A DNA stretch of 64,000 bases from the NCBI GenBank assembly GCA_040390065.1, contig JAZJZE010000009.1:128001-192000 (forward strand), written 5' to 3'. Numbering within the stretch: position 1 is the first letter of the stretch; every line of letters starts with the position of its first letter. The translations under genes and the position numbers were made by a program. The notes beneath the pieces were generated by a model. The model had not been told where the DNA came from, searched no databases, and saw only the letters and a program-made list of their open reading frames with translations. The DNA is from a bacterium. Its GTDB lineage: Archaea > Thermoplasmatota > E2 > JACPAO01 > JAHFTW01. Shown here piece after piece: positions 1 through 64,000 of this stretch.

Positions 1-1495
1 CCTCAAGCCCAGCGAACTCGATGCGCAGATTGCCGTGCTCAAGGCGAAATGCCCGACGTGCGGCGAGACCAAGTGGTCCCCGGCCGCGCGCCAGAACCTC
101 ATGAACCAGACGGAGATCGGCCCCGGCTCCGGCCGCGTCGGATACCTGCGCCCCGAGACCGCGCAAGGCATCTTCACGGACTTCCCCCTCCTGTTCCGGC
201 ATTTCCGCGAACGCCTCCCGTTCGGCGTCGTCCAGCTGGGCGGTTCGAACCGCAACGAGATCAGCCCCCGCCAAGGCATGCTGCGCCTGCGGGAGTTCAG
301 CATGATGGAGGCCGAGATCTTCTACGACCCCGCCGAGAAGAGGCACCCGCGCTTCGGCGACGTCGCCGACCGCACCGCCACTTTCGTGCCGCAGACTGAC
401 GAGAAGGACCACGTCCTCACGTTCCGCCAGGCCGTCGACCAGAAGATGGTCGCCAACCAAGCCCTCGCCTATTGGCTCGCGCGCACGCAGGAATTCCTGG
501 TCGCCGCCGGCCTGGACCCGAAGCGCCTGCATTTCCGGCAACACCTCAAGGACGAGATGGCGCACTACGCCGCAGATTGCTGGGACGCCGAATTCCACAG
601 CGACCGCTACGGCTGGGTCGAATGCGTGGGTGTCGCCGACCGCGGGAACTACGACTTGACGCAGCATGCAAAGAAGAGTGGCGTCGATGTCCTGAACCCG
701 ATGACGGGCGCGACGGAGCGTCGGCTGAACCCCGAGTTTCTCCGCTTCGTCAAAGCACCGGCCCAGCCGACCGGATTCTCGTCCGTCGACCACGTCCCGT
801 CGAAGAAGTTCTTCCCGACGTTCAAGCAGAAAGCCAAGGCGCTCGAGTGGGCAATGTCGGCTGCCTCCCCGTATGCTCGTGAAGCAGCGGCCCACGGCGT
901 CGGCGGCCACGACTGGCAGCGCCGCGACGAGGATTGGCTCATCACCGAAACCGTCGTCAAGACCGACGCCGCCTCGCAGCCCCTTCGTCTCAAGGTCGGC
1001 GCGGAGACCGTCGAAGTCCCCGCCGACTGCTACAACGTCGTCGCCAAGGATGTCGTCGTGCAAGGTCGCCGCACCATCCCCTGCGTCATCGAGCCGTCCT
1101 TCGGCGTCGACCGCATCCTCTACGCCATCTGGGAGCACGCCTACGAGTCGGGCCAGAAGAACGGCGAAGCGTACACGCGGTTGCGCCTCAGCCCAAAGGT
1201 GGCGCCGGTGCAGGTCGCAGTCCTGCCGCTCACGGGGAAGGACGGTTTGCCCGAGAGGGCCAAGGAGATTGAGTGGACTCTGCGCCGCGCGGGACTCCTC
1301 ACGGATTTCGACGAGTCGGGCTCGATCGGCCGCCGCTACGCGCGCCAGGACGAAGTCGGGACACCGTTCTGCATCACCATCGACAACGAGACCTTGGTGG
1401 ACAAGGCGGTCACAATCCGCGAGCGGGACTCCGGCGCACAGGTTCGCGTCCCAATCGCGGGGCTGGCGGGCCACTTGTCAAGTCGTCTCGCCTGA
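1..1495 (+). CDS. glyS: Glycine--tRNA ligase (alpha2 type), 5'-truncated by the window edge
   Basis: YLRPETAQG, RNEISPRQGMLRLREF, EMAHYAADCWD, IEPSFGVDR and anticodon-domain GSIGRRYARQDEVGTPFCITID motifs. Confidence 0.97.
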   Translation, partial: LKPSELDAQIAVLKAKCPTCGETKWSPAARQNLMNQTEIGPGSGRVGYLRPETAQGIFTDFPLLFRHFRERLPFGVVQLGGSNRNEISPRQGMLRLREFSMMEAEIFYDPAEKRHPRFGDVADRTATFVPQTDEKDHVLTFRQAVDQKMVANQALAYWLARTQEFLVAAGLDPKRLHFRQHLKDEMAHYAADCWDAEFHSDRYGWVECVGVADRGNYDLTQHAKKSGVDVLNPMTGATERRLNPEFLRFVKAPAQPTGFSSVDHVPSKKFFPTFKQKAKALEWAMSAASPYAREAAAHGVGGHDWQRRDEDWLITETVVKTDAASQPLRLKVGAETVEVPADCYNVVAKDVVVQGRRTIPCVIEPSFGVDRILYAIWEHAYESGQKNGEAYTRLRLSPKVAPVQVAVLPLTGKDGLPERAKEIEWTLRRAGLLTDFDESGSIGRRYARQDEVGTPFCITIDNETLVDKAVTIRERDSGAQVRVPIAGLAGHLSSRLA

Positions 1496-1510
1496 GTGTG
1501 GGGGGCCTCA

Positions 1511-1576
1511 GAGAACGGGAGCAGAACGGAGAACAGGAACCCATTCCCCTTCTCTCCGTGGCATTCCTGTTCTCCC
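1511..1576. repeat. GGAGAACAGGAA/TTCCTGTTCTCC palindromic repeat, copy 1
   Basis: Inverted repeat just after the glyS stop; near-identical copy at 61035-61110. Confidence 0.8.
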
Positions 1577-1716
1577 AGCCCGCCCTAGCTCAGGAAGGGC
1601 AGCGCGCCGCAGAAACCTCGGAATGACCGAAAGACCCGCATTGGCAGTACCGGCCCTTCCGTCCAGAACACCCTCGCCGATGCGGCGGACCCGCAATCCA
1701 GGCAGGCCGAAATCTC

Positions 1717-2031
1717 CTACGTCGAGCGGTTGTCCACGACGACGACGCGTGGTTTGTCCTCGGCGAAGGCCCGGATGGCCCCGCCGACGGCGGCAAGCAC
1801 GATGCCGATGCCGGCGCCGATCAGGCCGGAGATGGCGATGACCATGCCCATCTGGGCTCGCGCCTGGGTCTCCTTGTCGTTGCCGGACGAAAAGAGTGTC
1901 GGGTCCTGGTGGTTGGCCAGGGCGGCGTCGAAGCCGAAGTATCCGATGGCGGCGGCAAGGAGCCCGGCGCCGACGAGGACGACGCCGGGGATGAGAAGGA
2001 ACGTTCCGATGCCGTACGCGATGCGGGCCAT
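1717..2031 (-). CDS. Small two-TM membrane protein
   Basis: MARIAYGIGTFLL... two hydrophobic helices; resembles the N-terminus of 3077-3967. Confidence 0.7.
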   Translation of the reverse strand: MARIAYGIGTFLLIPGVVLVGAGLLAAAIGYFGFDAALANHQDPTLFSSGNDKETQARAQMGMVIAISGLIGAGIGIVLAAVGGAIRAFAEDKPRVVVVDNRST

Positions 2032-2084
2032 GCGACTCGATGCCGCGGCCTGGCAAAAAAGCGTTCCGGTGGTCCTGCCGAAGC

Positions 2085-2303
2085 CTAGGCGGGGTCGCGG
2101 CCGCGCTTGCGCCGTTCGGCCGATGTGCCCAAGAAGCACAACGCCAGGGCGATGACCAGGGCGCCGACGATGGTCGGCATGTAGATGAACGACGACCAGC
2201 CGGCGGGCTCGAAGGCCATGCGCACGCCCATGCCGCTTGCCAGAAGGAGAGCGCAGGCTGCGAGGACGAAGTACATGCGGCGCGGGCGCGACGTGGCGTT
2301 CAT
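2085..2303 (-). CDS. Small two-TM membrane protein
   Basis: 72 aa, two hydrophobic segments, ATGA overlap with the upstream methyltransferase stop. Confidence 0.6.
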   Translation of the reverse strand: MNATSRPRRMYFVLAACALLLASGMGVRMAFEPAGWSSFIYMPTIVGALVIALALCFLGTSAERRKRGRDPA

Positions 2304-3040
2304 GCCGCCACCTGCCGGACGCGTTCGAAGAGGATGACGGCGGCGGCCGCGCTGACGTTGAGGGACAAGTCGCCACCGGGCGTCGGGATGCAGGCGCGGC
2401 CGTCGACGGCGTCGAGGGTCTGCCGCGACAAGCCTTCGGATTCGCCGCCGAAGACGACGCAGATGGGGCCACTCAACTTCAGGCGCCAGGGGGCCTTGCC
2501 GCCGTTGGCGTCGGCGCCGATCACCCAGACGCCTTCGCGCTTCAGTGTGGCAACGGCGGTCGCCAGGCTGGAGACGTGGGCGACGGGCAGGAGCGAGAAG
2601 GCGCCGGAGGCCGCCTTGATGGCGCCCGTCCCAATGGTCGCGGTGCCCTTCTCGGGGACGATGAGGCCGTCGGCGCCGGCCAGGAGCGCGCTGCGGGCAA
2701 TGGCGCCCAGGTTCTGCGGGTCTTCGATGCCGTCGACGGCGACCAGGAACGGTTCGTGCCCGGCCTGGCGGGCCCCCTCGATGAGGTCGCGCACACTCAC
2801 GTTGGCAAGCGGGGCGACGATGGCGCCGACGCCTTGGCTTGCCGTGCCCACGGTGCGCACGAGGTCGCCCGGGGTGACGTAGCGTACCACGAGGCCGCGC
2901 GTGGTGGCCTCGGCGATGATCTGGTCGAGGGCGTCGTCCTGGCCTGCTTCCCTGGAAACGAGGACGGAGTGCACCTCGCGGCCGCTGCGCAGCGCCTGCA
3001 GGACTGCGTGTCTGCCGGCGATGCCCTCGCGCTCGGCCAC
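2300..3040 (-). CDS. SpoU/TrmH-family RNA 2'-O-methyltransferase (RlmB-like)
   Basis: IAGRHAV, DGIEDPQNLGAIARSA, GGESEGL and SLNVSAAAAVILFE motifs. Confidence 0.93.
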   Translation of the reverse strand: MAEREGIAGRHAVLQALRSGREVHSVLVSREAGQDDALDQIIAEATTRGLVVRYVTPGDLVRTVGTASQGVGAIVAPLANVSVRDLIEGARQAGHEPFLVAVDGIEDPQNLGAIARSALLAGADGLIVPEKGTATIGTGAIKAASGAFSLLPVAHVSSLATAVATLKREGVWVIGADANGGKAPWRLKLSGPICVVFGGESEGLSRQTLDAVDGRACIPTPGGDLSLNVSAAAAVILFERVRQVAA

Positions 3041-3076
3041 GGCATCCCGAAGCCGGCCACCATCAAAGCCCTGGCG

Positions 3077-3967
3077 TCATGAGACGCAGAGGACCGCCAA
3101 GGAGAAGTCCTGCGGCGGCACCACTTGGGCATCACCGTCGGGGAAGACCGCGAGGTGGTACGCGACGCCCGGAGCAAACTTGTCGCCCGCCGTGCGCAGG
3201 TCCATGACCAGCCCCGGACCGCCGTGGCCCTCCTTGGCGAGCGTTCCACCGACGCTGGCTTGCAACTCGAGCGCCGTCGGCCCGCCTGTGGTGGGGCTCC
3301 AATTCAGGGTCACAGTGCAGGCGGTGCTGCCGGCGGGGACGGTGAAGTCGGCGCCGTTGTTGCCGCCGCCGTTCAGGGCCATGCCGTTCACGGATACGCC
3401 TTGCACGTTGCCGGCGTGCGTCTCGTTGAGAAGGATGCCGCTGGGGCCGGACTCGGGGGGGCGACTGGCGCCGCCGGACATCACGCCCTTGAAACCCCCG
3501 ACTGCCACGAAGGCCCACACGACCAGCACGAGAGCGAAAAGGAGAATGCCCGCGATTGCGGCCCGGCGAGCGCCCGACGGTTGGGTCGCCGGGGCGGCGG
3601 TTCGGGCCGATGCGGGTTCTGCCGCCGCGCCTTTGACTGAGCGGGAGGCGGCGGTTGCGGCATTCGCGTTGGCGACGGCCGCGGCGCCGACGGCGCGCGT
3701 CATCTGCGTGTCGCGGCGCGCCCCGCCTGCAACGAGGAGGACGATTCCCACGATGACGGCGGCAAGGCCGGCCGCGGCGCCGATTGCGCCGTACGTGATG
3801 ACTTGCTTGTTCTCCTCCGTCTTCTTGTTGTCCTGGAACAAACCATGGTCCTGGTTGTCCTTCTGCTGCATGAAGCCGTACGCGGCCGCCCCGAGGCCGC
3901 CCACGACGGCGACGATGCCTAGGATCAGGAAAACGACGCCAAACGACTTGAGGATGCCACCGGCCAT
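3077..3967 (-). CDS. Membrane protein with C-terminal extracellular beta-rich domain
   Basis: Three TM helices, Ala/Pro linker, T/G-rich C-terminal domain. Confidence 0.75.
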   Translation of the reverse strand: MAGGILKSFGVVFLILGIVAVVGGLGAAAYGFMQQKDNQDHGLFQDNKKTEENKQVITYGAIGAAAGLAAVIVGIVLLVAGGARRDTQMTRAVGAAAVANANAATAASRSVKGAAAEPASARTAAPATQPSGARRAAIAGILLFALVLVVWAFVAVGGFKGVMSGGASRPPESGPSGILLNETHAGNVQGVSVNGMALNGGGNNGADFTVPAGSTACTVTLNWSPTTGGPTALELQASVGGTLAKEGHGGPGLVMDLRTAGDKFAPGVAYHLAVFPDGDAQVVPPQDFSLAVLCVS

Positions 3968-4035
3968 GCCGCGGCCAGGAACGTTTCACTTGAAAAGCCC
4001 TGCGTGCGCCGTCCCGTCGGCACGGGGTTTCGGAC

Positions 4036-5301
4036 TCAGCCGGCAACACCGTTGGGGGAGGCGTCCTCCGGGTGGTCGCGCTGGGGCGGCTCCTTGAATC
4101 CAGCCCACGCCACCAGGGCAACGAACGCCAGCCCAGATACGCCGGCGCCCCATGCGAAGGCTGCCCACGGCCCGTATGCGTCCCACAGCAGGCCCGCCGC
4201 AAGGCCGCCCAGGATGGTCGCGACACCCGTCGTGAAATGGAACCAGCCCAAGCGGTGGGAACGGCCGGAGGAGCCAGCCAGGTCGGCCGCCAGCGCGCGC
4301 CCCGTGCCTTCGGTGGCCGCGAACGAGAAGCCGAGCACCACGAAGCCGGCGGCGATGCTCCATCCGCTTGGCTGCAGTGCGAAGAGGGCAAACGAGCCGG
4401 CGGCCAAGGCGTAGCCGAAGGCGAGGACGCGGATGCGCCCAAAGCGGTCGGTCAGCTGCCCGGCGGGGTACGCCGCGGCCATGTAGACGAGGTTGAAGAC
4501 GAGGTAGAGAAGGACGGCCCCCGCCGCGGTCGGCAGCCCGCCCCAGCGCAAGGCCGCGGCGCGCAAGATGAAGAACAGGTAACTCACGTGGCCGAGGTAG
4601 AACAATCCGGACACCACGAGGTAGCCGCCGTAGCGCGGTGACAGCGGTTCCAAGGGGGAGGCGCCGTCCTGCACTGCATCGCGGGGCCGCCGCACGAACA
4701 GGATCGGGATGACGGACGTCAGGCCGATGACGGCTCCGGCCAGGACGATCTTGGATTCCAGGCTGCTCTGCACCTTCGGGTCCGTGGATTGGAACGAGGC
4801 GAGGGCCACGAGGGCGATCACGATGCCGATGACGGCGCCTGCCGTGTCCGCGGCGCGGTGCAAGCCGAAGGCCCGCCCGCGTGCGTTCCTTGGCACGACG
4901 TCAGCGAGCATGGCATCGCGCGGTGCGGTGCGCAATCCCTTTCCGACGCGGTCGAGGGAGCGAAATGCCAGGCTCACGGGCCAAGCGGTCGCGAGGGCGA
5001 CGCCGAAGCGCGACGCGGACGCCAGACCGTAGCCGCCGGCCACGATGGCCTTCTTGCGCGACGACCGCTCCCCCCAGTAGCCGCCGACCAGCTTGAAGAA
5101 ATGGCCCACGGCTTCGCTGCCGCCGCCGACGATGCCGAGACCCAGGCCGGTCGCGCCCTGTGCCACGAGCAGGAACGGCAAGACTGATTGCAGCATCTCG
5201 CCGGAGACGTCGGAGATAAGGCTCGCGGCCGACAGGAGCCGGATGTCCCTCCAGGCTGCCAGGTCGCGTGCCACTGTGCATGCGAGGGCTGGCCCCCGCA
5301 T
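4036..5301 (-). CDS. MFS transporter
   Basis: SLISDVSGEM, LDRVGKGLRTAPRDAMLA, GRAFGLHRAADTAGA and GQLTDRFGR motifs; start approximate. Confidence 0.92.
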   Translation of the reverse strand: MRGPALACTVARDLAAWRDIRLLSAASLISDVSGEMLQSVLPFLLVAQGATGLGLGIVGGGSEAVGHFFKLVGGYWGERSSRKKAIVAGGYGLASASRFGVALATAWPVSLAFRSLDRVGKGLRTAPRDAMLADVVPRNARGRAFGLHRAADTAGAVIGIVIALVALASFQSTDPKVQSSLESKIVLAGAVIGLTSVIPILFVRRPRDAVQDGASPLEPLSPRYGGYLVVSGLFYLGHVSYLFFILRAAALRWGGLPTAAGAVLLYLVFNLVYMAAAYPAGQLTDRFGRIRVLAFGYALAAGSFALFALQPSGWSIAAGFVVLGFSFAATEGTGRALAADLAGSSGRSHRLGWFHFTTGVATILGGLAAGLLWDAYGPWAAFAWGAGVSGLAFVALVAWAGFKEPPQRDHPEDASPNGVAG

Positions 5302-5354
5302 CAGGCTTCTGCCCTGACGGGCATGTTCTTGGGCCGCCGAGACCGTCGTGGGGC

Positions 5355-6230
5355 GTGGCCCAGGCCGCTTTGCGCAGGCCCGAAAACGCCGCGGGCGACT
5401 TCTTCGTCGACACGACCTGCATCGACTGCGACACGTGCCGGTGGATGGCACCCTCGGTGTTCGCCCGGCGCGGCCCGATGAGCGCCGTGGCGCACCAGCC
5501 GCAAGGTGCGTCGGAGCGTCGGGCGGCACTGCACGCCTTGCTCAGTTGTCCCACAGCCTCCATCGGGACGACCGCGAAGGCCCCCGACCTCGCCGTCGCC
5601 CAACGCGAATTCCCGATCCCCATCGTGGGCGACGTGTTCCACTGCGGTTACCACAGCCCGGACTCGTTCGGTGCGGCAAGCTACTTCATCCGCCGACCCG
5701 GAGGCAACGTCCTCATCGACTCGCCCCGCTTCACGGCACCACTCGTGCGCCAGCTCGACGAGATGGGCGGCGTGGCCTGGATGCTGCTGACGCACCGCGA
5801 CGACGTGGCCGACCACGACAAGTTCGCCACGCACTTCGGACTACGCCGGGTCATCCATGCCCGCGATGCTGGCGGCGTCGACGCCGAGACCGTCCTGGAG
5901 GGCGACAATGCGGCGCAGATCCTGCCGGGGCTCATGGCCATCCCGACCCCGGGCCACACGGCCGGCCACATGGTCTTCCTTTGGGCGCAATCCGGCGGCG
6001 TCCTGTTCACCGGCGACCACCTCGCCTACGACGATGAAGCGGGCCACCTCGAGGCATGGCCCGACGTCTGCTGGCACGACTGGGGTGCACAGACGGCCAG
6101 CATGCGGCGACTCACGGACATCGACTTCGAATGGGTGCTTCCCGGGCATGGCCGCCGGGTCCACCTTGACGAGCCGACGATGAAGCGCGAACTCCTGCGC
6201 CTGCTTGCCTGGATGACGAGCCAGGCATGA
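5355..6230 (+). CDS. Ferredoxin-fused MBL-fold metallo-hydrolase
   Basis: N-terminal CIDCDTC...CPT; THRDDVADH, TPGHTAGH, FTGDH, LPGHG; GTG start chosen. Confidence 0.92.
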   Translation: MAQAALRRPENAAGDFFVDTTCIDCDTCRWMAPSVFARRGPMSAVAHQPQGASERRAALHALLSCPTASIGTTAKAPDLAVAQREFPIPIVGDVFHCGYHSPDSFGAASYFIRRPGGNVLIDSPRFTAPLVRQLDEMGGVAWMLLTHRDDVADHDKFATHFGLRRVIHARDAGGVDAETVLEGDNAAQILPGLMAIPTPGHTAGHMVFLWAQSGGVLFTGDHLAYDDEAGHLEAWPDVCWHDWGAQTASMRRLTDIDFEWVLPGHGRRVHLDEPTMKRELLRLLAWMTSQA

Positions 6231-6267
6231 CCGCCACGCTTCTGTGTCAGGCACGGCTGGGCGCCGC

Positions 6268-7005
6268 GTGGACCCGGTCGCAACGGAACGCCTGTGGCTG
6301 ACGCAGCCGCGGCGCAGCACATGCCTTGCCCGCGTGGTTGCGGTCCGCGGCGACAAGGTGGCCTTCGACCGCAGCCTCTTTGCACCGGCAAGCCACGCGC
6401 ATCGCCACCCGCAGCCGCACGATACCGGCACCGTCTGGGTCGAAGGCGAGAAGCGCCGGATGGACCGGGCGTTCCTGCGCGACGGCACGCTCTGGCACCA
6501 CATCCGCGGGCGCGTGCCGGCAGTCGGGGCCGCGCTCAACTGCCAACTCGACCAGGACCGACGCGAGCGGGCGTCGCGGGCGCACACCGCCATGCACCTT
6601 CTGATTGCGGCCGTGCAAGGGGCGTCCGGCCCGGCACTCGCCGGCGAGCCCTCCGTGAAGGGCGGCGGCACCTTCCGCCTCGAATTCGCGACCAGGCACA
6701 TCCCAGCCCCGGACCTGGCGGCTTGGCTTGCCCGCGCCAATACGTGGGTCCAGGAGGACCACAAGGTATCCGTCGAGCACGTGCTGCGTGAACTTGCCGC
6801 GCGCGCCCTTGACGTGCAGCGCTTCGATCCGCCACACGCGTATCCGGGACCCGACTTGACGATCGACGCCGTCCGCATCGAGGGCGTCTGCGCGTACCCG
6901 TGCGACGGGACGCACGTCGAACGCACCGGCCGCGTCGGCCGCATCGTCATCAGCCAAGCGCACGCCTCCGCCGGGCGCTTCGTCGTGGTCGGCCGCGTCG
7001 GCTAG
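6268..7005 (+). CDS. AlaX-type tRNA-editing protein
   Basis: QPHDTG, HTAMHL and CDGTH zinc motifs. Confidence 0.88.
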   Translation: MDPVATERLWLTQPRRSTCLARVVAVRGDKVAFDRSLFAPASHAHRHPQPHDTGTVWVEGEKRRMDRAFLRDGTLWHHIRGRVPAVGAALNCQLDQDRRERASRAHTAMHLLIAAVQGASGPALAGEPSVKGGGTFRLEFATRHIPAPDLAAWLARANTWVQEDHKVSVEHVLRELAARALDVQRFDPPHAYPGPDLTIDAVRIEGVCAYPCDGTHVERTGRVGRIVISQAHASAGRFVVVGRVG

Positions 7006-7057
7006 GCTGCGGGTTGCAAGACGAAAAAGCCAAGAACGGGCAGTCCCGATTTCGGGC

Positions 7058-7207
7058 ATGGCCCCCGACCCCAAGATGGACGTCAACCGCGGCGACAAGG
7101 CCGCCGCCGAGCGCCTTGCGATGCTGAAGGAGTTGGCCAAGATGACGAAGCCCACCGGCGCCTCGGCCAAGGGCAAGGCCGTCGAGAAGCCGGACGAGGA
7201 CGAATAG
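7058..7207 (+). CDS. 49-aa charged small protein (not in the ORF track)
   Basis: MAPDPKMDVNRGDKAAAERLAMLKELAK...EDE*; host-like codon usage; fills the intergenic gap. Confidence 0.55.
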   Translation: MAPDPKMDVNRGDKAAAERLAMLKELAKMTKPTGASAKGKAVEKPDEDE

Positions 7208-7208
7208 T

Positions 7209-8465
7209 CTAGGCCGGATACCGTAGCGGCTTGCACTCGCTCTTCGTGGTGCCGTCGTTCCACGTGTACGTGCCGCACTCGATGACGCCCCGCGCCTGGA
7301 ACGTCAGGTGCACCTGCGCCGTGCGGTCGGCCATCTGCGACGGCACTTGGCCGACCTCCACGCGGACGGCCGTGCCGCCCACCAGCGCCTCGTCCTGGAG
7401 CTCCCATGTGCCGTCCGCGCCGCCGGCGCCGTCCAGCCGCACCCAGCCCGCTGGCGTCTCGATCCAGAAGTGCACGAACGGCTGTGGGCCTGCACCATCG
7501 ACGCGCGCCTCGAGGCGGCTCGTGTTCTGCGGGGCAACCATGGCATCGGTCGTTCCATTGCGTTGCGGCGACACGATGTACAGTGCGCCGTCGCCCTTGA
7601 CGGTCAGGGGCGCCGTCACGTTTTGCAGGGGCACCCAGACGTACGTCCCGGTGCCTGCGTATGCGGGGGCCGGCTGCGAGGGGCTCAGGATTCCTGCCTG
7701 CACGAGGGTCACGACCACGGCGATGGCAGCCATGGCCAAGCCGAGGACGATGGTGCGCCGTCGGCTCGTCACGTCGGGCGGCAAGGGCTGGCCCTTGACC
7801 TGTGCGCGCGGGGCGGGTGCTTCGGTGTCGCGCCGCATGAGGTAGGCCGCAACGAAGACGGCGCCGAAGAAGCCGATGAACAGCGTGGGGATGGCCCACG
7901 GCGGCCAGGAAGGGCGTCCCGACATGGCGAGGCCGACGATGCCGACGAGGCCCATGGCGCCGTAGAGGACCATGCCGCCGCGCCAGCCCGGAGCCAAGCG
8001 GTCGCGGAAGCGGTACGCGGCAAGAGGGCCGACGAGTCCCATCCACATGAGCGAGCCGAAGAGCCACCACTGCGTCGAGTCCGGGCGCTCGTGCGACGTC
8101 AAGGCCACGATGGCACTGGCCCATCCCGCCGCGAGGACTGGGGCGCCAATCGCCGCGAAGATGGCGATGCGTTGCCAGAGCGGGAGGCGCGGGCCGTCAA
8201 CCGTGTCGTTGGGGTCCTGCTGCGGCGCGTTGGAGGCGGGAGACGCGGTCTCGGGGTTGGCGAGGGCCGCGGCGCGCTCGCGCAGGTTGCGCCGAATGAC
8301 CCAGACGGCGAAGGCCAAGCAAGCGACGCCCAGGACGAGCGCGCCGAGGCCCAGCTTCCAGTCGCCTCCGAGGACAAGGTTTGCAACGCCGGCCACCGTC
8401 GCGACGACCCCCAGGTAGAGGTTGCGCATCGGCAATCGCGTCCAGAACCCGGGCGGCTTCTCCAT
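7209..8465 (-). CDS. Multi-pass membrane protein with C-terminal extracellular domain
   Basis: From MEKPPGFW; about 7 TM helices, then a beta-rich domain with a Cys pair. Confidence 0.75.
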   Translation of the reverse strand: MEKPPGFWTRLPMRNLYLGVVATVAGVANLVLGGDWKLGLGALVLGVACLAFAVWVIRRNLRERAAALANPETASPASNAPQQDPNDTVDGPRLPLWQRIAIFAAIGAPVLAAGWASAIVALTSHERPDSTQWWLFGSLMWMGLVGPLAAYRFRDRLAPGWRGGMVLYGAMGLVGIVGLAMSGRPSWPPWAIPTLFIGFFGAVFVAAYLMRRDTEAPAPRAQVKGQPLPPDVTSRRRTIVLGLAMAAIAVVVTLVQAGILSPSQPAPAYAGTGTYVWVPLQNVTAPLTVKGDGALYIVSPQRNGTTDAMVAPQNTSRLEARVDGAGPQPFVHFWIETPAGWVRLDGAGGADGTWELQDEALVGGTAVRVEVGQVPSQMADRTAQVHLTFQARGVIECGTYTWNDGTTKSECKPLRYPA

Positions 8466-8523
8466 CCTAGACGGCTCCAACCACGGGCCGCCCAGTGGGC
8501 CAGCGGTTCTTGGAGGTTGTGCC

Positions 8524-8632
8524 TCAGTATGTCCTGGCAAACCGCAGCGTGTCCTTTGCCTGCTTGGCGCAGACGGCGCACGCGGCTGGCGCGAAGGCCT
8601 CGTCGACGGGGACGCCGAGCGTCTTGATGTCC
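8524..8632 (-). pseudogene. Duplicated 3' end of proS (last 35 codons plus stop)
   Basis: 109 bp with 9 mismatches to 9167-9275; encodes DIKTLGVPVDEAFAPAACAVCAKQAKDTLRFARTY*. Confidence 0.95.
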
Positions 8633-8634
8633 CG

Positions 8635-8763
8635 CGACCTGCAAACAGGTCGATCATTTGCGTCGTGCTGCCTCGCTGCGCTCGGCACCACATAGCGTCG
8701 GGGGGCTGCCGCCCCCCGCCCGTGTCCCCCCGCCGGGGGGCCTGCCGGCCCCCGCGACCCCCA
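8635..8763 (-). mobile_element. Structured dispersed repeat, copy E1
   Basis: Terminal hairpin CGACCTGCAAACAGGTCG at 8635-8652 plus G/C-run hairpins, similar to 60806-60932. Confidence 0.85.
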
Positions 8764-8777
8764 GCAGCCGCTGGATC

Positions 8778-9167
8778 CTACGCCCAAGTCGCTGCGGGGC
8801 GGGGCAACAAGCGCATCACGGATTCGTCATCGCTTCGGGGAAAACGCGTTTCAGCGATGTCAAGGGCGGTCGGCTCGTCGTGCGGTGTCTCGTACGCGAA
8901 ATCCGACCAGACGACTTCGTCCCCAACCTGCGCCACGAGGGCCGCAAGGGCACCGCATCCTTCGTGGCCGCACAAGCCACACGTCGTAATCGTGGTTCGG
9001 CCCGACTTGAATGTAGGGCGTTCGAGAGGGACCCGGAACCAGACAAGGAGCTCGCCGTCGCGGAGCGGTCGCCCGTCAATGACGAAACGCCAAGCCGTCC
9101 GGTCCGGTCGCTCCACGCTGTCGGCCGTTGGGAACGTGTCGGTGTTCGGGACGAGCGCCAGCTGCAT
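8778..9167 (-). CDS. 129-aa cargo protein with CxxCGxxGC motif
   Basis: MQLALVPNT...CGLCGHEGCG...VVWSDF; ATG overlaps the proS TAA (TAATG). Confidence 0.7.
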   Translation of the reverse strand: MQLALVPNTDTFPTADSVERPDRTAWRFVIDGRPLRDGELLVWFRVPLERPTFKSGRTTITTCGLCGHEGCGALAALVAQVGDEVVWSDFAYETPHDEPTALDIAETRFPRSDDESVMRLLPRPAATWA

Positions 9168-10621
9168 TAGTAGGTCCTTGCAAACCGCAGTGTGTCCTTT
9201 GCCGGCTTGCTGCAGACGGCACACGCGGCTGGCGCGAAGGTCTCGTCGACGGGGACGCCGAGCGTCTTGATGTCCAGCGTCTTCTCGACGTTGGCCGCGC
9301 ATTCCGTTCCGCAGATGGGCATGGTGAGGATGTAGCCGACGTTGGCCTTCTGCCCCTCGTCATCGAGGCGCTTGGCCTCGTCGAGGGACTTGGGATGCTT
9401 GATGCGCGTCGCAACGAAGGCGGCTTGTTTGTCGAGGAGCGTTTTCTGGATGCTGGCCAGGACGTCCTTGACGCCTTGCTCCAGGTGGTCCATCGGAATG
9501 GCCTTCTTGCCCTCGCGGCCCATGTCGCGGCGGGCGCTGAAGACGGATTTCTTCTCGACGTCCTTGGGGCCGACTTCGAGGCGCAACGGGACGCCGCGCA
9601 GTTCCCAGTGGTAGTACTTCTCGCCGGCCGCCTTGGCGCGTTCGTCCAGTTCGACGCGGAAGCCCGCGAGGTCCAGCCGGTCGCGCACCGTCTTGCACGC
9701 CGCGAGGACGGCTTCCTCGCTGCCCTTGAAAACCACGGGGACGATGACGACTTGGATGGGCGCGATGTCCGGCGGCATCACCAGGCCGTTGTCGTCGCCG
9801 TGACACCCGACGACGGCACCGACGAGGCGTTCGCTCATGCCGTACGTCGTCTGGTGGCAGAGCTTGTGGCCCTCCGTCTCGGACTCGTACTTCATGTCGT
9901 ACGCCTTGGCAAAGTTCGTGCCGTAGTAGTGCACGGTGGCGCATTGCAGCGTGCGGCCGCTTGGCATGACGACGTCGGCGCCCGTGGAGTCGACGGCGCC
10001 GGGGAACTTGTCCCAGTCCGGCCGCTTCGAGTACAGCGCGGGGAGGGCGAGTTTGGCGTAGACGTGGCGCACGATGTCGAGGTCGAGCGCGACGTGCTCG
10101 CGGGCCGTCTTCTCGTCGGCGAAGACCGAGTGGTCCTCGAAGAAGTGGATCTCCCGAACGCGCATGAAGGCACGCGTCTGCTTCGTCTCGTACCGGAAGA
10201 CGTTGCAGATCTGGTACGTCGTCAGCGGCAGGTCGGAGTGGCTGCGGATCCACAGCGGGAAGATCTCGTACATGGCGCACTCCGACGTGGGGCGCACGAT
10301 CCAGCGCTCGCCTTCCGGCAGTTCGTTGTCGCCGGCATGCGTGACCCAGAAGACCTCGGAGCCGAAGCCCTTGATCTGGTCGGCCTCCTTCATGAAGAGC
10401 TTCTCGGGGATCATGAGGGGGAAGGAGACCTCGTCGTGGTGCGTGCGGCGCATCTCGGCGCGCGTGTAGTCGTCGATGGCCGACATGATGCGTTGGCCGT
10501 AAGGCCGCCAAATGTTCATGCCCTTGATGGGGTACCGCTTGTCCGTGAGTTCGGCGACCTCGACGACCTCATTGTACCACTCCATGAAGTCCTTCGACTT
10601 GGGGACCTGGGTCGCGGGCAT
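9167..10621 (-). CDS. proS: Proline--tRNA ligase (archaeal/eukaryote type)
   Basis: RPTSE, FRYETKQTRAFMRVREI, HQTTYGMSERL, WELRGVPLRLEVG, C-terminal FARTY; TTTTAT box about 25 nt upstream. Confidence 0.97.
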   Translation of the reverse strand: MPATQVPKSKDFMEWYNEVVEVAELTDKRYPIKGMNIWRPYGQRIMSAIDDYTRAEMRRTHHDEVSFPLMIPEKLFMKEADQIKGFGSEVFWVTHAGDNELPEGERWIVRPTSECAMYEIFPLWIRSHSDLPLTTYQICNVFRYETKQTRAFMRVREIHFFEDHSVFADEKTAREHVALDLDIVRHVYAKLALPALYSKRPDWDKFPGAVDSTGADVVMPSGRTLQCATVHYYGTNFAKAYDMKYESETEGHKLCHQTTYGMSERLVGAVVGCHGDDNGLVMPPDIAPIQVVIVPVVFKGSEEAVLAACKTVRDRLDLAGFRVELDERAKAAGEKYYHWELRGVPLRLEVGPKDVEKKSVFSARRDMGREGKKAIPMDHLEQGVKDVLASIQKTLLDKQAAFVATRIKHPKSLDEAKRLDDEGQKANVGYILTMPICGTECAANVEKTLDIKTLGVPVDETFAPAACAVCSKPAKDTLRFARTY

Positions 10622-10721
10622 GTTGACCCTGCGACTATGGAGATGGATAAAAGCGGGGCGGCGCGGCACGCGCAGCAAAGGTCACGGCAACGGAGCTTGA
10701 CAAGGGTATGGTGCCGGCGCT

Positions 10722-10848
10722 CTAGAGGGGCCCCTTCAATTCTCGGGGCCCACTGGCCTGCCTGGCAACCGAGTGGGGGGCGACCCCCCGAAGGGTTGTG
10801 GCTCCGTTGGCCGTGGCCAACCCTACTGTTGGGGGCCTCCCCTTGACA
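10722..10848 (-). ncRNA. Candidate structured ncRNA of about 125 nt
   Basis: Nested complementary stems in the intergenic region; strand uncertain. Confidence 0.45.
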
Positions 10849-10914
10849 TAGATTTCCCTTGGGCATGCCGCCGACCTTATGGCCTGTGCGCCGTATCGTC
10901 GACTGGTCGATTGC

Positions 10915-11847
10915 ATGGCCAAGCGCATCTCCCGCAAGACCCCGAAGGCATCGAAGAGCCCGCGCCGCAAGGCGACCCGGAAGGCCCCGTCGAAACCCAA
11001 GACGCCCCTGCGCCGGAAGGCCAAGCCAGTGAAGGCGGCAAAGGCACGCCGGGCCAAGCCCAAGGCGAAACCGGCGCCGGGAGCCTCCGCCGCGCGCGCG
11101 CCCGCAAAGCCTGCAAGGGCAACCAAGGCGGCGGGCGTTGACGTCGTGTTCAAGGAGCGAGCCGCCCCCGTGGCTTTCTCGGGTCGGGCAGCCGCCGAGG
11201 CGCGGCCCCTCAAGATCGTTCTCTTCGGCGCCTCCGGCAACATCGGCAGCCGCATCACGAGCGAGGCCGTCCGCCGCGGCCACCACGTCACGGCCGTGAT
11301 GCGCAACCCGGACCGCATGGAGTTCCGGCACGCCAACGTGCGCACGCTGCGCGCCGACGTCACGGACCCCATCCTGGTGGCGACCGTCGCCCGCGGCCAT
11401 GACGCCATCATCTCGGCCATCGCGCCGGCCGACGACGACCACGACATGCTCGCCGAGGCCGCGAGCTCCATCCTGCAGGCCGCCCGCGAAACAGGCATCA
11501 AGCGCATCGTCATCGCCAACGGAGCCGGCAGCCTCCTCGTCGGCAAAGGGAAGATGCTCATGGACACGCCGCAGTTCCCGGCCGAGTGGCGCTGGATCGC
11601 CAAGTCGCACAAGGATGCGCTCGACGTGCTGCGCGCCAAGGGCTCGGACCTCGACTGGACTGCCGTCAGTCCCGCCGCCATGATCGCCCCCGGCAAGCGC
11701 ACCGGCAAGTACCGCCTCGGCGGCGACCAACTCATGGCCGACGCAAAGGGAGACAGCCGCATCAGCATGGAAGACTTCGCGGCGGCGCTCATGGACGAGT
11801 TGGAGCAGGAACGCTACGTCGGGAAGCGGATGAGCGTGGCGTACTAG
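10915..11847 (+). CDS. NAD(P)H-binding (BVR-B-like) oxidoreductase with a basic K/R/A/P-rich N-terminal tail
   Basis: LFGASGNIGS, GAGSL, DWTAVSP and ISMEDFA motifs. Confidence 0.9.
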   Translation: MAKRISRKTPKASKSPRRKATRKAPSKPKTPLRRKAKPVKAAKARRAKPKAKPAPGASAARAPAKPARATKAAGVDVVFKERAAPVAFSGRAAAEARPLKIVLFGASGNIGSRITSEAVRRGHHVTAVMRNPDRMEFRHANVRTLRADVTDPILVATVARGHDAIISAIAPADDDHDMLAEAASSILQAARETGIKRIVIANGAGSLLVGKGKMLMDTPQFPAEWRWIAKSHKDALDVLRAKGSDLDWTAVSPAAMIAPGKRTGKYRLGGDQLMADAKGDSRISMEDFAAALMDELEQERYVGKRMSVAY

Positions 11848-11898
11848 TGCGGACACCCACCCTCCACCCTTTTGGCCCCCACCCGCGTGCGCCCAAGC

Positions 11899-13341
11899 AT
11901 GCCTGAAGTCCAGCCGATGCTCCTCGGCGGCGAATGGAAGACCAAGAGCGACGTCGAGGCCGTGCACGACCCGGCCACGGGCGCCGTGCTTGCCAGCGTC
12001 CCGCGCGGCACGAAAGAGGACGTCGACCACGCCGTCTCTGCAAGCCGCGCCGCCTTCGAAAGCAAGGACTGGAAGGGCATGGACCCGGCGCAACGCGGCC
12101 GCATCTTGCAGAAGCTCGCGGCCCTCACGTACGCCAACGCAAAGGAACTCGCCCTCATCGAGTCGCAGAACAATGGCAAGACGATCAAGGAGGCCACGGG
12201 CGACGTACGCTTTGCCGCCTGGACGCTGGAGTACTTTGCCGGTTGGGCCGACAAGGTCGAGGGCCGCACCATCCCCGTCCCCGGCGACCGGCTCGACTAC
12301 ACGCTGCAGCAACCGCTGGGCGTGACGGCGCACATCGTGCCGTGGAACTTCCCGCTGCAACTCGCCGTGCGCTCCATCGCGCCGGCACTCGCAGCCGGCT
12401 GCACGGTCGTCGCGAAGCCCGCCACGCTGACGCCGCTGTCTCTCCTGCGCTGGGCGAAGCTGGCGGAGGAGGCTGGGCTGCCAAAGGGTGTGCTGCAAGT
12501 CATCACTGGCCCCGGCGGCGAAGTCGGCGGCCGGCTGGCGTCGCATCCCGACGTCGACGGCGTCACCCTGACCGGCTCCGTCGCGACCGGCGTCCAAGTC
12601 ATGAAGGCCGCGGCGGAGAACGTCACCCCAGTGACGCTCGAACTAGGCGGCAAGGGGGCCCACATTGTCTTGCCTGACGCCGACTTGAAGAAGGCCGCCA
12701 AGGGCATCTGCTTTGGCATCTTCATGAACGCCGGGCAGATGTGCTGGGCAGGTTCGCGCCTTCTAGCACACGAATCCATCCACGATGCACTCGTCGAAGC
12801 CGTGAAGGCGGAAGCCGCGACGTGGAGGCTCGGCGTCGGCACCGAGGACGGCGTGCGCATCGGCAGCATGGTCAGCCAAGGCCAACGCAAGTCCGTCCTC
12901 GCCATGGTGCAGAAGGGCACCGACCAAGGCGCGACGCTCGTGATGGGCGGCAAGGCCCCGACGGACCCCAAGCTCGCAGGCGGCGCATTCGTCGAACCCA
13001 CGATCCTCACAAACGTCGAGGCAAAGAACGCCACGTGGAAGGAGGAAGTCTTCGGGCCCGTCCTCAGCGTCATGCCGTTTGCCACCGCCGACGACGCCGT
13101 CAAGCTCGCCAACGGCGTCGACTACGGACTCCTCAACGGCCTGTGGACGAAGGACCTCTCCTCGGCGCATCGCATCGCCCGCGACTTGCAATGCGGCATG
13201 GTCAGCGTCAACGAATACCCCGTGACGTTCCCGCAGACCCCGTTTACCGGTTGGAAGAAGTCCGGCATCGGCGCCGAGCAGGGCCGCGACGCGATGAACT
13301 TCTACACGCGCACGAAGAACGTCAACGTGAACTTGGGGTAG
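11899..13341 (+). CDS. Aldehyde dehydrogenase
   Basis: VPWNFP, LTGS, LELGGK, NAGQMC and EEVFGPV motifs. Confidence 0.96.
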   Translation: MPEVQPMLLGGEWKTKSDVEAVHDPATGAVLASVPRGTKEDVDHAVSASRAAFESKDWKGMDPAQRGRILQKLAALTYANAKELALIESQNNGKTIKEATGDVRFAAWTLEYFAGWADKVEGRTIPVPGDRLDYTLQQPLGVTAHIVPWNFPLQLAVRSIAPALAAGCTVVAKPATLTPLSLLRWAKLAEEAGLPKGVLQVITGPGGEVGGRLASHPDVDGVTLTGSVATGVQVMKAAAENVTPVTLELGGKGAHIVLPDADLKKAAKGICFGIFMNAGQMCWAGSRLLAHESIHDALVEAVKAEAATWRLGVGTEDGVRIGSMVSQGQRKSVLAMVQKGTDQGATLVMGGKAPTDPKLAGGAFVEPTILTNVEAKNATWKEEVFGPVLSVMPFATADDAVKLANGVDYGLLNGLWTKDLSSAHRIARDLQCGMVSVNEYPVTFPQTPFTGWKKSGIGAEQGRDAMNFYTRTKNVNVNLG

Positions 13342-13372
13342 TGCACAAACGCGGATCGCGGGCGCGGCTTGA

Positions 13373-14422
13373 CTATCGGCGACGCGCCGCAAGGACCACG
13401 AGAAGCACGGCGACGAGGGCCCAGGGTGCAGCCGCCGACGAATGCGCCTGGGCTGCGGCGGGCTCGTTGTGGGGTTCCGCGTGGATGTGGATACGGCCCT
13501 TGAAGTGCTGGGCCAGGACGCGGACGTGCCATTCCCCCGGCGCACCCGACAGGCGCTGCGGCTTGTGCTGCGACATGGAATCGATTTGGGCTACGACGTC
13601 GGTGCCGTTGCCGTCCGTCATTGTGACGGCGATCGCTCCCCCGGTGCGGTCGACGTCCAATGTCAAGTCGAGGTCGGGCGTCGCTACACTCCAGTTGTAG
13701 TCGTACTGCGCCGTTCGGGGGGCCCCGAAGTACGTGTCGATGTCCAGAACCTGGTCCCGCACTTCGGTGAAGGGGCGGGAAGGGTCCAGTTGGAGCGGAC
13801 AGCCTCGCACGCGCGTGCAGCCGAGAACCACGTACTCGGGCTGGAAGTCGGTGCCCAGGATGCACCCGTGCGGGTTCGGGTCCGGTGCGCAGTCCTGCAG
13901 GACGAGCGGGTTGGCGGGCGCATTGGAGTACGAGTACCCCTTGATGCTCGTCAACCCCTTGCCGACGGCGAGCTCGTACAACTCGTAGGGGACCCAGCAG
14001 TACGCCGCATTCCCCTCCGGCCTGCAGGGTATGGGCGCCAATGCGGATTCGCCGTGGGAGTCGAAGCGCAGTTGCCGGCTGGTCCAGACGTCGCTCTCAC
14101 CCGCTTGGGTGAGCAACTGCAGCCATACTTCGCCGCCGGTGCCGACGGGGTCCGTGAAATCGGCCACCTGGATGCGCACGAGAAGGGTCCCATTCCCTGG
14201 CTCGGCGATGGCCAGCTCCCGCATGTCGGCGAAGCCCAAGGCATCCGCGGGGTCGGTCCAGACCGGCTGGAACTCAAGGTCATCGAACGGCGCCGCGGCA
14301 GCGGTTTGGCCAAGGGACGCCGCGCACCACATCAGGATGACCGCCTGCTTGACGCGCACGTTATGGTTCGCACTCCCACGTGCATGAAATAGTTGCCCCA
14401 CCCACCTAGCGAGCCTTTTCAC
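13373..14422 (-). CDS. Secreted protein with C-terminal TM plus RRR tail
   Basis: Signal-like N-terminus (true start probably about 14352); C-terminus PWALVAVLLVVLAARRR. Confidence 0.7.
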   Translation of the reverse strand: MKRLARWVGQLFHARGSANHNVRVKQAVILMWCAASLGQTAAAAPFDDLEFQPVWTDPADALGFADMRELAIAEPGNGTLLVRIQVADFTDPVGTGGEVWLQLLTQAGESDVWTSRQLRFDSHGESALAPIPCRPEGNAAYCWVPYELYELAVGKGLTSIKGYSYSNAPANPLVLQDCAPDPNPHGCILGTDFQPEYVVLGCTRVRGCPLQLDPSRPFTEVRDQVLDIDTYFGAPRTAQYDYNWSVATPDLDLTLDVDRTGGAIAVTMTDGNGTDVVAQIDSMSQHKPQRLSGAPGEWHVRVLAQHFKGRIHIHAEPHNEPAAAQAHSSAAAPWALVAVLLVVLAARRR

Positions 14423-14444
14423 GGCGCTCCCCTTCGGCCCAGCG

Positions 14445-15236
14445 ATGACGTCCGCTTACGTCACAGTCCAGCGCGAACCCGGCGCCGTCGCCGTGGTCAC
14501 CTTCAGCCGCGCCGAGTCGATGAACTCCTTCGACCCGAAGGTCATCGGCGAACTGCACCGTCTGTTCCGCTCGCTCCTCGACGACGTGACGGTGCGCGGC
14601 ATCGTCCTCACGGGGACGGGAAAAGCGTTCTGCGCCGGCGCCGATGTGCGGGAATTCGAGAAGGGGGTCCAATCCGGCACCGCCGTCCAATGGGTGCTCG
14701 ACGCAACGGCCGCGCTCCACCCGCTCCTGCTCGAGATCCAGGAATCGCCCAAGGTCTTCGTGGCGGCGCTCAACGGAGTTGCCGCCGGCGGCGGGTTGGG
14801 GCTGGCGCTCGTGGCCGACGCGCGTATCGCAAATCCACAGGCCCGCCTGGCGGCGTCGTATTTCCGTCTCGGCCTCAGCCCCGATGGCGGCGCGACGTGG
14901 CTCATGCCGCGACTCGTCGGGTTCCAGCGGGCGCGCCAGTTCTTCTTCAACAACGAAGTCATGGACGCCGAGGAGGCCTTCGTCTGCGGCGCCGTCGACG
15001 AACTGGTCCCGGCGGACAAGCTGCTGCCGCGCGCCATCGAATTGGCCCGCACGTGGGGCGCGTGGGCGGCCCACAGCCGCGGTGCAACCAAACGCCTCTT
15101 GGCTGCCTCCGAGAACCACGACTTCGGCACGCAGTTGGACCTCGAGCGCGGCCTCATCGCCGCCGCGGCCGGGACGAAAGACTTCGCGGAAGGCGTCACT
15201 GCGTTCCGGGGAAAACGCGAGCCGAAGTTCGCCTGA
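14445..15236 (+). CDS. Enoyl-CoA hydratase/isomerase (PaaG-like)
   Basis: AFCAGAD, NGVAAGGG, GLSPDGGATW and EGVTAFRGKREPKF motifs. Confidence 0.93.
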   Translation: MTSAYVTVQREPGAVAVVTFSRAESMNSFDPKVIGELHRLFRSLLDDVTVRGIVLTGTGKAFCAGADVREFEKGVQSGTAVQWVLDATAALHPLLLEIQESPKVFVAALNGVAAGGGLGLALVADARIANPQARLAASYFRLGLSPDGGATWLMPRLVGFQRARQFFFNNEVMDAEEAFVCGAVDELVPADKLLPRAIELARTWGAWAAHSRGATKRLLAASENHDFGTQLDLERGLIAAAAGTKDFAEGVTAFRGKREPKFA

Positions 15237-15240
15237 CCGG

Positions 15241-15515
15241 ACCACCTGCGTATCGACGTTGCCCGCAAGAGCCTCCCCCGCCCCCACCATCAACCGAAGC
15301 AACAGAAGCAACCGAGTTGCAAGGCCGCTCGTCAGGCGCCCCTCGGTGGTGGGCACTCGTCCGTGCGAGCGCAAGGCGCGAGCGTAGCGGGGGCGAGGGA
15401 CGCGCAAGCGCCCCCGCGGGGGGACATGGGCGGGGGGCCGAGCCCCCCGCCGCTATGTGGCGCCGCAGAACAGCGGCGGCGCCACGACGCAACTGATCGA
15501 CCTGTTTGCAGGTCG
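15241..15515 (+). mobile_element. Structured dispersed repeat, copy E2
   Basis: Ends GATCGACCTGTTTGCAGGTCG (hairpin 15498-15515); flanked by GACCGG at 15235 and 15515; left boundary inferred. Confidence 0.75.
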
Positions 15516-15554
15516 ACCGGCATTGCCATGAACCGCGTTCGAATCCCGCAAGCC

Positions 15555-16358
15555 ATGGCAAATGTCGACCTCGCGTTCAAAGAGGACGGCCCCGGCGCCG
15601 GCCCCGCCGTCGTCCTGGTGCACGGCTTCCCTTTCGACGGCCGCATGTGGCTCCCGACGGCCAAGGTCCTGGGCGCAGCCGGCTACCACGTCATCGTCCC
15701 CGACTTGCGTGGCCACGGCAAGTCGCCCGTCGGCGAAGGAGCCGCGACGATGGAGGCCATGGCGGACGACGTTGCCGGCCTGCTCGACAAGCTCGCAATC
15801 CGCCGCTGCGTCCTCGTCGGCTTCTCGATGGGCGGATACGCCGCGCTGCAGGTCGCGCACCGGCACCGCGAACGCCTGTCGGCCCTCGGCCTCGTCGACA
15901 CGCGCGCCGAGGCGGACTCCGAGGAGGCCAAGGCGGGCCGGCGCACGACGGCCGCCGCCATCCGCGAGAAGGGCATGCAGCACCTCGTCGACACGATGCT
16001 TCCCAAGGTGACCGGTCCCGCGACGAAGGCGAAGAAGCCGGAGGTCGTCGAATTCCTCACCCGCATGGTCCTCGAGAATTCGACGGACGGCGCCGTGGCG
16101 GCGCTCGCAGGCATGGGGAAGCGTCCGGACATGCGTGGCAAGCTTTCCGGCATGGGGCTTCCCGTCTTCGTGGCGGTGGGCGAGGACGACGTCATCACAC
16201 CCCCCGACGCGGGCTCGCGCATGGCCCACGCCTTCGCCATGAGCAGCTACGAATTGATTCCCGGCGCCGGTCATGTGTCACCGCTGGAGCAACCCGAGAA
16301 GTTCCACAAGGTTCTCCTGGAGTGGCTCGGGGCCGTCTCGCCGGTACGCCGCAGCTAG
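15555..16358 (+). CDS. Alpha/beta hydrolase (enol-lactonase-like)
   Basis: HGFP, PDLRGHG, GFSMGG, GEDD and AGHVSPLEQP motifs. Confidence 0.92.
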   Translation: MANVDLAFKEDGPGAGPAVVLVHGFPFDGRMWLPTAKVLGAAGYHVIVPDLRGHGKSPVGEGAATMEAMADDVAGLLDKLAIRRCVLVGFSMGGYAALQVAHRHRERLSALGLVDTRAEADSEEAKAGRRTTAAAIREKGMQHLVDTMLPKVTGPATKAKKPEVVEFLTRMVLENSTDGAVAALAGMGKRPDMRGKLSGMGLPVFVAVGEDDVITPPDAGSRMAHAFAMSSYELIPGAGHVSPLEQPEKFHKVLLEWLGAVSPVRRS

Positions 16359-16370
16359 GCGCCCACAGGT

Positions 16371-16434
16371 CAACCGACGCAACCGAGGCAACCGACCCAG
16401 TCACCAGATTCGGTTGCGTCAGTTGCTTCGGCTG
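16371..16434. repeat. 9-bp-periodic palindrome (CAACCGANG units)
   Basis: Three tandem units followed by reverse-complement units, between convergent genes; partial copy at 15291-15320. Confidence 0.8.
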
Positions 16435-16449
16435 AGGGAACGCCGAAGC

Positions 16450-17358
16450 CTAGGGGCCAATCAACGTCGCCGCATTGTCATGCAAGATCATGCGATTCGC
16501 CTTCTCCGACAGTCCGAGAGCGAGGAACGATTCGACGTTCTTGCCCATTCCCGGGACTCCGGGTCCTGGCCAGTCGCTTCCCCAGAGGGTCCGCGGCGCC
16601 AACGCCTCGAGGTCGCCAAAGTAGTCTGGCAGCTTCTTCGGTGGGCAACTCGACACGTCGAGCCAGGCGTTCGGGAACTCTGCCAGAATGGCAAGGGCCT
16701 CCTGCGTCTCGTCCGGTCGCCCGCCGTGCGCAATGACCACCTTGAGTTTGGGGAAGGTCTGGCACACCTTGCGCAGGCGCGACGGTGAGCCGAACTTGTT
16801 TGACGCGCCCGGGAACTTGCTCGTGCCGGTATGGAAGATGACGGGCATGCCGCGTCGTTCACATTCCCGCAGCGCCGGCCGCAGGCGCCGCCCGTCGGGT
16901 CGCAAATGTTGGTGGACGGCGTGGATCTTCAGTGCCCGGATGCCCAGGTCCGCCAGCTTGCCGACGGCCTCCTCGCCGTCGCCGTCGTGCCGCGGGTCGT
17001 AGCCGCCAACGGCGACCAGGCGCGTGGGGTCGGCCTCGACGTACCCGCCGATCCAGTCGTTGACTTCCCACCCGTAGCCCATCACTTCCTTGGCGCAGTA
17101 ATTGACGAGCCACGCCTGCCGGATGCCCTCGCGGTCCATGTGTTCCAGGAACGCGGTTGCATCGGCCTGGAATTCCTGCATGAGGTGAAACGTGGGGTTC
17201 TGGCGGATGAGGGCCTGCGCCGCCGGCGTCATGAGGTCGAAGCGGTTGACGTGCACGTGGCCGTCGACGACCGGGATGCCTGCATGAGGCCACTTGCCCG
17301 CCGGGACGGTCTTGGCCTTGGTGGGCGTCGATTTGGGCTTGGGCGCACGCGTTGCCAT
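16450..17358 (-). CDS. Amidohydrolase_2 family protein
   Basis: DGHVH, LKIH, FHTG, AHGG and WGSDWP motifs. Confidence 0.92.
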   Translation of the reverse strand: MATRAPKPKSTPTKAKTVPAGKWPHAGIPVVDGHVHVNRFDLMTPAAQALIRQNPTFHLMQEFQADATAFLEHMDREGIRQAWLVNYCAKEVMGYGWEVNDWIGGYVEADPTRLVAVGGYDPRHDGDGEEAVGKLADLGIRALKIHAVHQHLRPDGRRLRPALRECERRGMPVIFHTGTSKFPGASNKFGSPSRLRKVCQTFPKLKVVIAHGGRPDETQEALAILAEFPNAWLDVSSCPPKKLPDYFGDLEALAPRTLWGSDWPGPGVPGMGKNVESFLALGLSEKANRMILHDNAATLIGP

Positions 17359-17384
17359 GCTGTCGAAGGTGAGGCGTCCAACCT

Positions 17385-18161
17385 TCATGTGCGTGGCGGA
17401 CGCGGCACTGCGGCCTTGGAAAGGAAGGCCTGCACCCGCCGCTTCGACTCTTCGCGTGCGTGCAACGACACGAATTCGTCCACCTCCATGGCAAGGCCGC
17501 GCTGGTAATCAACCGTCACGGCGGCGTGAAGGGCGCGCTTCGCGGCCGCCACGGCGACCGGGTCTTGGGCCGCCATGCGCGAAGCCATGGCCACGGCCGA
17601 AGGCAGGACCGTTTCAGGGGAAAGCACGATGTCGACCAAGCCAAGGATTTGCGCTTCGGCCCCGTCGACAGCGTGCCCCGTGAACACGAGACGACCGGCG
17701 TGGCTTCGACCGATGAGGCGTACCAGTCGCTGCGTTCCCCCGCCTCCTGGAATCAAGCCGAAGGAGATTTCCGGCTGACCCAGCCGGGCCGCGGCACTGC
17801 AGGCCCGCCAATCGCAAGCCGTCGCGAGTTCGAGGCCGGCTCCGAGGGCATCCCCGTTGATGGCCGCGATGACGGGCTTGCGCAGCCCTTCGATGACTGA
17901 GTAGATGTGCGGCGGCTGCAGGAAGGCGGCTTGCTGCTCGCTGGTGCGCGCCGCAAGTTCCCCGAGGTCGGCGCCAGCGGCGAAGGCAGAGCCTGCCCCC
18001 GTGATGACGATGGCGCCGACGCTCGCGTCGTTTTCCGCTTCGTGCAGGTTTGCAATGAGTTCGAGGCGCAAGGCGGCGCTGAGGGCGTTGCGCTGCTCGG
18101 GACGGTTGAGGGTGAGGATCCGGACGCGCCCTTCGTCCTTCGACAAGACCAAACCACTCAT
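17385..18161 (-). CDS. Enoyl-CoA hydratase (PaaF-like)
   Basis: LNRPEQRNAL, AFAAGAD, GAGLELA and QPEISFGLIPGGGGTQRL motifs. Confidence 0.93.
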   Translation of the reverse strand: MSGLVLSKDEGRVRILTLNRPEQRNALSAALRLELIANLHEAENDASVGAIVITGAGSAFAAGADLGELAARTSEQQAAFLQPPHIYSVIEGLRKPVIAAINGDALGAGLELATACDWRACSAAARLGQPEISFGLIPGGGGTQRLVRLIGRSHAGRLVFTGHAVDGAEAQILGLVDIVLSPETVLPSAVAMASRMAAQDPVAVAAAKRALHAAVTVDYQRGLAMEVDEFVSLHAREESKRRVQAFLSKAAVPRPPRT

Positions 18162-19042
18162 GACAATCGTCGCTCCATGGGTTTTCCCGTCGACCAGTCG
18201 TAGATTCCTTTGCCGGACTTCTTGCCGACCTCGCCGCGCTCCACGAGGCGACGCGCGAAGGCGGGGCTGTCGAACTGCGATCCGCCGAGTTCGCGCTTGA
18301 GATAGTCGCTGATGGCAAGGCGGACGTCGAGTCCCACGAGGTCGGACAATTCGAGCGGGCCCATCGGGTGGCCGTAGCCGAGACGCATCGCCGTGTCGAT
18401 GTCGCTGGCCGAGGCGACGCCGGATTCGAGCATGCGCATGGCCTCGTTGCCAAGCACGATGCCCAGGCGGCTCGTGGCAAAACCGGGAACGTCCTTGGCG
18501 ACGATCGTGGTCTTGCCGAGCCGGTCGCCGACCGCGCGGGCCGCGGCGACGGTGGCGTCGGAGGCGGCGTCGTGGCGGACAATCTCGAGGAGTTTCATGA
18601 GCGGCACCGGATTGAAGAAGTGCATGCCGACGACGGCCTGCGGCCGCTTCGTGGCGGCGGCGATCTGGGCGATGCTGAGACTTGACGTGTTCGTGGCGAG
18701 GACCGCGTGCGGGGGCGCCCATCGGTCCGCGTCCCGGAAGACGTCCTGTTTGAGGGCCATGTTCTCGGGGACGGCTTCGATCACGAGGTCGCTCTTGGCA
18801 AGCGCGTCGCGCAGCGGGGTCTTGGCGTCGAGGTTCGCGGTCCACGCATCCCGCTGCGCCGTCGTGGTCTTGCCCTTGGCGATGCCCGCGGCCCAGAACT
18901 CCTCGATGCGCGCGACGCCCCTGGCCAGCCCGGCCGGGATGGCGTCGTGCAGGTAGGTGTAGTACCCGGCTTGGGCGCACACTTGCGCGATGCCCGCGCC
19001 CATCGTGCCGGCGCCGACGATGGTGACGGTCTTGACGTCCAT
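18158..19042 (-). CDS. 3-hydroxyacyl-CoA dehydrogenase
   Basis: GAGTMGAGIA, EAVPE, TNTSSL, MHFFNP and HPMGPL motifs. Confidence 0.95.
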   Translation of the reverse strand: MDVKTVTIVGAGTMGAGIAQVCAQAGYYTYLHDAIPAGLARGVARIEEFWAAGIAKGKTTTAQRDAWTANLDAKTPLRDALAKSDLVIEAVPENMALKQDVFRDADRWAPPHAVLATNTSSLSIAQIAAATKRPQAVVGMHFFNPVPLMKLLEIVRHDAASDATVAAARAVGDRLGKTTIVAKDVPGFATSRLGIVLGNEAMRMLESGVASASDIDTAMRLGYGHPMGPLELSDLVGLDVRLAISDYLKRELGGSQFDSPAFARRLVERGEVGKKSGKGIYDWSTGKPMERRLS

Positions 19043-19080
19043 CGGGGGCCGCGAGGGCGCAACCCGGTGAAAGGCTTGCC

Positions 19081-19695
19081 TCAGCTCAGGTCGAAGTGCG
19101 TCGTCCCCGTGACGGTGTCCATGCCGTTCACCGTCGGCCCCGTCGCCTTCAGGGTCGCCGCCAAGGTGAAGGAGATGGTCCCGGGGATGGCGGTGAGGTC
19201 GAACTCGATGGGGCTGTCGCCTGTTGCCGACCCCATGGCGTTGCCGTCCGCATCGGCGACGCTGAAGGTGTTCGTGACGGCGGCGCTGCTTGGGGGGGCC
19301 CCGGAGAACGTTGCCTTCGCGTGCCCCTTCGTGAAGGGACCGCCCGTGCTCGACGAGATGTCGGGGCTCGTGCAAGTGAGCGTGACGCTTGGCCCCGCAA
19401 AGGTCTGGCCGCCGCCGGCAAAGGTGCATTCGACGCTGACGGGTGCCGGCGCGCCCTTCGTCGCGTTGGCGGGCGGGGCGGACGTGGTCGTCGTCGTGGA
19501 GGACGTGGACGAGGAACTTGAACTGGGAGTCGTGCTCGGTGGCTGCGTCGTGGTCGTGGTGGATGGCGCGTCCGACGTTCCGGGGTGGCCGGGGTTGGTG
19601 GCTCCAGGCTCCGACGAGGACCCTGTGCCGGGGCTGCTGGAGCTGCAGCCCGCCAGGACGAGGGCACCAAGCAACGCGATGAGGACGATACGCAT
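19081..19695 (-). CDS. S/T-rich lipoprotein
   Basis: Lipobox LAGC; Ser/Thr linker. Confidence 0.8.
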   Translation of the reverse strand: MRIVLIALLGALVLAGCSSSSPGTGSSSEPGATNPGHPGTSDAPSTTTTTQPPSTTPSSSSSSTSSTTTTTSAPPANATKGAPAPVSVECTFAGGGQTFAGPSVTLTCTSPDISSSTGGPFTKGHAKATFSGAPPSSAAVTNTFSVADADGNAMGSATGDSPIEFDLTAIPGTISFTLAATLKATGPTVNGMDTVTGTTHFDLS

Positions 19696-19731
19696 GGGCG
19701 GGCGCCAAGCCTGGCCCCCTATGAGCGTTGT

Positions 19732-19767
19732 GTCAGGCCTTGCGGAAATCCGGTTTGCGGCGCGCGA
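19732..19767 (-). repeat. Perfect 36-bp duplicate of the 3' end of the crotonase gene at 20568-21350
   Basis: Identical to 20567-20602, including the stop codon. Confidence 0.95.
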
Positions 19768-19781
19768 CGGATGAGATTCCC

Positions 19782-20531
19782 TCACAGGCCTGCCGCCCGG
19801 GAAACGGGCTTCACGCACCTGAAGTCGAGGAGCTGCGTCGTCGAGGTGTTTCCACTCGCGTCCGTCCACACCGTGCGCACGGGGCCGCAAGCTGCCGGGG
19901 CGTACCAGGTCGTCATCGTGCGTTGGAACGTCGGGGTGTCCCACGAGGAGATCTCGGTCACGATCTTGAACGCCGCAAACGTCCCGGCCGGTACGGACAC
20001 CATCTCGCTGCCGACGACGTGGGCGTCCTGCTGCACGTGCCACCCCGCGGCCGGGCCGCGCGAGTCATGAAGCGTACAGGCGTCCGTCCACGCGGCCCCG
20101 ACCCGCAGCGGCCAATGGCGATCTGGGCACGGCGGCGAATAGACGCGGGTCTGCGGGGGGCCCCCGGCGGATGAGCGCTCCTCGAGGTTGGCGTCGTCCG
20201 ACACGCGTTGCCACTTCACGCTGTGGATGGCCGTGTGGGTTCCGTCCCCAGGCTGCCGGTCGATGTCGGTCTGCACACGGGCCGCCGCGTAGGTCGTCCC
20301 GAGGACCGTCCAGTTCTCGAGGGCCATGACCGTGATTTGCGCGTCGTCGCGCATGTCGTTGTACTGGGGATTCGTCTCGATTTCGGATTCGTGCCAGGAA
20401 TCGCCCACCGTGCGGTCCGGGGCTGCCGCGTCCGGCATCACAACCGTCGCGACTTGGCTTTCGCGATGCCCGGTGCAACCCGCCGACGCTGCCGTTGCCA
20501 GAGCGAAACATGCGAGGGCGACGAGCTTCAT
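19782..20531 (-). CDS. Lipoprotein (cargo between direct repeats)
   Basis: SAGC lipobox; VGDSW, VSVPAGTF and WYAP motifs typical of secreted beta-sheet proteins. Confidence 0.8.
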   Translation of the reverse strand: MKLVALACFALATAASAGCTGHRESQVATVVMPDAAAPDRTVGDSWHESEIETNPQYNDMRDDAQITVMALENWTVLGTTYAAARVQTDIDRQPGDGTHTAIHSVKWQRVSDDANLEERSSAGGPPQTRVYSPPCPDRHWPLRVGAAWTDACTLHDSRGPAAGWHVQQDAHVVGSEMVSVPAGTFAAFKIVTEISSWDTPTFQRTMTTWYAPAACGPVRTVWTDASGNTSTTQLLDFRCVKPVSRAAGL

Positions 20532-20567
20532 GGCCGGGCCTACTTTCCTGCCTTCAAAACCATTCGG

Positions 20568-21350
20568 TCAGGCCTTGCGGAAATCCGGTTTGCGGCGCGC
20601 GAAGAAGGCGTCGCGCCCCTCGGCGTGCTCACGCGTGAGGAAGGCTGCAGCTTGCAGGTGCGCCTCGCGCTCCAAGGCTTCGGGGAGCGGCGCCTCGGCG
20701 TTGAGTTGCAAGGCGCGCTTGGACAGGGCGAACGTCGCCGCGGGACCCTCGGCGAGGGCGGCAGCCAGGTGCGCGACGGCGCCGGCCAGCTGTTGTGGCG
20801 GCACGGCTCGCAGCACGAGGCCCCACGCCACGGCGTCCTGCGCGGAGAACGGCGCCGCCGTCCAGGCGAGGTGCTTGGCCCGCTGCAGTCCGAGGCGGCG
20901 CGGCAGCAGCCACGTCGCACCGGTATCAGGGATCAAGCCGACATGCCGAAAACTCAGGGAGAATTGGGCGTCTTCGGCGACGATGGCGAGGTCGCACTGG
21001 AACGCTAGGATAGCGCCAGCCCCGTAGGCGTTCCCCTGCACCTGCGCGATGACGGGTTTGGGCAAGTCGTGCAACGCGAGGACGACCCGGTTGAGGCCGG
21101 TGCGCAGGCGGTGCAGGGTGGCCTGGGCATCGCCCGCAAACTCGCGCATGACTTGGATGTCGCCGCCGGCCGAGAACATGTCGCCGGCCGCCGCCACCAC
21201 GACGACCCGGACGTCTGCATCGTCGCGGGCCGCCTCGAGCGCTTCTGCCAGCTGGCCGAGGGTATCCAGGTCGAGGGCGTTCTTCTTCTCGGGACGCGAC
21301 AAGGTCAGGGTGAGGATGCCCGCGTCGAGACGGGAAGCCAGCGCTGCCAC
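20568..21350 (-). CDS. Enoyl-CoA hydratase/isomerase (PaaG-like)
   Basis: FSAGGD, GLIPDTGATW and EGRDAFFARRKPDF motifs; GTG start. Confidence 0.92.
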   Translation of the reverse strand: MAALASRLDAGILTLTLSRPEKKNALDLDTLGQLAEALEAARDDADVRVVVVAAAGDMFSAGGDIQVMREFAGDAQATLHRLRTGLNRVVLALHDLPKPVIAQVQGNAYGAGAILAFQCDLAIVAEDAQFSLSFRHVGLIPDTGATWLLPRRLGLQRAKHLAWTAAPFSAQDAVAWGLVLRAVPPQQLAGAVAHLAAALAEGPAATFALSKRALQLNAEAPLPEALEREAHLQAAAFLTREHAEGRDAFFARRKPDFRKA

Positions 21351-21390
21351 AGGCCGGCGGAGCCCGTGTCTCTCTTTGGCCGTGTTGGTG

Positions 21391-23238
21391 CTATGCCGTT
21401 GCCCGGCGCGGCGCCTTGGTCTTGCCAGTGGGGCCGGCAACCCGCATCCCGGCAGGCTCGCCGAGGGGGTTCACGGATCCCTTCGACTCGATGTCCACGG
21501 CCACCTCGGCCACGGGCTGGCCCCGCAGCGTTGCGAGCAGTTCGACGAGTCGACCCCGTTCAGGCCCGTCCCGCGGCGCGGCGTCGAGGGCGCTTGCGCA
21601 TGCCTGGTCCGCCTCGTCATGGCGGCCAAGGCGTTCGAGGCACAGGGCACGCTTCCAGGCGGCGTCGGCGCAGCGGGCGGGCTCCACGGCGTCGCGGAAG
21701 GCCGCGAGGGCCTCCTCGTAGAGCGGCAGGGCCACGGCCGGCTTGCCGTTGTGCAGCGCAATGTCGGCCTTCTCGTCCTGGATGAGGCCCCAGAGGTGAC
21801 GTTCGCGCACCTCGGATTGCGGGAACAGCCCGAGGATGCCGAGATACAAGGCCTGGTACCCGGCATCGACGAAGTCGAAGTCGCGCAAGTCGAGGTTCTG
21901 CCGCAGGAGTTCGAGGACCTTTGGCCGTTGGCCGGCGGCGACGAAGTGGTGCATCGCCTCGAGACGCCCCTCGACCGTGCCCTTGGCCACGTAATGTGCC
22001 GCCGCGCGGCCGTGCAGCGTCGCCTTGTCCTCGAGTCTGCTGTAGAAGAAATTCTGCACGACCTCATGCAACTGGAACGTGCCGCGCGCCTCCGAGACGA
22101 GCATGCGTCGCCGCAGCGTGGCGAGAACGGCATCCAGGCGGCGGCGCGACACGGCGGCCAGGTCGGCGGCGCCGAAGCCGGGACGCAGGAGGCTGGCATG
22201 CGACAAGGCGAGGCGTTCGTCGTCGGACAAGCCGTCATGCAGTTCCTGCAGGAGCCAGGTCTCGAGGTCGCGTTCCGGGATGCGGTCGAGGAGGGATTCG
22301 AGGGAGCCTGCCTGTTGGGCCGCCTGGGCCAGCAGTTGCAGTCCGAGGGGATGTCCGCCGACTTCCGCGCGAAGCTTGCCGTAGAGGGCCGCATCGACCG
22401 TGAGCCCGCGGCTTTCCAGGACTGCGGCCGCGTCCGCGTCAGGAAGACCGGAAAGATGCAGGACTGCAAGACCTGGGGTCGCGGGATTGTGGCCGATCCA
22501 TTCGCGGCTTGCGATGACGAGTTTGCCGTGGCGGACGCGGGCGACGGCGTCGGCGAGCAGGTTGCGCACGGCTGGGTCCTCGGCGCGGTGGGCTTCGTCG
22601 AGGATGACGATGCCCGCGTGGGCGTCGATGGCAGCGATGGTGGCGTCGGCGAGTTGCGCGGGGTCGGCGCCGAGGCGTTCCATGAGGGACGAATCGCCGT
22701 ACTGGGCGAGGTGGAGGGCGACCTGGTTGGCGAGCCACGCCACGGATTCGACGCCCCGCAGCGAACGCCAGAAGACGGGGCGACCCTCGGGCTGCGACCG
22801 GGCGTAGCGGGCCAGGAGCGACGTCTTGCCGATGCCGGGCATGCCGAGCACCAGGACGACGGGCTCCGGTCCTGCGAGGCGTGCCAGTTCGCCTTGGCGG
22901 CCGACGAAGCCGGCGTCGTCAGGGATGGGGATCGGCGTGGGGGCGCGTGCAGCACGGGCCTGCGCCTTGCCGACCTGGACGGACAGGCCGGACGGCGTGA
23001 TGCCGATGGTCACGAGGTCGGCGGCGAGCCGGTAGAGCTTGACGTTCTTGCCTTGCCTCTCCCAGCGGCCCTCGACGAGGCCGAGCGATTCGAGGCGCTT
23101 GAGACGCCGGGCCACCTCGGTCTCGGACAAGCCGAGGAGGGCTCCCATGCGGCGCGGGTATGACGGCTCGACGGCGAGCAGCGTCAGCAGGGCCTGGGTC
23201 GACGCGTTGGCGACCTCACGCAGGACCTCCTTGGACAC
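21391..23238 (-). CDS. wHTH-NTPase-TPR (STAND-like) transcriptional regulator
   Basis: N-terminal ArsR-like HTH, FVGR, Walker A GMPGIGKT, Walker B ILDEAH, GGHPLGL, TPR-like C-terminus; GTG start with a TTAAAT box upstream. Confidence 0.85.
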   Translation of the reverse strand: MSKEVLREVANASTQALLTLLAVEPSYPRRMGALLGLSETEVARRLKRLESLGLVEGRWERQGKNVKLYRLAADLVTIGITPSGLSVQVGKAQARAARAPTPIPIPDDAGFVGRQGELARLAGPEPVVLVLGMPGIGKTSLLARYARSQPEGRPVFWRSLRGVESVAWLANQVALHLAQYGDSSLMERLGADPAQLADATIAAIDAHAGIVILDEAHRAEDPAVRNLLADAVARVRHGKLVIASREWIGHNPATPGLAVLHLSGLPDADAAAVLESRGLTVDAALYGKLRAEVGGHPLGLQLLAQAAQQAGSLESLLDRIPERDLETWLLQELHDGLSDDERLALSHASLLRPGFGAADLAAVSRRRLDAVLATLRRRMLVSEARGTFQLHEVVQNFFYSRLEDKATLHGRAAAHYVAKGTVEGRLEAMHHFVAAGQRPKVLELLRQNLDLRDFDFVDAGYQALYLGILGLFPQSEVRERHLWGLIQDEKADIALHNGKPAVALPLYEEALAAFRDAVEPARCADAAWKRALCLERLGRHDEADQACASALDAAPRDGPERGRLVELLATLRGQPVAEVAVDIESKGSVNPLGEPAGMRVAGPTGKTKAPRRATA

Positions 23239-23372
23239 GGGCGCCCAACTGGGCGGACGGGATTTAATCCAACCCACAGGGCGGGGCGGGCACCCGTGGG
23301 GCGCGGTCTGTCGGCCCGGCGCACAGCGAGGCTCATTAACCCCCCCGCGACGAGCGCCGGGTCGGTGGTCCC

Positions 23373-24158
23373 ATGACCGCGAACCAAGCATCCTGGAAGC
23401 CTGCAACGATGATTGCCCTCCTGGCCCTGGCGGCGGCTCCTCTTCTGCCCATGGCCTCGGCCTGCACGACGGATTCCCTGCTGTGCCCGGCGGATTCGAC
23501 CCGCGACTCGGCCCTCGGCGCCATGGCCGACGCGGAAGGCCAAGCAACGGGCGCGGTGGACGACGTCCAGGAGACGTACGTCCCGGCCGTCCTCGCGGCG
23601 GAGTCCGACGCCTTCGGGCAAGTCGACGGCGCCCGCGGGGCCGCCGATGACGCCTTCACGACGACCCTCCCGGCCGCCGTGGCCGCCATCGAAGGCGCGC
23701 CAGGCATGGCGGCGGACACGGCCCTCCCCGTGATCGTGAGCCTGCCCGGCATGGTCAACGGCAAGACCCACCAGGCGGACGCCTCCATCACGGACCTGCA
23801 GGACAACACTGTCGGCCCCGCGGTTGGCGGCATCGATGACACGGTCGCAAGCGTCCAGGAGGACTTGAGCGACTTCCAGGCGGACCCGGTCGACTGGACC
23901 CTGGCCTTCGAGTACCAGTTCGAGGAACCCGTCGACAAGGACGTCAACGACGTCTGGACCATCTACATCCAGCCGAGCCTGGACGGCGTCAACGACGTCA
24001 TCTCCGGCCTCCACCTGGACCCGGTCTTCGACATCTATGACGGCCTGAAGGGCGCCGCCTTCGAGGCGGCCAACTACAACTACGGCCTCCTGGCGAACAG
24101 GATCAGCGCCTTGCCCCCCGAGTCGACCCTCGAGGGAGCCGAAGCCGGCCTCCCGTAG
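23373..24158 (+). CDS. Secreted acidic amphipathic-helix protein
   Basis: Signal peptide, N-terminal Cys pair, Asp-rich helices. Confidence 0.75.
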   Translation: MTANQASWKPATMIALLALAAAPLLPMASACTTDSLLCPADSTRDSALGAMADAEGQATGAVDDVQETYVPAVLAAESDAFGQVDGARGAADDAFTTTLPAAVAAIEGAPGMAADTALPVIVSLPGMVNGKTHQADASITDLQDNTVGPAVGGIDDTVASVQEDLSDFQADPVDWTLAFEYQFEEPVDKDVNDVWTIYIQPSLDGVNDVISGLHLDPVFDIYDGLKGAAFEAANYNYGLLANRISALPPESTLEGAEAGLP

Positions 24159-24331
24159 ACCCGATGGATTCCCCTCCTCCCCTCTTCCCCCCTTTCTCTT
24201 ACCTCTTCTTGTGGCCTCCTGGGTACGGCCGCGGATTGCCGGCGCGCCTCCTGGTTTGCCCTGGTCTGCTTGGCCGACCCACACCCAGCCTTGATACCCC
24301 TGCCAGGGCGACTGGGTGCTGGTGATGGTCC

Positions 24332-25138
24332 ATGACAACCAAACTGTTCCGCCGCGTCCTTGTATCGCTCCTGCTGGTGGTGGCCTCGAGCGCCGCCGCC
24401 CTGCCGGTCGCCGGACTGGCCCAGATCCGCTCCCCGTTGTGGGAGGGCTGCATGAACGGCGCCTGCTCGTCCGCCCTGTCGGCGGCGGACACCAAGCCCC
24501 TGCCCGACCGCTTGGCCCTCAAGGACCCGACCGACATGGCCGCGTCCTTGCGCCTCGAATCCAAGGACTTGGCCGACCGCTCGGGCGGGGTCGCCGACCG
24601 CGGCCGCGCGCAAGTCCTGGCGCTGGCCCATCAGGCGCAAGTCTTGGCGGGCCGCGCCGCCGACGCTGCCAGCTACCTGGCCGGCCTCGGCCTTGCCGAC
24701 GCCGCCCGCGAGATGGCCGACTTGTCGGCGCGCCTTGACCGCCTGGAGGCGGACCTCATGCGCATGGCCGACACGCTTGCCGCCTGGACCTTCCTGCAGG
24801 TCGCGGGCGCGTCTGCGTGGGCTCGGGAAACGGTGGACGCGGTGGCCGCCGACGCTGCCGACCTCGCCGCCTGGGCGCAGTCCGAAGCCGGATTGCTTGC
24901 CGCCGACGGCAGCCAGCTGGCCGAGGCCGCGGCCGGCGACGCGCAACGCCAAGCGGCCGAGACCGCCGACCAGGCTTCCGGCGCGGCCGACGATCTCGGC
25001 GTCGCGGCGCAACGCTTGGCTGACGACGCCCAGGACTGGGCTGGAGACGGGGCGGACGCTGGTGGGGCCGCCGCGCAGGCGGTCCTCGACAGTGCAGGCA
25101 TCCTGGTGGCGTGGGTCGGCGGCTACGCCGGCCTGTAA
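24332..25138 (+). CDS. Secreted Ala/Asp-rich helical repeat protein
   Basis: Signal peptide, CMNGAC, about 11-residue periodicity. Confidence 0.75.
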   Translation: MTTKLFRRVLVSLLLVVASSAAALPVAGLAQIRSPLWEGCMNGACSSALSAADTKPLPDRLALKDPTDMAASLRLESKDLADRSGGVADRGRAQVLALAHQAQVLAGRAADAASYLAGLGLADAAREMADLSARLDRLEADLMRMADTLAAWTFLQVAGASAWARETVDAVAADAADLAAWAQSEAGLLAADGSQLAEAAAGDAQRQAAETADQASGAADDLGVAAQRLADDAQDWAGDGADAGGAAAQAVLDSAGILVAWVGGYAGL

Positions 25139-25168
25139 ACTCGCCGTCCGCGCAACCCTGCCCCTCAA

Positions 25169-27025
25169 ATGGGTAGCCCTGGTCGCGCCGCCGTGGAGGG
25201 ATGCCCGTGTGGCGGGGAGACGACGCGCACGCGCTTCGGCGCCGCCCTCGTGACGTCCTGCTCCGCGTGCCATCGCCTGACCGTGAGCCCTCTCGTCGAC
25301 CCGCGCATCCCGGGCTTTTCCGAACAGGTCAGGGCGTTGCAGGACGAGGTGCGCGCCGAAGAGGAGGACCAGGAGCGTCGTGGCGTCAAGGCCATCATCG
25401 AGGAAGCCTCGTCGCGGCCCGAGGGGGGCCTCGTGCGTCTGCAGGTGGTCTCGGGCGACCCGCGGGGGCTCTCCCCTGGCGCCCTCGTCGAGGGGTGGCT
25501 GGACGGCGAGGCGGAACCGTGCAATGTGGAGGTCCTGCAACGCGCCGGCACGGTGCTCGAGGCCATCGCCGACGACCGGTCGTGGGGCAACTTGCGCAAG
25601 GGCGCCGGGTTGACGCTGAAGCCCTCCAGCAATGCGACGCTGTACCGCAATCTCCTGAAGGCCTTCCTGGCGGTGAAGCGCCGCCACCAAGCGTACGCCG
25701 AACTCGAGCACGCACAGGGCCTCCCGCGCCTTCCAACGGCTGCGGACCCGGCCATGGACGTGCAAGGTCTGCGCCCTGGCCAGGCGAAGGCGCTGCGTGC
25801 AGCGTGCAACCTCAAGGAGGGCGGCGTGGTCTTGATTCAAGGCCCGCCGGGCACGGGAAAGACCACGGTCATCGCGCGTTTCCTCAAGGAGCAGGCGCGG
25901 CGCGGCCGGACGGTCCTCGTGACAAGTCATACGCACGTCGCCATCGACAACGCCATGCGCAAGGCGCTGCAGGCCGCACCCGCCCTTGCCGCGAAGATGA
26001 TCCGGCTCGGCGACGCAAGCCGCGTCAGTACCGACTTGGCTCACCTGCAGAAACGCGTCAGCCAGTTCCGCATGGACCCCGAGGATCCCGAGGCGAAACC
26101 GCTCTTTGCACGCCTTCAGGAGACGCCCATCGTGGCCATGACGCTCGACGCCTTGGCCGCCGCGGTGCTTGCCTCGGACCTGGACAACCAGGACATCCCG
26201 CCGTTCGACTTCGTCGTCGTGGACGAAGCCGGCATGAACGCTCTGCCGAAGACGGCCATCGCGCACTTCGTGGCCAAGCGCCTCGTCCTCGTCGGGGACC
26301 CGTTGCAGTTGCCACCCATCGTGCGGTCGCGGCGCTTCGGGGCCGACGAGAACCACAAGCGCAGCCACTTCGAGCTCCTGCAGATGCTGCGGCCCGACCT
26401 GTGCGTGCTGCTGGACGAGCAGTTCCGTTGCCAGCCGGACATCTACGAATGGAGCCGCGACGCCATCTACGGGGGCCGCGTCTCGTCCCAGGCAAGCCAG
26501 CGACCCATCCCGGTCGGCAAACTCCTTGGCAAACCCGTCACGTCGCGCATCCTGTGGGTCGACACGTCGGCCGTGCAGGGGAACCGCAGCATCCAAGTCG
26601 GGTCCAGCCGCGCCAACCCGACGCACACGGCTCTCGCCGTCAAGGCCGCGCTGGAACTCATGAAGCAGGGCATCGCTCCCGGCGAGATGGGCTACATCGC
26701 GCCGTTTCGCGCGCAGGCGCAGGCGTTTGCCGATGCCGTGATTGCGGGAAAATCACGCACCGCTGGCTTGGCGCGCATGACGGCGGCGACCGTCGACGCG
26801 TTCCAAGGCAACGAACGCCGCGTCATCCTCTTCGACCTCACGACGCTGCACCCGGCCAAGCCGCATGAGGACCATCGCCGCCTCAACGTCAGCCTGACGC
26901 GGGCGCAGGAACTCTTGGTCATCCTCGGGCCGCGGCCGTTTGTCAAGTCGGCTGCCGAGAACCCGTTCCTGTGGTCGCTGCAGAACTGGAAGGCGCCGCA
27001 GGTCGTGGTTCCGGCTTCGGCGTAG
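25169..27025 (+). CDS. SF1 Upf1/DNA2-like helicase with N-terminal zinc finger
   Basis: QGPPGTGKT, VDEAG, VGDPLQLPP, QFR, TVDAFQGNE and RLNVSLTRA motifs; CPC...CSACH. Confidence 0.93.
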   Translation: MGSPGRAAVEGCPCGGETTRTRFGAALVTSCSACHRLTVSPLVDPRIPGFSEQVRALQDEVRAEEEDQERRGVKAIIEEASSRPEGGLVRLQVVSGDPRGLSPGALVEGWLDGEAEPCNVEVLQRAGTVLEAIADDRSWGNLRKGAGLTLKPSSNATLYRNLLKAFLAVKRRHQAYAELEHAQGLPRLPTAADPAMDVQGLRPGQAKALRAACNLKEGGVVLIQGPPGTGKTTVIARFLKEQARRGRTVLVTSHTHVAIDNAMRKALQAAPALAAKMIRLGDASRVSTDLAHLQKRVSQFRMDPEDPEAKPLFARLQETPIVAMTLDALAAAVLASDLDNQDIPPFDFVVVDEAGMNALPKTAIAHFVAKRLVLVGDPLQLPPIVRSRRFGADENHKRSHFELLQMLRPDLCVLLDEQFRCQPDIYEWSRDAIYGGRVSSQASQRPIPVGKLLGKPVTSRILWVDTSAVQGNRSIQVGSSRANPTHTALAVKAALELMKQGIAPGEMGYIAPFRAQAQAFADAVIAGKSRTAGLARMTAATVDAFQGNERRVILFDLTTLHPAKPHEDHRRLNVSLTRAQELLVILGPRPFVKSAAENPFLWSLQNWKAPQVVVPASA

Positions 27026-27030
27026 AACCT

Positions 27031-27624
27031 CTAGACGCAGCCGACCATGACGGGCGCCTGCGGCTGGTTGACGATCGGGTACGCGATGACGCGGGCGTCG
27101 ACGGGCAGCGGGTTGGTAATCTGGACCGAGTACGTCATGGCGGGCTGGAAGCCGCCGTTGTGCCGCAGCGGCTCGATGTCGGTGCCCCCGATCTGGTTGA
27201 CGTTGCCATCGGCCGTCAGGCCGACGACGTAGTCGAGGCCGATGACGAGACCGTACAGACGGGGTTGGTCAATCGGTCCGGCCCACGTCGCCGTGCAGTG
27301 CATCGTCGTGAACGCCGGCACGAGGGGGCCGCAGAGCTCGCCGGGCAGCGGGCCGACGAACGGGATTGGCGGGCATGGCGGCGCGCCGCTTGTGAAGACG
27401 AGGCCCGTCGCCGTGGGGGCGGGTCCCGGGGGGCCAAGAACCGGCGTCACGGTGCACGCAGCGGGGCCGAGCGCGTTCAGGAATGGCGGGATGACCTTCC
27501 AAGGTGTCGGCACCATGGGGCCGGGGTTGGGCAAGGAGCAGCCGGCGGCCGTCGCGGTCGCAGTCGGGGCGACGACGATGAGGCCGAACATCAGGAGGCA
27601 CGCGATCATGGTTGTGGTCTTCAT
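27031..27624 (-). CDS. Secreted Pro/Cys-rich protein
   Basis: Signal peptide MKTTTMIACLL...ATA. Confidence 0.7.
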   Translation of the reverse strand: MKTTTMIACLLMFGLIVVAPTATATAAGCSLPNPGPMVPTPWKVIPPFLNALGPAACTVTPVLGPPGPAPTATGLVFTSGAPPCPPIPFVGPLPGELCGPLVPAFTTMHCTATWAGPIDQPRLYGLVIGLDYVVGLTADGNVNQIGGTDIEPLRHNGGFQPAMTYSVQITNPLPVDARVIAYPIVNQPQAPVMVGCV

Positions 27625-27706
27625 GCGGGTCACTGGCTGGCAGGCGCCAACCGCCGGCCAATCCCCCTCGACGACTTAGGCTTCGCCGGGATTTGCGGGA
27701 AATCAG

Positions 27707-28279
27707 CTAGGCCGTGGGCCGGGCCCCGAATGCGTCGAGCGCCGCCTGGACGATGCGCGTCAGGTACACGTTCGTCTCCGGCACGTCCCAGAACGGGATG
27801 CGTTCCTTCAACTCCTCGATGGCCGCGATGTAGAGTGCATAGATGTCGGCGTTGCGCACCTTCGTGTACGGCACAGGCGCCCCAAGGCGTTCGAGTGCGG
27901 CGCACGACGCCCTGGTGTAGATGGGATACGCGTGGTGGAAGAAATGCAGGTAGTGGCTCAAGATGCGAAGGTCGAGGCCGGCGACCGAGCGCAGGTCCGA
28001 GATCGGCGACGTGTCGGGATAGCGCAAGCCGTCGAGCATGGCGATGGCCTCGGTGCGCGACCCCACGGTCCAGGCGGGATGCGGCAGCCCGAAGGCGTCG
28101 TCGATGGCGTCCGTCGTCGACTCGGACAACGGGTGCTCGACCGTGTAGAGGAGGCGCTGGTACGGCTCGTTGACGCGGCGTTGGGCCTCGGCGTAGTTGT
28201 GCGGGACGACGGCGAAGAAGTCGCGCAGGGCCGTTGCGTCGAATGCGAAGAGGGAGGCGCCCGCCGCTGGTCCGGTCAT
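27707..28279 (-). CDS. Hypothetical protein coupled to the boxB-like gene
   Basis: ATGA overlap with the upstream stop; host-like codon usage. Confidence 0.75.
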   Translation of the reverse strand: MTGPAAGASLFAFDATALRDFFAVVPHNYAEAQRRVNEPYQRLLYTVEHPLSESTTDAIDDAFGLPHPAWTVGSRTEAIAMLDGLRYPDTSPISDLRSVAGLDLRILSHYLHFFHHAYPIYTRASCAALERLGAPVPYTKVRNADIYALYIAAIEELKERIPFWDVPETNVYLTRIVQAALDAFGARPTA

Positions 28280-29397
28280 GCCGCCTTCGCCGCGATCCAT
28301 TCCTGCTTGAAGCACTCGGCCAGCACGGCGTCGTCCTCCTTGAGCGGCAACTGTGCGGCGAGGTAGTCCGCGTAGGCGCCCTTGCCCTTCCAGGGCTGGC
28401 CGTCAATCGTGACTTCGGCGCCGACGTCGGGGCCGATGGCGCGGTGGAAATTCGCGACGGGCACGACGAGGCGCGCGGCGCCGTCCGGCAGGGACTTGTT
28501 GATGATGTCGACCTCGCGCACGATTTCCTGGCGGTACAGTTCGCGCGCCATCTGGTTGAGGAGATTCTTGTCGGGGACGTCCTGGTGGTCCGCCTCGTCG
28601 TAGCGGCCCTTCAAGCCCCACACGTACGCCCACTCGGAACTCGTGCTGCCGTCCTTGCCGAAGAGGTCGTACGCCGTCGGGATCCAGCGGTTGAAGCTGC
28701 GCTGCAGGACGGGGATGGGGACGACGCCGGACTTGACGATGCGGCGGAGTCCGTTGGAGCCCGTTCCGAGGTGGAAGGCCTCCTCCTTCAGCATCGGGCC
28801 CATGGACGCGGCCAGCGGCTTGAAGGCGGAGGTGGAGAGCATCTTGAGTTGGAACTTGCCGTCGCGGTCGACGAACATGGTGAAGACGAAGAAGTCCAGC
28901 CAGTTCTTGGTGGGCTCGTTGAATGAACCGAGCAGACGCGTCTGTTCGTTGGCGTCGCGCTGCAGCAACTTCTGGGCTTCGCGGGCGCCTTGTTCGCCGA
29001 AGTGCTCGACGAGCAGGTGGCACATCTGCCAGCCGTGGCGTTGCTCCTCGGCCATGATGCGCAATGCAGATTTCCTGTCGTACTCGGTCGGCGCCGAAGC
29101 GAGGAGGTGGCGCTGCTGTTCGACGGACGCGAACTCCGTGTCGCCTTGGACCGTGATGAGGTGCAGGAGCGCGTCGCGGATGTTCTGGTGCGGGATCTGC
29201 AATGGGCGCTCCCACTTCGGGCGGCCCTTGTAGTCGCCGAACTCGATGGCCGGATTCACGTTCTCGTAGTCGTACTTGGCCTCGAACTTGTAGTCGCCAA
29301 GCCACGCCGTGTCGAAGCCGACCTTCCTCTGCCAGTCCCCGAACTGCGCGACCCAGCCGTCGAAGTTGGCAGGCGGCGCTTGGGCGGTCCGTGTCAT
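28276..29397 (-). CDS. boxB: Benzoyl-CoA epoxidase subunit B-like diiron protein (BoxB/PaaA family)
   Basis: QGDTEFASVEQQRHL, AEEQRHGW, DRDGKFQL and MLKEEAFH, with two ExxH diiron motifs. Confidence 0.85.
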   Translation of the reverse strand: MTRTAQAPPANFDGWVAQFGDWQRKVGFDTAWLGDYKFEAKYDYENVNPAIEFGDYKGRPKWERPLQIPHQNIRDALLHLITVQGDTEFASVEQQRHLLASAPTEYDRKSALRIMAEEQRHGWQMCHLLVEHFGEQGAREAQKLLQRDANEQTRLLGSFNEPTKNWLDFFVFTMFVDRDGKFQLKMLSTSAFKPLAASMGPMLKEEAFHLGTGSNGLRRIVKSGVVPIPVLQRSFNRWIPTAYDLFGKDGSTSSEWAYVWGLKGRYDEADHQDVPDKNLLNQMARELYRQEIVREVDIINKSLPDGAARLVVPVANFHRAIGPDVGAEVTIDGQPWKGKGAYADYLAAQLPLKEDDAVLAECFKQEWIAAKAA

Positions 29398-29581
29398 CGG
29401 ATGATGGTTAGGTGTTGGCGGATATGAGGAGAGCGGTGGGACACTTCCTGGACTGGATGGGCTGGCTAAGTGTGGGCGGCCTAGGATTTCGGGGATTAAG
29501 CGGCGATGCTTGGGACTTGTCCCCGAACGAATGATTGGGACGGCCACGAGATGCCCCTGTTGAACTGGCTGCGTTGGTGCA

Positions 29582-30190
29582 TTAGGATTGGGACAACTTC
29601 TGGCGACCGGCGGCGACCCACCAGCCTGCCAGGCCAACGAAGGCGAGGCCTGCGGCCGCGAGTGCGAGGAATAAGACGAACAGTACGCCGTGCGATAACT
29701 CGGGTCCTTGATTGTCGCTTGCTACCGACTCAAACAGTCGAAACGCCCCTACGCCAACGGCCAGTCCGAGCACTTGCAGGGACCAGAATCCACCCGTTTC
29801 GAATACGAGGGCCGCCCATGCCGCAGCACAGACAGTCGCCGCAAGAACGAGTGCCATTATCCCCAGTGCAACCTCAATCCCCGTCTCCAAACCACATAGG
29901 TCGAGAGCCCACCCGCCTTGCGGTTTGCCGCAGTGTTCCGGATGGGTCAACGCCCACCCGAATGAGAAGATGGCAAGAGCGACTAGAAGGGCGGCCTGAA
30001 ACCCGCCAACCCATGCGGCAGCCTTTGCCACCCTCCGATGACCGGCAACCCGCCGCGTGTGCAATGCTGTTCGCACCTCGGCCAACATCCATCCACACGT
30101 CGGGCACGCCAGACCGGTGAATGACCTGGAACAGGTTGCACACCAGGTCCGGGCGCTTGGGGGATGAACCGAGGCCGCTGCACTGCTCAT
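29582..30190 (-). CDS. Zinc-ribbon membrane protein (lower GC)
   Basis: CATC...CPTC followed by 4-5 TM helices; atypical codon usage. Confidence 0.55.
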   Translation of the reverse strand: MSSAAASVHPPSARTWCATCSRSFTGLACPTCGWMLAEVRTALHTRRVAGHRRVAKAAAWVGGFQAALLVALAIFSFGWALTHPEHCGKPQGGWALDLCGLETGIEVALGIMALVLAATVCAAAWAALVFETGGFWSLQVLGLAVGVGAFRLFESVASDNQGPELSHGVLFVLFLALAAAGLAFVGLAGWWVAAGRQKLSQS

Positions 30191-30401
30191 GGGCCTATAC
30201 CTCACACCAGGAAGCGTCCTCAAGGTTTCGGGGTCGCCGCAAGCCGGGGCCGTAGGCTGCGACTAAGCAGGCCCCCCGCACCCCTTCCTTCCCCTCACTT
30301 TCCAGAAGGCCATGGCTGCGTGCCCCACCGGGCGCGCTCCAAGTCCCAACAATCGCCGTTGGCATCCCCGAAATCCCAGGCCGCCCGACGCCTAGGGTTT
30401 C

Positions 30402-30464
30402 AAACCACTGAACTCACTGAACCCACTGAACGCCGTTTCAGTGAGTTCAGTGGTTTCAGTGGTT
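30402..30464. repeat. 9-bp-periodic palindrome (CACTGAAC units)
   Basis: Three units plus three inverted units; same family at 63969-63995. Confidence 0.85.
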
Positions 30465-30487
30465 CGTCCGTCGTCGGCGTCGGAGGC

Positions 30488-30510
30488 CTAGGCGGCCTTC
30501 GCCATCTTGC
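30488..30510 (-). repeat. Duplicate of the desaturase 3' end
   Basis: 21/23 identity to 31109-31131, including the stop (KMAKAA* vs KMAKAV*). Confidence 0.75.
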
Positions 30511-30583
30511 TCGTCGGTCGCCTTGCAGGCGGTGCCGCCTGACATGAGACGGGCCCTGGGGGACGGCGAAGTCGCCGCGCGAC

Positions 30584-31066
30584 CTACCGCCGGGCCGGGG
30601 GCGGAAGTGGCGGGCGCTGGGTGGCGGGCTGTCCGGGCGGGCGCGGCGTCTTGGCCGCGTTCTGCAGCGTCGCTGTCGGACGGGCGACCGGGGCGCGACC
30701 CCGTGTTTGTGCCGCCGGCTGCGTGGCTGCAAGCGGACCGCCTGGCATGCGTTGCAGGACGGCCGTCAGGTGCGCAGACAGGTCACGCGAGATGGTCGAG
30801 ATGGAGAGGCCGTACAGGGCGCCGCCGATTGCGCCGAAGGCCATGAAGGGCATCGCCCATGGAGCGGGTTGGGCCGTGACGGTGATTCGCGTGTCGTTCT
30901 TCTTGGCGCGGGCCTTGACGAAGACGTTGACGCGGGCCTTGCCATCACGGACCTTGAGCATGCGTTTTCCCTGGGCCTCCACGACGGCGCTCGCCGGCAG
31001 GGAGCCGCGCACGACGGCCGCCACGGCGGCGAGGTTAGCTAGACCGCGGACGAAGAACTTGGCCAC
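30584..31066 (-). CDS. Hypothetical cargo protein with one hydrophobic segment
   Basis: 160-aa ORF bracketed by the desaturase-end duplication. Confidence 0.6.
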   Translation of the reverse strand: MAKFFVRGLANLAAVAAVVRGSLPASAVVEAQGKRMLKVRDGKARVNVFVKARAKKNDTRITVTAQPAPWAMPFMAFGAIGGALYGLSISTISRDLSAHLTAVLQRMPGGPLAATQPAAQTRGRAPVARPTATLQNAAKTPRPPGQPATQRPPLPPPARR

Positions 31067-31108
31067 GGTGGCCCTGACCCCCGCGTTGCAATAAGGGTTC
31101 CTTCCGGT

Positions 31109-32107
31109 CTAGACGGCTTTCGCCATCTTGCGCGCCTTGGCCTTGACGGCCCGCTTCTCGGCGCGCTCTTGCCTCGTCGGCATGTGGATCTTCTTGATCT
31201 GGCCGAGGGCCTGCAGGACGCGGATGGTGTACTTGCCGATGTCCACCTGGTACCAGCGCATGCCGATGAAGGCGGCGCGCGGGAAGGCATGGTGGTTGTT
31301 GTGCCAGCCCTCGCCCCAGCCGAGGAGGGCGACGGCGAAGTTGTTGGTGGCCTTGTCGTTGATGGCGAAGGGGCGCGTGCCGAACATGTGGCCGAGGGAG
31401 TTGACGCTCCACGTGATGTGGTGGCCGAGGAAGACGCGCACCAGACCGCCCCACAGGAAGCCGTCGGCGAAGCCCCAGAGGCCCCAGAGGGTGAATTGGG
31501 CGTGGCCGATGACGAGCCAGCCGATGAATCCCGGAATCAGGAGGCCGAGGGTGGCCCAGAGGACCCAGGTCTTGCTGACGAAGCGCGTCACGGGGTCGGC
31601 CATGAGTTTGTCGTGGGCGAGGCCGTTGCGGACGAAGCGGTCGCGCAGGAGCCAACCGAAGTGCGCGTGCCAGAAGCCTTCGAGGGGGCTGTGGGGGTCG
31701 CCTTCGCGGTCGGCTTTGGCGTGGTGGCGGATGTGGGTCGCGGCCCAGTCGGCGCACGGGCCCTGCATGGACATCGTGCCGGCAACGAGGAGCGCGAACT
31801 TCGTGGGGGCGCGGACGTCGACGGAGCGGTGGGTGAGCATGCGGTGGAAGCCGACGGAGATACCGAGGCCAGTGATGGTCCACATCGCCGCGAGGATGGT
31901 GAGCTCGAAGACGCCGACGTGGATGCCCCAGAACGACCACACGGCGAAGCCGAAGGCCAGCAGGGGGAGGATGACGAACGTCAGGACCAGGAGCTTGTTC
32001 CACCAGGGGTCGCGGTGGAACGGGAACGGGTCGGCGGGCGCCACATCGAGGTCGGGGTCCAAGGGAGTCCTCAGTTTCGTTCTAAAAGCAGGTGCAAAGC
32101 GTTGCAT
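31109..32107 (-). CDS. Membrane acyl-CoA delta-9 desaturase family protein
   Basis: His boxes HRMLTH, HIRHH and HNNHH; DPHSP; start uncertain (32045-32107). Confidence 0.94.
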   Translation of the reverse strand: MQRFAPAFRTKLRTPLDPDLDVAPADPFPFHRDPWWNKLLVLTFVILPLLAFGFAVWSFWGIHVGVFELTILAAMWTITGLGISVGFHRMLTHRSVDVRAPTKFALLVAGTMSMQGPCADWAATHIRHHAKADREGDPHSPLEGFWHAHFGWLLRDRFVRNGLAHDKLMADPVTRFVSKTWVLWATLGLLIPGFIGWLVIGHAQFTLWGLWGFADGFLWGGLVRVFLGHHITWSVNSLGHMFGTRPFAINDKATNNFAVALLGWGEGWHNNHHAFPRAAFIGMRWYQVDIGKYTIRVLQALGQIKKIHMPTRQERAEKRAVKAKARKMAKAV

Positions 32108-32159
32108 TGCTTTCAGGACGGAAGTTAGATGAGCGTTGAAAGGTATAAGCAACCCGGTT

Positions 32160-32720
32160 ATGGGCTCCACCCCAAGTATCCGGCGCGACACCAAGGCGGC
32201 GCCGCCAACACCGCCAGTAAAGAAAGCGGGCGGCCCCCACGTCCAGCGCACCGACGCCGAGCAGTCGGCCATGAACGAGGTGATGATCACGCGCCTCGAC
32301 AACTTCCTCGACGAACTCGCCGAAGGCCACCGCAAGGCGATGGACCAGGTCGTGACTTGGCTGACCGGCTACGGCAACCTCGAAGCCGAGATCCAGAAAT
32401 CCGTCGAAGCCCTCAATCCGCTCCTGCAGAAATGGAGCATCGAGATCTGCTTCCTCCTGCGCATGAAAGAGCCGCGGCGCTTCAACGAACTCAAGGAGAA
32501 CCTGCCCGGCATCGGCAGCCGGACGCTCAGCCAGCGCCTCAAGGAACTGGAGGGGCAAGGCATCGTCAGCCGCAAGGCCTTCGCCGAAGTCCCGGTCCGC
32601 GTCGAGTATAGCCTCACGCCGAAGGGAAAACGCATGGGCGACCTCTTCCTGCCCATCATCGCACACTTGCGCATCACGGGTTGGCGCGAGGAGATTGCGC
32701 GCCGCGGTGTCAAAGCATAG
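32160..32720 (+). CDS. HxlR-family winged-helix regulator
   Basis: KWSIEI, RRFNEL, LSQRLKELE and PVRVEYSLTPKG motifs. Confidence 0.92.
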   Translation: MGSTPSIRRDTKAAPPTPPVKKAGGPHVQRTDAEQSAMNEVMITRLDNFLDELAEGHRKAMDQVVTWLTGYGNLEAEIQKSVEALNPLLQKWSIEICFLLRMKEPRRFNELKENLPGIGSRTLSQRLKELEGQGIVSRKAFAEVPVRVEYSLTPKGKRMGDLFLPIIAHLRITGWREEIARRGVKA

Positions 32721-32743
32721 TCAGGCATCGGTGCCGCTCCCTT

Positions 32744-32801
32744 TGTCAACAGATGGAACCGATGACCACCGTATCTGTTGGATCTGTTTCATCTGTTGAC
32801 A
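32744..32801. repeat. 9-bp-periodic palindrome (ACAGATG units), possible terminator
   Basis: TGTCAACAGATG...CATCTGTTGACA between convergent genes. Confidence 0.75.
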
Positions 32802-32819
32802 AGTCGGCGGCGGCGGAGG

Positions 32820-33296
32820 CTACGACGAACCCCAACCCGGCTTGCTCGCCGCCTGCTTGATCCACGACGTGATCTTGGCCTCGTCGAATGCGTCGCCCTC
32901 GCGGAGGTCCAACGCCCGGGTCTTGCCACTCTCGCCGACGGGGGGCACCGGCTTGAGGGAGGTGCCGTTGAAGAACAGGACCTTGAAGTGCTTGGAGAAG
33001 CCGCCCGTCGAGAGGAACCAGCCCTTGCCTTCGACGCCGTAGAAGGGCGTGTGCCACTTGATGGCGCGGCGGGCGTGGGGGACTTCCTCCGTGACGATGG
33101 CGTCGACTTGCAGGGCGATGGCGCGCTGCCACGCGGGCAAGACCGCGATGTAGGCGCGTACCGGACCCTCACCCTCGGCCTTCGCCGCCACCGGCCTGTC
33201 CGCCCGGGCCGACTTGCCCTTCGGGGCCGCGGTGCGCTTCGCCTGCTTGGCGGAGGCCTTCGGCTTGCGAGCCTTTGCCGTCTTCTTGGCTGCCAT
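32820..33296 (-). CDS. DUF1801 protein with a basic N-terminal tail
   Basis: VRAYIAVLPAWQR, IKWHTPFYG and FFNGTSLKPVPP motifs. Confidence 0.85.
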   Translation of the reverse strand: MAAKKTAKARKPKASAKQAKRTAAPKGKSARADRPVAAKAEGEGPVRAYIAVLPAWQRAIALQVDAIVTEEVPHARRAIKWHTPFYGVEGKGWFLSTGGFSKHFKVLFFNGTSLKPVPPVGESGKTRALDLREGDAFDEAKITSWIKQAASKPGWGSS

Positions 33297-33395
33297 GGTG
33301 GGGGCCAAGCGGGGCCCAGGTGTAAAGACGACGGCGCCCGCGGCGCTCCCACCCCAACCCCCAAGTAGCAGGCGGTCGTCGAAGCGCCTGGCCCC

Positions 33396-34421
33396 ATGGA
33401 ACTCTTCGGTTACGACCTGAACTTCGAGGAATTGCTGCCGCGCATCAAGGCGGAGCATCCGGGCCTCGCCACCATCGGCTTGCAGTTCCCCGACGGTCTT
33501 CGCGACTACGCCACCAAGATTGGGGAGATCGTGCAACGCGAAACGGGCGCGCTTGCCGTCCTCTCGGCCGACCCTTGCTACGGTGCCTGCGACTTGTGCG
33601 ACGACGAGATGGCGAAGATCGGCGTCAAGGTCATGATCCACTTCGGCCACAGCCCGATGCCGTCCGTCAAGACCGATTTCGGGGTCCAGGTCTACTACGT
33701 CCCCGCGCACAGCGTGCACCCCATCGAGGAGGTCGTGCGCGCCGCGTGCAAGCAGATGAAAGGCCCGCGCATTGGTGTGACGACGACGGCGCAGCACGTC
33801 CACAAGCTGGACGTGGCCGAGACGATTCTTCGCGAGCACGGCTTCGAGCCCGTGACGATGCTGGGCGACAAGCGCACGGCCCTGCGCGGGCAGCTCCTCG
33901 GCTGCAACGTCCTCGCCGCCGTCAAGTGCGACGTCGACGAGTTCATCTTCATCGGCAGCGGCGACTTCCACCCGCTCGCCCTCGCCCTCGAGACGGAGAA
34001 GCGCATCACCGCCGCGGACCCGTACACGAACACCGTACGCACCCTGACCGAGGCGAAGGGCCGCATCTTGAAGCAGCGCTGGGCCGCCATCGGGAAGGCC
34101 AAGGACGCCAAGACCTTCGGCATCGTCGTCTCCACCAAGGCCGGGCAGATGCGCTTCAACCTCGCCAAGAAGGTCCTCGCCCAGATCGAGGCGGCAGGCA
34201 AGCAGGGTTTCGTCATCCAGAACAAGCAGATCTCGCCGGAGACGCTGCTGTACTTCCGCCACCTCGACGCCTTCGTGGGTGTGGCATGCCCGCGGGTGCC
34301 GATCGACGACCAGGGCCGCTACAAGCAGCCGTTCCTGACACCGCAGGAATTGGAGATCGTCCTCGGCTTGCGCCCCATGGAGCACTACGTCTTCGACGAA
34401 TTCAGCGCCGACGCCAACTAG
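33396..34421 (+). CDS. dph2: Diphthamide biosynthesis enzyme Dph2
   Basis: LQFPDGL, CYGACD, HFGHS, GQLLGC and ACPRVPIDD motifs. Confidence 0.96.
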   Translation: MELFGYDLNFEELLPRIKAEHPGLATIGLQFPDGLRDYATKIGEIVQRETGALAVLSADPCYGACDLCDDEMAKIGVKVMIHFGHSPMPSVKTDFGVQVYYVPAHSVHPIEEVVRAACKQMKGPRIGVTTTAQHVHKLDVAETILREHGFEPVTMLGDKRTALRGQLLGCNVLAAVKCDVDEFIFIGSGDFHPLALALETEKRITAADPYTNTVRTLTEAKGRILKQRWAAIGKAKDAKTFGIVVSTKAGQMRFNLAKKVLAQIEAAGKQGFVIQNKQISPETLLYFRHLDAFVGVACPRVPIDDQGRYKQPFLTPQELEIVLGLRPMEHYVFDEFSADAN

Positions 34422-34463
34422 AACGAAAAGAAGGAAAGAGGGGAAAAGGAGGACTTGTCCGAC

Positions 34464-35546
34464 CTAGACCGGGCACGATCCGCCCGTGGCGTACGCCGTC
34501 GTGGCCGTGCAAGTGGCTGTGACGGCGGTCGTGGCGATGCCGACCGTGGTGGTGGCGTAACCAGTCATCGTGCCAGCGTAGGCCGTCGCCTGGGCCAATT
34601 CGTACGCGGCGTAGGCTTCGGCGAACGCGACGGCGCCCGTCGCGGTGGTGCCCACGTTGGACGTGAACGTCTTCGTCGCGCTGGCCGCCGCGACGAGGCC
34701 GCCTTGCGCGAGGTCGCACGAGCCGCCCGCGTAGCGCTCCGCATCGCCCACGATGCCGCCATCGGTGCGGCTGATGGGAACGGGGCAGTGGCCCGGCGCG
34801 GGGCCCGCCGCAATGAAGTCGCATTGGCTGGGGCCGAGGAGGAAGTTGCACAGCAGACCGGCTTGGCCAACGCCTTGGCCTAGTGCAATCGTCTCCAGAC
34901 TGTTGACGTAGGCCTGGATCCACGGCGGCGTGATGAAGGAGCAGCCACCCGTGCAGGGGATCTGCGACGTCACGAACGTGACGGTCGTGGCGACGGCCTG
35001 GCCGGCGACGCCGGCCACGGCGCCTGCCGCCTGGCACATGATGGTGGCGACTTGTTCGGCGTACGCGATGGTCGCGCCGATCGTCCCGCCTACGGGTGAC
35101 GGCGGGTACGAGCACTGGGGCGGCAGCGGGCACGCGATGGTGGCGCCGTTTGCGCTCAGGCAGCCCGTCGCAGGGTCGACACCGATGCACTGGGTCGTCG
35201 GCGGGGCCGAGCCGACGCCGACCGTGACGCAGACGTCCGTCGGCTGGGACGGGTCGATGTTGAGCAGCGGGAAGCAGGGGCAGTAGTACGGCGGCAGGGG
35301 AATGCCAGTCTCCGAGACCTGGCAATACTGGTTGACGCTGGCCTGCACGTTGGCGTGGTTGCCCAAGCTGTGGACCTCGACGCCGACCTGCAGCGGGAGG
35401 CAGCGGATCGTCGGGCAAATCTCCTGGGAACAGATGATGAGGCAGTCGATGCCGCAAACGGACGGGTCGGCAGCGGCGGGCGCCGGAATGGCAGCCACGG
35501 CGCCGAGGCAAAGGACGGCGGCAATGAGGGATGTCTTGGTTTTCAT
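34464..35546 (-). CDS. Secreted Cys-rich protein with Ala/Thr helical repeats
   Basis: Signal peptide MKTKTSLIAAVLCL...AAA; about two dozen Cys. Confidence 0.75.
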   Translation of the reverse strand: MKTKTSLIAAVLCLGAVAAIPAPAAADPSVCGIDCLIICSQEICPTIRCLPLQVGVEVHSLGNHANVQASVNQYCQVSETGIPLPPYYCPCFPLLNIDPSQPTDVCVTVGVGSAPPTTQCIGVDPATGCLSANGATIACPLPPQCSYPPSPVGGTIGATIAYAEQVATIMCQAAGAVAGVAGQAVATTVTFVTSQIPCTGGCSFITPPWIQAYVNSLETIALGQGVGQAGLLCNFLLGPSQCDFIAAGPAPGHCPVPISRTDGGIVGDAERYAGGSCDLAQGGLVAAASATKTFTSNVGTTATGAVAFAEAYAAYELAQATAYAGTMTGYATTTVGIATTAVTATCTATTAYATGGSCPV

Positions 35547-35640
35547 GCGGTTGTCTCCGTCCGCCAAGATCGGGCGGACCAATCCGCGATGGTGCACTCC
35601 ACTAATACATTTGCCCGGAGTGGATACAATGGGCCGGAAT

Positions 35641-36225
35641 TCAGGCCGACCGGCGTCGGGCCAGAGCCGCGAGACCAACGATGCCCGCCGCCAACAGGGG
35701 GCCGACGGTGGGACTCGCCTTCTCGGTATCGGCCAGTGCGACGACCTCCTTGTCGGGCGCCTTCACGAGGAAATGCGTGCTTACGACGGCGTCGCCGGGT
35801 GACCGGTTGAGGTTGTCCTGGGCGTTCGCGCGCACCTGGAAGACCAGCACCTCGTCCGCTTGCGTGAAGTTCTCCCCGAGGTCGGAGCGCGCCGTGGCAT
35901 CCATCTTGCCCTCCACGGTCTGGCTGGGATTCTGCGTGCACACCATCTGGGGCAAGGCGACGGCCGTGGGGCCGGTGACGGTGAGCACGCCGCTCGTCGC
36001 CACGACGTGGATCTCGACGGTGCCGGCGGGGAGGACCTGGCCGGGCGACGTGCAGCCGCGAGTGGCCGTGATGGTCAGGCCGGAGTGCTCTCCGGGGGCT
36101 AGGGTGGTGGCCCCGTTCACCTTGACGTCGGCGGTGAACACGGAGGACGGCTGCGCCTGTGCGGCGACTTGGCCGACAAGGACGGTCGCGATGCAGGCCA
36201 GTGCAAAGGCGTGGTGGGCTCGCAT
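35641..36225 (-). CDS. Secreted protein with C-terminal sorting-like signal
   Basis: Signal peptide; KASP, TM helix, RRR. Confidence 0.78.
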   Translation of the reverse strand: MRAHHAFALACIATVLVGQVAAQAQPSSVFTADVKVNGATTLAPGEHSGLTITATRGCTSPGQVLPAGTVEIHVVATSGVLTVTGPTAVALPQMVCTQNPSQTVEGKMDATARSDLGENFTQADEVLVFQVRANAQDNLNRSPGDAVVSTHFLVKAPDKEVVALADTEKASPTVGPLLAAGIVGLAALARRRSA

Positions 36226-36303
36226 GGGGGCGACACCGCCTCCTACGCAATATGAAGCGTCTGGGGAAGGCGCTGGAATGTAGGCGCGACGATGAAACGT
36301 CCG

Positions 36304-36939
36304 CTACGAGAATGCGTCCGTGGCCATGTCGAGGTGCGCCGTGTCGTTCAGCCGCTCCACCCGCACATCGCCATTGACGGCCAGTTCCGTGATGCTCGCA
36401 TTGGCCTGCGGGAAGTCCTCGAGGCGCGTCAGGCCCGCCCCCGTCAGCGTCGCGATGAGAACGCGGTTGATGCGGCCATGGGCGACGACGGCGACCGTCG
36501 CGGCGCGCGCCTGGTCACGCAGCCGCTGCGCAAAGGGGCGGATGCGGTGTTGGGCGAGGATGGCCGACTCGCCGCCGGGAAAACTCTGGTCCGTGAAGCC
36601 CATCTTCCATGCGTCGAGGACCTGCTCCATCTCGCCCTCCACGTCGTCGTAGCGCCGGCCGGCGAAGTCGCCGTAGTCCATCTCGTACAATTCCGGCACG
36701 ACTTGCACTGGCAGTCCTGTGACCGTGTGGCCGCGCACGACCGCCGTTGCCGTCTGCCGCGCCCGCGCCATGGGGCTGGAGTAGACGACCCCGAGCGGCT
36801 CGTTGGCGAGGGCAGCGGCCAGCGACTCGGCCTGCCGCAGACCCAGTGCGGACAATTCGGCGTCGATGCGGGGGCCCTGGATGATGCGGTCGCGGTTGGC
36901 AACCGTCTCGCCGTGCCGCACAAGGAGGATGCGTCCCAT
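36304..36939 (-). CDS. Histidine phosphatase family protein
   Basis: RHGET, SSPMARA, FPGGES and AHG motifs. Confidence 0.93.
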   Translation of the reverse strand: MGRILLVRHGETVANRDRIIQGPRIDAELSALGLRQAESLAAALANEPLGVVYSSPMARARQTATAVVRGHTVTGLPVQVVPELYEMDYGDFAGRRYDDVEGEMEQVLDAWKMGFTDQSFPGGESAILAQHRIRPFAQRLRDQARAATVAVVAHGRINRVLIATLTGAGLTRLEDFPQANASITELAVNGDVRVERLNDTAHLDMATDAFS

Positions 36940-36996
36940 CGCCGGTCCCCGCTTGGCCCTGTGCAATCATAAGGCATCTGGTGCTGGCCGCAATCC

Positions 36997-37626
36997 GTGC
37001 AGCGCCGCGAACTGGAGGCAAAGCTCGCTGCCGTGCCTCGCCACGCGGCGCCACGCCCCGAACTCGAGCAGTACCGCACGCCGGACGCCGTGGCCGCGGA
37101 ACTGCTGTTGGCGGCCAGCGCGGACGGCGCCATCCGCGGCAGGAACGTCCTCGACCTCGGCTGCGGGACAGGCGTCCTTGCCATCGGCGCAGCACTCCTT
37201 GGCGCGACACTCGCGACGGGCGTCGACGTCGACCCGGACGCCATCGCCTTGGCCCAAGGGGCTGCCGCCGATGCCGGTGTCGTGCAGCGGACCTGGTTCA
37301 TCGTCGCCGACATCGCCGCATGGCATGCGGATCCCACGGGGTTCGACACGGTCGTCATGAATCCGCCCTTCGGCGCGCAGAAGGCCAACCGGCACGCCGA
37401 CCGGCTCTTCCTCGAACGCGCCTCGCAAGCCGTCAAGCCGCGTGACGGAACCGTGTGGTTCCTGGCGCAGGAGCGCACGGAACGGTTCCTGGGCAAGTAC
37501 GCAGCCGAACTCGGCGGCCGACTGGAACGCATCGCCGTCTGGGACTATCCACTCGAGGACACGATGGCGCACCACGCCGAAGCGGCGCGCCTCGTCCGGG
37601 TGGGCGGCTACCGGCTCGCTTTCTGA
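36997..37626 (+). CDS. METTL5-like RNA m6A methyltransferase
   Basis: LEQYRTP, DLGCGTG and MNPPFG motifs. Confidence 0.92.
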   Translation: MQRRELEAKLAAVPRHAAPRPELEQYRTPDAVAAELLLAASADGAIRGRNVLDLGCGTGVLAIGAALLGATLATGVDVDPDAIALAQGAAADAGVVQRTWFIVADIAAWHADPTGFDTVVMNPPFGAQKANRHADRLFLERASQAVKPRDGTVWFLAQERTERFLGKYAAELGGRLERIAVWDYPLEDTMAHHAEAARLVRVGGYRLAF

Positions 37627-39920
37627 GCCGTCCACGAGGACACAAGCGACGCCAACGCGTCGCGTTCCGTGGCCGCCAAGCCCTTCTCGCGCCCGACGGC
37701 GTCGACCAAGGCGCGGCTTTCGGCCGGGTCGATGCTGCCGTCCAGCAAGGCGAGGTCGAGAGCATGGTTGAAGGTCTCGCTCGTCCGACCGAGGAAGGAG
37801 CCAAGGACGCGTTGCCGCAGCAGTTGCAGGACCTGGTTGGCCCGGCTCTCCACGACGGTGAACTGGGCGTTGTCCAGTTTGCCGCGGGCCAGGTCCGCTC
37901 GACAGTCCTCCCGGAAATCATGCAGGGCACGCGTCGCCTCGAAGGGCTTGGCGCGGCCTGATTCGTGGATGGCGTCGAGGCGGGCGAGGTACTTGGCGAG
38001 GCGCCGGCGGCCGCGGGTGGCGCCCATGGCGGCAAAGATGGCACCGAAGAGGGTCAGGAAGAGGCCGACCCCGAAGAACGTGTAGTTCTGGTTCTCTGGG
38101 AGGAACGCGCGCTGGAAGAAGTTCAGGTTCGGCTCGTCCCTTCCGGGATGGATGGTAAGGGCGGCAGTCGCGGTCGTGCCGTTGGCGTAGACGAATGTCG
38201 CGCGGATCGAGACGTCGCCGGCCGCGCGGTAAAGGTTCTGCGGCGTCTCGTTTGCAGCGAAGACCCCATAGTCCCCGTCGCCCCAACCAACGTAGAGCGT
38301 GCGCGGCGCTTCCGGCCATGGCGGCGGCGTCGCATACAGGGCGACCTGCTCGTCCAGACGAGGGTACGCATTGTCGACGGAAAGGACGGGTCGCTGCGGC
38401 GGCGGGCGGGGGCCGAGGAGGGCGACATTGCCGAGGTTGTCGCAGGTCAGAAGCCGACCGTCGCCAAGGTCGATGATGTTTGGCACGGTGGCCGGGAAGT
38501 CGGTGATGCCGCCGACGCCGGCGCCCCCATGGACGACGGCGCGGTCGAGGGGGATTGGCAGGCGCGACATCATGTCCGCGGATGGCAACGCGAACATGTC
38601 CAGGAGGTCCTGTGTGCCGTTGGCAGTCGGGACGCTGACTGTCGCGAGGCCGAAGCGGTCGCGGTCCACGATGACCTGGCCGATCAGGCCCTGCTGGTCG
38701 CCGGACCAGAAGGGTCGGGGGCCATGGATGATGGTGGTGACGACGTACGCAGTCGTCTGCGTCGGGACGACGAGGGTCTCGTGGCCCCAAGCGGGCCCGG
38801 CCGCGTCCCGGGCTGCGGCCCCGAGGGTGAAGCTCTGGTCGAAGGTCGGGTTCTGCACGCCGGGCGTCACGAAGACGAGCTGGTTCCCGACGAAGGCTGC
38901 TGCCTGGATGCCGTTGGACGCCGCGTAGGCTGACCCCCCATGCTGGCCGGTGTTCCCCTGTGCGCCCGTCGGGTCCGTCGCCAAGGAGTCGTCGGCGACG
39001 TAGCCCGTCTGCGTACCGCGGTCGAGGGAAAGCCAGGCCATCGCCGCGGAGGTGGAGGCCTCCGTGCTGATGGTGCTCGGAACATAGCCCTTGACCACGA
39101 CGGAGTCCCCGACGAGGGTTGGTGGGCCGAGGAGGGCAAAGCGTCCCTGCGCCGGCTGCGGTGCCGGAGCCACTCCGCCGGCATCGACGACGGGAGCCAT
39201 GACGGTCGCATTCCAGGCGGCCTTGCCGGTTGCTGGGTCGAGTCGCGCCACGACGTTGTTGCCTTGGTCGTTGGCGCACGCAGCGACCAAGCGTACCGCG
39301 TCGTCGGCCGCAACGAGGCAGCTGTAATCGTTCTCGTCCACGAATGCAGGACCGGAGGCCGCCACCGGTGGGTGCCATACCCATCTCGTGGTCCCAGTCA
39401 TGTCGATGGCGCGCACCGATACTTCCTGGTCGGCGCCAAGCACCATGGACGGGTCGATGCCAGGGCCGGCGGCGACTCCGGGCCGCCCATCCACGGCCAC
39501 GATTGCGAGGCCCGAAGGCAGGTAGGCCACGAGTCGACCCCCGCTGGGACATGGGATGTCGGCTCCGACCTGCATGGGTTTGAGGTCCGCGCCGAAGCGC
39601 ACGAGTTGGCAAGTGTCGGTGGCTTGGTTCAAGGGCGTCGTGGCGCCGGCGGCTGCGATGGACAGCACGAGAGTCTCGTCGCCGACCTGCAGCGGGCCGC
39701 AGCAGAAATTTGCCAGCATGCGGTCTTCCGCCAACACGTTGCCATGCACCAACACGTCCAACGGCTGGTCGCCCAATTCGACGTATCCGGAATGCGCCCC
39801 GCCTCCCCCGATTTGGCCCCAACCCTTCGGCCCGCCCGACGGACTCGAGGTGGCCGGCAGGATGACGAGAACCGCAAAGGCCAACGCGACAAGGGCACGA
39901 CGGCCGCGCGCAGGCGCCAT
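37608..39920 (-). CDS. Cell-surface beta-propeller/PKD protein with TM helix and cytoplasmic helical domain
   Basis: Signal peptide, WGQIGG, RLDPATGKAAW repeats, WGDG PKD motif, TM helix, C-terminal LLDGSIDPAE. Confidence 0.75.
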   Translation of the reverse strand: MAPARGRRALVALAFAVLVILPATSSPSGGPKGWGQIGGGGAHSGYVELGDQPLDVLVHGNVLAEDRMLANFCCGPLQVGDETLVLSIAAAGATTPLNQATDTCQLVRFGADLKPMQVGADIPCPSGGRLVAYLPSGLAIVAVDGRPGVAAGPGIDPSMVLGADQEVSVRAIDMTGTTRWVWHPPVAASGPAFVDENDYSCLVAADDAVRLVAACANDQGNNVVARLDPATGKAAWNATVMAPVVDAGGVAPAPQPAQGRFALLGPPTLVGDSVVVKGYVPSTISTEASTSAAMAWLSLDRGTQTGYVADDSLATDPTGAQGNTGQHGGSAYAASNGIQAAAFVGNQLVFVTPGVQNPTFDQSFTLGAAARDAAGPAWGHETLVVPTQTTAYVVTTIIHGPRPFWSGDQQGLIGQVIVDRDRFGLATVSVPTANGTQDLLDMFALPSADMMSRLPIPLDRAVVHGGAGVGGITDFPATVPNIIDLGDGRLLTCDNLGNVALLGPRPPPQRPVLSVDNAYPRLDEQVALYATPPPWPEAPRTLYVGWGDGDYGVFAANETPQNLYRAAGDVSIRATFVYANGTTATAALTIHPGRDEPNLNFFQRAFLPENQNYTFFGVGLFLTLFGAIFAAMGATRGRRRLAKYLARLDAIHESGRAKPFEATRALHDFREDCRADLARGKLDNAQFTVVESRANQVLQLLRQRVLGSFLGRTSETFNHALDLALLDGSIDPAESRALVDAVGREKGLAATERDALASLVSSWTAQKASR

Positions 39921-39922
39921 GA

Positions 39923-41623
39923 CTATCCCAGCGGGTGCGCCAAGATGACGCTCTCGGCGGTGGCGCGCTTGGCTGGGTCCCAGCCGACGGCGAACCAGGG
40001 TCGTTCGATGGCGGCCGTGTACACCTTGCACTCCTTGCCGTCACGGGTGTCCGGGAACACCGGGTGTGCCGCCGGCCACGAGGAGTCGATGTCCTGGTAG
40101 TCGCCGAAGAAGACCTTGCCGTCCTGGTGGTGGCACAGGTTGTGGTCCCAGCCTTCGTCGGCGGCGTCGCGCACGCGCAGGTTCGCTGACCAGGTCTTTC
40201 CACCGTCCAAGCTGTAGGAGTAGAAGCTGTCGACGCGGTCGTGGTCGCCGGCGGTGCCGTGCTCGCGCGTGTCGAACCACTGCACGTCGAGGACGCCGCC
40301 GGGGCTGACCGAGATGGCGGGCATGAAATGGTACGAGGCGTCGGCCGTGGCGCCGCCGGTCGGCACGTCGTCGTTGACGCGCACGGGCGGTTGCCAGGTC
40401 TTGCCGCCGTCGTGGCTCGCGACGACGTAGACGTTGAGGTTGCCCGTCTTGGCGCACGATACGTTCCAGATGGGGTCTTGGCAACCATCGTCGAAGACGA
40501 AATAGACGGAGTTGGCAAACGGCGAATCGGCGTTGCGGTCCGTCGCCATGGCGGGGAACCCGGCAGTTGCTTCGCGGTTGCTCAGGGCCTTCATGGCTTT
40601 GCCAGAGTGCGGGGCCAGCACGGTCGTCGTGGCGCCCCAGGTCTTGCCTTCGTCAAGGCTGGTTCGCAAGTGGATTCCCTGCCCGCCAGTCCATGCCGCG
40701 TAGACCTGGGAGCCGGGGCCGACGTCGACGAACGAGCCTTGGCCTGCGTCGTCGCCCGGCGCCACGGTGCTGGCCATGACGAATGGATCCGAGTACGTCT
40801 CGCCGTTGTCGGTGCTGCGGAAGTACAAGTTGCCCGGCACGGCAGATGCAAGCCACATGACGTGGATGGTGCCGTCGTTGGACGCCGCGAGCCAGCCCTT
40901 GTCATGGAAGGCCGCTGGATAACTCCCCTCGAAGACGCCAGTGAAGGTGTCGAAGGTGTCGCCGCCGTCGTGGGAGATGGCGACGATCTGGATGGCGCGG
41001 TTGAACGCCCAGTCGTTGACGGCGCCCTGCGGGCAGACGTTCTCGCAGGTCTTCGACGCCGTGACCGGGTCACCCTGGTAGGCCATCAGGAGATAGTAGA
41101 ACGACTTGCCATCCTGCGAATAATAGGCGACGGGGTCGGTCGTGCACCAGTACTGGCTGGCGTAGTTCGGCTTGAACGACGTCGGGTCCGTCGCAAGACG
41201 CCACGGGCTGCCGTCGAAACTGCGGTCCGTCACGGTGGCGCCGCCGTCATGCGAGACGTAGACGCCGTCCCACACGCATTGGCCCGCGTCGGTGGGGAAG
41301 TAGTCCTTGGCGCCGCCCACGAGGTTGCGCGGGTCCACGGGATTCACGGCGATCGTGACCTCGTTGCCTTGCCGCGTGGCCGTCGGCGTCAGGTTGGTAT
41401 TGCAGCCGAGTGCGGAGAGGTTGTTGGCTTGCTGCGCATGGCAGTGCAGGAACGGCACGGGCAGCCCGCCAGCGTCCAAAGCCGTGTAGTTGAAGCCGGA
41501 GCCGTAGGCGGAGTCGCGAACGAACGGCGCCGGCCCAGGTGGTGTCGGCGTCTGCGAACCGGAGCATCCGGCGAGGACGGCCGCGCAAACCAGCGTGGCC
41601 GCCAAGAGCGATTGCATGCGCAC
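39923..41623 (-). CDS. Sialidase-like (BNR/Asp-box) lipoprotein
   Basis: LAGC lipobox; six SxDxGxT(W/F)-like Asp boxes; FFGDY. Confidence 0.88.
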   Translation of the reverse strand: MRMQSLLAATLVCAAVLAGCSGSQTPTPPGPAPFVRDSAYGSGFNYTALDAGGLPVPFLHCHAQQANNLSALGCNTNLTPTATRQGNEVTIAVNPVDPRNLVGGAKDYFPTDAGQCVWDGVYVSHDGGATVTDRSFDGSPWRLATDPTSFKPNYASQYWCTTDPVAYYSQDGKSFYYLLMAYQGDPVTASKTCENVCPQGAVNDWAFNRAIQIVAISHDGGDTFDTFTGVFEGSYPAAFHDKGWLAASNDGTIHVMWLASAVPGNLYFRSTDNGETYSDPFVMASTVAPGDDAGQGSFVDVGPGSQVYAAWTGGQGIHLRTSLDEGKTWGATTTVLAPHSGKAMKALSNREATAGFPAMATDRNADSPFANSVYFVFDDGCQDPIWNVSCAKTGNLNVYVVASHDGGKTWQPPVRVNDDVPTGGATADASYHFMPAISVSPGGVLDVQWFDTREHGTAGDHDRVDSFYSYSLDGGKTWSANLRVRDAADEGWDHNLCHHQDGKVFFGDYQDIDSSWPAAHPVFPDTRDGKECKVYTAAIERPWFAVGWDPAKRATAESVILAHPLG

Positions 41624-41669
41624 GCCGTTGCGACGGGAGAGCGCCAGTTAAAGGGTTGCGGCGGACGGT

Positions 41670-42332
41670 TCAGGCAAAACCGTCGAGCCGGACGTTCTTC
41701 GGCGCAAGCAGATCCCTTGCCGTCGCCCATGTGAGGCGCGTTCCCTCGGGCAACTCCCCAAACGCGGCGAGCCAGCCGCGCAGGAACGCTTGCGTCAAGG
41801 GGTCGCTGGAATAGCCGGAGCCCAGGGGGAGGTTCAGCTTGCGTTCGAGGCGGCGCGCCAGTTTCGCGACCTGGGCGTCGCGTTCGACCTTCGCGATGAT
41901 GCTCGCGGCGCCGACGATCGGATAGGTCACGTCTGCCTTGTGCTCGCTCACGACCGTCGTGCCCGGGGGCAGGGCCGCGGCCAGGTGTGCCCCGAAGCGC
42001 TGCGCGTCGACGTCGGCGGCATCGACCCATACGGTCGTGGCCCCGAGTGCGACGGCGATGTCCTGGAAGCGGCGCATCTCGATGACGTTGAGACTGCGGC
42101 CTTCCCGCCGTTCGGCGTCCAGCACGTCGGCATCCACGGTGCGCACCTCGATCTTGACGGCGGCTTCGCGTCGCAGCGCCCGGTCCAGTGCGCGGCGGCG
42201 GTCGGGGGAGAGGACCTTCGAGTCGGTGCAACCCAAGGCTGCAAAGAGGTCGATCTCGGTCGCGGCGACGCCCGCAACGACGAGGGGGCCGATCACGGGG
42301 CCGCGTCCCGCCTCGTCCATCCCCGCAAGCAT
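41670..42332 (-). CDS. rnhB: Ribonuclease HII
   Basis: GMDEAGRGPVIGP, DSK, AASIIAKVERD and GSGY motifs. Confidence 0.96.
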   Translation of the reverse strand: MLAGMDEAGRGPVIGPLVVAGVAATEIDLFAALGCTDSKVLSPDRRRALDRALRREAAVKIEVRTVDADVLDAERREGRSLNVIEMRRFQDIAVALGATTVWVDAADVDAQRFGAHLAAALPPGTTVVSEHKADVTYPIVGAASIIAKVERDAQVAKLARRLERKLNLPLGSGYSSDPLTQAFLRGWLAAFGELPEGTRLTWATARDLLAPKNVRLDGFA

Positions 42333-42418
42333 GCCTTGTCCAGTCCGGGGCCGCGGAAGAAGGCGACGGCAAGCGCCGGGCCTCATCCCTAAATACGTGC
42401 GCGGACCCATATTGGGCC

Positions 42419-42892
42419 GTGCCCGTCGACGCAAGCTGGTGGACCGCAGCCGGCTTTCTCATGTTCGGCCTGCTCCTGATCGTCATCGAGATCTGGATGC
42501 CCGGCTACTTCATCGCCGTCCCTGGCGGTGCCTTGTTCCTCGGCGGCGCCTTGGCGCTCGCCATTCCCGGCGTGATGTTCGAGTCGGCCTGGGCCTGGCT
42601 TCTCTGGCCGCTTTTCCTGGGACTGGCCACCGTTGCGAACCTGTACGCCTACAAGCGCTGGGCACCGCCGGCTCGCCACCCGGTGACCATGGGCACCGAT
42701 TCGCTTCCAGGCCAGGTCGGCACGGTCGTCCACGACGTGGCGCCTGGTCAAGGCGGCAAGGGAAAGGTGCGCATCCGCGGCGCCGTGTGGTCAGCGCGCA
42801 GCGCCGTCCCCATCGCGAAGGGCGAGCACGCGCGCGTCGTGCGCGTCGAGGGCGTGTACGTGATCGTGGAGCCCGCGGCGGCGCACGCCTAA
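42419..42892 (+). CDS. NfeD-family protein
   Basis: TM helices followed by an OB fold (GKVRIRGAVWSARS, VVRVEG). Confidence 0.88.
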   Translation: MPVDASWWTAAGFLMFGLLLIVIEIWMPGYFIAVPGGALFLGGALALAIPGVMFESAWAWLLWPLFLGLATVANLYAYKRWAPPARHPVTMGTDSLPGQVGTVVHDVAPGQGGKGKVRIRGAVWSARSAVPIAKGEHARVVRVEGVYVIVEPAAAHA

Positions 42893-44067
42893 CTGAGTGC
42901 CGACAACACGCGCGCCGCCGGCCGCGTCACGCGCTCGCGCAGGGTCTTGGGCGCAAACACCCACGCGCGCCAGTGGTCGAGCCGCGCCTCCTGGAGGACG
43001 GCGACGAGACGGCTTGCCTGCGCGAGCGGTTCGAGGCTGCCATCACGGCGGCGCACTTGCACGGCGACTTCGCGAAAGCGCGGCGGATGGGGCACGTCGA
43101 GGAGCGCCTGGTGCGGCTCCACGCCGGCATCCGCGGCCACCTCGGCCTGGACCTTGGCCCGCGCCTTCGCGTCGTCCGCCAGGCGCAGGATGGCGTCCCG
43201 GTTGGCCGTCTGCGGCCCCGCCTCCCAGGCACGCTTGTACAACCGGCGTTCGTCGAGGCGAGCGACCAGTTCGGCCTCGGCGGCGCCGGCGCCGCGCAAG
43301 CGGTGCAGGAGGCCGTCGTCGGTTTCGCGCTCGAGGTCGGCCAGGCGGGCCGCGCCGGACGCGATGTGCGCGCGGATGGCGGCCTGCAGCATGGCCTCGC
43401 TTGCCCGCACAGTGTGGTGCAGGTAGACGGCAGGATACATGAGAAACCGCATGGCGAGGAGGCCCTCGGCGGCAATGATGCCTGACTCGTCGAGCACGAT
43501 GCCGTGCATATCGTCGCGGGCCAGGACCTCGATGAGGCGGTCGGCATCGACGGAGGACGGAACTCCGGTGTAGTGCGCGTCGCGCAGAAGGTAGTCCATG
43601 CGGTCGGCGTCGATTGGGCCGCTGACAAGCGTGGCGGTCGGCCCCCGTCCGATGATGGCGTCGCTCACGGCCACGGGGTCGAGTCCGCCTTGCCTGAGGA
43701 GGTCCGCAAGGGGCCCCCACCTGACGAGGTCGACGCTTACGTCCTCGTGCCGCCGGCCCGCTTCACGCAGGAGTTCGTCGAAGGCGTGGCTGAAGGGACC
43801 GTGGCCGACGTCGTGCAGGAGCGCCGCGGCGCGCACGGTGTCCGCCTCGGCAGGAGCGAGCCCGAGGCGTGAGGCGATGCGGCCGGCCAGGTGCTGGGCG
43901 CCCACACTGTGCTCGAAGCGGCGGTGGTGGGCACCGGGATAGACGAGATGCGCCGTGCCGAGTTGCTGGATGCGGCGCAGGCGCTGCATGACCGGCGCGT
44001 CCAGAAGGGGCATCGACCAGGACGGCATCTCGATGGAGCCGTGGATGGGGTCGCGCAGAACCGTCAC
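42889..44067 (-). CDS. HD-domain dNTP triphosphohydrolase-like protein
   Basis: DPIHG, QRLRRIQQLG, RFEHS, LLHDVGHGPFSH and DADRMDYL motifs. Confidence 0.94.
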   Translation of the reverse strand: MTVLRDPIHGSIEMPSWSMPLLDAPVMQRLRRIQQLGTAHLVYPGAHHRRFEHSVGAQHLAGRIASRLGLAPAEADTVRAAALLHDVGHGPFSHAFDELLREAGRRHEDVSVDLVRWGPLADLLRQGGLDPVAVSDAIIGRGPTATLVSGPIDADRMDYLLRDAHYTGVPSSVDADRLIEVLARDDMHGIVLDESGIIAAEGLLAMRFLMYPAVYLHHTVRASEAMLQAAIRAHIASGAARLADLERETDDGLLHRLRGAGAAEAELVARLDERRLYKRAWEAGPQTANRDAILRLADDAKARAKVQAEVAADAGVEPHQALLDVPHPPRFREVAVQVRRRDGSLEPLAQASRLVAVLQEARLDHWRAWVFAPKTLRERVTRPAARVLSALS

Positions 44068-44093
44068 GCACGGGGGACACCATCGCCGGCTTT

Positions 44094-45800
44094 TCAGGCG
44101 ATGGGGTGCACGTCGGCGTCCGGGGCAGCGCGGCGTCGTCCTGGCCGGAACCATTCTGGGCGAAGCAGGCGTGCCAGCATGAGGACGCCGGCCAGGAGCA
44201 CGACGCTGGCCAGCCCGTGGTAGAAGGACTGGACGCCGGCATCGCTGGCGGCGAGCATGGATCCGACTTGGATGGCCGAGCCGCCGAAGGCATCGTCACG
44301 GCCTGCGGCGAGCGGCAATTCCAGGAAGGCCACGGTGGCGGCGGCCATCGCGATGCCGATGGCAAGCGGCAACGCGGATGAGGGCCGGGTATCCGGTGCC
44401 GCACGCCGCGCGACGCGAGCGATGGCCAGGGCCGCCACGAGGGCGCCGCAGACCCGCCACAGGACGAGCTCACCGGGGCTGGTGTCGAAGGCGGCAAGGC
44501 CATTCTCGCTGGGGACGTACGTCGCATACACGGTGTTGCCGATGCCCCACAGGGCGCCGGCGCACAGCAGGAGGGCGGGCGCCGCCGCGACGGGCTCGGC
44601 GACGAATAGGCTTGCGATCGCAAGGGGGGCGGCAGCGGCAAGCCAAGCCCAAAGCGCGCGCGAGTCCGTCCACGTCACTGCACCGGCAAGGACGAAGCAG
44701 GCTGCCGCGGCGATGGGCACGCCCCACACGACGGTGGCCCGGATGGGCGTCGGGGCTGGGCGCTCCGCCTGGCGAGCGAGCACGCGCACGAAGCGCCGGT
44801 GCAGCAGGACGAGAGGGACCGCAGGGATGGCGAGCAGGAGGTTCGCGACGAGGGCCGTGTTGAGGTTGACGAGCCCGAAGGGCGCGTTGCCTTCGGCAAG
44901 TCCGGTGAGAGTGACCTTGGGAAGCACGAGGGCGGCGGCCGCGACGACGACGAGCACGGCGGCGAGGCCGGCCTCGATGCGGCCGATGCCTTGCCAGAAG
45001 TCGAGGGCGACTGGTGCCCGCAGCGGTTCGCGGATGGCCCTCGCCAGGTGCCACGTCTTCAGTGTCGACGTCACGAGGATTCCCAGGCATGCAAGTGCAG
45101 CAAGCGGCAGCGCCAGTTGGAAGGGGCCGCTGTTGGCGGAGGCCGGCAAGGCGACGGCGGCCCGCAAGGCGCCCCAACCGGCGATGGCCAGGAACGGTGC
45201 CGCCAGCCCGAGAGCGCCGACCTGCAGGGCCACCGCCTGGCGGGACGCATCGACCTTGAGTGGCGCGGCCCCTCGCACGAGCAGGCGCCCCGACCAGACC
45301 ATGGCAAGGACTCCCGCCACGACGACGGCGAGCACCGGGGCGAGGACCCAAGGCATGACGCCGGAGTTCGACGCCAGGAGGCCGATGCTCATGTGGTACG
45401 GCAGCGGTTGGCCGGGCACGCCGCTTGCGTCATGCACGTCACCGGCGAGGACGGAGGGCCAAGCGGTCTGCAGGAGGTTCACCGTCAGGTACGACGCGCC
45501 CAGAAACAGGATGGCGGCCCCGAACCTGGCCAGAGTCGCGGGGCGCGGGGTCCAGCGGCGCGGCGGGCGGCCGAGGAGGGCGTCGCGGGGCGGGCCGGCC
45601 ACGGCGAGGATGATGAGCAAGAGCCCGAACGCGGCGGGAATCGCGGTGAAGACGATGGCGTCGCCGAGGTTGATGCCGGCGTTCTGGCTTCCCGCAGGGC
45701 CGAGGTACCGTTCATGCTGGAATGCAGCGCCAAAGCCGAGCCCGGCGGCGGTGGCCGCGGTGCCGACGAGGATCAGTGCCAGTCGCCCGCGCGGGACCAC
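44094..45800 (-). CDS. Polytopic membrane protein
   Basis: About 14 hydrophobic segments; start approximate. Confidence 0.72.
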   Translation of the reverse strand: MVPRGRLALILVGTAATAAGLGFGAAFQHERYLGPAGSQNAGINLGDAIVFTAIPAAFGLLLIILAVAGPPRDALLGRPPRRWTPRPATLARFGAAILFLGASYLTVNLLQTAWPSVLAGDVHDASGVPGQPLPYHMSIGLLASNSGVMPWVLAPVLAVVVAGVLAMVWSGRLLVRGAAPLKVDASRQAVALQVGALGLAAPFLAIAGWGALRAAVALPASANSGPFQLALPLAALACLGILVTSTLKTWHLARAIREPLRAPVALDFWQGIGRIEAGLAAVLVVVAAAALVLPKVTLTGLAEGNAPFGLVNLNTALVANLLLAIPAVPLVLLHRRFVRVLARQAERPAPTPIRATVVWGVPIAAAACFVLAGAVTWTDSRALWAWLAAAAPLAIASLFVAEPVAAAPALLLCAGALWGIGNTVYATYVPSENGLAAFDTSPGELVLWRVCGALVAALAIARVARRAAPDTRPSSALPLAIGIAMAAATVAFLELPLAAGRDDAFGGSAIQVGSMLAASDAGVQSFYHGLASVVLLAGVLMLARLLRPEWFRPGRRRAAPDADVHPIA

Positions 45801-45850
45801 GCCGTTTTCATGCCGTGGCGACCACTTAACACTTGAGGATTCGGCCTCCG

Positions 45851-46714
45851 TCAGAGCGGCGGCAGGTCGAGGCTGGGTGCCGGCGGAGCGGCTCCGGGCA
45901 TGCCGAGCATCTCCAGTTCGAAACTCGAACCCATCGTGACGCGCAGCCCATCGCGGGCAGCGACGGTCGGGACGCCGGTTGCATCCGTGATGCGTTGTGC
46001 CCACATGCCGGGGTCGCCGTCCTTGAGGGTCTTGTAGCCGAAATGGGTGAGGAGCAAGAGGCGCGGCTTGATCTGGTCGGCGAGGCGCTGCACGTCGTCG
46101 GTGCACATGTGCCACGGGATGCGTTCCGAGCCGCCGCGCGTCATCTGGCAGACGACGAGGCGCGCGCCCTGGTGGGCGTCCGCCAGGCCGTCGAAGTAGC
46201 GCGTGTCGGGGATGTAGCTCAGGACTCCATCGGTGAGTTTCATGCGGAAGCCGACGGTGTCCGGGTCGGAGTGGTCCTGCTTGGTCGCCGTGACCTCGTA
46301 CATGCCCTCGAGCGTCACGGTGTCGCCGGCCCGGACCTCCTTGCACGTGGCCATCATGCGCTGGTGGTACTGCGAGATGACGGGACCGAGCGCGTCGCCG
46401 TCGGTGGACGTGGTGCCGCGAAGGACTGAACGCGGGGCAAGCAGTGCGCCTTGCCGGTCGAGGCCACCTCGCGTGATGCCTTCCAGGAGGATGGGTGCGT
46501 CCGTCCAGTGGTCGGGATGAGCATGGCTCAGCAGCACGGCGCGTGTCTGCGTCGGGTCGAGGCCGTACCGGTGCATGTGCACGAGGGCCCCGGGGCCTGG
46601 GTCAATGTTGCAGCGCAACCCCTGGTCGCGAACGTACATTCCGCCCGTCTGGCGGAGCTGGCTGATGGTGGTGAACCGGCCACCGCCGGTCCCCAGGAAT
46701 GTCAGCTCGGTCAC
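45851..46714 (-). CDS. Archaeal MBL-fold metallo-hydrolase
   Basis: LGTGGGRF, DPGPG, SHAHPDH and THFG motifs. Confidence 0.92.
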   Translation of the reverse strand: MTELTFLGTGGGRFTTISQLRQTGGMYVRDQGLRCNIDPGPGALVHMHRYGLDPTQTRAVLLSHAHPDHWTDAPILLEGITRGGLDRQGALLAPRSVLRGTTSTDGDALGPVISQYHQRMMATCKEVRAGDTVTLEGMYEVTATKQDHSDPDTVGFRMKLTDGVLSYIPDTRYFDGLADAHQGARLVVCQMTRGGSERIPWHMCTDDVQRLADQIKPRLLLLTHFGYKTLKDGDPGMWAQRITDATGVPTVAARDGLRVTMGSSFELEMLGMPGAAPPAPSLDLPPL

Positions 46715-46838
46715 TCGGCTTCACAAGACGAGGCAAGTGCCCCCCCGCGTATCAAGGTTGCCCGCGTCGCGGCGTATGCGCCCGGACTGCCAGGTCCCCA
46801 GCACAACGCTTATGGGAGCCGCTCTGGCATCGAGGCGC

Positions 46839-47588
46839 GTGAAGCTTGTGGGACTGGCCATCGTGGCCACGATGCTCCTGCCCATCGCGTCCCTGCCTGC
46901 GCAGGGCCAGGTCGACCTCCGCGGCGCATCCTCCTGCGCGGCCCGCTCGCCGCCGTGCGGCTACATCAATCCGCTTCTCGACCTCAACTTCTCTGACAAG
47001 CCCAAGTGCACCGGCCAAGCCGGCGCCGTCGACTTGTCGACGTGCATCGCCATGCCCGAGGCGAATGCCACGGTGACGTTCCGCGGCACGGTGCGCTGGT
47101 ACTGGAAGGAATCCGAGGACACCATCTACCCGCCCGACGCGCAGAAGCCCGTCGCCATCACCTTCGCCACCGTTCCCAGCAACCCGTCGTGGATGTCCTT
47201 CAAGGTCTCGCCGGAGACGTATACGATTGGCGTTGCCGAGCTGTTCAACCCGACCAACAGCAAGGTCGACCAGACCGTGTCGCCCCCCATCGTGTACTAC
47301 TGGTTCGAGCGCCCCGTGAACGTGACCTTCACGCGCACCGGCACGCCGACGCCGGACGAAGTCGCCGACCTCGCGGCCCACGATTACGTCGTCGACGTGT
47401 ACGTGCGGGCCAAGAGCACGGAGTCGGGCTCGACGTACAATGCCGGCTTCGGCGGCGAGTACTTCCGCTTCGACGGCACCGGCTTCCAAGCGCAGCCAAC
47501 AACGGCTCAGAAAGCGTCGCCCGCCGGCTGGACGGCACCGGTCCTGGCTCTGGCGGCCGTTGCCGTCATGCGTCGTCGCCGGGCGTGA
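46839..47588 (+). CDS. Secreted protein with C-terminal sorting-like signal
   Basis: Signal peptide; KASP, TM helix, RRRR. Confidence 0.78.
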   Translation: MKLVGLAIVATMLLPIASLPAQGQVDLRGASSCAARSPPCGYINPLLDLNFSDKPKCTGQAGAVDLSTCIAMPEANATVTFRGTVRWYWKESEDTIYPPDAQKPVAITFATVPSNPSWMSFKVSPETYTIGVAELFNPTNSKVDQTVSPPIVYYWFERPVNVTFTRTGTPTPDEVADLAAHDYVVDVYVRAKSTESGSTYNAGFGGEYFRFDGTGFQAQPTTAQKASPAGWTAPVLALAAVAVMRRRRA

Positions 47589-48423
47589 CGGTCCGGCCGA
47601 GTAGGTCGCGCAACTTGATGGCAGCCACGGCTTGCCGGCCGACGTCCAGCCGCCCCGGCGCCGCGTAGAACAGGTTCTGGCCCTTGAGGCCAAGCCAAGT
47701 TCCGGCGTGCCGGCCGAACGGTTGCACGCGGCGCGGCGCTCCCGGCAGCGGCTGACTCACCAAGTGGTCCTCGACACGCACGACAGGGCCAGGCGCCGCG
47801 CCGCGTTCGGCCAGCCGTGCACGCATCGCCTCGGCGCGGGCGGCCACGAGGTCCCAATCGACGGGTCTTGCCATCTGGGGAAGGATTTCGCGTGGCGTGC
47901 GGAACTCGGGGACGCCGTACAGGAACGACAATGCGCGCTCGGCGGCCCGGGCGGCGGCACGGTCCGGCTGCCGACTGGCCACGAAGTAGGCGTCGGCGCC
48001 TTGTTCGCGCAGGCGGAGCGGGACGCGCCACTCCTGCGTCAGGCCGACTTTGGCAAGCGGGCCGTAGAAGGCGACGTACACGGCGTGTGGCACGGGCCCG
48101 AACGGGCAGTGACAGCTTGCTGGGTCGCTCGCGCAGCGCGGTTCGAAGACGCAATCTGGCGTCTCGAGCCCACTGCAGGGAAGGCAGCAGGCTTCGGCGC
48201 CGACCGCCGTCTGCCCGGGGCACGGTACATGATGGCCGGCGTCCCAGCGGCCGACGCAAGTGCGCGGGCCCGACACGCGCCACGCGAAGGCGCCCTCGAG
48301 GGCGACACGCGACGGTGGCCCGCCACCGGACGGCACGGCCAGTAGGAAGGGCACGCCATCGTCCTCGCCCGAGGCGATGACGTGGAAGCCGTCGCTCGGC
48401 GGTGCGCGGGCTGCCGCCAGCAC
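47566..48423 (-). CDS. DUF2797-like Cys-rich protein
   Basis: Cys cluster; HAVYVA, KVGLT and RLREQGA motifs. Confidence 0.78.
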   Translation of the reverse strand: MLAAARAPPSDGFHVIASGEDDGVPFLLAVPSGGGPPSRVALEGAFAWRVSGPRTCVGRWDAGHHVPCPGQTAVGAEACCLPCSGLETPDCVFEPRCASDPASCHCPFGPVPHAVYVAFYGPLAKVGLTQEWRVPLRLREQGADAYFVASRQPDRAAARAAERALSFLYGVPEFRTPREILPQMARPVDWDLVAARAEAMRARLAERGAAPGPVVRVEDHLVSQPLPGAPRRVQPFGRHAGTWLGLKGQNLFYAAPGRLDVGRQAVAAIKLRDLLGRTVTPGDDA

Positions 48424-48424
48424 G

Positions 48425-49795
48425 TCAGCGCTCCCAAGGGCGGCGGCGCAGCACCGTGTCGGCCACGGCGGGGGCCCACGGAGCGGGCGCGTCGGCAGGG
48501 TCCAGCATGACCCGCGCATCGGGCAACGCGTCCTGCACGTGCCGGCCTGTCATTCCCGTGCGCAGGTGCGCGGTGATCCATTGGCCGGCAGTGCGCTCGC
48601 GCACGCGCACGTCGACTTCGAGTTGTCCGGCCGCGCCGCGGCGCACCGGTCCGGCGGCATCGGGATGGCCGGCCCACTTGGCCCGGAAGCGCTCGGCGTT
48701 GGGCACGACGGCTTCGAGCGGCCCTGCATGCGTTCGCGTTGCGGGCAGTTCGCGGCCGTTGGCGATCCACTGCAGGAGCACTTCGTCGCCGGCCGCGTTT
48801 GCTGCGGCGCTTGTGCGGTACACGGCAAAGCCGGCGTCCTCCAATCCGGCGGCGACCGACCGTGCGGCGCGCTGGAATTGCGGGAACACGATGTCGAGGC
48901 GGTCGGTGCGCGGCCGCACCAGGACGCCGGCCCAGGTGGCGCCTTGCTCCGCCAGGCTCGTGTGAAGCGCGGTCGCCGCCTCGGCGCGCGGCGGGGCCGG
49001 GAAGAAATGGTCGATGCGCGGATGCCCGAGGTACGTGCGGGCCGCATCGCATGCTTGGGCCAGCGTCTCCGTTTGCACGGCCGCGGCGCAATTGCGTGCC
49101 GGATCGACCGGGTCCACGACGACGAGCGGCGACACGTCGTCCTTGACTTCGTCGGCCCCGATGTGGAGCCGGCGGGGCTGCGCATCCCCGGCCAGCCAAC
49201 GCAAGGCGCCATGGAAGGAGCCTTGGCTTGCGACGAGGACTTCGGCGAGATACCCGGAGAAGCCACCGGTGGCCGTCTGCGCACCATAGCAGCCCGCCCC
49301 CGTGAGGAAACGTTTCAGAAGACGAGCGGAAGCGAGGCCCGCGGCGTCGAGGTGGGTGCGCACCCACGCTGTGTGAAACGGTGTGCGGTCGACGGCGCTC
49401 ATCTTGGAGCCGGCGGCGCCCACGGCATACGCAGGCACGAGGTCGACGGTGCGGCCGCGATACGTGCCGATGAGATACGGGTGTTGGGCGTACCTCGTGT
49501 GGGCGTCGGCGAGGATGCGTTTGCCCACGTCGAGGGCAACGCGCTCCAGGCGGTCAGCCGGGACGGCTGGGTCGAGGAGGAGGAACAGGTCGATGTCGCC
49601 GGAGCCCGAGATCCATGTGCCCTTGGCGACGGAGCCTTGCACCGTGGCGTGGCCCTTCATGCCGAGGCGGGCGAGTTCGGCGTCGGCGGCGGCCGTGAGG
49701 TCACGGACGACGGTTTGGCAGGCCGCCTCCTCTTGGGGCGTCGGCGTGATGCGTGCCAGGACCTCATGTTCCAGCGCCGTTGGCGGGCTTGTCAC
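48425..49795 (-). CDS. cca: Archaeal CCA-adding enzyme
   Basis: GSVAKGTW, DIDLF, YAQHPY, DLVP, SAVDRTPFH, GFSGYL and DPVDPARN motifs. Confidence 0.95.
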   Translation of the reverse strand: MTSPPTALEHEVLARITPTPQEEAACQTVVRDLTAAADAELARLGMKGHATVQGSVAKGTWISGSGDIDLFLLLDPAVPADRLERVALDVGKRILADAHTRYAQHPYLIGTYRGRTVDLVPAYAVGAAGSKMSAVDRTPFHTAWVRTHLDAAGLASARLLKRFLTGAGCYGAQTATGGFSGYLAEVLVASQGSFHGALRWLAGDAQPRRLHIGADEVKDDVSPLVVVDPVDPARNCAAAVQTETLAQACDAARTYLGHPRIDHFFPAPPRAEAATALHTSLAEQGATWAGVLVRPRTDRLDIVFPQFQRAARSVAAGLEDAGFAVYRTSAAANAAGDEVLLQWIANGRELPATRTHAGPLEAVVPNAERFRAKWAGHPDAAGPVRRGAAGQLEVDVRVRERTAGQWITAHLRTGMTGRHVQDALPDARVMLDPADAPAPWAPAVADTVLRRRPWER

Positions 49796-50505
49796 GCCTT
49801 GCCTCCGACGTCGAGCTGCGCCTGCTGCGGGCCGACGGGTCGCTCCGCGACGAGGTGCTCGGTCCCCGTTGCGCGCAGGAGGGCCCGCCGCAGCAGGTCC
49901 GCGACGGCCTCGCTCGTGAGCATCGGATCGTTGTCGTCGAGGGCCAGGAGTGGATCCCGGGCGGGGACGACGATGTGGGGGCTCGCGCGGCGGGAGAACA
50001 AGTCGCGGTACGTGCGCCGTGTGGCGTCGCCGACGATGACCCGGCGCAGGTCGTCGGGGATGGAGGCGAAGCCGGCGTGCTGCAGCTCCGCCTGGAAGAT
50101 GGGGCGGCCGAGCGTCGACTGCAGGGCAGCCAGACACAGCCGGACGCGCTCGGCCTCGGCGCGCGGCGTCTCCTGCAGAAGGCGGTGCAGGCGCTGGTGC
50201 AAGGACCAATGCGCCTCCGGGTTCTGCAACTGGTACAGCTTGGACGGCGGGCGGTCCATCTCCCGGAGCACGCCGGCGTCGGACAGTGCCTGCAAGTACC
50301 CGGCGATGGTGAGCCGGTGCGCGGGCGCGCCGCCACCTCCGACGAGGACGCGGGTGATGCCGCTGATGGAATCGGTGCCCGTGCGCTTGAGGTGCTCGAC
50401 GATGCGGTCGCGGACCGTGGCGTGGCGGGACAGGGCGCGCCGCCCATCCGGGGGGCCTTCGGCCGGCGGCACCGGCTCGACTTCTCCGTCAGGCACCGCC
50501 TCCAT
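49792..50505 (-). CDS. Winged-helix domain protein
   Basis: SISGITR...HRLTIAGYLQAL...PPSKLY; GTGA overlap with cca. Confidence 0.75.
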   Translation of the reverse strand: MEAVPDGEVEPVPPAEGPPDGRRALSRHATVRDRIVEHLKRTGTDSISGITRVLVGGGGAPAHRLTIAGYLQALSDAGVLREMDRPPSKLYQLQNPEAHWSLHQRLHRLLQETPRAEAERVRLCLAALQSTLGRPIFQAELQHAGFASIPDDLRRVIVGDATRRTYRDLFSRRASPHIVVPARDPLLALDDNDPMLTSEAVADLLRRALLRATGTEHLVAERPVGPQQAQLDVGGKA

Positions 50506-50643
50506 GGCCTGGTCACAAACCCGATGACAATAAAGGTGCCTGGGGGGCAGGCGAAGCCGCCCAGCGTTTCCCTTGTGGCGCTATTTCAACGGCAAGCCGC
50601 CTAGATAAGGGGCTTATGAGGGCCTTTTCCGCGCGACCTGGGC

Positions 50644-50651
50644 TTTAAATA
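50644..50651 (+). promoter_or_regulatory. TATA box of tbp
   Basis: TTTAAATA in a GC-rich background about 50 nt upstream of the ATG. Confidence 0.7.
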
Positions 50652-50701
50652 GCACGGCCAAGTTGGTCGATTCACCCCCTAAAAAGGGAAGGACACCCGA
50701 C

Positions 50702-51250
50702 ATGGCGGTCATCCACATCCAGAACGTCGTCGCAAGCACCTCCATCGGCGAGGAGCTTGACTTGAACGCCATCAGCGCCACGTTCTCCAACGCCGAGTAC
50801 GAACCCGAGCAATTCCCCGGCCTGGTCTTCCGCGTCCCCGAACCCAAGACGGCCGCCCTGATCTTCCGCAGCGGCAAGGTCGTCTGCACGGGCGCCAAGT
50901 CCATCGAGGAGGTCCACACCGCCGTGGGCATCGTCTGCGACCAGTTGCGCGCCAACGGCTTCGAGACCATCGACGACCCCGAGATCACGATCCAGAACAT
51001 CGTCGCCACCAGCGACCTCGGCGCCGAACTGAACCTCAACGCCATCGCCATCGGCCTCGGCCTGGAGAACGTCGAGTACGAGCCCGAGCAGTTCCCCGGT
51101 CTCGTCTACCGCCTCACCGACCCCAAGGTCGTCGTCCTCATCTTCGGCAGCGGCAAGCTGGTCTGCACCGGCGCCCGCAAGAAGGAAGACGCCGAGGAAG
51201 CCGTGGACAAAATCACGGCCGAGCTCAGCTCGCTGGGCCTGCTGTTCTAG
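50702..51250 (+). CDS. tbp: TATA-box-binding protein
   Basis: Two repeats of IQN(V/I)VA...[11 protein letters not shown]...IFxSGK. Confidence 0.98.
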
Positions 51251-51327
51251 AGCCTTCCTTGCCCTCCGAGAACAACCTTGGTGCCGGCACCGTGCACGTT
51301 TTGCGGGCGTAGGCCCGACATTCCGGC

Positions 51328-52545
51328 ATGCCAATCCTGCCGTCAGCCACGGCCATCCTCTCCCTTCTTCTGGTTGCCGCCGCCGGAACCTTGGCAGCCA
51401 TCGCTGTCTGGGCGCTGTTTCGCGGCGCCGCGAAGCTCGCAAGCCGCACGAAGGGCGGCCTCGATGACGAACTTGCGCGCCGCCTGGCCGCGCCGGCCGC
51501 CGTCGCCGTTGGCGCCCTGACAGCACAACTTGCCGTCTCCTTCGTCGCGGTCGCATTGGATGCAAGCGTGTCCGCAGTTCTCCGGCAGGGCCTCGCGATC
51601 CTGTTCCTCGCCGCGGCCGCGTGGGGTGTCGTGCGCGCCATCCGCGGCGTATTCGACGCTGCCACGAAGCGCCGGCCTCGCCTCGCGCCCGCGACGCGGC
51701 TCGGGTCACGCCTCGTCGCGGTGAGCTTGTACGCGTTGGCCGGGTTGACGATCCTGTCGCAGCTGGGCATCTCCGTGACACCGATCCTCACGGGCCTTGG
51801 CATCGCCGGCATCGCCGTCGCCCTCGCACTGCAAGACACCTTGTCGAACTTCTTCGCGGGTGTTTGGATCCAGACGGGACGCCCGCTGCAGCCAGGCCAT
51901 TTCGTGCGCCTCGAGGCGCAGAAACTGGAGGGCTACGTCGAACAGGTCGGCTGGCGCACCACGCGGCTGCGCACGCTGGCGGGCACGACCATCGTCATCC
52001 CCAACGCGAGCCTTGCACAATCCATCGTGACCGACCACAACATCCCGGCCCCCGACCTGTCGGTGACGATGAAGTTCCGCGTCGGCTACGAGCAGGACCC
52101 GGCCAAGGTCGTGCAGGCGCTGACCGAGGAAGCCCAAGCCCTCATGCAGGACGACCCCACGCCGTTTGCAGCCGGCACGGCTCCCTTTGCCCAACTTGCC
52201 GACCTCGGCGACGACGCGCTCGTCTTCGCCGTCACGGTGCGCGTCACCGAATACGTCAAGCAGTTCCAGGTCCAGGACCGTCTCCGGCTGCGCGTCCTCA
52301 ACCGCTTCCGCCGCGACGCCATCCGCATCCCATACCCGACGCGCCACAACATCCAGGAGCCGGTCGACACGCCGGCGCACCGCTACGCCTCAGGACCTGG
52401 GGGATTTGCGGCCTATGACCGGCCGCCCCGACCACCGCCCATGCGCCAAGCCCCCGCCACCGTCGACCCGCGTGAAGCCGAGGCCGAGCAAGCCAAGCAG
52501 GACATCGCCGAAGCCCAAGCCGACGCCGCGGCGCCCAAGGAGTAG
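51328..52545 (+). CDS. MscS-family mechanosensitive channel
   Basis: ALQDTLSNFFAG, GWRTTRL, IPN and IPYP motifs. Confidence 0.93.
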   Translation: MPILPSATAILSLLLVAAAGTLAAIAVWALFRGAAKLASRTKGGLDDELARRLAAPAAVAVGALTAQLAVSFVAVALDASVSAVLRQGLAILFLAAAAWGVVRAIRGVFDAATKRRPRLAPATRLGSRLVAVSLYALAGLTILSQLGISVTPILTGLGIAGIAVALALQDTLSNFFAGVWIQTGRPLQPGHFVRLEAQKLEGYVEQVGWRTTRLRTLAGTTIVIPNASLAQSIVTDHNIPAPDLSVTMKFRVGYEQDPAKVVQALTEEAQALMQDDPTPFAAGTAPFAQLADLGDDALVFAVTVRVTEYVKQFQVQDRLRLRVLNRFRRDAIRIPYPTRHNIQEPVDTPAHRYASGPGGFAAYDRPPRPPPMRQAPATVDPREAEAEQAKQDIAEAQADAAAPKE

Positions 52546-52614
52546 GCATCCGAGTCCGTCGCCCCGCACCACACGAAAGCCCTTTGACCGCGAGGCGGGC
52601 ATCGTCGCCTGGCC

Positions 52615-53937
52615 ATGCTGACCATCCAACACTGGCCCGGCTTGGTGGCGGGCGCCGCCCTCCTCATCCTCGCCGCCTGGGCGCTGATCCTGTCCCCGCG
52701 CAACCGCCTGCACCGCGGCTTCGCCCTCTTTGCCTTGACGCGGGCGCTCATGAGTGCGCTCGGCCGCTTCACTCAAGACAACACGCCGCTGCACCCCGAC
52801 CGGTTTGGGGAGATTGCCGCGGCGTTGTACCCGTACCTGCAGATTGCCGCCCCCTTTGCCTTGGCGAACTTTGCGGTCCTCTTTGTGGCCACCTATGGCC
52901 GCGTCCGTTCCGTCGCGTGGCGCCGGTCCTGGCGCACCGCCATCCTGGTCGCGTGCGTCCTCGTCGAGGCCTGGTACTTCGCCGACCACCGCGCCTACAT
53001 CCGCAGTGCGACGGAAGACGGGCCGCTCTACATCGCCCTGCCGTTGACCCTGGCCGTGTCGGCGTGGGTCGGCTGGCTGGTCGGACGCGGCGCCCTGCAC
53101 CCGACGAACGGCTGCGACCCCCACGCGTTCCTTCTCTTCTCTTTGGGGTTCGTTGCAGAGCCGCTCTATTACGCCATCGACTTCGACCCCGTGAACCTGG
53201 CCAGCGATGCCAGCAATTGGATGGAGTGGACTTGGGTCGCGCTTTTCTGGGCCACCATCGCGGCGGCCGCCATCCTGGTCGTGTCGGTGGTCGCGTTCCG
53301 CCGCCGGCACGGCCCGACGCCCGTGCCTCGCCACCTTTCCACGACGCTCCTCTTCCTCGGCCTGGTCTGCGTGACGGCGGCCGTGACCCTGATCTGGGGC
53401 AGGCAGGTGGTGGCGTCCGGCGAGAACTACACGTACTCGGCCGCCCGCACCACGCACCTGTTCCTCAATGCATTCTGGCTCCTCGTCCTCGTCGGCCTCG
53501 CCTCGTACGCCATCCTGCGCTACAAGATCCTCACCATCGACGTCCGCCTCAAGCAGATCCTGCGCGAGGGCACGACGGCGGCGGCGCTGACGGCGGTCTT
53601 CTTCATCGTTGAACAGGTCTTGCAACTCGCCGTGCAGTCGACGTTGCCGCCCTTCGGGTGGGCCGACCTCCTCGTCAACATCCTGGCTGGTGCCGCCGTC
53701 GCCCTCGGCCTCATGCCTGCTCACCGCCTCGCGGCGCGCCTTGCCAACCGGCTGCTTCCCACCGTCGACGACTCCCCCGACTACCGCCGGCAACGTGCGG
53801 CGAAGATCTACCGCGCAGCCTTCCAGCAGGCCCACCGGGACGGGTCGGTGACGCACCGCGAGCGCACGGCCCTGCAACGCCTAGCCGCGACCCTGAACAT
53901 CAGCGCCGCGCAGGCCGCCGGCTTGGAGAAGCCCTAG
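52615..53937 (+). CDS. Multi-TM sensor-like protein with C-terminal TerB-like helical domain (paralog 1)
   Basis: LHRGFALF...LANFA...YAILRY...IYRAAF..A..DG.VT.RER.AL.RLA. Confidence 0.75.
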   Translation: MLTIQHWPGLVAGAALLILAAWALILSPRNRLHRGFALFALTRALMSALGRFTQDNTPLHPDRFGEIAAALYPYLQIAAPFALANFAVLFVATYGRVRSVAWRRSWRTAILVACVLVEAWYFADHRAYIRSATEDGPLYIALPLTLAVSAWVGWLVGRGALHPTNGCDPHAFLLFSLGFVAEPLYYAIDFDPVNLASDASNWMEWTWVALFWATIAAAAILVVSVVAFRRRHGPTPVPRHLSTTLLFLGLVCVTAAVTLIWGRQVVASGENYTYSAARTTHLFLNAFWLLVLVGLASYAILRYKILTIDVRLKQILREGTTAAALTAVFFIVEQVLQLAVQSTLPPFGWADLLVNILAGAAVALGLMPAHRLAARLANRLLPTVDDSPDYRRQRAAKIYRAAFQQAHRDGSVTHRERTALQRLAATLNISAAQAAGLEKP

Positions 53938-53953
53938 TGGGTTCAGCGCCGAT

Positions 53954-54421
53954 TCAGAGGACCGAGCCGAGGACGACCTTGACGCCCGCGGTGGTCGCGG
54001 GGTGGTGCTGGCCCTTTGCCGTCCGGTGCACAGTGAGGACACCCACGAGTTCGAAGCGCTCGGGCGTCTCGCGCACGCGGAACTCCAAGGCGTGCTTGGG
54101 CCCGAACTTGGCCTGCGCCTCCTTGTTGGCGGCATCCCAGACGTCCTGCATCTTGCCGACCCACTTGTTGGCAAAGTCGTCCGACTCCTTCATGGCGGCG
54201 AGGACCTTGGCCCTGGCCGCCGGGGGCAGCTTGGCGCGCGCCGCCTTGTATGCCTTCGCGGCGGGCTCGGGGAGCGTCGACAAGAGCAGGTCCTGGACGC
54301 CCGCGGTCAGGGCGACGGAATCGATGCAGGGGTCGCCGGAACTGTAAGGGCAGACGCCCCCAAGGACTCCGGGCAGCTTCAATCCGGTGCGCGTGCGCTT
54401 TGGCGTCGTATCATCGGCCAT
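53954..54421 (-). CDS. Hypothetical protein with CPYSSGDPCID motif
   Basis: 155 aa from MADDTTPK; host-like codon usage. Confidence 0.7.
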   Translation of the reverse strand: MADDTTPKRTRTGLKLPGVLGGVCPYSSGDPCIDSVALTAGVQDLLLSTLPEPAAKAYKAARAKLPPAARAKVLAAMKESDDFANKWVGKMQDVWDAANKEAQAKFGPKHALEFRVRETPERFELVGVLTVHRTAKGQHHPATTAGVKVVLGSVL

Positions 54422-54521
54422 GCGGCGCACTCCGCGAAGGGCGCTATAACCGTAGGCTATGGCCTCCGCGCGCACACGAAAGCGCCTTATGCCGGGAAGC
54501 CAAGATGCCGGCCGGATTCCC

Positions 54522-55844
54522 ATGGACGTCGACGCAGCGTACATCCCCGACCTCGCCGCCGCCCTCGCGTTGACAGGCCTCGGGGCCTGGGTGGTTGCAA
54601 TCGACGTCAAGCGCCGCCTGCATCGCGCCTTCGGCTTGCTGATGTTCGTCTTGGCCTTTACCGTGCTGAATTTTGTCTTCGCGTTGCGCGGCAACCTGGC
54701 CCAGTCCCTGTTCGTCTACGGTTGCCTTGCGACGCCGTTTGCCCTGGCCAACTTCGCCCTCGTCTTCTGGCGTTCCTACGGCGAGCGCCGCCCCGGACCG
54801 CCGGCCCCTTGGTGGCGATTGGCGCGTTGGATGCTACTGGCGGGTGCACTCGCGGTGGGCGGCCTGTACGCGCAGGACGCCACCTTGTGGGATGGCTGGC
54901 TCGGCGTGTTCATCGTGATTGGCCCGGCCACCGGCGCCGCCGTGGCTTTCGGCGTCGGCTGGCATTACCTGCGCATGCCGTCGGGCCAGAAACGCGACGC
55001 CCTCTTCCTCTTCGCCCTCGGATTCATCCTCGACCCGGCCTTCTACGTGGGGAGCCGGATTGCCGGCTGGTCGTGGACTGCGGACGCAGCCCAGACCACA
55101 GCCATCAGCATCGCCGCCCTCGCGGTGCTGCTCGTCCTGGTGCTTGCCGTCCTGTTTGCATACGGGGCGCGCAAGTCGGACCGCCACGCCCGCCGACAGG
55201 CATGGGCCCTCGGCGTCCTTTCGCTCACAGCCATCCTCACCGGGGTCGCCGTCGCCCTCATCCCGGCACACAGCCACGGGGCCTTCACCACGAGGCTGCA
55301 TGCGGTCCTCCTGCACACGATCGGCAGCGCTTGGCGCCTGACGTTTGCCGCGCTCGCTGCCTACTCCATCATCCGGTACTGCCTGTTCACCCTCAACCCG
55401 CGCTTCCGCCGCCTCGTGCGCGAGACCGGAATGGCCGCAGCGCTTGGCGCGACCCTGTTCATCTCGGAGCAGTTGCTGCAGCAGTTCGTGCAGGACAAGA
55501 TCCCGACGGCCACCATCGGCGGCGGACCTGCGTGGATCCTGGCGTGGCTCGGGGCGGCCGGAGCCGTCGCCATGGTCTTCTTCCCGGTCCACAAGGCCTG
55601 CAGCCGGCTGGCGTTGCGTGCCGCCCCGGCGGGACGAAGCCGCGAAGACCACGAGCGCCACTGTGTCGAGATTTACCGCGCAGCCCTCAACGCCGCGCGT
55701 CAGGACGGCTTCATCTCACCGCAGGAGCGTTCGGCGCTGCATCGCCTCGCAGATAACCTAGGGCTCGCGCCGAAGCAGGTGCAGGTCATCGAATCCGCAT
55801 CCGGCCCAGACGAGGAGCCCATGCGCCTGCCCACGATGGCGTAG
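54522..55844 (+). CDS. Multi-TM sensor-like protein with C-terminal TerB-like helical domain (paralog 2)
   Basis: LHRAFGLL...PFALANFA...YSIIRY...IYRAAL..A..DG.IS.QER.AL.RLA. Confidence 0.75.
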   Translation: MDVDAAYIPDLAAALALTGLGAWVVAIDVKRRLHRAFGLLMFVLAFTVLNFVFALRGNLAQSLFVYGCLATPFALANFALVFWRSYGERRPGPPAPWWRLARWMLLAGALAVGGLYAQDATLWDGWLGVFIVIGPATGAAVAFGVGWHYLRMPSGQKRDALFLFALGFILDPAFYVGSRIAGWSWTADAAQTTAISIAALAVLLVLVLAVLFAYGARKSDRHARRQAWALGVLSLTAILTGVAVALIPAHSHGAFTTRLHAVLLHTIGSAWRLTFAALAAYSIIRYCLFTLNPRFRRLVRETGMAAALGATLFISEQLLQQFVQDKIPTATIGGGPAWILAWLGAAGAVAMVFFPVHKACSRLALRAAPAGRSREDHERHCVEIYRAALNAARQDGFISPQERSALHRLADNLGLAPKQVQVIESASGPDEEPMRLPTMA

Positions 55845-55850
55845 GTCGCA

Positions 55851-56219
55851 CTACAGTTGGATGTCGACGCCGAGGACGGGTGTCGGCGCCGGGGCGCTGG
55901 CGGGGCGCATGCCGTTGTGGCAGACGTAGAGCACGAGCTTGCGCCGGTCGGCGGCCGTTCCAACGTCGGCGACGCCGGCCGCGGTGATGCCGATGTGGTA
56001 GGGTCCGCCCGCGTAGTTGGCCAACTTGAGGGCGAGGCTGGCGTTGCCTGGGTCCAAGGCGGCCTGGAGCGCCACTGTCGTGTCGTGCAGGATCTTGATG
56101 ACCGCGGCCTGCATCGCGGCGTCGGCGGGGTTCGACGCCTTGGGCGTCTTTTGCAGGTGGGGCAGACCCTTCACCGTGCGTGCGGTGTCCGGTTTGGCCC
56201 AGGCGCTGAGCTTGGCCAC
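55851..56219 (-). CDS. Hypothetical protein
   Basis: 122 aa; GTG start 1 nt after the upstream stop. Confidence 0.65.
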   Translation of the reverse strand: MAKLSAWAKPDTARTVKGLPHLQKTPKASNPADAAMQAAVIKILHDTTVALQAALDPGNASLALKLANYAGGPYHIGITAAGVADVGTAADRRKLVLYVCHNGMRPASAPAPTPVLGVDIQL

Positions 56220-56220
56220 G

Positions 56221-56454
56221 TTACGGCCCCCAGGAGTCGGAGAAGCCGTCGAAGCAGGGCTTGTCACCGGCTTGGCAGTCGGACCGGCCGGGGATGATGG
56301 AGTCCGCGTCGGGCAGCATCCACACCATCTGGTTCATCTGGTTGCAAAGCGGCTGCAGGTGGGCGTAGATCTGGTCGGCCACCGGCGTCGGAAATCGTTT
56401 GTAGAATGGGTCGTTTCGGTCGCAAATGTTGACCACGCAAGCACCGCGCGGCAA
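56221..56454 (-). CDS. Small Cys-containing protein (CQAGDKPCFD)
   Basis: 71-77 aa; ATTAAA box upstream on the minus strand. Confidence 0.6.
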   Translation of the reverse strand: MPRGACVVNICDRNDPFYKRFPTPVADQIYAHLQPLCNQMNQMVWMLPDADSIIPGRSDCQAGDKPCFDGFSDSWGP

Positions 56455-56548
56455 TTCTAGCCCCCGGGTTTAATGATTTGCCAGGCGGGACCGGGCCAGG
56501 GCCGGATGAGACCGGGCCGCTTTTCTTCCGGGTCTCGGTGGAGCGCCC

Positions 56549-57337
56549 ATGCACCCCCTTCGAGCCTTGGCCCCTCTCCTGGCCATCCTCCTCGCCCCAG
56601 CGGCCTCCGCCGCATTCGTCTCCGAGGTCGCCGGCGGCGACACCGACAACGGCATCGCACTCGTCCTCCAGCACGCCGCCTTCACCTTCATCGACGGCAA
56701 CGCCAATGGCCACTTGGACTCGGCCGCGCCCCGCGAACCCATCTACTTGGACCTGGACGCGTCGGGGACCGTCACGTACGGCGACGAACGGCTGACGCCC
56801 TTTGGCCACTACGCAGGCCACACGCAGGTGGACCTGACGGACGCGGACGCAGGCCGTGCGCTTGCGGCGGCGCCGGGCTGGTTCGCGCGCAGCAATGCCG
56901 GCTGGGTCGCGGACCTCGACAATTCCGGGACCCTCACGGCGGGCGACCTGCGCCTCGGCGCCGATGGCGCCACACCAATTGCCACAGCGCAGGCCACGGG
57001 CGAAATTCTGCGCGTGCAGGGCACGCCGGGAACGCTCTTCCACATGGGGCAAGGCGCGTCGCTCTACCTGGACACCGACTCTTGGACCGCGGGCGGCGGC
57101 CAGGTCAGCCCCGGGGACGTGCGCATCATTGCGGGCCCGTTTGCGACTGAACCCGTGGCGCCGCAGCCACCGGCCTCGCCCGTCCCGGCGCAGGATAGCA
57201 CGCCCGCAGCAACGGCGCATCAAGCGGCCGATTCGTGGCGCTCCCTCGACTGGGTCCTCGTCGGCCTCGCCGTCGCGAACCTGGCGGGGCTTGCCATGCT
57301 AGCCAAGGCGCAACGGCCCAAGAACCCGTTCAAGTGA
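56549..57337 (+). CDS. Membrane-anchored secreted protein with Dx[DN]xxG Ca-binding-like repeats
   Basis: Signal peptide; DGNANG, DLDASGTVTYGD, DLDNSGTLTAGD; C-terminal TM. Confidence 0.78.
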   Translation: MHPLRALAPLLAILLAPAASAAFVSEVAGGDTDNGIALVLQHAAFTFIDGNANGHLDSAAPREPIYLDLDASGTVTYGDERLTPFGHYAGHTQVDLTDADAGRALAAAPGWFARSNAGWVADLDNSGTLTAGDLRLGADGATPIATAQATGEILRVQGTPGTLFHMGQGASLYLDTDSWTAGGGQVSPGDVRIIAGPFATEPVAPQPPASPVPAQDSTPAATAHQAADSWRSLDWVLVGLAVANLAGLAMLAKAQRPKNPFK

Positions 57338-57339
57338 AA

Positions 57340-57389
57340 TGGGGAAGATGGGAGTTGAACCCACGACCTGGGCATGATGAGTGCCCCGC
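57340..57389 (-). pseudogene. Duplicated 3' 50 nt of tRNA(CAT)
   Basis: 49/50 identity to 57543-57592. Confidence 0.95.
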
Positions 57390-57509
57390 GAATCTGCAAA
57401 CAGGTCGATCATTTCCGTCGTGCGGCGCTCGCTTCGCTCGACCGCGACCTGCAAACAGGTCGATCATTTCCGTCGTGCGGCGCTCGCTCCGCTCGGCCGC
57501 ACATAGGCG
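57390..57509 (-). mobile_element. Structured dispersed repeat E3, two tandem 55-bp end units
   Basis: CTGCAAACAGGTCGATCATTTCCGTCGTGCGGCGCTCGC at 57394 and 57449. Confidence 0.88.
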
Positions 57510-57542
57510 CTCGACACTTCCGTCGTCGACCAGGGAATGCAG

Positions 57543-57616
57543 TGGGGAAGATGGGAGTTGAACCCACGACCTGGGCATTATGAGTGCCCCGCCCTAACCA
57601 GCTAGGCCACTTCCCC
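57543..57616 (-). tRNA. tRNA with CAT anticodon (Ile2 or elongator Met)
   Basis: Cloverleaf GGGGAAG/CTTCCCC-A; anticodon arm GGGCA-CTCATAA-TGCCC; T loop TTCAACT; no encoded CCA. Confidence 0.93.
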
Positions 57617-57688
57617 GGAGACGGACGCGCAGCGTCCGGCGGACGCCCGATGCGCCAGGGGCGCGAGGGTTCGCGTGAACTGCGCGAG

Positions 57689-57761
57689 TGGAGCGGAGGG
57701 GATTCGAACCCCTGGCCTCGTCCATGCCAAGGACGCGATCTTCCAACTGATCTACCGCCCC
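57689..57761 (-). tRNA. tRNA-Ala(GGC)
   Basis: Cloverleaf with G3:U70; anticodon arm CGTCC-TTGGCAT-GGACG. Confidence 0.96.
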
Positions 57762-57857
57762 GTATTGCGACGGGTTTTTTTGGGTCGGCGCGCCTCTTAC
57801 GGCATGCCGGGCGAGCGGCCCAAAGTGGGTTGGTATAAGAGGCCGCCGACAGCCGCA

Positions 57858-58325
57858 CTAGCGTTTTCTCCCCAGGCGCCGGCGTTTGGCGGGCTCCGGA
57901 ACAACGACCGCGGGTTCGACATCGCCGGGCACGACTTGCCACTTCGTGCCGTAGTAGATGACGCCAGAGTCACCGTCGGCACCGAGGCGGCGGAAGACCG
58001 ACTTGACGGCGGCACCGGCCCGTACGGCGTCGGCGGGGGAGTCGACGACTTGCCCGGTCACGAGGGGGCCCTCCTCCGTCTGCACGAGGGCCAAGGCGTA
58101 GGGGACCTGGAACTCGTAGCCGGGCGCCGGGCGGTGCACGCGCGTCCATTCGAGGATGCGGCCGCGGCCGGACAGTTTCACCGCCGTCATCTTCCCAATG
58201 GACGCCCGGCGGCATTTGGGGCATACCGTGCGCGCGGGGAAGTGGATGGTCGCGCAGTTGCCGCACTTGCTGGCCTCGAGATTGTAGCGCTCCGGAATCT
58301 CGCGCCAGAACCGGGGCACGCTCAT
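57858..58325 (-). CDS. DUF35 Zn-ribbon/OB-fold scaffold protein
   Basis: VPRFWREIPERY, CGNC...CPKC and GVIYYGTK motifs. Confidence 0.94.
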   Translation of the reverse strand: MSVPRFWREIPERYNLEASKCGNCATIHFPARTVCPKCRRASIGKMTAVKLSGRGRILEWTRVHRPAPGYEFQVPYALALVQTEEGPLVTGQVVDSPADAVRAGAAVKSVFRRLGADGDSGVIYYGTKWQVVPGDVEPAVVVPEPAKRRRLGRKR

Positions 58326-59533
58326 CGCGGCGCCTCCAAGACGTGGACGACCGCGGTTGCGCCGGTGCCGCCGACGTTGTGCGTGAGCGCAATGCGCGCG
58401 TCCTTCACTTGGCGGGCCTCCGCCTTGCCGCGCAATTGCCATGTCGCTTCGCAGACCTGGGCGATTCCGGTAGCACCGGCGGGGTGGCCGCGGGCCTTGA
58501 GGCCGCCCGACGGGTTGACGACGGGCAGGTCGCCGCCGAAGGTCGTGCGGCCGTCCTGGACCGCAGCGCCACCGTCGCCCTTGCGCACGAAGCCCAAGTC
58601 CTCGATGGCCAAGATCTCGGCGATGGTGTAGCCGTCGGAGACTTCGGCGAGTTGGATGTCGCCAGCGGAGACGCCGGCTTCGGTGTACGCGCGACGAGCG
58701 GCCTGTTCGGTGGCCCGCATGGCGGTGATGGTGGGACGGGAATGCAGGGCAAGGGAATCACTGGCTTGCCCCGAGCCCGCGACGAGGATTGGGTCCTTGC
58801 GGTACGAACTTGCGACGGCGCCGCTTGCGAGGACGACGCAGGCCGCCCCGTCGGAGATGGGGGCGCAGTCGAACATCGTGAGGGGCTCGGCGACGAACGG
58901 CGCCTTCAGCACAGTGGCGAGGTCGATGGGCTTGCGGAATTGCGCCAGCGGATTCTTCGAGCCGTGCAGGTGGTTCTTGACGGCGACTTGGGCGATCTGC
59001 TCGCGCGTCGTGCCGAATTCGTGCATGTGGCGTTTGGCCATGAGGGCATGCAGGGCCGCGTCGGTCGCGCCGAAGAAGTGCTCCCATTCCTGGTCGATGC
59101 CTGCGGATGCGATGGCCTGCGCGTCCGCGTCGGACACGTCGGTCATCTTCTCGATGCCGCCCACGACGACGATGTCGGCCGAGCCGCTGCGGATGAGCTG
59201 GACGGCCTGGCGGAAGGCGACCGCGCCCGAGGCTCCCGCAGCTTCCACGCGAGTGGCGGGGATATGCTGGTCGGCAAGACCGGCCCCGTCCAACAGCAAT
59301 GGAGCCACGTGTTCCTGGCCGACGAGTTTGCCAGTGCTCATGGTGCCGACGAAAACGGCGTCGATGGCGTCGCCTTGGACGCCCGCGTCCTGGATGGCGG
59401 CGAGGCCGGCTTCCGTCATGAGGTCACGGTAGGATTTTTCCCACTGTTCGCCGAACCGCGTCTGGCCGGCACCGATGACGAAGGCGTCCGGGCGTTCTTG
59501 CTTGCGTTTGGCGGGCGGCGTGCGGGGGCTCAT
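58322..59533 (-). CDS. Archaeal acetoacetyl-CoA thiolase homolog with altered catalytic motifs
   Basis: GIEKMTD, NPLAQF, PISDGAA, NPSGGLKARGHP and HNVGG motifs; operon context. Confidence 0.92.
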   Translation of the reverse strand: MSPRTPPAKRKQERPDAFVIGAGQTRFGEQWEKSYRDLMTEAGLAAIQDAGVQGDAIDAVFVGTMSTGKLVGQEHVAPLLLDGAGLADQHIPATRVEAAGASGAVAFRQAVQLIRSGSADIVVVGGIEKMTDVSDADAQAIASAGIDQEWEHFFGATDAALHALMAKRHMHEFGTTREQIAQVAVKNHLHGSKNPLAQFRKPIDLATVLKAPFVAEPLTMFDCAPISDGAACVVLASGAVASSYRKDPILVAGSGQASDSLALHSRPTITAMRATEQAARRAYTEAGVSAGDIQLAEVSDGYTIAEILAIEDLGFVRKGDGGAAVQDGRTTFGGDLPVVNPSGGLKARGHPAGATGIAQVCEATWQLRGKAEARQVKDARIALTHNVGGTGATAVVHVLEAPR

Positions 59534-60588
59534 TCCGTCGACCCCATGACGAGCTTGCCGCGGAACTTGGCGTAGGTGGCGTAGTCGATGCGCGTCGTCG
59601 ATGCGAGCCTGGCCTCGAGGCTGTCCTCTTCGGTGCGCGAGTAGGCGTCGATGTTGCGGGTGACGGTCATGCTGAAGGCGTCAGAGCCGGCGCCCGAGCC
59701 GTAGCCGCAGACGAAGATCGTGTCGCCGGCGGCGGCTTGGTCGAGGATATTGCACAGCCCCAGCAGGACCGCGGCGGAGTACGTGTTGCCGATGCGTGGC
59801 GCGAGCAGGCCCGCTTCCGTTTGCTCCGGCGTGAAGCCCAACTTCTGGGCGGCCGCGGTCGGGAACTTCCCGTTGGGCTGGTGGAAGACGGCGTGCGTGT
59901 AGTCCTTCGCGAGCGTGTCCGTATCTGCAAACAGGCGTTCGGCGCACATGCGGACGTGCCGGAAGTACGCGGGCTCGCCGGTGAACCGTTCGCCGTGGCT
60001 GGGATACTTCTGTCCCTCGCGGCGCCAGAAATCCGGCGTGTCGGACGTGAAGGAGACGGTGTGCTCGATGTCGGCAAGGATGTGTTTCTTGTCGCCGCCC
60101 AGGAGCATCGCGGCGGCCCCCGCAGAGGCAGAATACTCGAGTGCGTTGCGTGGAGCCCCTTGACTCGTGTCGGCCCCGATTGCGAGCACGGTCTTGCACA
60201 TCCCGGAGGCGACGAGGCCCATGCCGGACTGGATTGCGGCCGTGCCGGCCTTGCAGGCGAACTCGTAGTCGGCCATCGTCATGTACGGGTTCGCGTCGAG
60301 CGCGGCCTGCACGATGGTCCCGGTGGGCTTGACGGCGTACGGATGCGATTCGCTTCCCACGTAGAGGGCACCGATGTCGGCCGGCGTCGTCGGGGCGCGG
60401 CGCATGGCTTGCCGGGCGGCTTCGACGCTCATCGTGGCGACGTCCTCGTCGATCGCTGGCACCGACTTCTCGAGGACGTTCAGGGACTTGCCGACGTTGG
60501 CGTCGTCGCCCCAGACGCGGGCGATCTCCTCCGCCTGGATGCGGTAGCGCGGCACGTACGCGCCGTAACTGGTGATGCCCACGGGCAT
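59530..60588 (-). CDS. Archaeal hydroxymethylglutaryl-CoA synthase
   Basis: GSESHPYAVKP, EFACKAGT, FHQPNGKFP, IGNTYS and GSGAGSD motifs. Confidence 0.96.
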   Translation of the reverse strand: MPVGITSYGAYVPRYRIQAEEIARVWGDDANVGKSLNVLEKSVPAIDEDVATMSVEAARQAMRRAPTTPADIGALYVGSESHPYAVKPTGTIVQAALDANPYMTMADYEFACKAGTAAIQSGMGLVASGMCKTVLAIGADTSQGAPRNALEYSASAGAAAMLLGGDKKHILADIEHTVSFTSDTPDFWRREGQKYPSHGERFTGEPAYFRHVRMCAERLFADTDTLAKDYTHAVFHQPNGKFPTAAAQKLGFTPEQTEAGLLAPRIGNTYSAAVLLGLCNILDQAAAGDTIFVCGYGSGAGSDAFSMTVTRNIDAYSRTEEDSLEARLASTTRIDYATYAKFRGKLVMGSTE

Positions 60589-60659
60589 GGCGAACGTTCG
60601 ACCAGGAGGGCCGTCATAAGCGTGCCGAGGGAACTGTCGGCATTTGACGAGGGCGCGAG

Positions 60660-60932
60660 AAAGCCTGCTTCCCCCAGGCCAACGGGCGATTCCTCCTTTG
60701 CTCCGACGGCGGCGGAACACAGATTGCGACGAATCCGTCATGACACGCGCGTAGGCCCCCGGCCGGGGCGAGCTGGTATTGCAAGCGCCTCGGCGCGAGC
60801 ATGCCAGGGGTCGCGGGGGCCGGCAGGCCCCCCGGCGGGGGGAAACGGGCGGGGGGCGGCAGCCCTCCGCCGCGATGTCGCGAGGCGAAGCCGAGGCAGG
60901 ACATCGCAAATGATCGACCTGTTTTCAGGTCG
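60660..60932 (+). mobile_element. Structured dispersed repeat, full-length copy E4
   Basis: Ends AAATGATCGACCTGTTTTCAGGTCG; flanked by GCGCGAG at 60653 and 60932; left half homologous to 63647-63753. Confidence 0.82.
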
Positions 60933-60949
60933 CGCGAGGGCCACCGCGG

Positions 60950-61110
60950 GCCTGAAAGACCCGGAGGCCGCGGAAAAAACCGGAAAGCGACCTTTCCAGT
61001 CCTCGGCGACTTCGCTGTCTTTCAGGCATCGGCGGCCTGGGAGAACCGGAGACGACGGGAGAACAGGAACTCATTCCCGTTCTCTCCACTGGATTCCTGT
61101 TCTCCCAGGC
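60950..61110. repeat. Two adjacent long palindromes
   Basis: GCCTGAAAGAC...GTCTTTCAGGC, then GCCTGGGAGAAC...GTTCTCCCAGGC (copy 2 of the 1511 family). Confidence 0.8.
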
Positions 61111-61204
61111 CTCCCACACCCAGCCACGCGGCCACCCAACCTGCGCCGCCGCCATCGCAGGTTGACGTGGCCGGCCATCGGACTTGTGTCGCGTGGCCGA
61201 TGCG

Positions 61205-61927
61205 TCAGGCCATGACGGTCGCTGGCCCTTGATCCACGAGCCGGGGCCCGCCCGCCGTGACGATGCGCAGCCGGCCTTGCTCGTCGACTCCATCCGCCAC
61301 GCCCTGCACATCATGGCCACCGGACGGGACGGACACGCGTTTCCCCTTCAGCCAGTCACGTGCGCGGAACGCGGCAAGCACCGACGTCGGGTCGCGGGCC
61401 CGCAACGCCTCGAGCCAGACTCCGACCCGGTCGAGCATCAGCGACTCCAGATCGGGGATGCAGGATTCGCAGTGCAGCGCCTCCTCCAGCGTCGTGGCCG
61501 TCGTCCCCAGGCCGTTTGGGAAACGCGAGGCTGCGCCGTTGACGTTCACGCCGATGCCGACGACGAGAAAATCCAGTTTTGGCCCCGTCCACTCGCCTTC
61601 GACGAGGATGCCGGCAATCTTGCGGTCGCCTACGAACACGTCGTTCACCCACTTGAGTCGCGGCTCGACGCCCGCCACCTCGAGGGCATCACCGACGGCG
61701 TTGCCCATGGCCAAGGTCAGCAGGCGGGCATCGGACAGGTCGCGCACGACGAAGGAAAGATACAATCCGCCCTTGGGCGCGTGCCAGGTGTGGCCGCGTT
61801 GGCCCCGCCCCGCCGTCATTTCTTCCGCCACGATGACGGAACCTTCGGGTGCGCCGGCGCGGGCCCGCTTGCGGGTCTCGTCCATGGTCGATGCGCAGGA
61901 CGCGACGCGGTCGACCACCCACTTCAT
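61205..61927 (-). CDS. birA: Biotin--protein ligase
   Basis: STMD, GRGQRGHTW, LKWVND, KIAGIL and GIGVN motifs. Confidence 0.95.
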   Translation of the reverse strand: MKWVVDRVASCASTMDETRKRARAGAPEGSVIVAEEMTAGRGQRGHTWHAPKGGLYLSFVVRDLSDARLLTLAMGNAVGDALEVAGVEPRLKWVNDVFVGDRKIAGILVEGEWTGPKLDFLVVGIGVNVNGAASRFPNGLGTTATTLEEALHCESCIPDLESLMLDRVGVWLEALRARDPTSVLAAFRARDWLKGKRVSVPSGGHDVQGVADGVDEQGRLRIVTAGGPRLVDQGPATVMA

Positions 61928-62373
61928 CGCGCCTTGCCCCCGGCCGCGCCGTGACCACCGGCGCCGACCTGGCAGAGCTCGATGAGCACGCCGCCCGTCT
62001 CGGACGGGTGGATGAAGGCGATGCGCTTCCCCTCGGCGCCGCGCCGCGGCGTCTTGTCGATGAGCTTCACGCCGCGGGCCGCAAGACGCGCGAGCTCAGC
62101 ATCCAGGTCGTCGACGCGGAACGCGATGTGGTGGACGCCGACGCCACGCTTGGCCAGGAACTTCCCGACAGGCGTGTCCGGCCCGGTGGGCAAGAGCGCC
62201 TCGACCACGGTGTCGGATGCGCCGACGGGGAAGAAGCGCGTCGTGACGCCCTGGTCGGCGACCGTCTCGTCGGTGCCGCGCCGCTTCAGGCCGAGGATGT
62301 CCTCGTAGATGCGACTTGCATCGGCAAGCGATTCGACGGCGACGGACACTTGGTCCACGCACAGGATGGCCAC
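61924..62373 (-). CDS. mce: Methylmalonyl-CoA epimerase
   Basis: QGV, KFLAKRGVGVHHIAF and FIHPSETGGVLIEL motifs. Confidence 0.9.
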   Translation of the reverse strand: MAILCVDQVSVAVESLADASRIYEDILGLKRRGTDETVADQGVTTRFFPVGASDTVVEALLPTGPDTPVGKFLAKRGVGVHHIAFRVDDLDAELARLAARGVKLIDKTPRRGAEGKRIAFIHPSETGGVLIELCQVGAGGHGAAGGKAR

Positions 62374-62396
62374 GCTGCGGTGCAGTGACGCGCCGT

Positions 62397-62651
62397 TTAC
62401 GGCCTTTGCGCCGCGGGGCGCCGCATCATGGGCACCACGAACGCCGCGCCGAAGCCCGCGACGAGGACGCCAAGCGGCGCAAGCGGCGGCAACGGCGCGC
62501 CCAGGGCCGAGAGGCCGAGGACCCCCAGGCTTGCCGCCCCGGCGAGGCGCAGCGTCCTCGAATCGAGGAGGCGCAACGGCAGGAGCGCCGCGGCCACGAT
62601 GCTGATCGCTCCCGCTGCGCCAGCAATGGCGGCGCCGACTACGGCGTCCAC
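62397..62651 (-). CDS. Small membrane protein
   Basis: Hydrophobic ORF overlapping the upstream gene end. Confidence 0.5.
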   Translation of the reverse strand: MDAVVGAAIAGAAGAISIVAAALLPLRLLDSRTLRLAGAASLGVLGLSALGAPLPPLAPLGVLVAGFGAAFVVPMMRRPAAQRP

Positions 62652-63196
62652 CGCAATGCCACCTCCAGGACCCCGGCGCCGCCGGTCACCCAGATGGGCA
62701 TGGGCACGCGTGCCGGGCGAGGCAACCGCCAGCCGGCGACTTCGGCCGCGACGAGGAACAACACGATGCCGGCCGCTTTGGGCAGCACGTGGAGTGTGGC
62801 GGCCTGGCCGAGGCGCGAACCCACGGCGACGGACGCCACCGTCGACGCGACCGTGACCGCCGCAAGGACGGCGAGGGCGCGCAAGTCGCCGCGCTGCCGG
62901 GGGCGGGAGGCAAACGCCTGCTGCGCCGCAATCCATGCACCGGCTCCCGCAACGACCGTGAGGCCGACAGCAATGGCGCCGCCGAGACTGGACAGTTGGC
63001 CGGATGCTGCCATGAGCACGAGCGTTCCATCCACCGCCGACAGGAGCGACAACAGGTAGAGATTGGACAATCCGCGCGCCGGCGCCGCTGCGGCGGGCAG
63101 CCGCGTGCGGACCACGACGACTGGAGGCGAGTCTGGCACGACTGGGAGCCGACGCGAAGGGACGGCCGGCTCCTTGCCGTCAGCGCCGCCGCTCAC
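62639..63196 (-). CDS. Membrane protein
   Basis: Four to five hydrophobic segments. Confidence 0.6.
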   Translation of the reverse strand: MSGGADGKEPAVPSRRLPVVPDSPPVVVVRTRLPAAAAPARGLSNLYLLSLLSAVDGTLVLMAASGQLSSLGGAIAVGLTVVAGAGAWIAAQQAFASRPRQRGDLRALAVLAAVTVASTVASVAVGSRLGQAATLHVLPKAAGIVLFLVAAEVAGWRLPRPARVPMPIWVTGGAGVLEVALRWTP

Positions 63197-63341
63197 GACT
63201 CTCCACTCCGGTGAGTCCCACGACGAGGACGGATCCGTCGGTGCGACCGAGCACGGACTCGAAGTCGAATCCAGTGCCGTCGGTGCAGGCGTTCTTCAGT
63301 GCAGGCGTGTGGTCTTGGTATGGCTTAGGCTGGTTCATCAT
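63180..63341 (-). CDS. Small hypothetical protein
   Basis: MMNQPKPYQDH... 53 aa; overlaps the next gene start. Confidence 0.35.
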   Translation of the reverse strand: MMNQPKPYQDHTPALKNACTDGTGFDFESVLGRTDGSVLVVGLTGVESRERRR

Positions 63342-63646
63342 GGGGACGCACCTCACAACGCCAGCAAGCGTCGAAAGATGCGTCAATCGTGCTTGCAGGC
63401 AAACGTGGGAGCGACCTTGCTGCCGCCCCACATGCGCATAGGCGTGGGGTGGTGGCACTGGCCGCTCACGATTGAAACGATGACGAGCACCCCTTCATAG
63501 GTGTTGCTGGACGGTTGTGGCGAATTCCGCAGAAGTGGGCGCTGCGGATTCGGAAAACGAAGCCGACGACGATGGACGAACCGCCGATTTCGCCGATACC
63601 TCCGATGCGACCAACGCCGCTACCAATCGCCCTCGTTGGTGCTGCA

Positions 63647-63840
63647 AACCTGCTTGGCAACCGCCAACGACGGATTCCCCAAACCTCCGACGGCGGCGAC
63701 TGCAACCAGGGAATCCAACATGGCGAAGTGGAACGCCCCCGGCCGGGGCGAGCACGCCGTCGGCGATAGCCGCGGCGAAGCGAGGGCTTGGCAAGCCCGC
63801 AGCGAAGCGGGCGGGCCAGGGCCGCCGGGGGCCCTCGCGA
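63647..63840 (+). mobile_element. Divergent copy E5 of the structured repeat (left half, no terminal hairpin)
   Basis: Collinear CCTGCTT, CCAACG, GATTCC, CTCCGACGGCGGCG and GCCCCCGGCCGGGGCGAGC blocks shared with 60661-60773. Confidence 0.7.
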
Positions 63841-63968
63841 GTTACGGGAGGCCTGGAAAAACAGTGAACCATCTGAAAATGGGGGAAGCCCGCGTTTTGG
63901 ACTCTCATGCATTTCATGGGGTTCACTGTGCATCCAGGCCGCCCACACTCCACCGACGGGCGGACCAG

Positions 63969-64000
63969 TGAACACACTGAACCCACTGAACGCCGTGCGT
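63969..64000. repeat. CACTGAAC periodic repeat, truncated by the window edge
   Basis: CACTGAACCCACTGAACGCCGT is identical to part of 30402-30464. Confidence 0.75.

Follow-up and report, generated by a model that had tools for sequence, protein, structure and literature searches.

A hairpin-ended repeat associated with duplicated gene ends in an uncultured archaeal genome

How can an insert come to lie directly behind a gene, followed by a second copy of that gene's 3' end, and leave the gene itself intact? The question is posed by a 64,000-nt stretch (hereafter the window) of contig C9, which belongs to a metagenome bin of 50 contigs and 89% completeness (G000) that we compared with related genomes, G003 and G012 among them. 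An earlier note on this DNA described four such loci and attributed them to a dispersed, hairpin-ended element that would add single cargo genes behind host genes in the manner of an integron. Here we find that across the genome this repeat, termed E, shows a strong association with duplications, variable in length, of the gene end next to it, the host gene remaining intact as had been claimed, and that the layout looks like the scar of an enzyme-less miniature integrating element and not like a new integron-like system.

The arrangement of intact gene, insert and copied gene end is solid at proS, at a crotonase gene and at a tRNA-Met gene, and weak at a desaturase gene. The features that make up the four loci are as follows, in window coordinates.

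9163-9279, minus strand: 3' end of proS (DR-L, the upstream copy) with stop TAA; the intact gene spans 9167-10678
8778-9170, minus strand: 130-aa ORF between proS and E (the "cargo"), with a GC3 of 0.75, below that of neighbouring genes
8637-8766, minus strand: E copy at proS, made up of G/C-rich hairpins, the H2 hairpin, a linker and the terminal hairpin
8520-8636, minus strand: displaced proS 3' end (DR-R) with stop TGA, ten differences from DR-L
20567-20602, minus strand: crotonase (ECH_1) 3' end and stop, upstream copy; the gene spans 20568-21440
19782-20531, minus strand: 249-aa protein (DUF3108-like) with a signal peptide, in the insert behind the crotonase gene
19732-19767, minus strand: second copy of the crotonase 3' end, identical in 36/36 nt to 20567-20602
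31109-31131, minus strand: fatty-acid desaturase (FA_desaturase) 3' end and stop; the gene spans 31109-32335
30488-30510, minus strand: possible, weak desaturase 3'-end remnant behind a 160-aa ORF (30584-31066)
57542-57616, minus strand: intact tRNA-Met(CAT), the last 50 nt of which are the upstream copy of the duplication
57390-57537, minus strand: two partial E copies in tandem (period 55 nt), inserted behind tRNA-Met
57335-57389, minus strand: displaced tRNA-Met 3' part (positions ~25-74) with one anticodon-loop difference

The proS gene carries the Pfam domains tRNA-synt_2b, HGTP_anticodon and ProRS-C_1, and its duplication aligns over 107 nt at 92.5% identity (8526-8632 repeating 9169-9275) or, in another alignment, over 117 nt at 91%; the ORF behind it has a single homologue in a protein search. 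At this locus the 3' end of E falls at ~8637, directly against the proS remnant. The tRNA-Met duplication matches in 49/50 nt (57340-57389 against 57543-57592), and the proximal partial E copy there ends in ...CAGATTC. At both loci E abuts the duplicate exactly, in agreement with the earlier note. The desaturase repeat matches in 21/23 nt with a BLAST E of 3.3, which is not significant alone; in both of its copies the last codon is a stop, read in the same frame. Neither the crotonase insert nor the desaturase insert contains E.

E is a non-coding repeat of 70-165 nt. Its 5' part is variable and is followed by a variable hairpin (H2) and a conserved linker, and the conserved hairpin at its terminus gives it a precise 3' end. 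The dispersed element with one precise end is found more widely than had been claimed. Approximately 31 copies are scattered over 11 contigs of G000, all of them intergenic and many belonging to mosaics with other hairpin repeats; E was detected in 7 of 40 related genomes, in most of which only 1-4 copies occur. Pairing of the terminal stem holds in 39/39 copies, with covariation at its inner pair (33 G-C, 4 U-A), while the H2 hairpin varies in sequence and keeps its pairing, the H2 segment exceeding 47 of 50 shuffles in stability in 34/40 copies. Terminal inverted repeats were not found in the E inserts, the left ends of which have no sequence in common and are not mirror images of the right end. 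Near-identical subfamilies at different G000 loci imply spread within the genome, and E-linked tandem arrays exist. In the window, the repeat motif occurs 6 times against 0 expected, one occurrence (42239-42255) having flanks unlike E. Two window copies and an associated second repeat, R2, complete the inventory.

15393-15515, plus strand: E copy between two genes, no abutting duplication
60675-60935, plus strand: E copy (~60796-60935) with a 5' extension, no abutting duplication; part of a ~445-nt composite that recurs at two further places in G000
60936-61200, plus strand: R2, a second dispersed repeat with a long hairpin, which comes after E at this locus and also at several further copies of E

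The copies of E also bear on the loose GCG target preference that the earlier note had read from the junctions. The letters that it quoted are correct; however, the G following GGTC is part of E's own hairpin and occurs in 31/31 copies, and several of the junctions in ...GCG are copies of one composite of E and R2. With the G of "GCG" being the last base of E itself, the preference is not supported.

The genome-wide enrichment anticipated by the earlier note is, on the other hand, evident. Requiring a direct repeat, 18 nt or longer, that starts no more than 12 nt from the 3' end of E and has its partner no more than 900 nt upstream, we found one at 14 of 31 testable G000 copies, as opposed to 16 of 5000 random positions. 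The duplications abutting E represent at least 12 independent events in G000, with the same events in sister species, and the same terminal module of E abuts at least nine unrelated gene ends. The flanking repeats span 19-117 nt and are made of gene ends: the 3' 50 nt of tRNA-Met, the 3' 19 nt of tRNA-Asp and the 5' 50 nt of tRNA-Ser(CGA), or the C-terminal codons and stop of six protein genes, proS among them, with ORFs of 504, 519, 613, 634, 274 and 207 codons. In most gene-end cases the repeat stops 0-10 nt from the stop codon or tRNA end, and some tRNA-linked duplications extend 20-50 nt past the gene. The E inserts are 70-165 nt long except for that at proS (530 nt), the only one to carry an ORF. 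The two members of most repeat pairs are separated by 70-650 nt on a single contig and show differences at 2-14% of positions, with mismatches as near as 3-7 nt to the E junction, and there is consequently no clear identity block for strand exchange.

Related genomes show both the layout and loci that lack it. The order gene end, E, gene end was observed in related genomes for 5 of 11 copies and, in a further count, for 5 of 7, and for tRNA-Met, tRNA-Ser and tRNA-Ala the junction between E and target falls at the identical nucleotide across genomes. When the loci of the window were checked in relatives, as the earlier note had proposed, E was present in 0 of 10 proS flanks, 0 of 10 crotonase flanks and 1 of 12 tRNA-Met loci. 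The second repeat copy is likewise lacking (proS 0/10, crotonase 0/10, tRNA-Met absent in 11/12), in flanks of ~77% identity, a divergence at which the exact empty site cannot be aligned base for base.

The two copies of a gene end have diverged in the manner of coding sequence. Differences between intact and displaced copies fall on codon positions one to three as 5, 7 and 20 (third positions 20/32), and across six loci and 123 codons 20 codons differ synonymously and 9 non-synonymously. The third-position excess is clear against an expectation of one third (p = 0.0007) and marginal against 0.45 (p = 0.035), the latter being our own estimate for one constrained and one free copy. Stop codons or C-termini often differ between the copies, as with TAA and TGA at proS. 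The intact tRNA-Met of G012 matches G000 in the type of its T-arm and acceptor, whereas the remnant behind E is of the other type found in the genus and identical to the G003 tRNA; the remnants of G000 and G012 share one anticodon-loop base that is seen in 0 of 9 intact tRNAs. Judged by these patterns, the two repeat copies look like functional alleles.

No match to an integrase, transposase or reverse transcriptase was obtained on the window stretch of contig C9, as the earlier note had stated, and a serine recombinase lies elsewhere on that contig (1361-2203). A recombinase or transposase beside some copy of E, for which that note had proposed to look, was not found: none is encoded in or next to the inserts or adjoins any E copy, and the 6-7 tyrosine recombinases, five serine recombinases and two IS5-like transposases located elsewhere in G000 have no E module within 6 kb, with the exception of one chance-level hairpin match. 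The two IS5-like genes are the only DDE transposases found in G000, both weak (60 bits against a cut-off of 140), and their flanks show no similarity to each other or to E. In G000, at 89% completeness, no match was obtained for Y1 (PF01797) or TnpB (PF07282), nor was any found for reverse transcriptase (PF00078). A diversity-generating retroelement was rejected on the latter result and on the proS mismatches, which involve all four bases and both copies, whereas such a retroelement changes only adenines of the template copy.

The reading that we favour, tentatively, is that E is a small mobile element, non-coding and non-autonomous, that belongs to one family of uncultured archaea, most likely Thermoplasmatota, and enters by a pop-in through homology. 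The incoming DNA would carry its own copy of the target gene end right after the 3' end of E and would recombine with the resident gene inside this homology in a Campbell-type event; the functional gene end would then come from the insert, the resident end would be displaced behind E, and later unequal recombination between the copies could produce tandem arrays. We infer an enzyme acting in trans, as well as the way in which new targets are gained. That enzyme might be a tyrosine integrase whose activity depends on homology, like the pTN3 integrase, which recombines any homologous pair of ~100 bp according to the account cited (PMC5495485); alternatively, host recombination could act after a cut at the hairpin. 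Several observations count against the pop-in. No recombinase or transposase of G000 is tied to E, seventeen of the 31 copies have no abutting repeat, and one conserved module beside at least nine unrelated targets is a poor fit to a classical sequence-specific integrase. The mismatches close to the junction, the tRNA-linked duplications that overrun the gene and the marginal third-position excess weigh on the same side.

An insert that brings its own gene end may be read, by analogy, as an attL-element-attR structure or as an "insertion with long target duplication", and the claim that known systems do not behave in this way is not supported in view of these precedents and that of IS1634/IS1549. 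Archaeal integrated elements are described as targeting the 3'-distal parts of tRNA or protein genes and may supply a stop codon of their own, with reported att lengths of 8-69 bp (PMC6563490). As in the elements so described, the repeats at E are taken from the 3'-distal region of a protein gene or tRNA gene, or in some tRNA cases from the 5'-distal region; the gene end is restored by the element with a possibly different stop codon, and tandem arrays may form at one site. In contrast to these elements, E inserts are non-coding apart from the ORF at proS, repeats reach 107-117 nt, and a single hairpin module serves its many targets, so that the family has no one fixed target even if the junction is fixed within each; inserts of 70-530 nt carry no integrase of their own, and none is tied to E. 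Cis-mobilizable elements (CIMEs) of streptococci are likewise integrase-less and att-flanked and lack recombination genes. Insertion with long target duplication (Nobusato et al. 2000; Furuta et al. 2010) is described for bacterial DNA without a mobility gene (PMC2853133). E shares the features given there, namely variable repeats longer than 30 bp that span a start or stop codon, an intact gene, the lack of a mobility gene and amplification through the repeats. The published cases differ in concerning kilobase inserts with restriction-modification genes in bacteria, with no conserved hairpin end reported in the description cited, whereas the host of E is archaeal and most of the inserts are members of a non-coding repeat family.

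A less probable account than the pop-in is that E transposes by trans-acting staggered cuts 19-117 nt apart, yielding target-site duplications of variable length among which selection retains the insertions spanning gene ends. The precise 3' end, variable 5' end and variable repeat length of E fit this account, as do the 98-100% identity of several repeats, the near-identical subfamilies at different loci and the tRNA-linked duplications that run past the gene, an overrun that staggered cuts would predict. Duplications of 8-514 bp are on record for IS1634 and IS1549, whose family is frequent in Euryarchaeota (PMC2266710), IS1630 is described as duplicating inverted repeats of 19-26 bp, and inserts without a mobility gene are also reported (PMC2853133). 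Yet the repeats mostly stop close to the stop codon or tRNA end and not anywhere in the spacer, the differences between copies are mostly synonymous, and the tRNA-Met gene and remnant of G012 are of different types. IS1634 and IS1549 moreover possess terminal inverted repeats and a DDE transposase, whereas E has one defined end with no inverted partner, and in G000 (89% complete) no IS1634-family transposase was found, the weak IS5-like genes having flanks unlike E. A DDE transposon or MITE was also rejected, there being neither terminal inverted repeats nor a cognate transposase with matching ends.

We consider doubtful the more elaborate proposal of a self-targeting archaeal element, a homology-guided, integrase-less and gene-sparing parasite of which E would be the business end. 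A trans-acting enzyme would cut at the terminal hairpin and join it to a point inside the upstream gene, and a small circle of gene end and E would then integrate by homology at the same gene in naive chromosomes or cells. The same proposal would take in possible scars at 19 of 52 G000 tRNA genes, with E and a second hairpin family at tRNA T-loops.

It is improbable that E is immobile, a structural or regulatory hairpin of the REP/BIME kind (for instance at mRNA 3' ends) whose palindromes provoke replication or repair errors that duplicate the neighbouring sequence. REP/BIME and IS200/IS605 elements resemble E as short, extragenic, GC-rich hairpins in mosaics, with compensatory pairing and one precise end beside a hairpin, and the intergenic position, conserved pairing, tandem arrays and low copy number of E in most relatives are in keeping with such a role. 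These elements nevertheless insert without duplicating their target and rely on a Y1 HUH transposase, and an IS200/IS605 or REP/RAYT origin was rejected on the presence of duplications and the lack of any PF01797 or PF07282 match in G000. An immobile hairpin likewise sits poorly with a junction that is exact at the last base of E and lacks microhomology to whatever precedes the upstream copy, with the same loci in relatives without E, with ~31 copies in G000 against 1-4 elsewhere, with an order of gene end, E and gene end that passes into unique flank and is no simple tandem duplication, and with inserts that show the same layout without E.

The integron-like reading, according to which a dispersed system with a hairpin site and a loose preference for GCG places single cargo genes behind host genes, is very improbable. 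It draws on the ORF and E hairpin behind proS, on the two other gene ends of the window with single-gene inserts and duplicated ends, and on ~10 further inserts of 0.3-5 kb between local direct repeats in G000. The role of E as an adder of cargo genes is not supported, given the restriction of an ORF to one of ~31 copies and the crotonase and desaturase cargo without E, which suggests that cargo inserts and E are independent. Integron cassettes enter in succession at a single attI site next to an integron integrase gene, and without target duplication, whereas repeats of 19-117 nt flank E. Nor is the integron analogy supported, given the absence of an array at a single attachment site and of an integron-type site, and the G that is E's own, and an integron cassette or attC was rejected on the dispersal of E over 11 contigs and the lack of a tyrosine recombinase within 6 kb of an E module.

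That the duplications are assembly chimeras of co-occurring strains is barely credible: G000 is a fragmented metagenome bin, and in an independent contig set from what is probably the source run every repeat coincides with a break, but separately assembled relatives have the same junction nucleotide at tRNA-Met, tRNA-Ser and tRNA-Ala, most pairs differ at 2-14% within one contig, and assembly offers no explanation for the association with the exact end of E.

Gene-sparing long target duplications have been on record since 2000, and the descriptions cited offer no mechanism for them (PMC2853133; PMC2266710). E provides a compact, repeated and conserved case of the phenomenon, and its ~31 copies, exact end and at least 12 events, shared with sister species, render the question directly testable. 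Small non-coding elements and single genes can evidently settle behind essential archaeal genes, such as proS and tRNA genes, and leave them unharmed. The system further suggests that integration guided by homology, a behaviour demonstrated to date in one Thermococcus integrase, may be widespread. Should E instead prove the scar of an ordinary integrase, the loci assembled here would still be of use as a catalogue for a little-known archaeal lineage. A further instance of the layout lies behind another crotonase gene, on metagenome contig L107.

Copies of the hairpin-ended, non-coding repeat E (70-165 nt) are linked to direct repeats throughout G000, the genome that contains the window. A copy was scored as linked when a sequence starting at most 12 nt from its 3' end recurred, ungapped and over at least 18 nt, within the 900 nt upstream. 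Fourteen of the 31 testable copies showed such a repeat, against 16 of 5000 random positions. Counted by independent locus, the 14 copies come down to 11, because each of two pairs consists of tandem units at a single locus and one copy belongs to an E-E tandem at tRNA-Met; a twelfth, with 78 nt at 86% identity, was seen by BLAST only. At C6:10134 the repeat is a partial tandem copy of E, not of the target. Three of the 12 loci are tRNA genes:

tRNA-Met: 3' 50 nt duplicated, up to the discriminator base
tRNA-Asp: 3' 19 nt duplicated, from the T-loop
tRNA-Ser-CGA: 5' 50 nt duplicated, with E antisense to the tRNA

At six other loci, long ORFs with high third-position GC (504, 519, 613, 634, 274 and 207 codons) have their final 10-37 codons and stop codon duplicated, and the repeats end anywhere from 12 nt short of the stop codon's last base to 10 nt beyond it; the last three loci match no gene assignment. 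The upstream copy always completes an intact gene and the downstream copy is a fragment. Abutting repeats also occur in related genomes (5 of 11 copies in one set and 5 of 7 in another), where the duplicated segments include the 5' part of a tRNA-Ala gene and several C-terminal ends.

A 145-nt E query returned 22 matching stretches on 8 of the 50 contigs of G000 (2.68 Mb), and a pattern describing the terminal hairpin recovered 31 copies and one variant; a strict pattern finds 20 copies. All copies are intergenic according to a crude gene call based on third-position GC, and every copy ends in a conserved linker and hairpin, the outer six pairs of which are retained in all 39 aligned copies, and the inner pair covaries (33 G-C, 4 U-A). 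Upstream of the linker lies a second hairpin (H2), very different in sequence from copy to copy, a 40-nt segment of which beat 47 of 50 shuffles in stability in 34 of 40 copies. Further 5' the copies diverge into G/C-rich hairpins, other modules or nothing, and E therefore has one exact and one variable end. In Rfam, two tRNAs alone passed the threshold, and E corresponds to no RNA family described there.

In at least five copies, the 3' end of E borders directly on another dispersed repeat, R2. R2 forms a long hairpin at window positions 60936-61200 and 1501-1585 and has more than a dozen further matches in G000. A composite of about 445 nt, made up of a 5' extension, E and R2 (window 60675-61120), recurs at G000:C9:82935-83381 (91%) and C17:93328-93785 (79%). 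Two inverted pairs were considered as full-length transposons and rejected: the interior of the E pair on C17 resembles housekeeping genes by eye, and the E+R2 pair on C11 encloses ordinary ORFs. At G000:C17:83435-84937, 34-nt repeats enclose a 1.4-kb insert with an E variant on its left, the reverse of the order at proS. Two E variants without duplication, at G000:C17:83558 and at a locus on contig C2 of the related genome G005 (L017), seem by eye to meet a convergent tRNA gene end to end, 3' end against 3' end.

When one genome per prokaryote species was scanned for the exact pattern, 26 stretches came up, of which 14 derive from metagenome-assembled genomes labelled Thermoplasmatota archaeon (11) or 'uncultured Halobacteriales archaeon' (3) and the remaining 12 are single matches in unrelated bacteria. 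E is present in seven of 40 related genomes, all of the same family, with 1-4 copies each. Judged by the record titles, the host is probably an archaeon of the phylum Thermoplasmatota; no CCA is encoded in its tRNA genes. Two matches on viral contigs lie in low-GC, unrelated sequence and were discarded as chance matches. A metagenome scan yielded only two 1-kb contigs, neither containing an autonomous element; one adds another gene-end example, an E-abutting repeat behind another crotonase gene.

Within the window, the repeat motif singled out in the earlier note occurs six times against zero expected; five occurrences belong to E, and the flanks of the sixth (42239-42255) do not resemble it. 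Four gene-end duplications had been claimed. Those of proS (107 nt at 92.5%, or 117 nt at 91% in another comparison), crotonase (36 of 36 nt) and tRNA-Met (49 of 50 nt) were recovered, but the desaturase repeat (21 of 23 nt, E-value 3.3) is not significant on its own. Pfam and ARAGORN bear out the gene names, and E joins the downstream copy exactly at proS and tRNA-Met, as had been described; the crotonase and desaturase inserts do hold one ORF each, but neither contains E. A search of 5.8 billion clustered proteins gave a single homologue, 58% identical, for the ORF between proS and E (window 8778-9170), and no Pfam family scored above the cut-off for it. A hairpin of CACTGAA-like units lies beside the possible desaturase remnant (window 30400-30470), and similar units recur in the R2-linked mosaics of C11 and at the beginning of C9.

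Gene-end duplication is a property of G000 and not of E alone, E being its most recognisable passenger, because the genome also contains about 45 short local direct-repeat pairs, detected by self-comparison, a second family of inserts at tRNA genes, and some ten inserts of 0.3-5 kb with the same flanking-repeat layout. Of the 52 tRNA genes predicted, 19 are accompanied, at a distance of 70-370 nt, by an incomplete duplicate derived from their own 5' or 3' part. Many of these copies span the 19 nt from the T-loop to the 3' end and sit behind the second insert family, which ends in a GC-rich hairpin that abuts the remnant. Examples outside the window lie at:

C9:116860-117034
C9:195388-195568
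C2:30228-30402
C6:76494-76852
C1:345454-345816

These inserts have in common a GGGTTTGCC-like motif and may also carry a stretch complementary to the tRNA tail; this stretch is suggestive by eye and in one case (Phe, z = 5.5), and an ungapped cross-comparison did not discriminate.

The layout may be read either as recombination at gene ends or as a target-site duplication generated by cuts placed far apart. Under the former, a gene end carried by the incoming DNA would recombine with the resident gene, producing attL/attR sites or a pop-in. The evidence favours gene-end recombination because the repeats mostly end at a gene boundary, not anywhere in the spacer, and because coding differences between copies concentrate on third codon positions and are mostly synonymous. 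The 32 coding differences in six pairs are distributed as 5, 7 and 20 over the three codon positions, with 20 synonymous and 9 non-synonymous codons; this departs from neutral decay (p = 0.0007 versus one third) and, marginally, from decay confined to one copy (p = 0.035 versus 0.45, our own rough expectation). Intact and displaced copies often differ, moreover, in their stop codon or in one to two last residues, which also argues for a gene end brought in from elsewhere, as does the tRNA-Met locus of the related genome G012. Two types of tRNA-Met, distinguished by their acceptor and T-arm, exist in the genus; G012 combines an intact gene of one type with a remnant behind E that belongs to the other type and is identical to the gene of a further relative, G003. 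The G000 and G012 remnants have in common an anticodon-loop base that is missing from every intact gene.

Several observations run against gene-end recombination: some tRNA-linked repeats extend 20-50 nt past the gene, several repeat pairs are 98-100% identical, mismatches come as near as 3-7 nt to the junction, and near-identical E subfamilies occupy different G000 loci. The last implies that E must reach new targets, which pop-in alone does not explain. No inverted copy of the duplicated segment was detected within the inserts of the nine E loci compared (z at most 2.8 in 9 of 9). The best-supported reading is that of a non-autonomous, hairpin-ended integrating element whose insert would supply the gene end.

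An assembly artefact is an unlikely source of the duplications, since identical junctions recur in separately assembled genomes, most repeat pairs differ at 2-14% of positions, and the link to the exact end of E has no assembly explanation. No RNA run is listed among those containing the stretch; contigs of the one sequencing run that does contain it, probably the source sample, tile window 8000-21500 in eight pieces that end in or at repeats; no listed piece bridges a repeat, and the segment order is therefore neither confirmed nor refuted by them. One joint of 8627 to 9324 with 21-nt sides (run X3) is too short for an empty allele. Relatives have E-free sites with one gene-end copy at the proS 3' flank (10 of 10), the crotonase flank (10 of 10, each with a single copy) and the tRNA-Met locus (11 of 12); these are E-free rather than exact empty sites, because the flanks are unalignable at about 77% DNA identity. 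At the tRNA-Met locus of G005 (L053), a different insert of about 95 nt without E precedes a 20-nt copy of the tRNA 3' end. The spacer between crotonase and the 3-hydroxyacyl-CoA dehydrogenase gene (window 19047-20578) is a variable site, as it ranges from 36 nt to about 1.5 kb and contains different signal-peptide proteins among 11 genomes of the genus.

The observation made in the earlier note is thus confirmed and extended, but its premise that no known system behaves like this was too strong, and a new system resembling a dispersed integron is not supported. Three parallels are known. Archaeal integrated elements target tRNA genes or the 3'-distal portion of protein-coding genes, form tandem arrays and have att repeats of 8-69 bp, and for one of them the insert is described as bringing a different stop codon or last residues (PMC6563490). 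Bacterial restriction-modification genes provide the case called 'insertion with long target duplication': inserts devoid of mobility genes are flanked by long repeats of variable length, which in many instances cover a start or stop site without disrupting the gene, and the mechanism is still given as open (PMC2853133). IS1634 and IS1549 generate 8-514-bp duplications, likewise with no mechanistic model (PMC2266710). New in the present case are the archaeal host, the miniature insert size, the way in which one conserved hairpin end is combined with many different gene ends, the divergence of the two copies in the manner of coding sequence, and the density of scars. A search of open-access papers gave no description of such an element in Thermoplasmatota, and E is best regarded as representing either attL/attR-type integration or insertion with long target duplication in a new, archaeal form.

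The enzyme complement of G000 (89% complete) includes six tyrosine recombinase matches, five serine recombinases, two weak IS5-like transposases and, next to a tRNA-Val fragment of 22 nt, one integrase-like ORF; no match to a reverse transcriptase, Y1 HUH transposase, TnpB, IS110 transposase or Cas1 was found. None of these recombinases or transposases lies within the window, in agreement with the earlier reading. There are no E modules near the tyrosine recombinases, nor in the flanks of three of the five serine recombinase loci (C4, C5 near 247600, and C9). Since no E module was seen near the recombinase loci covered and none of these enzymes sits in the window, any enzyme for E would act in trans. 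A precedent for homology-dependent integration in archaea is the pTN3 integrase, reported to recombine any two homologous sequences as short as about 100 bp (PMC5495485). Three loci with recombinase genes are probably ordinary integrated elements:

C4:105117-107748: tRNA-Lys with a tyrosine and a serine recombinase behind it
C5:243800-248639: tRNA-Met with serine recombinases and a tyrosine recombinase behind it
C11:125500-126105: 22-nt tRNA-Val 3' fragment beside the integrase-like ORF, 92 kb from the tRNA-Val gene

Follow-up and report, generated by a model that had tools for sequence, protein, structure and literature searches.

How does an essential gene come to have two 3' ends, with a small gene lodged between them? 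This question is raised by proS in the 64,000-nt stretch of a Thermoplasmatota MAG that we analyzed (hereafter the window), whose relevant features are listed in Table 1. The proS product matches the Pfam families tRNA-synt_2b (1.8e-25), HGTP_anticodon (1e-17), and ProRS-C_1 (1e-08), all above cut-offs, is 80 to 89% identical over end-to-end matches to the prolyl-tRNA synthetase (ProRS) of nine congeners, and starts (MPATQV) where its relatives start. It finishes in RFARTY, the end found in 11 congeners, and so has the terminal Tyr by which archaeal/eukaryote-type ProRS are recognized. A repeat search returned a single 117-nt family with two members (8520-8636 and 9163-9279) at 91% identity, and BLAST of the flanks aligned 107 nt at 92.5% identity (E 1.4e-39). 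The first member contains an orphan copy of the gene end (R2), which runs on without a break into the downstream intergenic DNA and scores under the cut-off for ProRS-C_1 (E 1.5e-4). The second contains the functional end (R1). The initial annotation had described a 109-nt duplicate with nine mismatches and no indel, and MAFFT alignment of both ends gave the same figures. Our recount of its codon classes likewise returned four synonymous third-position pairs (TGT/TGC, ACA/ACG, GCA/GCC, and ACC/ACA), three amino acid changes (T/A, S/A by 2 nt, and P/Q), and a swapped stop codon, TAA at 9167-9169 in R1 vs. TGA at 8524-8526 in R2. The two ends also have a 34-nt exact stretch in common (8599-8632 and 9242-9275). 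As had been claimed too, the ATG of the intervening gene, which we call the cargo, overlaps the proS stop by one base (TAATG), an overlap that is owed to two of the nine differences since R2 reads TGAGG at this place. The order along the locus is therefore R1, cargo, element, and R2, which is the layout of a displaced 3' end. The DNA 3' of proS is nonsyntenic across the 11 congeners examined, and the membrane protein encoded downstream gave nothing above cut-off in Pfam.

Table 1. Coordinates of the features discussed, as positions in the window.
Feature	Position	Strand	Remarks
proS, archaeal-type prolyl-tRNA synthetase	9167..10621	-	484 aa + TAA stop
R1, functional proS end (last 109 nt), TAA stop	9167..9275	-	repeat extends to 9163-9279
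R2, orphan copy of last 109 nt of proS, TGA stop	8524..8632	-	repeat extends to 8520-8636
Cargo ORF, 129 aa (P0001)	8778..9167	-	ATG overlaps proS TAA; TAG stop at 8778-8780
Dispersed GC-rich, hairpin-rich repeat copy	8635..8767	+	between cargo stop and R2; found by BLAST against own genome
Element head	8635..8660	+	hairpin with 7-bp stem and 4-nt loop, then GATCATTTG; exact junction with R2
Multipass membrane protein gene	7209..8465	-	starts 58 nt past orphan stop; no known family
tRNA-Met locus, second instance in the window	57340..57615	-	tRNA-Met at 57543-57615
tRNA-Met orphan 3' part	57340-57389		50 nt, 1 mismatch
Two partial element copies at tRNA-Met	57390-57506		between tRNA-Met and orphan; head against orphan

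In the probable source run, Logan unitigs cover positions 8300-9500 without differences, one of 62 nt spanning the junction between orphan and hairpin and one of 539 nt covering 8733-9271, and a 608,712-nt contig passes through the region. A second study yielded an identical 151-nt contig over 8687-8837, and the element-cargo junction is present in two independent data sets. Coverage of the stretch is almost nil in run X2 and in the source study's runs X3 and X4, which are uninformative on absence.

The cargo itself is foreign to the host genome. None of 12 congeners has it, a search of 41 genomes of the relatives set and 301 genomes of the phylum found no copy outside the window's genome, and its GC3 (0.75) lies below that of proS (0.91) and of the downstream gene (0.89). 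It is probably cotranscribed and translationally coupled with proS, a use of proS expression suggested by the TAATG overlap together with the lack of any spacer and of room for a promoter. The initial annotation had singled out the CxxCGxxGC/VVWSDF motifs of the cargo protein for a profile search, which did recover a family of 192 members at E ≤ 1e-3, mostly bacterial and uncharacterized, with invariant C63, C66, C71, G72, and W87, but 42 members tried matched no curated Pfam or NCBIfam family. Of five matches from Methanospirillum/Methanoregulaceae, the one inspected (L048) proved to be a beta-carbonic anhydrase and thus a false lead. There is a weak hint that the family is linked to immunity proteins of polymorphic toxin systems: one member (P0227) has a C-terminal CdiI_3 domain (2.7e-30), the sole precomputed Pfam domain among the 120 family members listed, and one Pseudomonas member is part of an array, all on one strand, that includes Imm33-like and DUF695 genes. 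The other seven family loci inspected showed no link to immunity or toxin genes, PADLOC gave no match for four members tried, and the neighbor of the cargo in this genome is proS and not a toxin gene. The cargo model (pLDDT 83.2) retrieved nothing from the PDB with Foldseek at E ≤ 0.001, and VIA-align returned a top Z of 4.0 with no significant fold match, the CdiI chains 5ffp_B (Z 3.8, 100 residues, rmsd 4.7) and 4ntq_B (Z 3.4, 96 aligned, rmsd 4.0) being in the noise range. A PDB sequence profile search gave a single chance-level match (E 0.36), and the protein atlas returned unnamed bacterial clusters only.

The DNA between the cargo and R2 includes one copy of a repeat that is dispersed in the genome, which the initial annotation had not noticed. 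BLAST finds many further copies elsewhere in the genome at 72 to 89% identity. The copy at proS folds strongly (-48.8 kcal/mol, z -3.67) and is without the family's usual tail, the position of which is occupied by the cargo. Its head is found 23 times in this MAG at ≤5 mismatches, and variant heads show compensatory changes in the stem. Searched exactly, the 22-nt head occurs in 12 stretches, all of them from Thermoplasmatota MAGs and from no other group among ~185,000 species genomes, and a collection of viral contigs gave 0 exact matches. The far end of the element bears no inverted copy of the head, as would mark a MITE or DNA transposon.

Is proS a singular case? The same succession of gene end, element with its head distal, and orphan gene end is found at 11 loci in this genome. 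For 10 of the 23 heads, at eight loci, the sequence left of the head recurs just past the element (repeats of 35 to 107 nt), and three further loci have variant heads. Genomes of relatives also show the layout, with flanking repeats of 23 to 111 nt, and across loci the inserts between the gene-end copies measure 73 to 536 nt. At every repeat-flanked locus the head abuts the orphan gene end exactly; microhomology at the five junctions examined is 0 to 3 nt, and on the donor side every junction uses the same hairpin end. In five protein genes, the similarity between intact and orphan ends stops ≤~10 nt from the stop codon, in tRNA-Met it stops at the discriminator base, and three of the five protein-gene pairs differ in stop codon or last residues, all of which is expected if homology ends where an imported cassette begins. 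The repeats terminate at a stop codon or tRNA end in six of the nine loci examined. The targets also include tRNA-Ser, and tandem arrays are found there, at another locus of this genome (C5:296971), and in a relative (G022). The tRNA-Met instance in the window, with orphan and element, is found in two of 13 genomes of the genus (G000, which is the window's own, and G012). In G012, the acceptor strand of the orphan does not pair with the present 5' half, so import would there require replacement of the whole tRNA. At several other loci the flanking repeats are perfectly identical (39/39, 35/35, 59/59, and 37/37), exactly what duplication at insertion would give, and these loci count against import.

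We reasoned from the differences between intact and orphan ends. The proS ends alone, with four synonymous vs. three nonsynonymous codons, are not significant against random decay (P ~0.08-0.10). Pooling five protein-gene ends gives 18 synonymous vs. 8 nonsynonymous codon differences, with third positions holding 20 of the 29 nucleotide differences. Under random decay, 0 of 10,000 simulations of the five loci reached 18 synonymous differences, and a model of in situ divergence, with a drifting orphan and an intact copy restricted to synonymous changes, gave P = 0.0002. Polarity points the same way, with R2 nearer than R1 to 11 of 11 congeners, by 1 to 5 of 109 nt. For a proteasome-like gene, the orphan is nearer in eight of 11 congener comparisons, with one tie and two opposite. 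The nine proS sites taken singly favor R2 as ancestral by six vs. two, a nonsignificant excess, and one site is ambiguous. Since R1 and R2 differ at 9 of 109 nt vs. 23 to 37 of 109 nt between either of them and any congener, the donor would have been far closer than any species representative. Sliding identity of proS against eight congeners showed no clear recombination breakpoint, a test that is powerless here because all eight are 10 to 35% diverged. A diversity-generating retroelement was considered and rejected: the mismatches are not confined to adenines of one repeat (A is found at five of the nine differing sites in R1 and at two of nine in R2), tRNA genes are also targets, and no reverse transcriptase was found in the genome. 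The proposal that both ends are functional alleles, with incoming DNA bringing its own proS end instead of duplicating its target site, is thus supported, mainly by the multilocus pattern, and the competing idea that the downstream copy is merely a decayed resident allele is contradicted by its nearness to all 11 congeners. The further proposal of homologous pairing on one side and element-defined joining on the other fits the hairpin head that abuts the orphan at each such locus.

Which enzyme might mobilize the element? The 643-nt insert contains no recombinase ORF. The genome has six tyrosine-recombinase (Phage_integrase) matches (C5:244361, C4:106228, C5:218668, C5:216451, C11:123914, and C2:19929), none of the six near a head, and this 89% complete genome gave 0 matches each to Y1_Tnp, the TnpB zinc-ribbon domain, Cas1, and RVT_1; RVT_1 was found in 0 of 12 congeners and 1 of 40 relatives, all incomplete genomes. 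Where heads are paired, in G005 and G022, the genes between them are ordinary housekeeping genes. In the genomes searched, we found neither the layout of a donor (proS, cargo, and element with no orphan) nor an insert-free proS of the R2 type.

These findings establish the anatomy of the locus, its recurrence across the family, the allele-like divergence of the gene ends, and the exact hairpin junction. We explain them, with moderate confidence, by an additive integration, i.e., a C-terminal displacement of proS by DNA from a relative that was joined at the hairpin of the element. A segment from a close relative would have entered the genome, consisting of the last ~110 nt of the relative's proS, a passenger gene on its stop codon, and the hairpin-rich element. 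The imported part of proS would have paired by homology with the resident gene, and as a result R1, with its TAA stop, would be the imported allele in which the working proS now ends. The opposite end of the incoming DNA would have been set by the terminal hairpin of the element and joined ~112 nt before the stop codon of the resident gene, so that the resident tail (R2, TGA) was kept as an orphan before the old downstream DNA. We infer this direction, R1 imported and R2 resident, from sequence comparison. As for the recombination route, the incoming molecule may have been linear, integrating by homology-facilitated illegitimate recombination (HFIR), or a small circle of gene end, cassette, and element that underwent Campbell-type integration.

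Other histories must be weighed against this one. A hairpin element with the cargo might have been inserted at the proS stop with strand cuts 30 to 110 nt apart, the two target copies being identical at the outset and then diverging in place. One element family at many targets is explained more simply by such a transposon-like process, which would also account for an element with one exact and one variable end and for repeats that vary widely in length (23 to 111 nt) and are in several cases 100% identical. We nevertheless consider target duplication unlikely, since the pooled synonymous excess rejects in situ divergence (P = 0.0002), orphans lie closer to the genus consensus than functional copies do, repeats that stop at gene ends, as in six of nine loci, are not what staggered cuts would predict, and the searches for Y1_Tnp, the TnpB domain, Cas1, and RVT_1 revealed no transposase in the 89% complete genome. 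To our knowledge, no prokaryotic transposon makes such long duplications. Direct repeats derived from the 3' end of a tRNA gene or protein gene are, on the other hand, the hallmark of integrative elements, and a 117-nt repeat of the proS 3' end at 91% identity looks like an attL/attR pair. The locus would then be the scar of a site-specific integrative element, or of a recombinase-less derivative moved in trans, whose attP included the proS 3' end and the rest of which was lost or never present. The tRNA-Met and tRNA-Ser targets, the tandem arrays (tRNA-Ser, C5:296971, and G022), the six tyrosine-recombinase matches in the genome, and an identical stretch of 34 nt that could hold a core site all suit this idea, which is still rather improbable to us. 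There is no integrase in the 643 nt, inserts are merely 73 to 536 nt, and at least 11 targets per genome would need as many attP specificities. The usual core sites have overlap regions of 6 to 8 bp, unlike the 4-nt loop between 7-bp arms of the hairpin.

Might the locus instead be an artefact of assembly or population, in which an R2-ended, insert-free chromosome was threaded together with a 643-nt circle or tandem of R1, cargo, and element, or two strains were merged? Because of the exact 34-nt stretch shared by the two ends, the unitigs are compatible with the integrated form as well as with an insert-free chromosome plus a 643-nt circle; they stop at this node, so that both pairings fit, and their depth over the cargo (10.8) is slightly under that of the flanks (12.7 and 15.4). 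The 62-nt unitig in the reads means, however, that a molecule with the hairpin joined to internal proS exists in either case, and this argues against an artefact, as do the 608,712-nt contig that runs through the region, the absence of any reported joint skipping the insert in the source run, and the improbability of a 643-nt circle at chromosomal copy number. About a dozen loci here, and others in independent MAGs, share the layout, and we judge an artefact very unlikely. Hardly credible is an RNA-mediated copy, in which a leaderless cargo transcript ending in a 3' hairpin was integrated by target-primed synthesis. Template jumps to host RNA ends would explain repeats that stop at gene ends; moreover, the insert begins precisely at the cargo ATG and stops where the terminal hairpin does, an exact end is paired with a variable one, the flanking repeats vary in length, and at tRNA-Met the repeat reaches just to the mature 3' terminus. 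Yet allele-like divergence would be unexpected if the functional end had been copied from host mRNA, and RVT_1 was found neither in this genome nor in 12 congeners, with a single match among 40 relatives.

How does displacement of proS by imported DNA compare with known systems? Integrative elements and their recombinase-less, cis-mobilizable derivatives (CIMEs) are directed to the 3' ends of tRNA or protein genes, with attP carrying the replacement end. The loci described here are similar in having direct repeats of target 3' ends, genes kept intact via a new end, and tandem accretion at some sites. They differ in that no integrase lies in or near the insert, inserts are of 73 to 536 nt, one element family has at least 11 targets, and one end is defined by a hairpin while the other is variable. 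Prokaryotic hairpin repeat families include REPINs with their RAYT, PATEs of IS200/IS605, and MITEs, which the element resembles in being short, dispersed, noncoding, strongly folding, and lineage restricted, with compensatory hairpin changes. Unlike them, it lacks terminal inverted repeats as well as a target duplication that is short and fixed (here 23 to 111 nt and variable), no Y1 or TnpB gene was found in the genome, and the long gene-end copies have no counterpart in those families. The integrase of Thermococcus pTN3 reportedly catalyzes exchange resembling homologous recombination on short identical segments (Cossu et al. 2017). It might offer an archaeal route by which identity over ~100 bp directs integration, but none of these elements is tied to an integrase of that kind.

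There is also a likeness to the C-terminal displacement of Rhs, CDI, and T6SS effector-immunity modules with their orphan arrays, explained by HFIR in Kirchberger et al. 2017 (PMC5361080), which cites Jackson 2009, de Vries & Wackernagel 2002, and Prudhomme 2002. Both cases involve a module anchored by homology in a conserved upstream gene, a resident 3' part pushed downstream and kept as an orphan, and a small passenger gene after the new end, with copies that differ like alleles. The differences are that the anchor here is an essential archaeal housekeeping gene in place of a toxin gene, that only ~110 nt are displaced, and that the nonhomologous join always falls at a dedicated hairpin element, in many unrelated genes including tRNA genes. 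Classical HFIR does not predict the constant donor-side hairpin end seen here. We found no literature description of the element or architecture in archaea in searches on long target duplications and MITEs, HFIR, repeats and integrative elements of Thermoplasmatota, CIMEs, and displacement of housekeeping-gene C termini, with subscription journals and supplements outside coverage. A paper on C/D-box sRNAs (PMC6009581) concerns a different element that bears TIRs.

Extending this explanation beyond proS, we can only tentatively suggest that the hairpin-headed repeats might be a new kind of archaeal mobile module, free of a transposase, fixed at one end by its hairpin and landing by gene-end homology, which would serve in Thermoplasmatota as a general means of cassette delivery and gene-end replacement for essential genes and tRNAs. 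Its fixed end could reflect a structure-specific cut or the start of transfer at the hairpin, and it would travel between related genomes with the adjoining gene end and sometimes a passenger gene. One practical consequence concerns annotation, since a tRNA or gene fragment beside such an element may be a displaced allele instead of a decayed duplicate. If the proposed displacement is true, essential genes of an uncultured archaeal lineage gain foreign genes at their ends and stay unbroken, a relative's gene tail and its passenger being swapped in and the old tail left as a scar. The conserved hairpin of the head would then mark the joining point and give a handle for an enzyme search, and the scars would form a record, both readable and datable, of gene flow among close relatives in a group that lacks genetics. 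Such displacement would also be a way in which a gene of bacterial type came to be tied to expression of an aminoacyl-tRNA synthetase.

The end of proS is present twice in the window, as a functional copy (R1) and an orphan copy (R2), and a repeat search and alignment confirmed that they differ at 9 of 109 nt, with no indels (Table). When recomputed, the codon differences were those of the initial annotation: four synonymous, three residue-changing (T/A, S/A, and P/Q), and a stop swap. The ORF between the copies, hereafter the cargo, does overlap the proS stop as first described, its ATG having one base in common with it (TAATG), an arrangement created by two of the nine differences (the orphan reads TGAGG). 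Judging from this overlap alone, the cargo may be expressed through proS. Among the 29 proS loci of relatives searched with the last 60 residues, none has a second C terminus, which was seen only at the window's locus.

Table. Features of the proS locus and loci where DNA flanking a hairpin head recurs past the element (C, contig:position in the window's genome)
Feature	Coordinates	Strand	Basis or remark	Flanking repeat	Identity
proS, archaeal-type ProRS	9167-10621	minus	Pfam tRNA-synt_2b, HGTP_anticodon, ProRS-C_1
Functional proS end (R1), TAA stop	9167-9275	minus	repeat search and alignment
Orphan proS end (R2), TGA stop	8524-8632	minus	repeat search and alignment
Cargo ORF, 129 codons	8778-9167	minus	ORF between R1 and R2; ATG overlapping proS stop
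Repeat locus	C1:22026			39 nt	100%
Repeat locus	C2:89937			77 nt	95%
Repeat locus (tandem)	C5:296971			35 nt	100%
Repeat locus	C6:10133			62 nt	95%
proS				107 nt	92.5%
tRNA-Met	window 57340-57389 / 57543-57592			50 nt	98%
Repeat locus	C11:6647			50 nt	92%
tRNA-Ser			two tandem units	57 nt	98%

Downstream of proS, a conserved 49-aa ORF (...LAMLKELAKMTKPTG..., 7058-7207) converges on the proS region. It is the immediate downstream neighbor of proS in two relatives (G006 and G012), while in a third (G010) the two are separated by a ~600-nt inserted segment containing a short ORF that by eye is AbrB/SpoVT-like. Insertions have thus moved the ancestral neighbor away from proS in several species. 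In two other congeners, the proS match (G005:C4:263397-265220, locus L035; G001:C60:273-1991, locus L037) is split between residues 1-247 and residues 250-484, with gaps of about 370 and about 240 nt, respectively. Each gene is one open frame (667 and 596 codons) with an insertion that keeps the frame and may be a mini-intein or an inserted repeat.

In the probable source run, Logan unitigs cover 8300-9500 with zero differences; a 62-nt unitig (8603-8664) covers the junction between the hairpin and the orphan, a 539-nt unitig starts in the element, includes the cargo, and reaches into R1, and an identical 151-nt contig crosses the element-cargo junction in a run of another study. Unitig depth is 12.7 and 15.4 in the flanks and 10.8 in the cargo, and no insert-skipping joint was reported for the source run. 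The unitigs stop inside an exact 34-nt stretch common to both copies (8599-8632 = 9242-9275), so an insert-free chromosome with R2 as its proS end, accompanied by a 643-nt circle, would fit them equally well. The integrated form is much more probable in view of the 608,712-nt contig and because the layout recurs in independent MAGs.

When 8400-9400 was compared by BLAST with the genome that carries the window (2.68 Mb, 50 contigs, 89% complete, GC 66.8%), ~8630-8767 proved to be a dispersed repeat. Judging in part by its nop5 and fibrillarin genes, located on contig 17 with element copies around them, the genome belongs to an uncultured Thermoplasmatota lineage. The head of this element is a hairpin (7-bp stem, 4-nt loop), then GATCATTTG, after which come additional GC-rich hairpins; the proS copy has a predicted fold of -48.8 kcal/mol (z -3.67). 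This genome has 23 heads (≤5 mismatches allowed), and the head is present in 7 of 40 relatives searched. Its first 22 nt have 12 exact stretches in the species-genome collection, all from MAGs of this lineage (two bear the submitter title Halobacteriales), and no exact match among viral contigs. At proS, the head begins at 8635, directly abutting the inner boundary of the orphan, and the usual tail of the element is missing, with the cargo in its place. Two more hairpin-headed copies in the window (15393-15515 and 60807-60937) are without flanking repeats; the latter sits inside a longer unit common to C9:83063 and C17:93453, and 60938-61218 belongs to a separate, commoner family of dispersed repeats (>25 genomic matches).

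At 10 of the 23 heads, forming eight loci, the DNA immediately left of the head recurs just past the element (Table); the remaining 13 lie in varied contexts with no flanking repeat of this kind. Variant heads, in which compensatory stem changes preserve the hairpin, occur at three further loci (C5:78730, C5:256908, and C5:313587), and the layout is also seen in relatives, where the repeats measure 23-111 nt, such as 111 nt at 99% at the tRNA-Ser of G002. Five protein genes display a constant order in the gene direction: intact end, element (hairpin on the distal side), orphan end, and old downstream DNA. In these genes, the hairpin meets the orphan at an exact junction where 0-3 nt are shared, and the two copies cease to match no more than about 10 nt from the stop codon; the tRNA-Met repeat stops at the discriminator base. 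The stop codon or last residues differ in three of the five pairs (TAA/TGA; TAG/TGA; ...NGASP*/...NGA*).

Similar arrangements were seen elsewhere. At tRNA-Met (57340-57615), two partial element copies lie between the gene and a 50-nt orphan of its 3' part; the G012 tRNA-Met carries the same insertion, the T-arm and acceptor strand of its orphan are different and well paired, and both orphans have C instead of A at position 37. An enoyl-CoA hydratase gene (20568-21470, minus strand) also has its end in two copies (33 nt and the stop; 36 nt, 100% identical; 19732-19767 and 20567-20602) on either side of one inserted DUF3108-like gene (19782-20567), the orphan end preceding a 3-hydroxyacyl-CoA dehydrogenase gene; this layout is proS-like (gene end, cargo, orphan end), with no hairpin element at the junction. 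Genome-wide, dozens of other close direct-repeat pairs (35-150 nt, spaced 50-260 nt) surround small hairpin-rich inserts (e.g., C1:288174, C1:325704, C5:87218, C5:101191, C9:251773, C9:471381, C9:577507, and C43:26465), some having the element's second module in common and different heads. Small inserts in this genome thus appear, in general, to be flanked by long repeats.

Where does the second proS end come from? Pooling the five protein-gene pairs gave 18 synonymous versus 8 nonsynonymous codon differences, with 20 of 29 nt differences at third positions. Simulated random substitution yielded 22-24% synonymous changes and reached 18 in 0 of 10,000 runs; a model with the orphan drifting freely and the intact copy changing only synonymously predicts 36% (P = 0.0002). 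Among single loci, a proteasome-like gene gives the strongest signal (9 versus 3), while proS alone gives 4 versus 3 (P about 0.08-0.10); the C5:313587 orphan has since gained an in-frame stop. In a relative-rate test, R2 was closer than R1 to 11 of 11 same-genus genomes, by 1-5 nt, and at the nine differing sites the congener majority state is in R2 at six, in R1 at two, and ambiguous at one. The proteasome-like orphan is nearer to 8 of 11 congeners, tied for 1, and further from 2. A copy drifting in place as a pseudogene should be more derived, yet R2 is less so, which disfavors such drift; the downstream copy thus did not behave as a randomly decayed resident, the outcome that would have spoken against the initial annotation.

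Either copy differs from any congener at 23-37 of 109 nt, against 9 between R1 and R2, so the donor must have been far closer than any species representative. This distance, the pooled codon test, and the relative-rate test support the original idea that incoming DNA brought its own proS end, mainly through family-wide evidence, and argue against duplication of the target during insertion. On the other side, repeats are 100% identical at several other loci, and no donor-type or insert-free allele was found. The G012 tRNA-Met orphan, well formed as the 3' half of another tRNA-Met allele, also counts against import, since its acceptor strand is unpaired with the present 5' half and it therefore fits only if the entire gene was replaced.

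The profile search proposed for the cargo did find a family, with 192 representatives passing E ≤ 1e-3 and 646 clusters passing E ≤ 1e-5, which has no name in Pfam or NCBIfam. Its proteins, of about 145 residues and mostly bacterial among named records, have invariant C63, C66, C71, G72, and W87; the cargo itself has one close relative (58% identity), on a 1.4-kb metagenome contig. The cargo was found in the window's genome only, both among 41 genomes of the relatives set and among 301 searched across the phylum, and its GC3 is 0.75 versus 0.89-0.91 in neighboring genes; it is thus foreign to this lineage. There are weak hints of an immunity-protein role for the family: one member carries a fused CdiI_3 domain, and one from Pseudomonas is arrayed alongside Imm33-like and DUF695 genes. 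CdiI structures match the cargo model (pLDDT 83.2) at noise level (Z 3.4-3.8). On a low-GC bacterial metagenome contig (L056, 4806-6873), a gene of the family immediately precedes one for a class II aminoacyl-tRNA synthetase (tRNA-synt_2b and HGTP_anticodon), an adjacency that is probably coincidental.

Taken together, additive integration is the best-supported account of the proS locus. Incoming DNA would have paired homologously within proS, the second join, some 112 nt before the resident stop, would have been set by the element's hairpin end, and the resident tail would have been displaced. The homology in proS and the head lying exactly against the orphan fit the pairing on one side and element-defined join on the other that were initially envisaged. 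Searches of the window's genome (89% complete) found no RT, Y1 transposase, TnpB, or Cas1, and its six tyrosine recombinases show no linkage to heads. Homology-facilitated illegitimate recombination has been proposed for the orphan arrays of T6SS and Rhs loci (PMC5361080), which follow the same displacement logic. The proS repeat pair also resembles the att duplications of integrative elements. Relative to these systems, it is new that the target is essential and archaeal, that the insert is tiny, and that a dedicated hairpin module lies at the join in many unrelated genes. The initial observation is thus confirmed and its interpretation supported, chiefly by the family-wide evidence. The element is undescribed as far as the literature searched extends (archaeal long target duplications/MITEs, HFIR, CIMEs, and C-terminal displacement).
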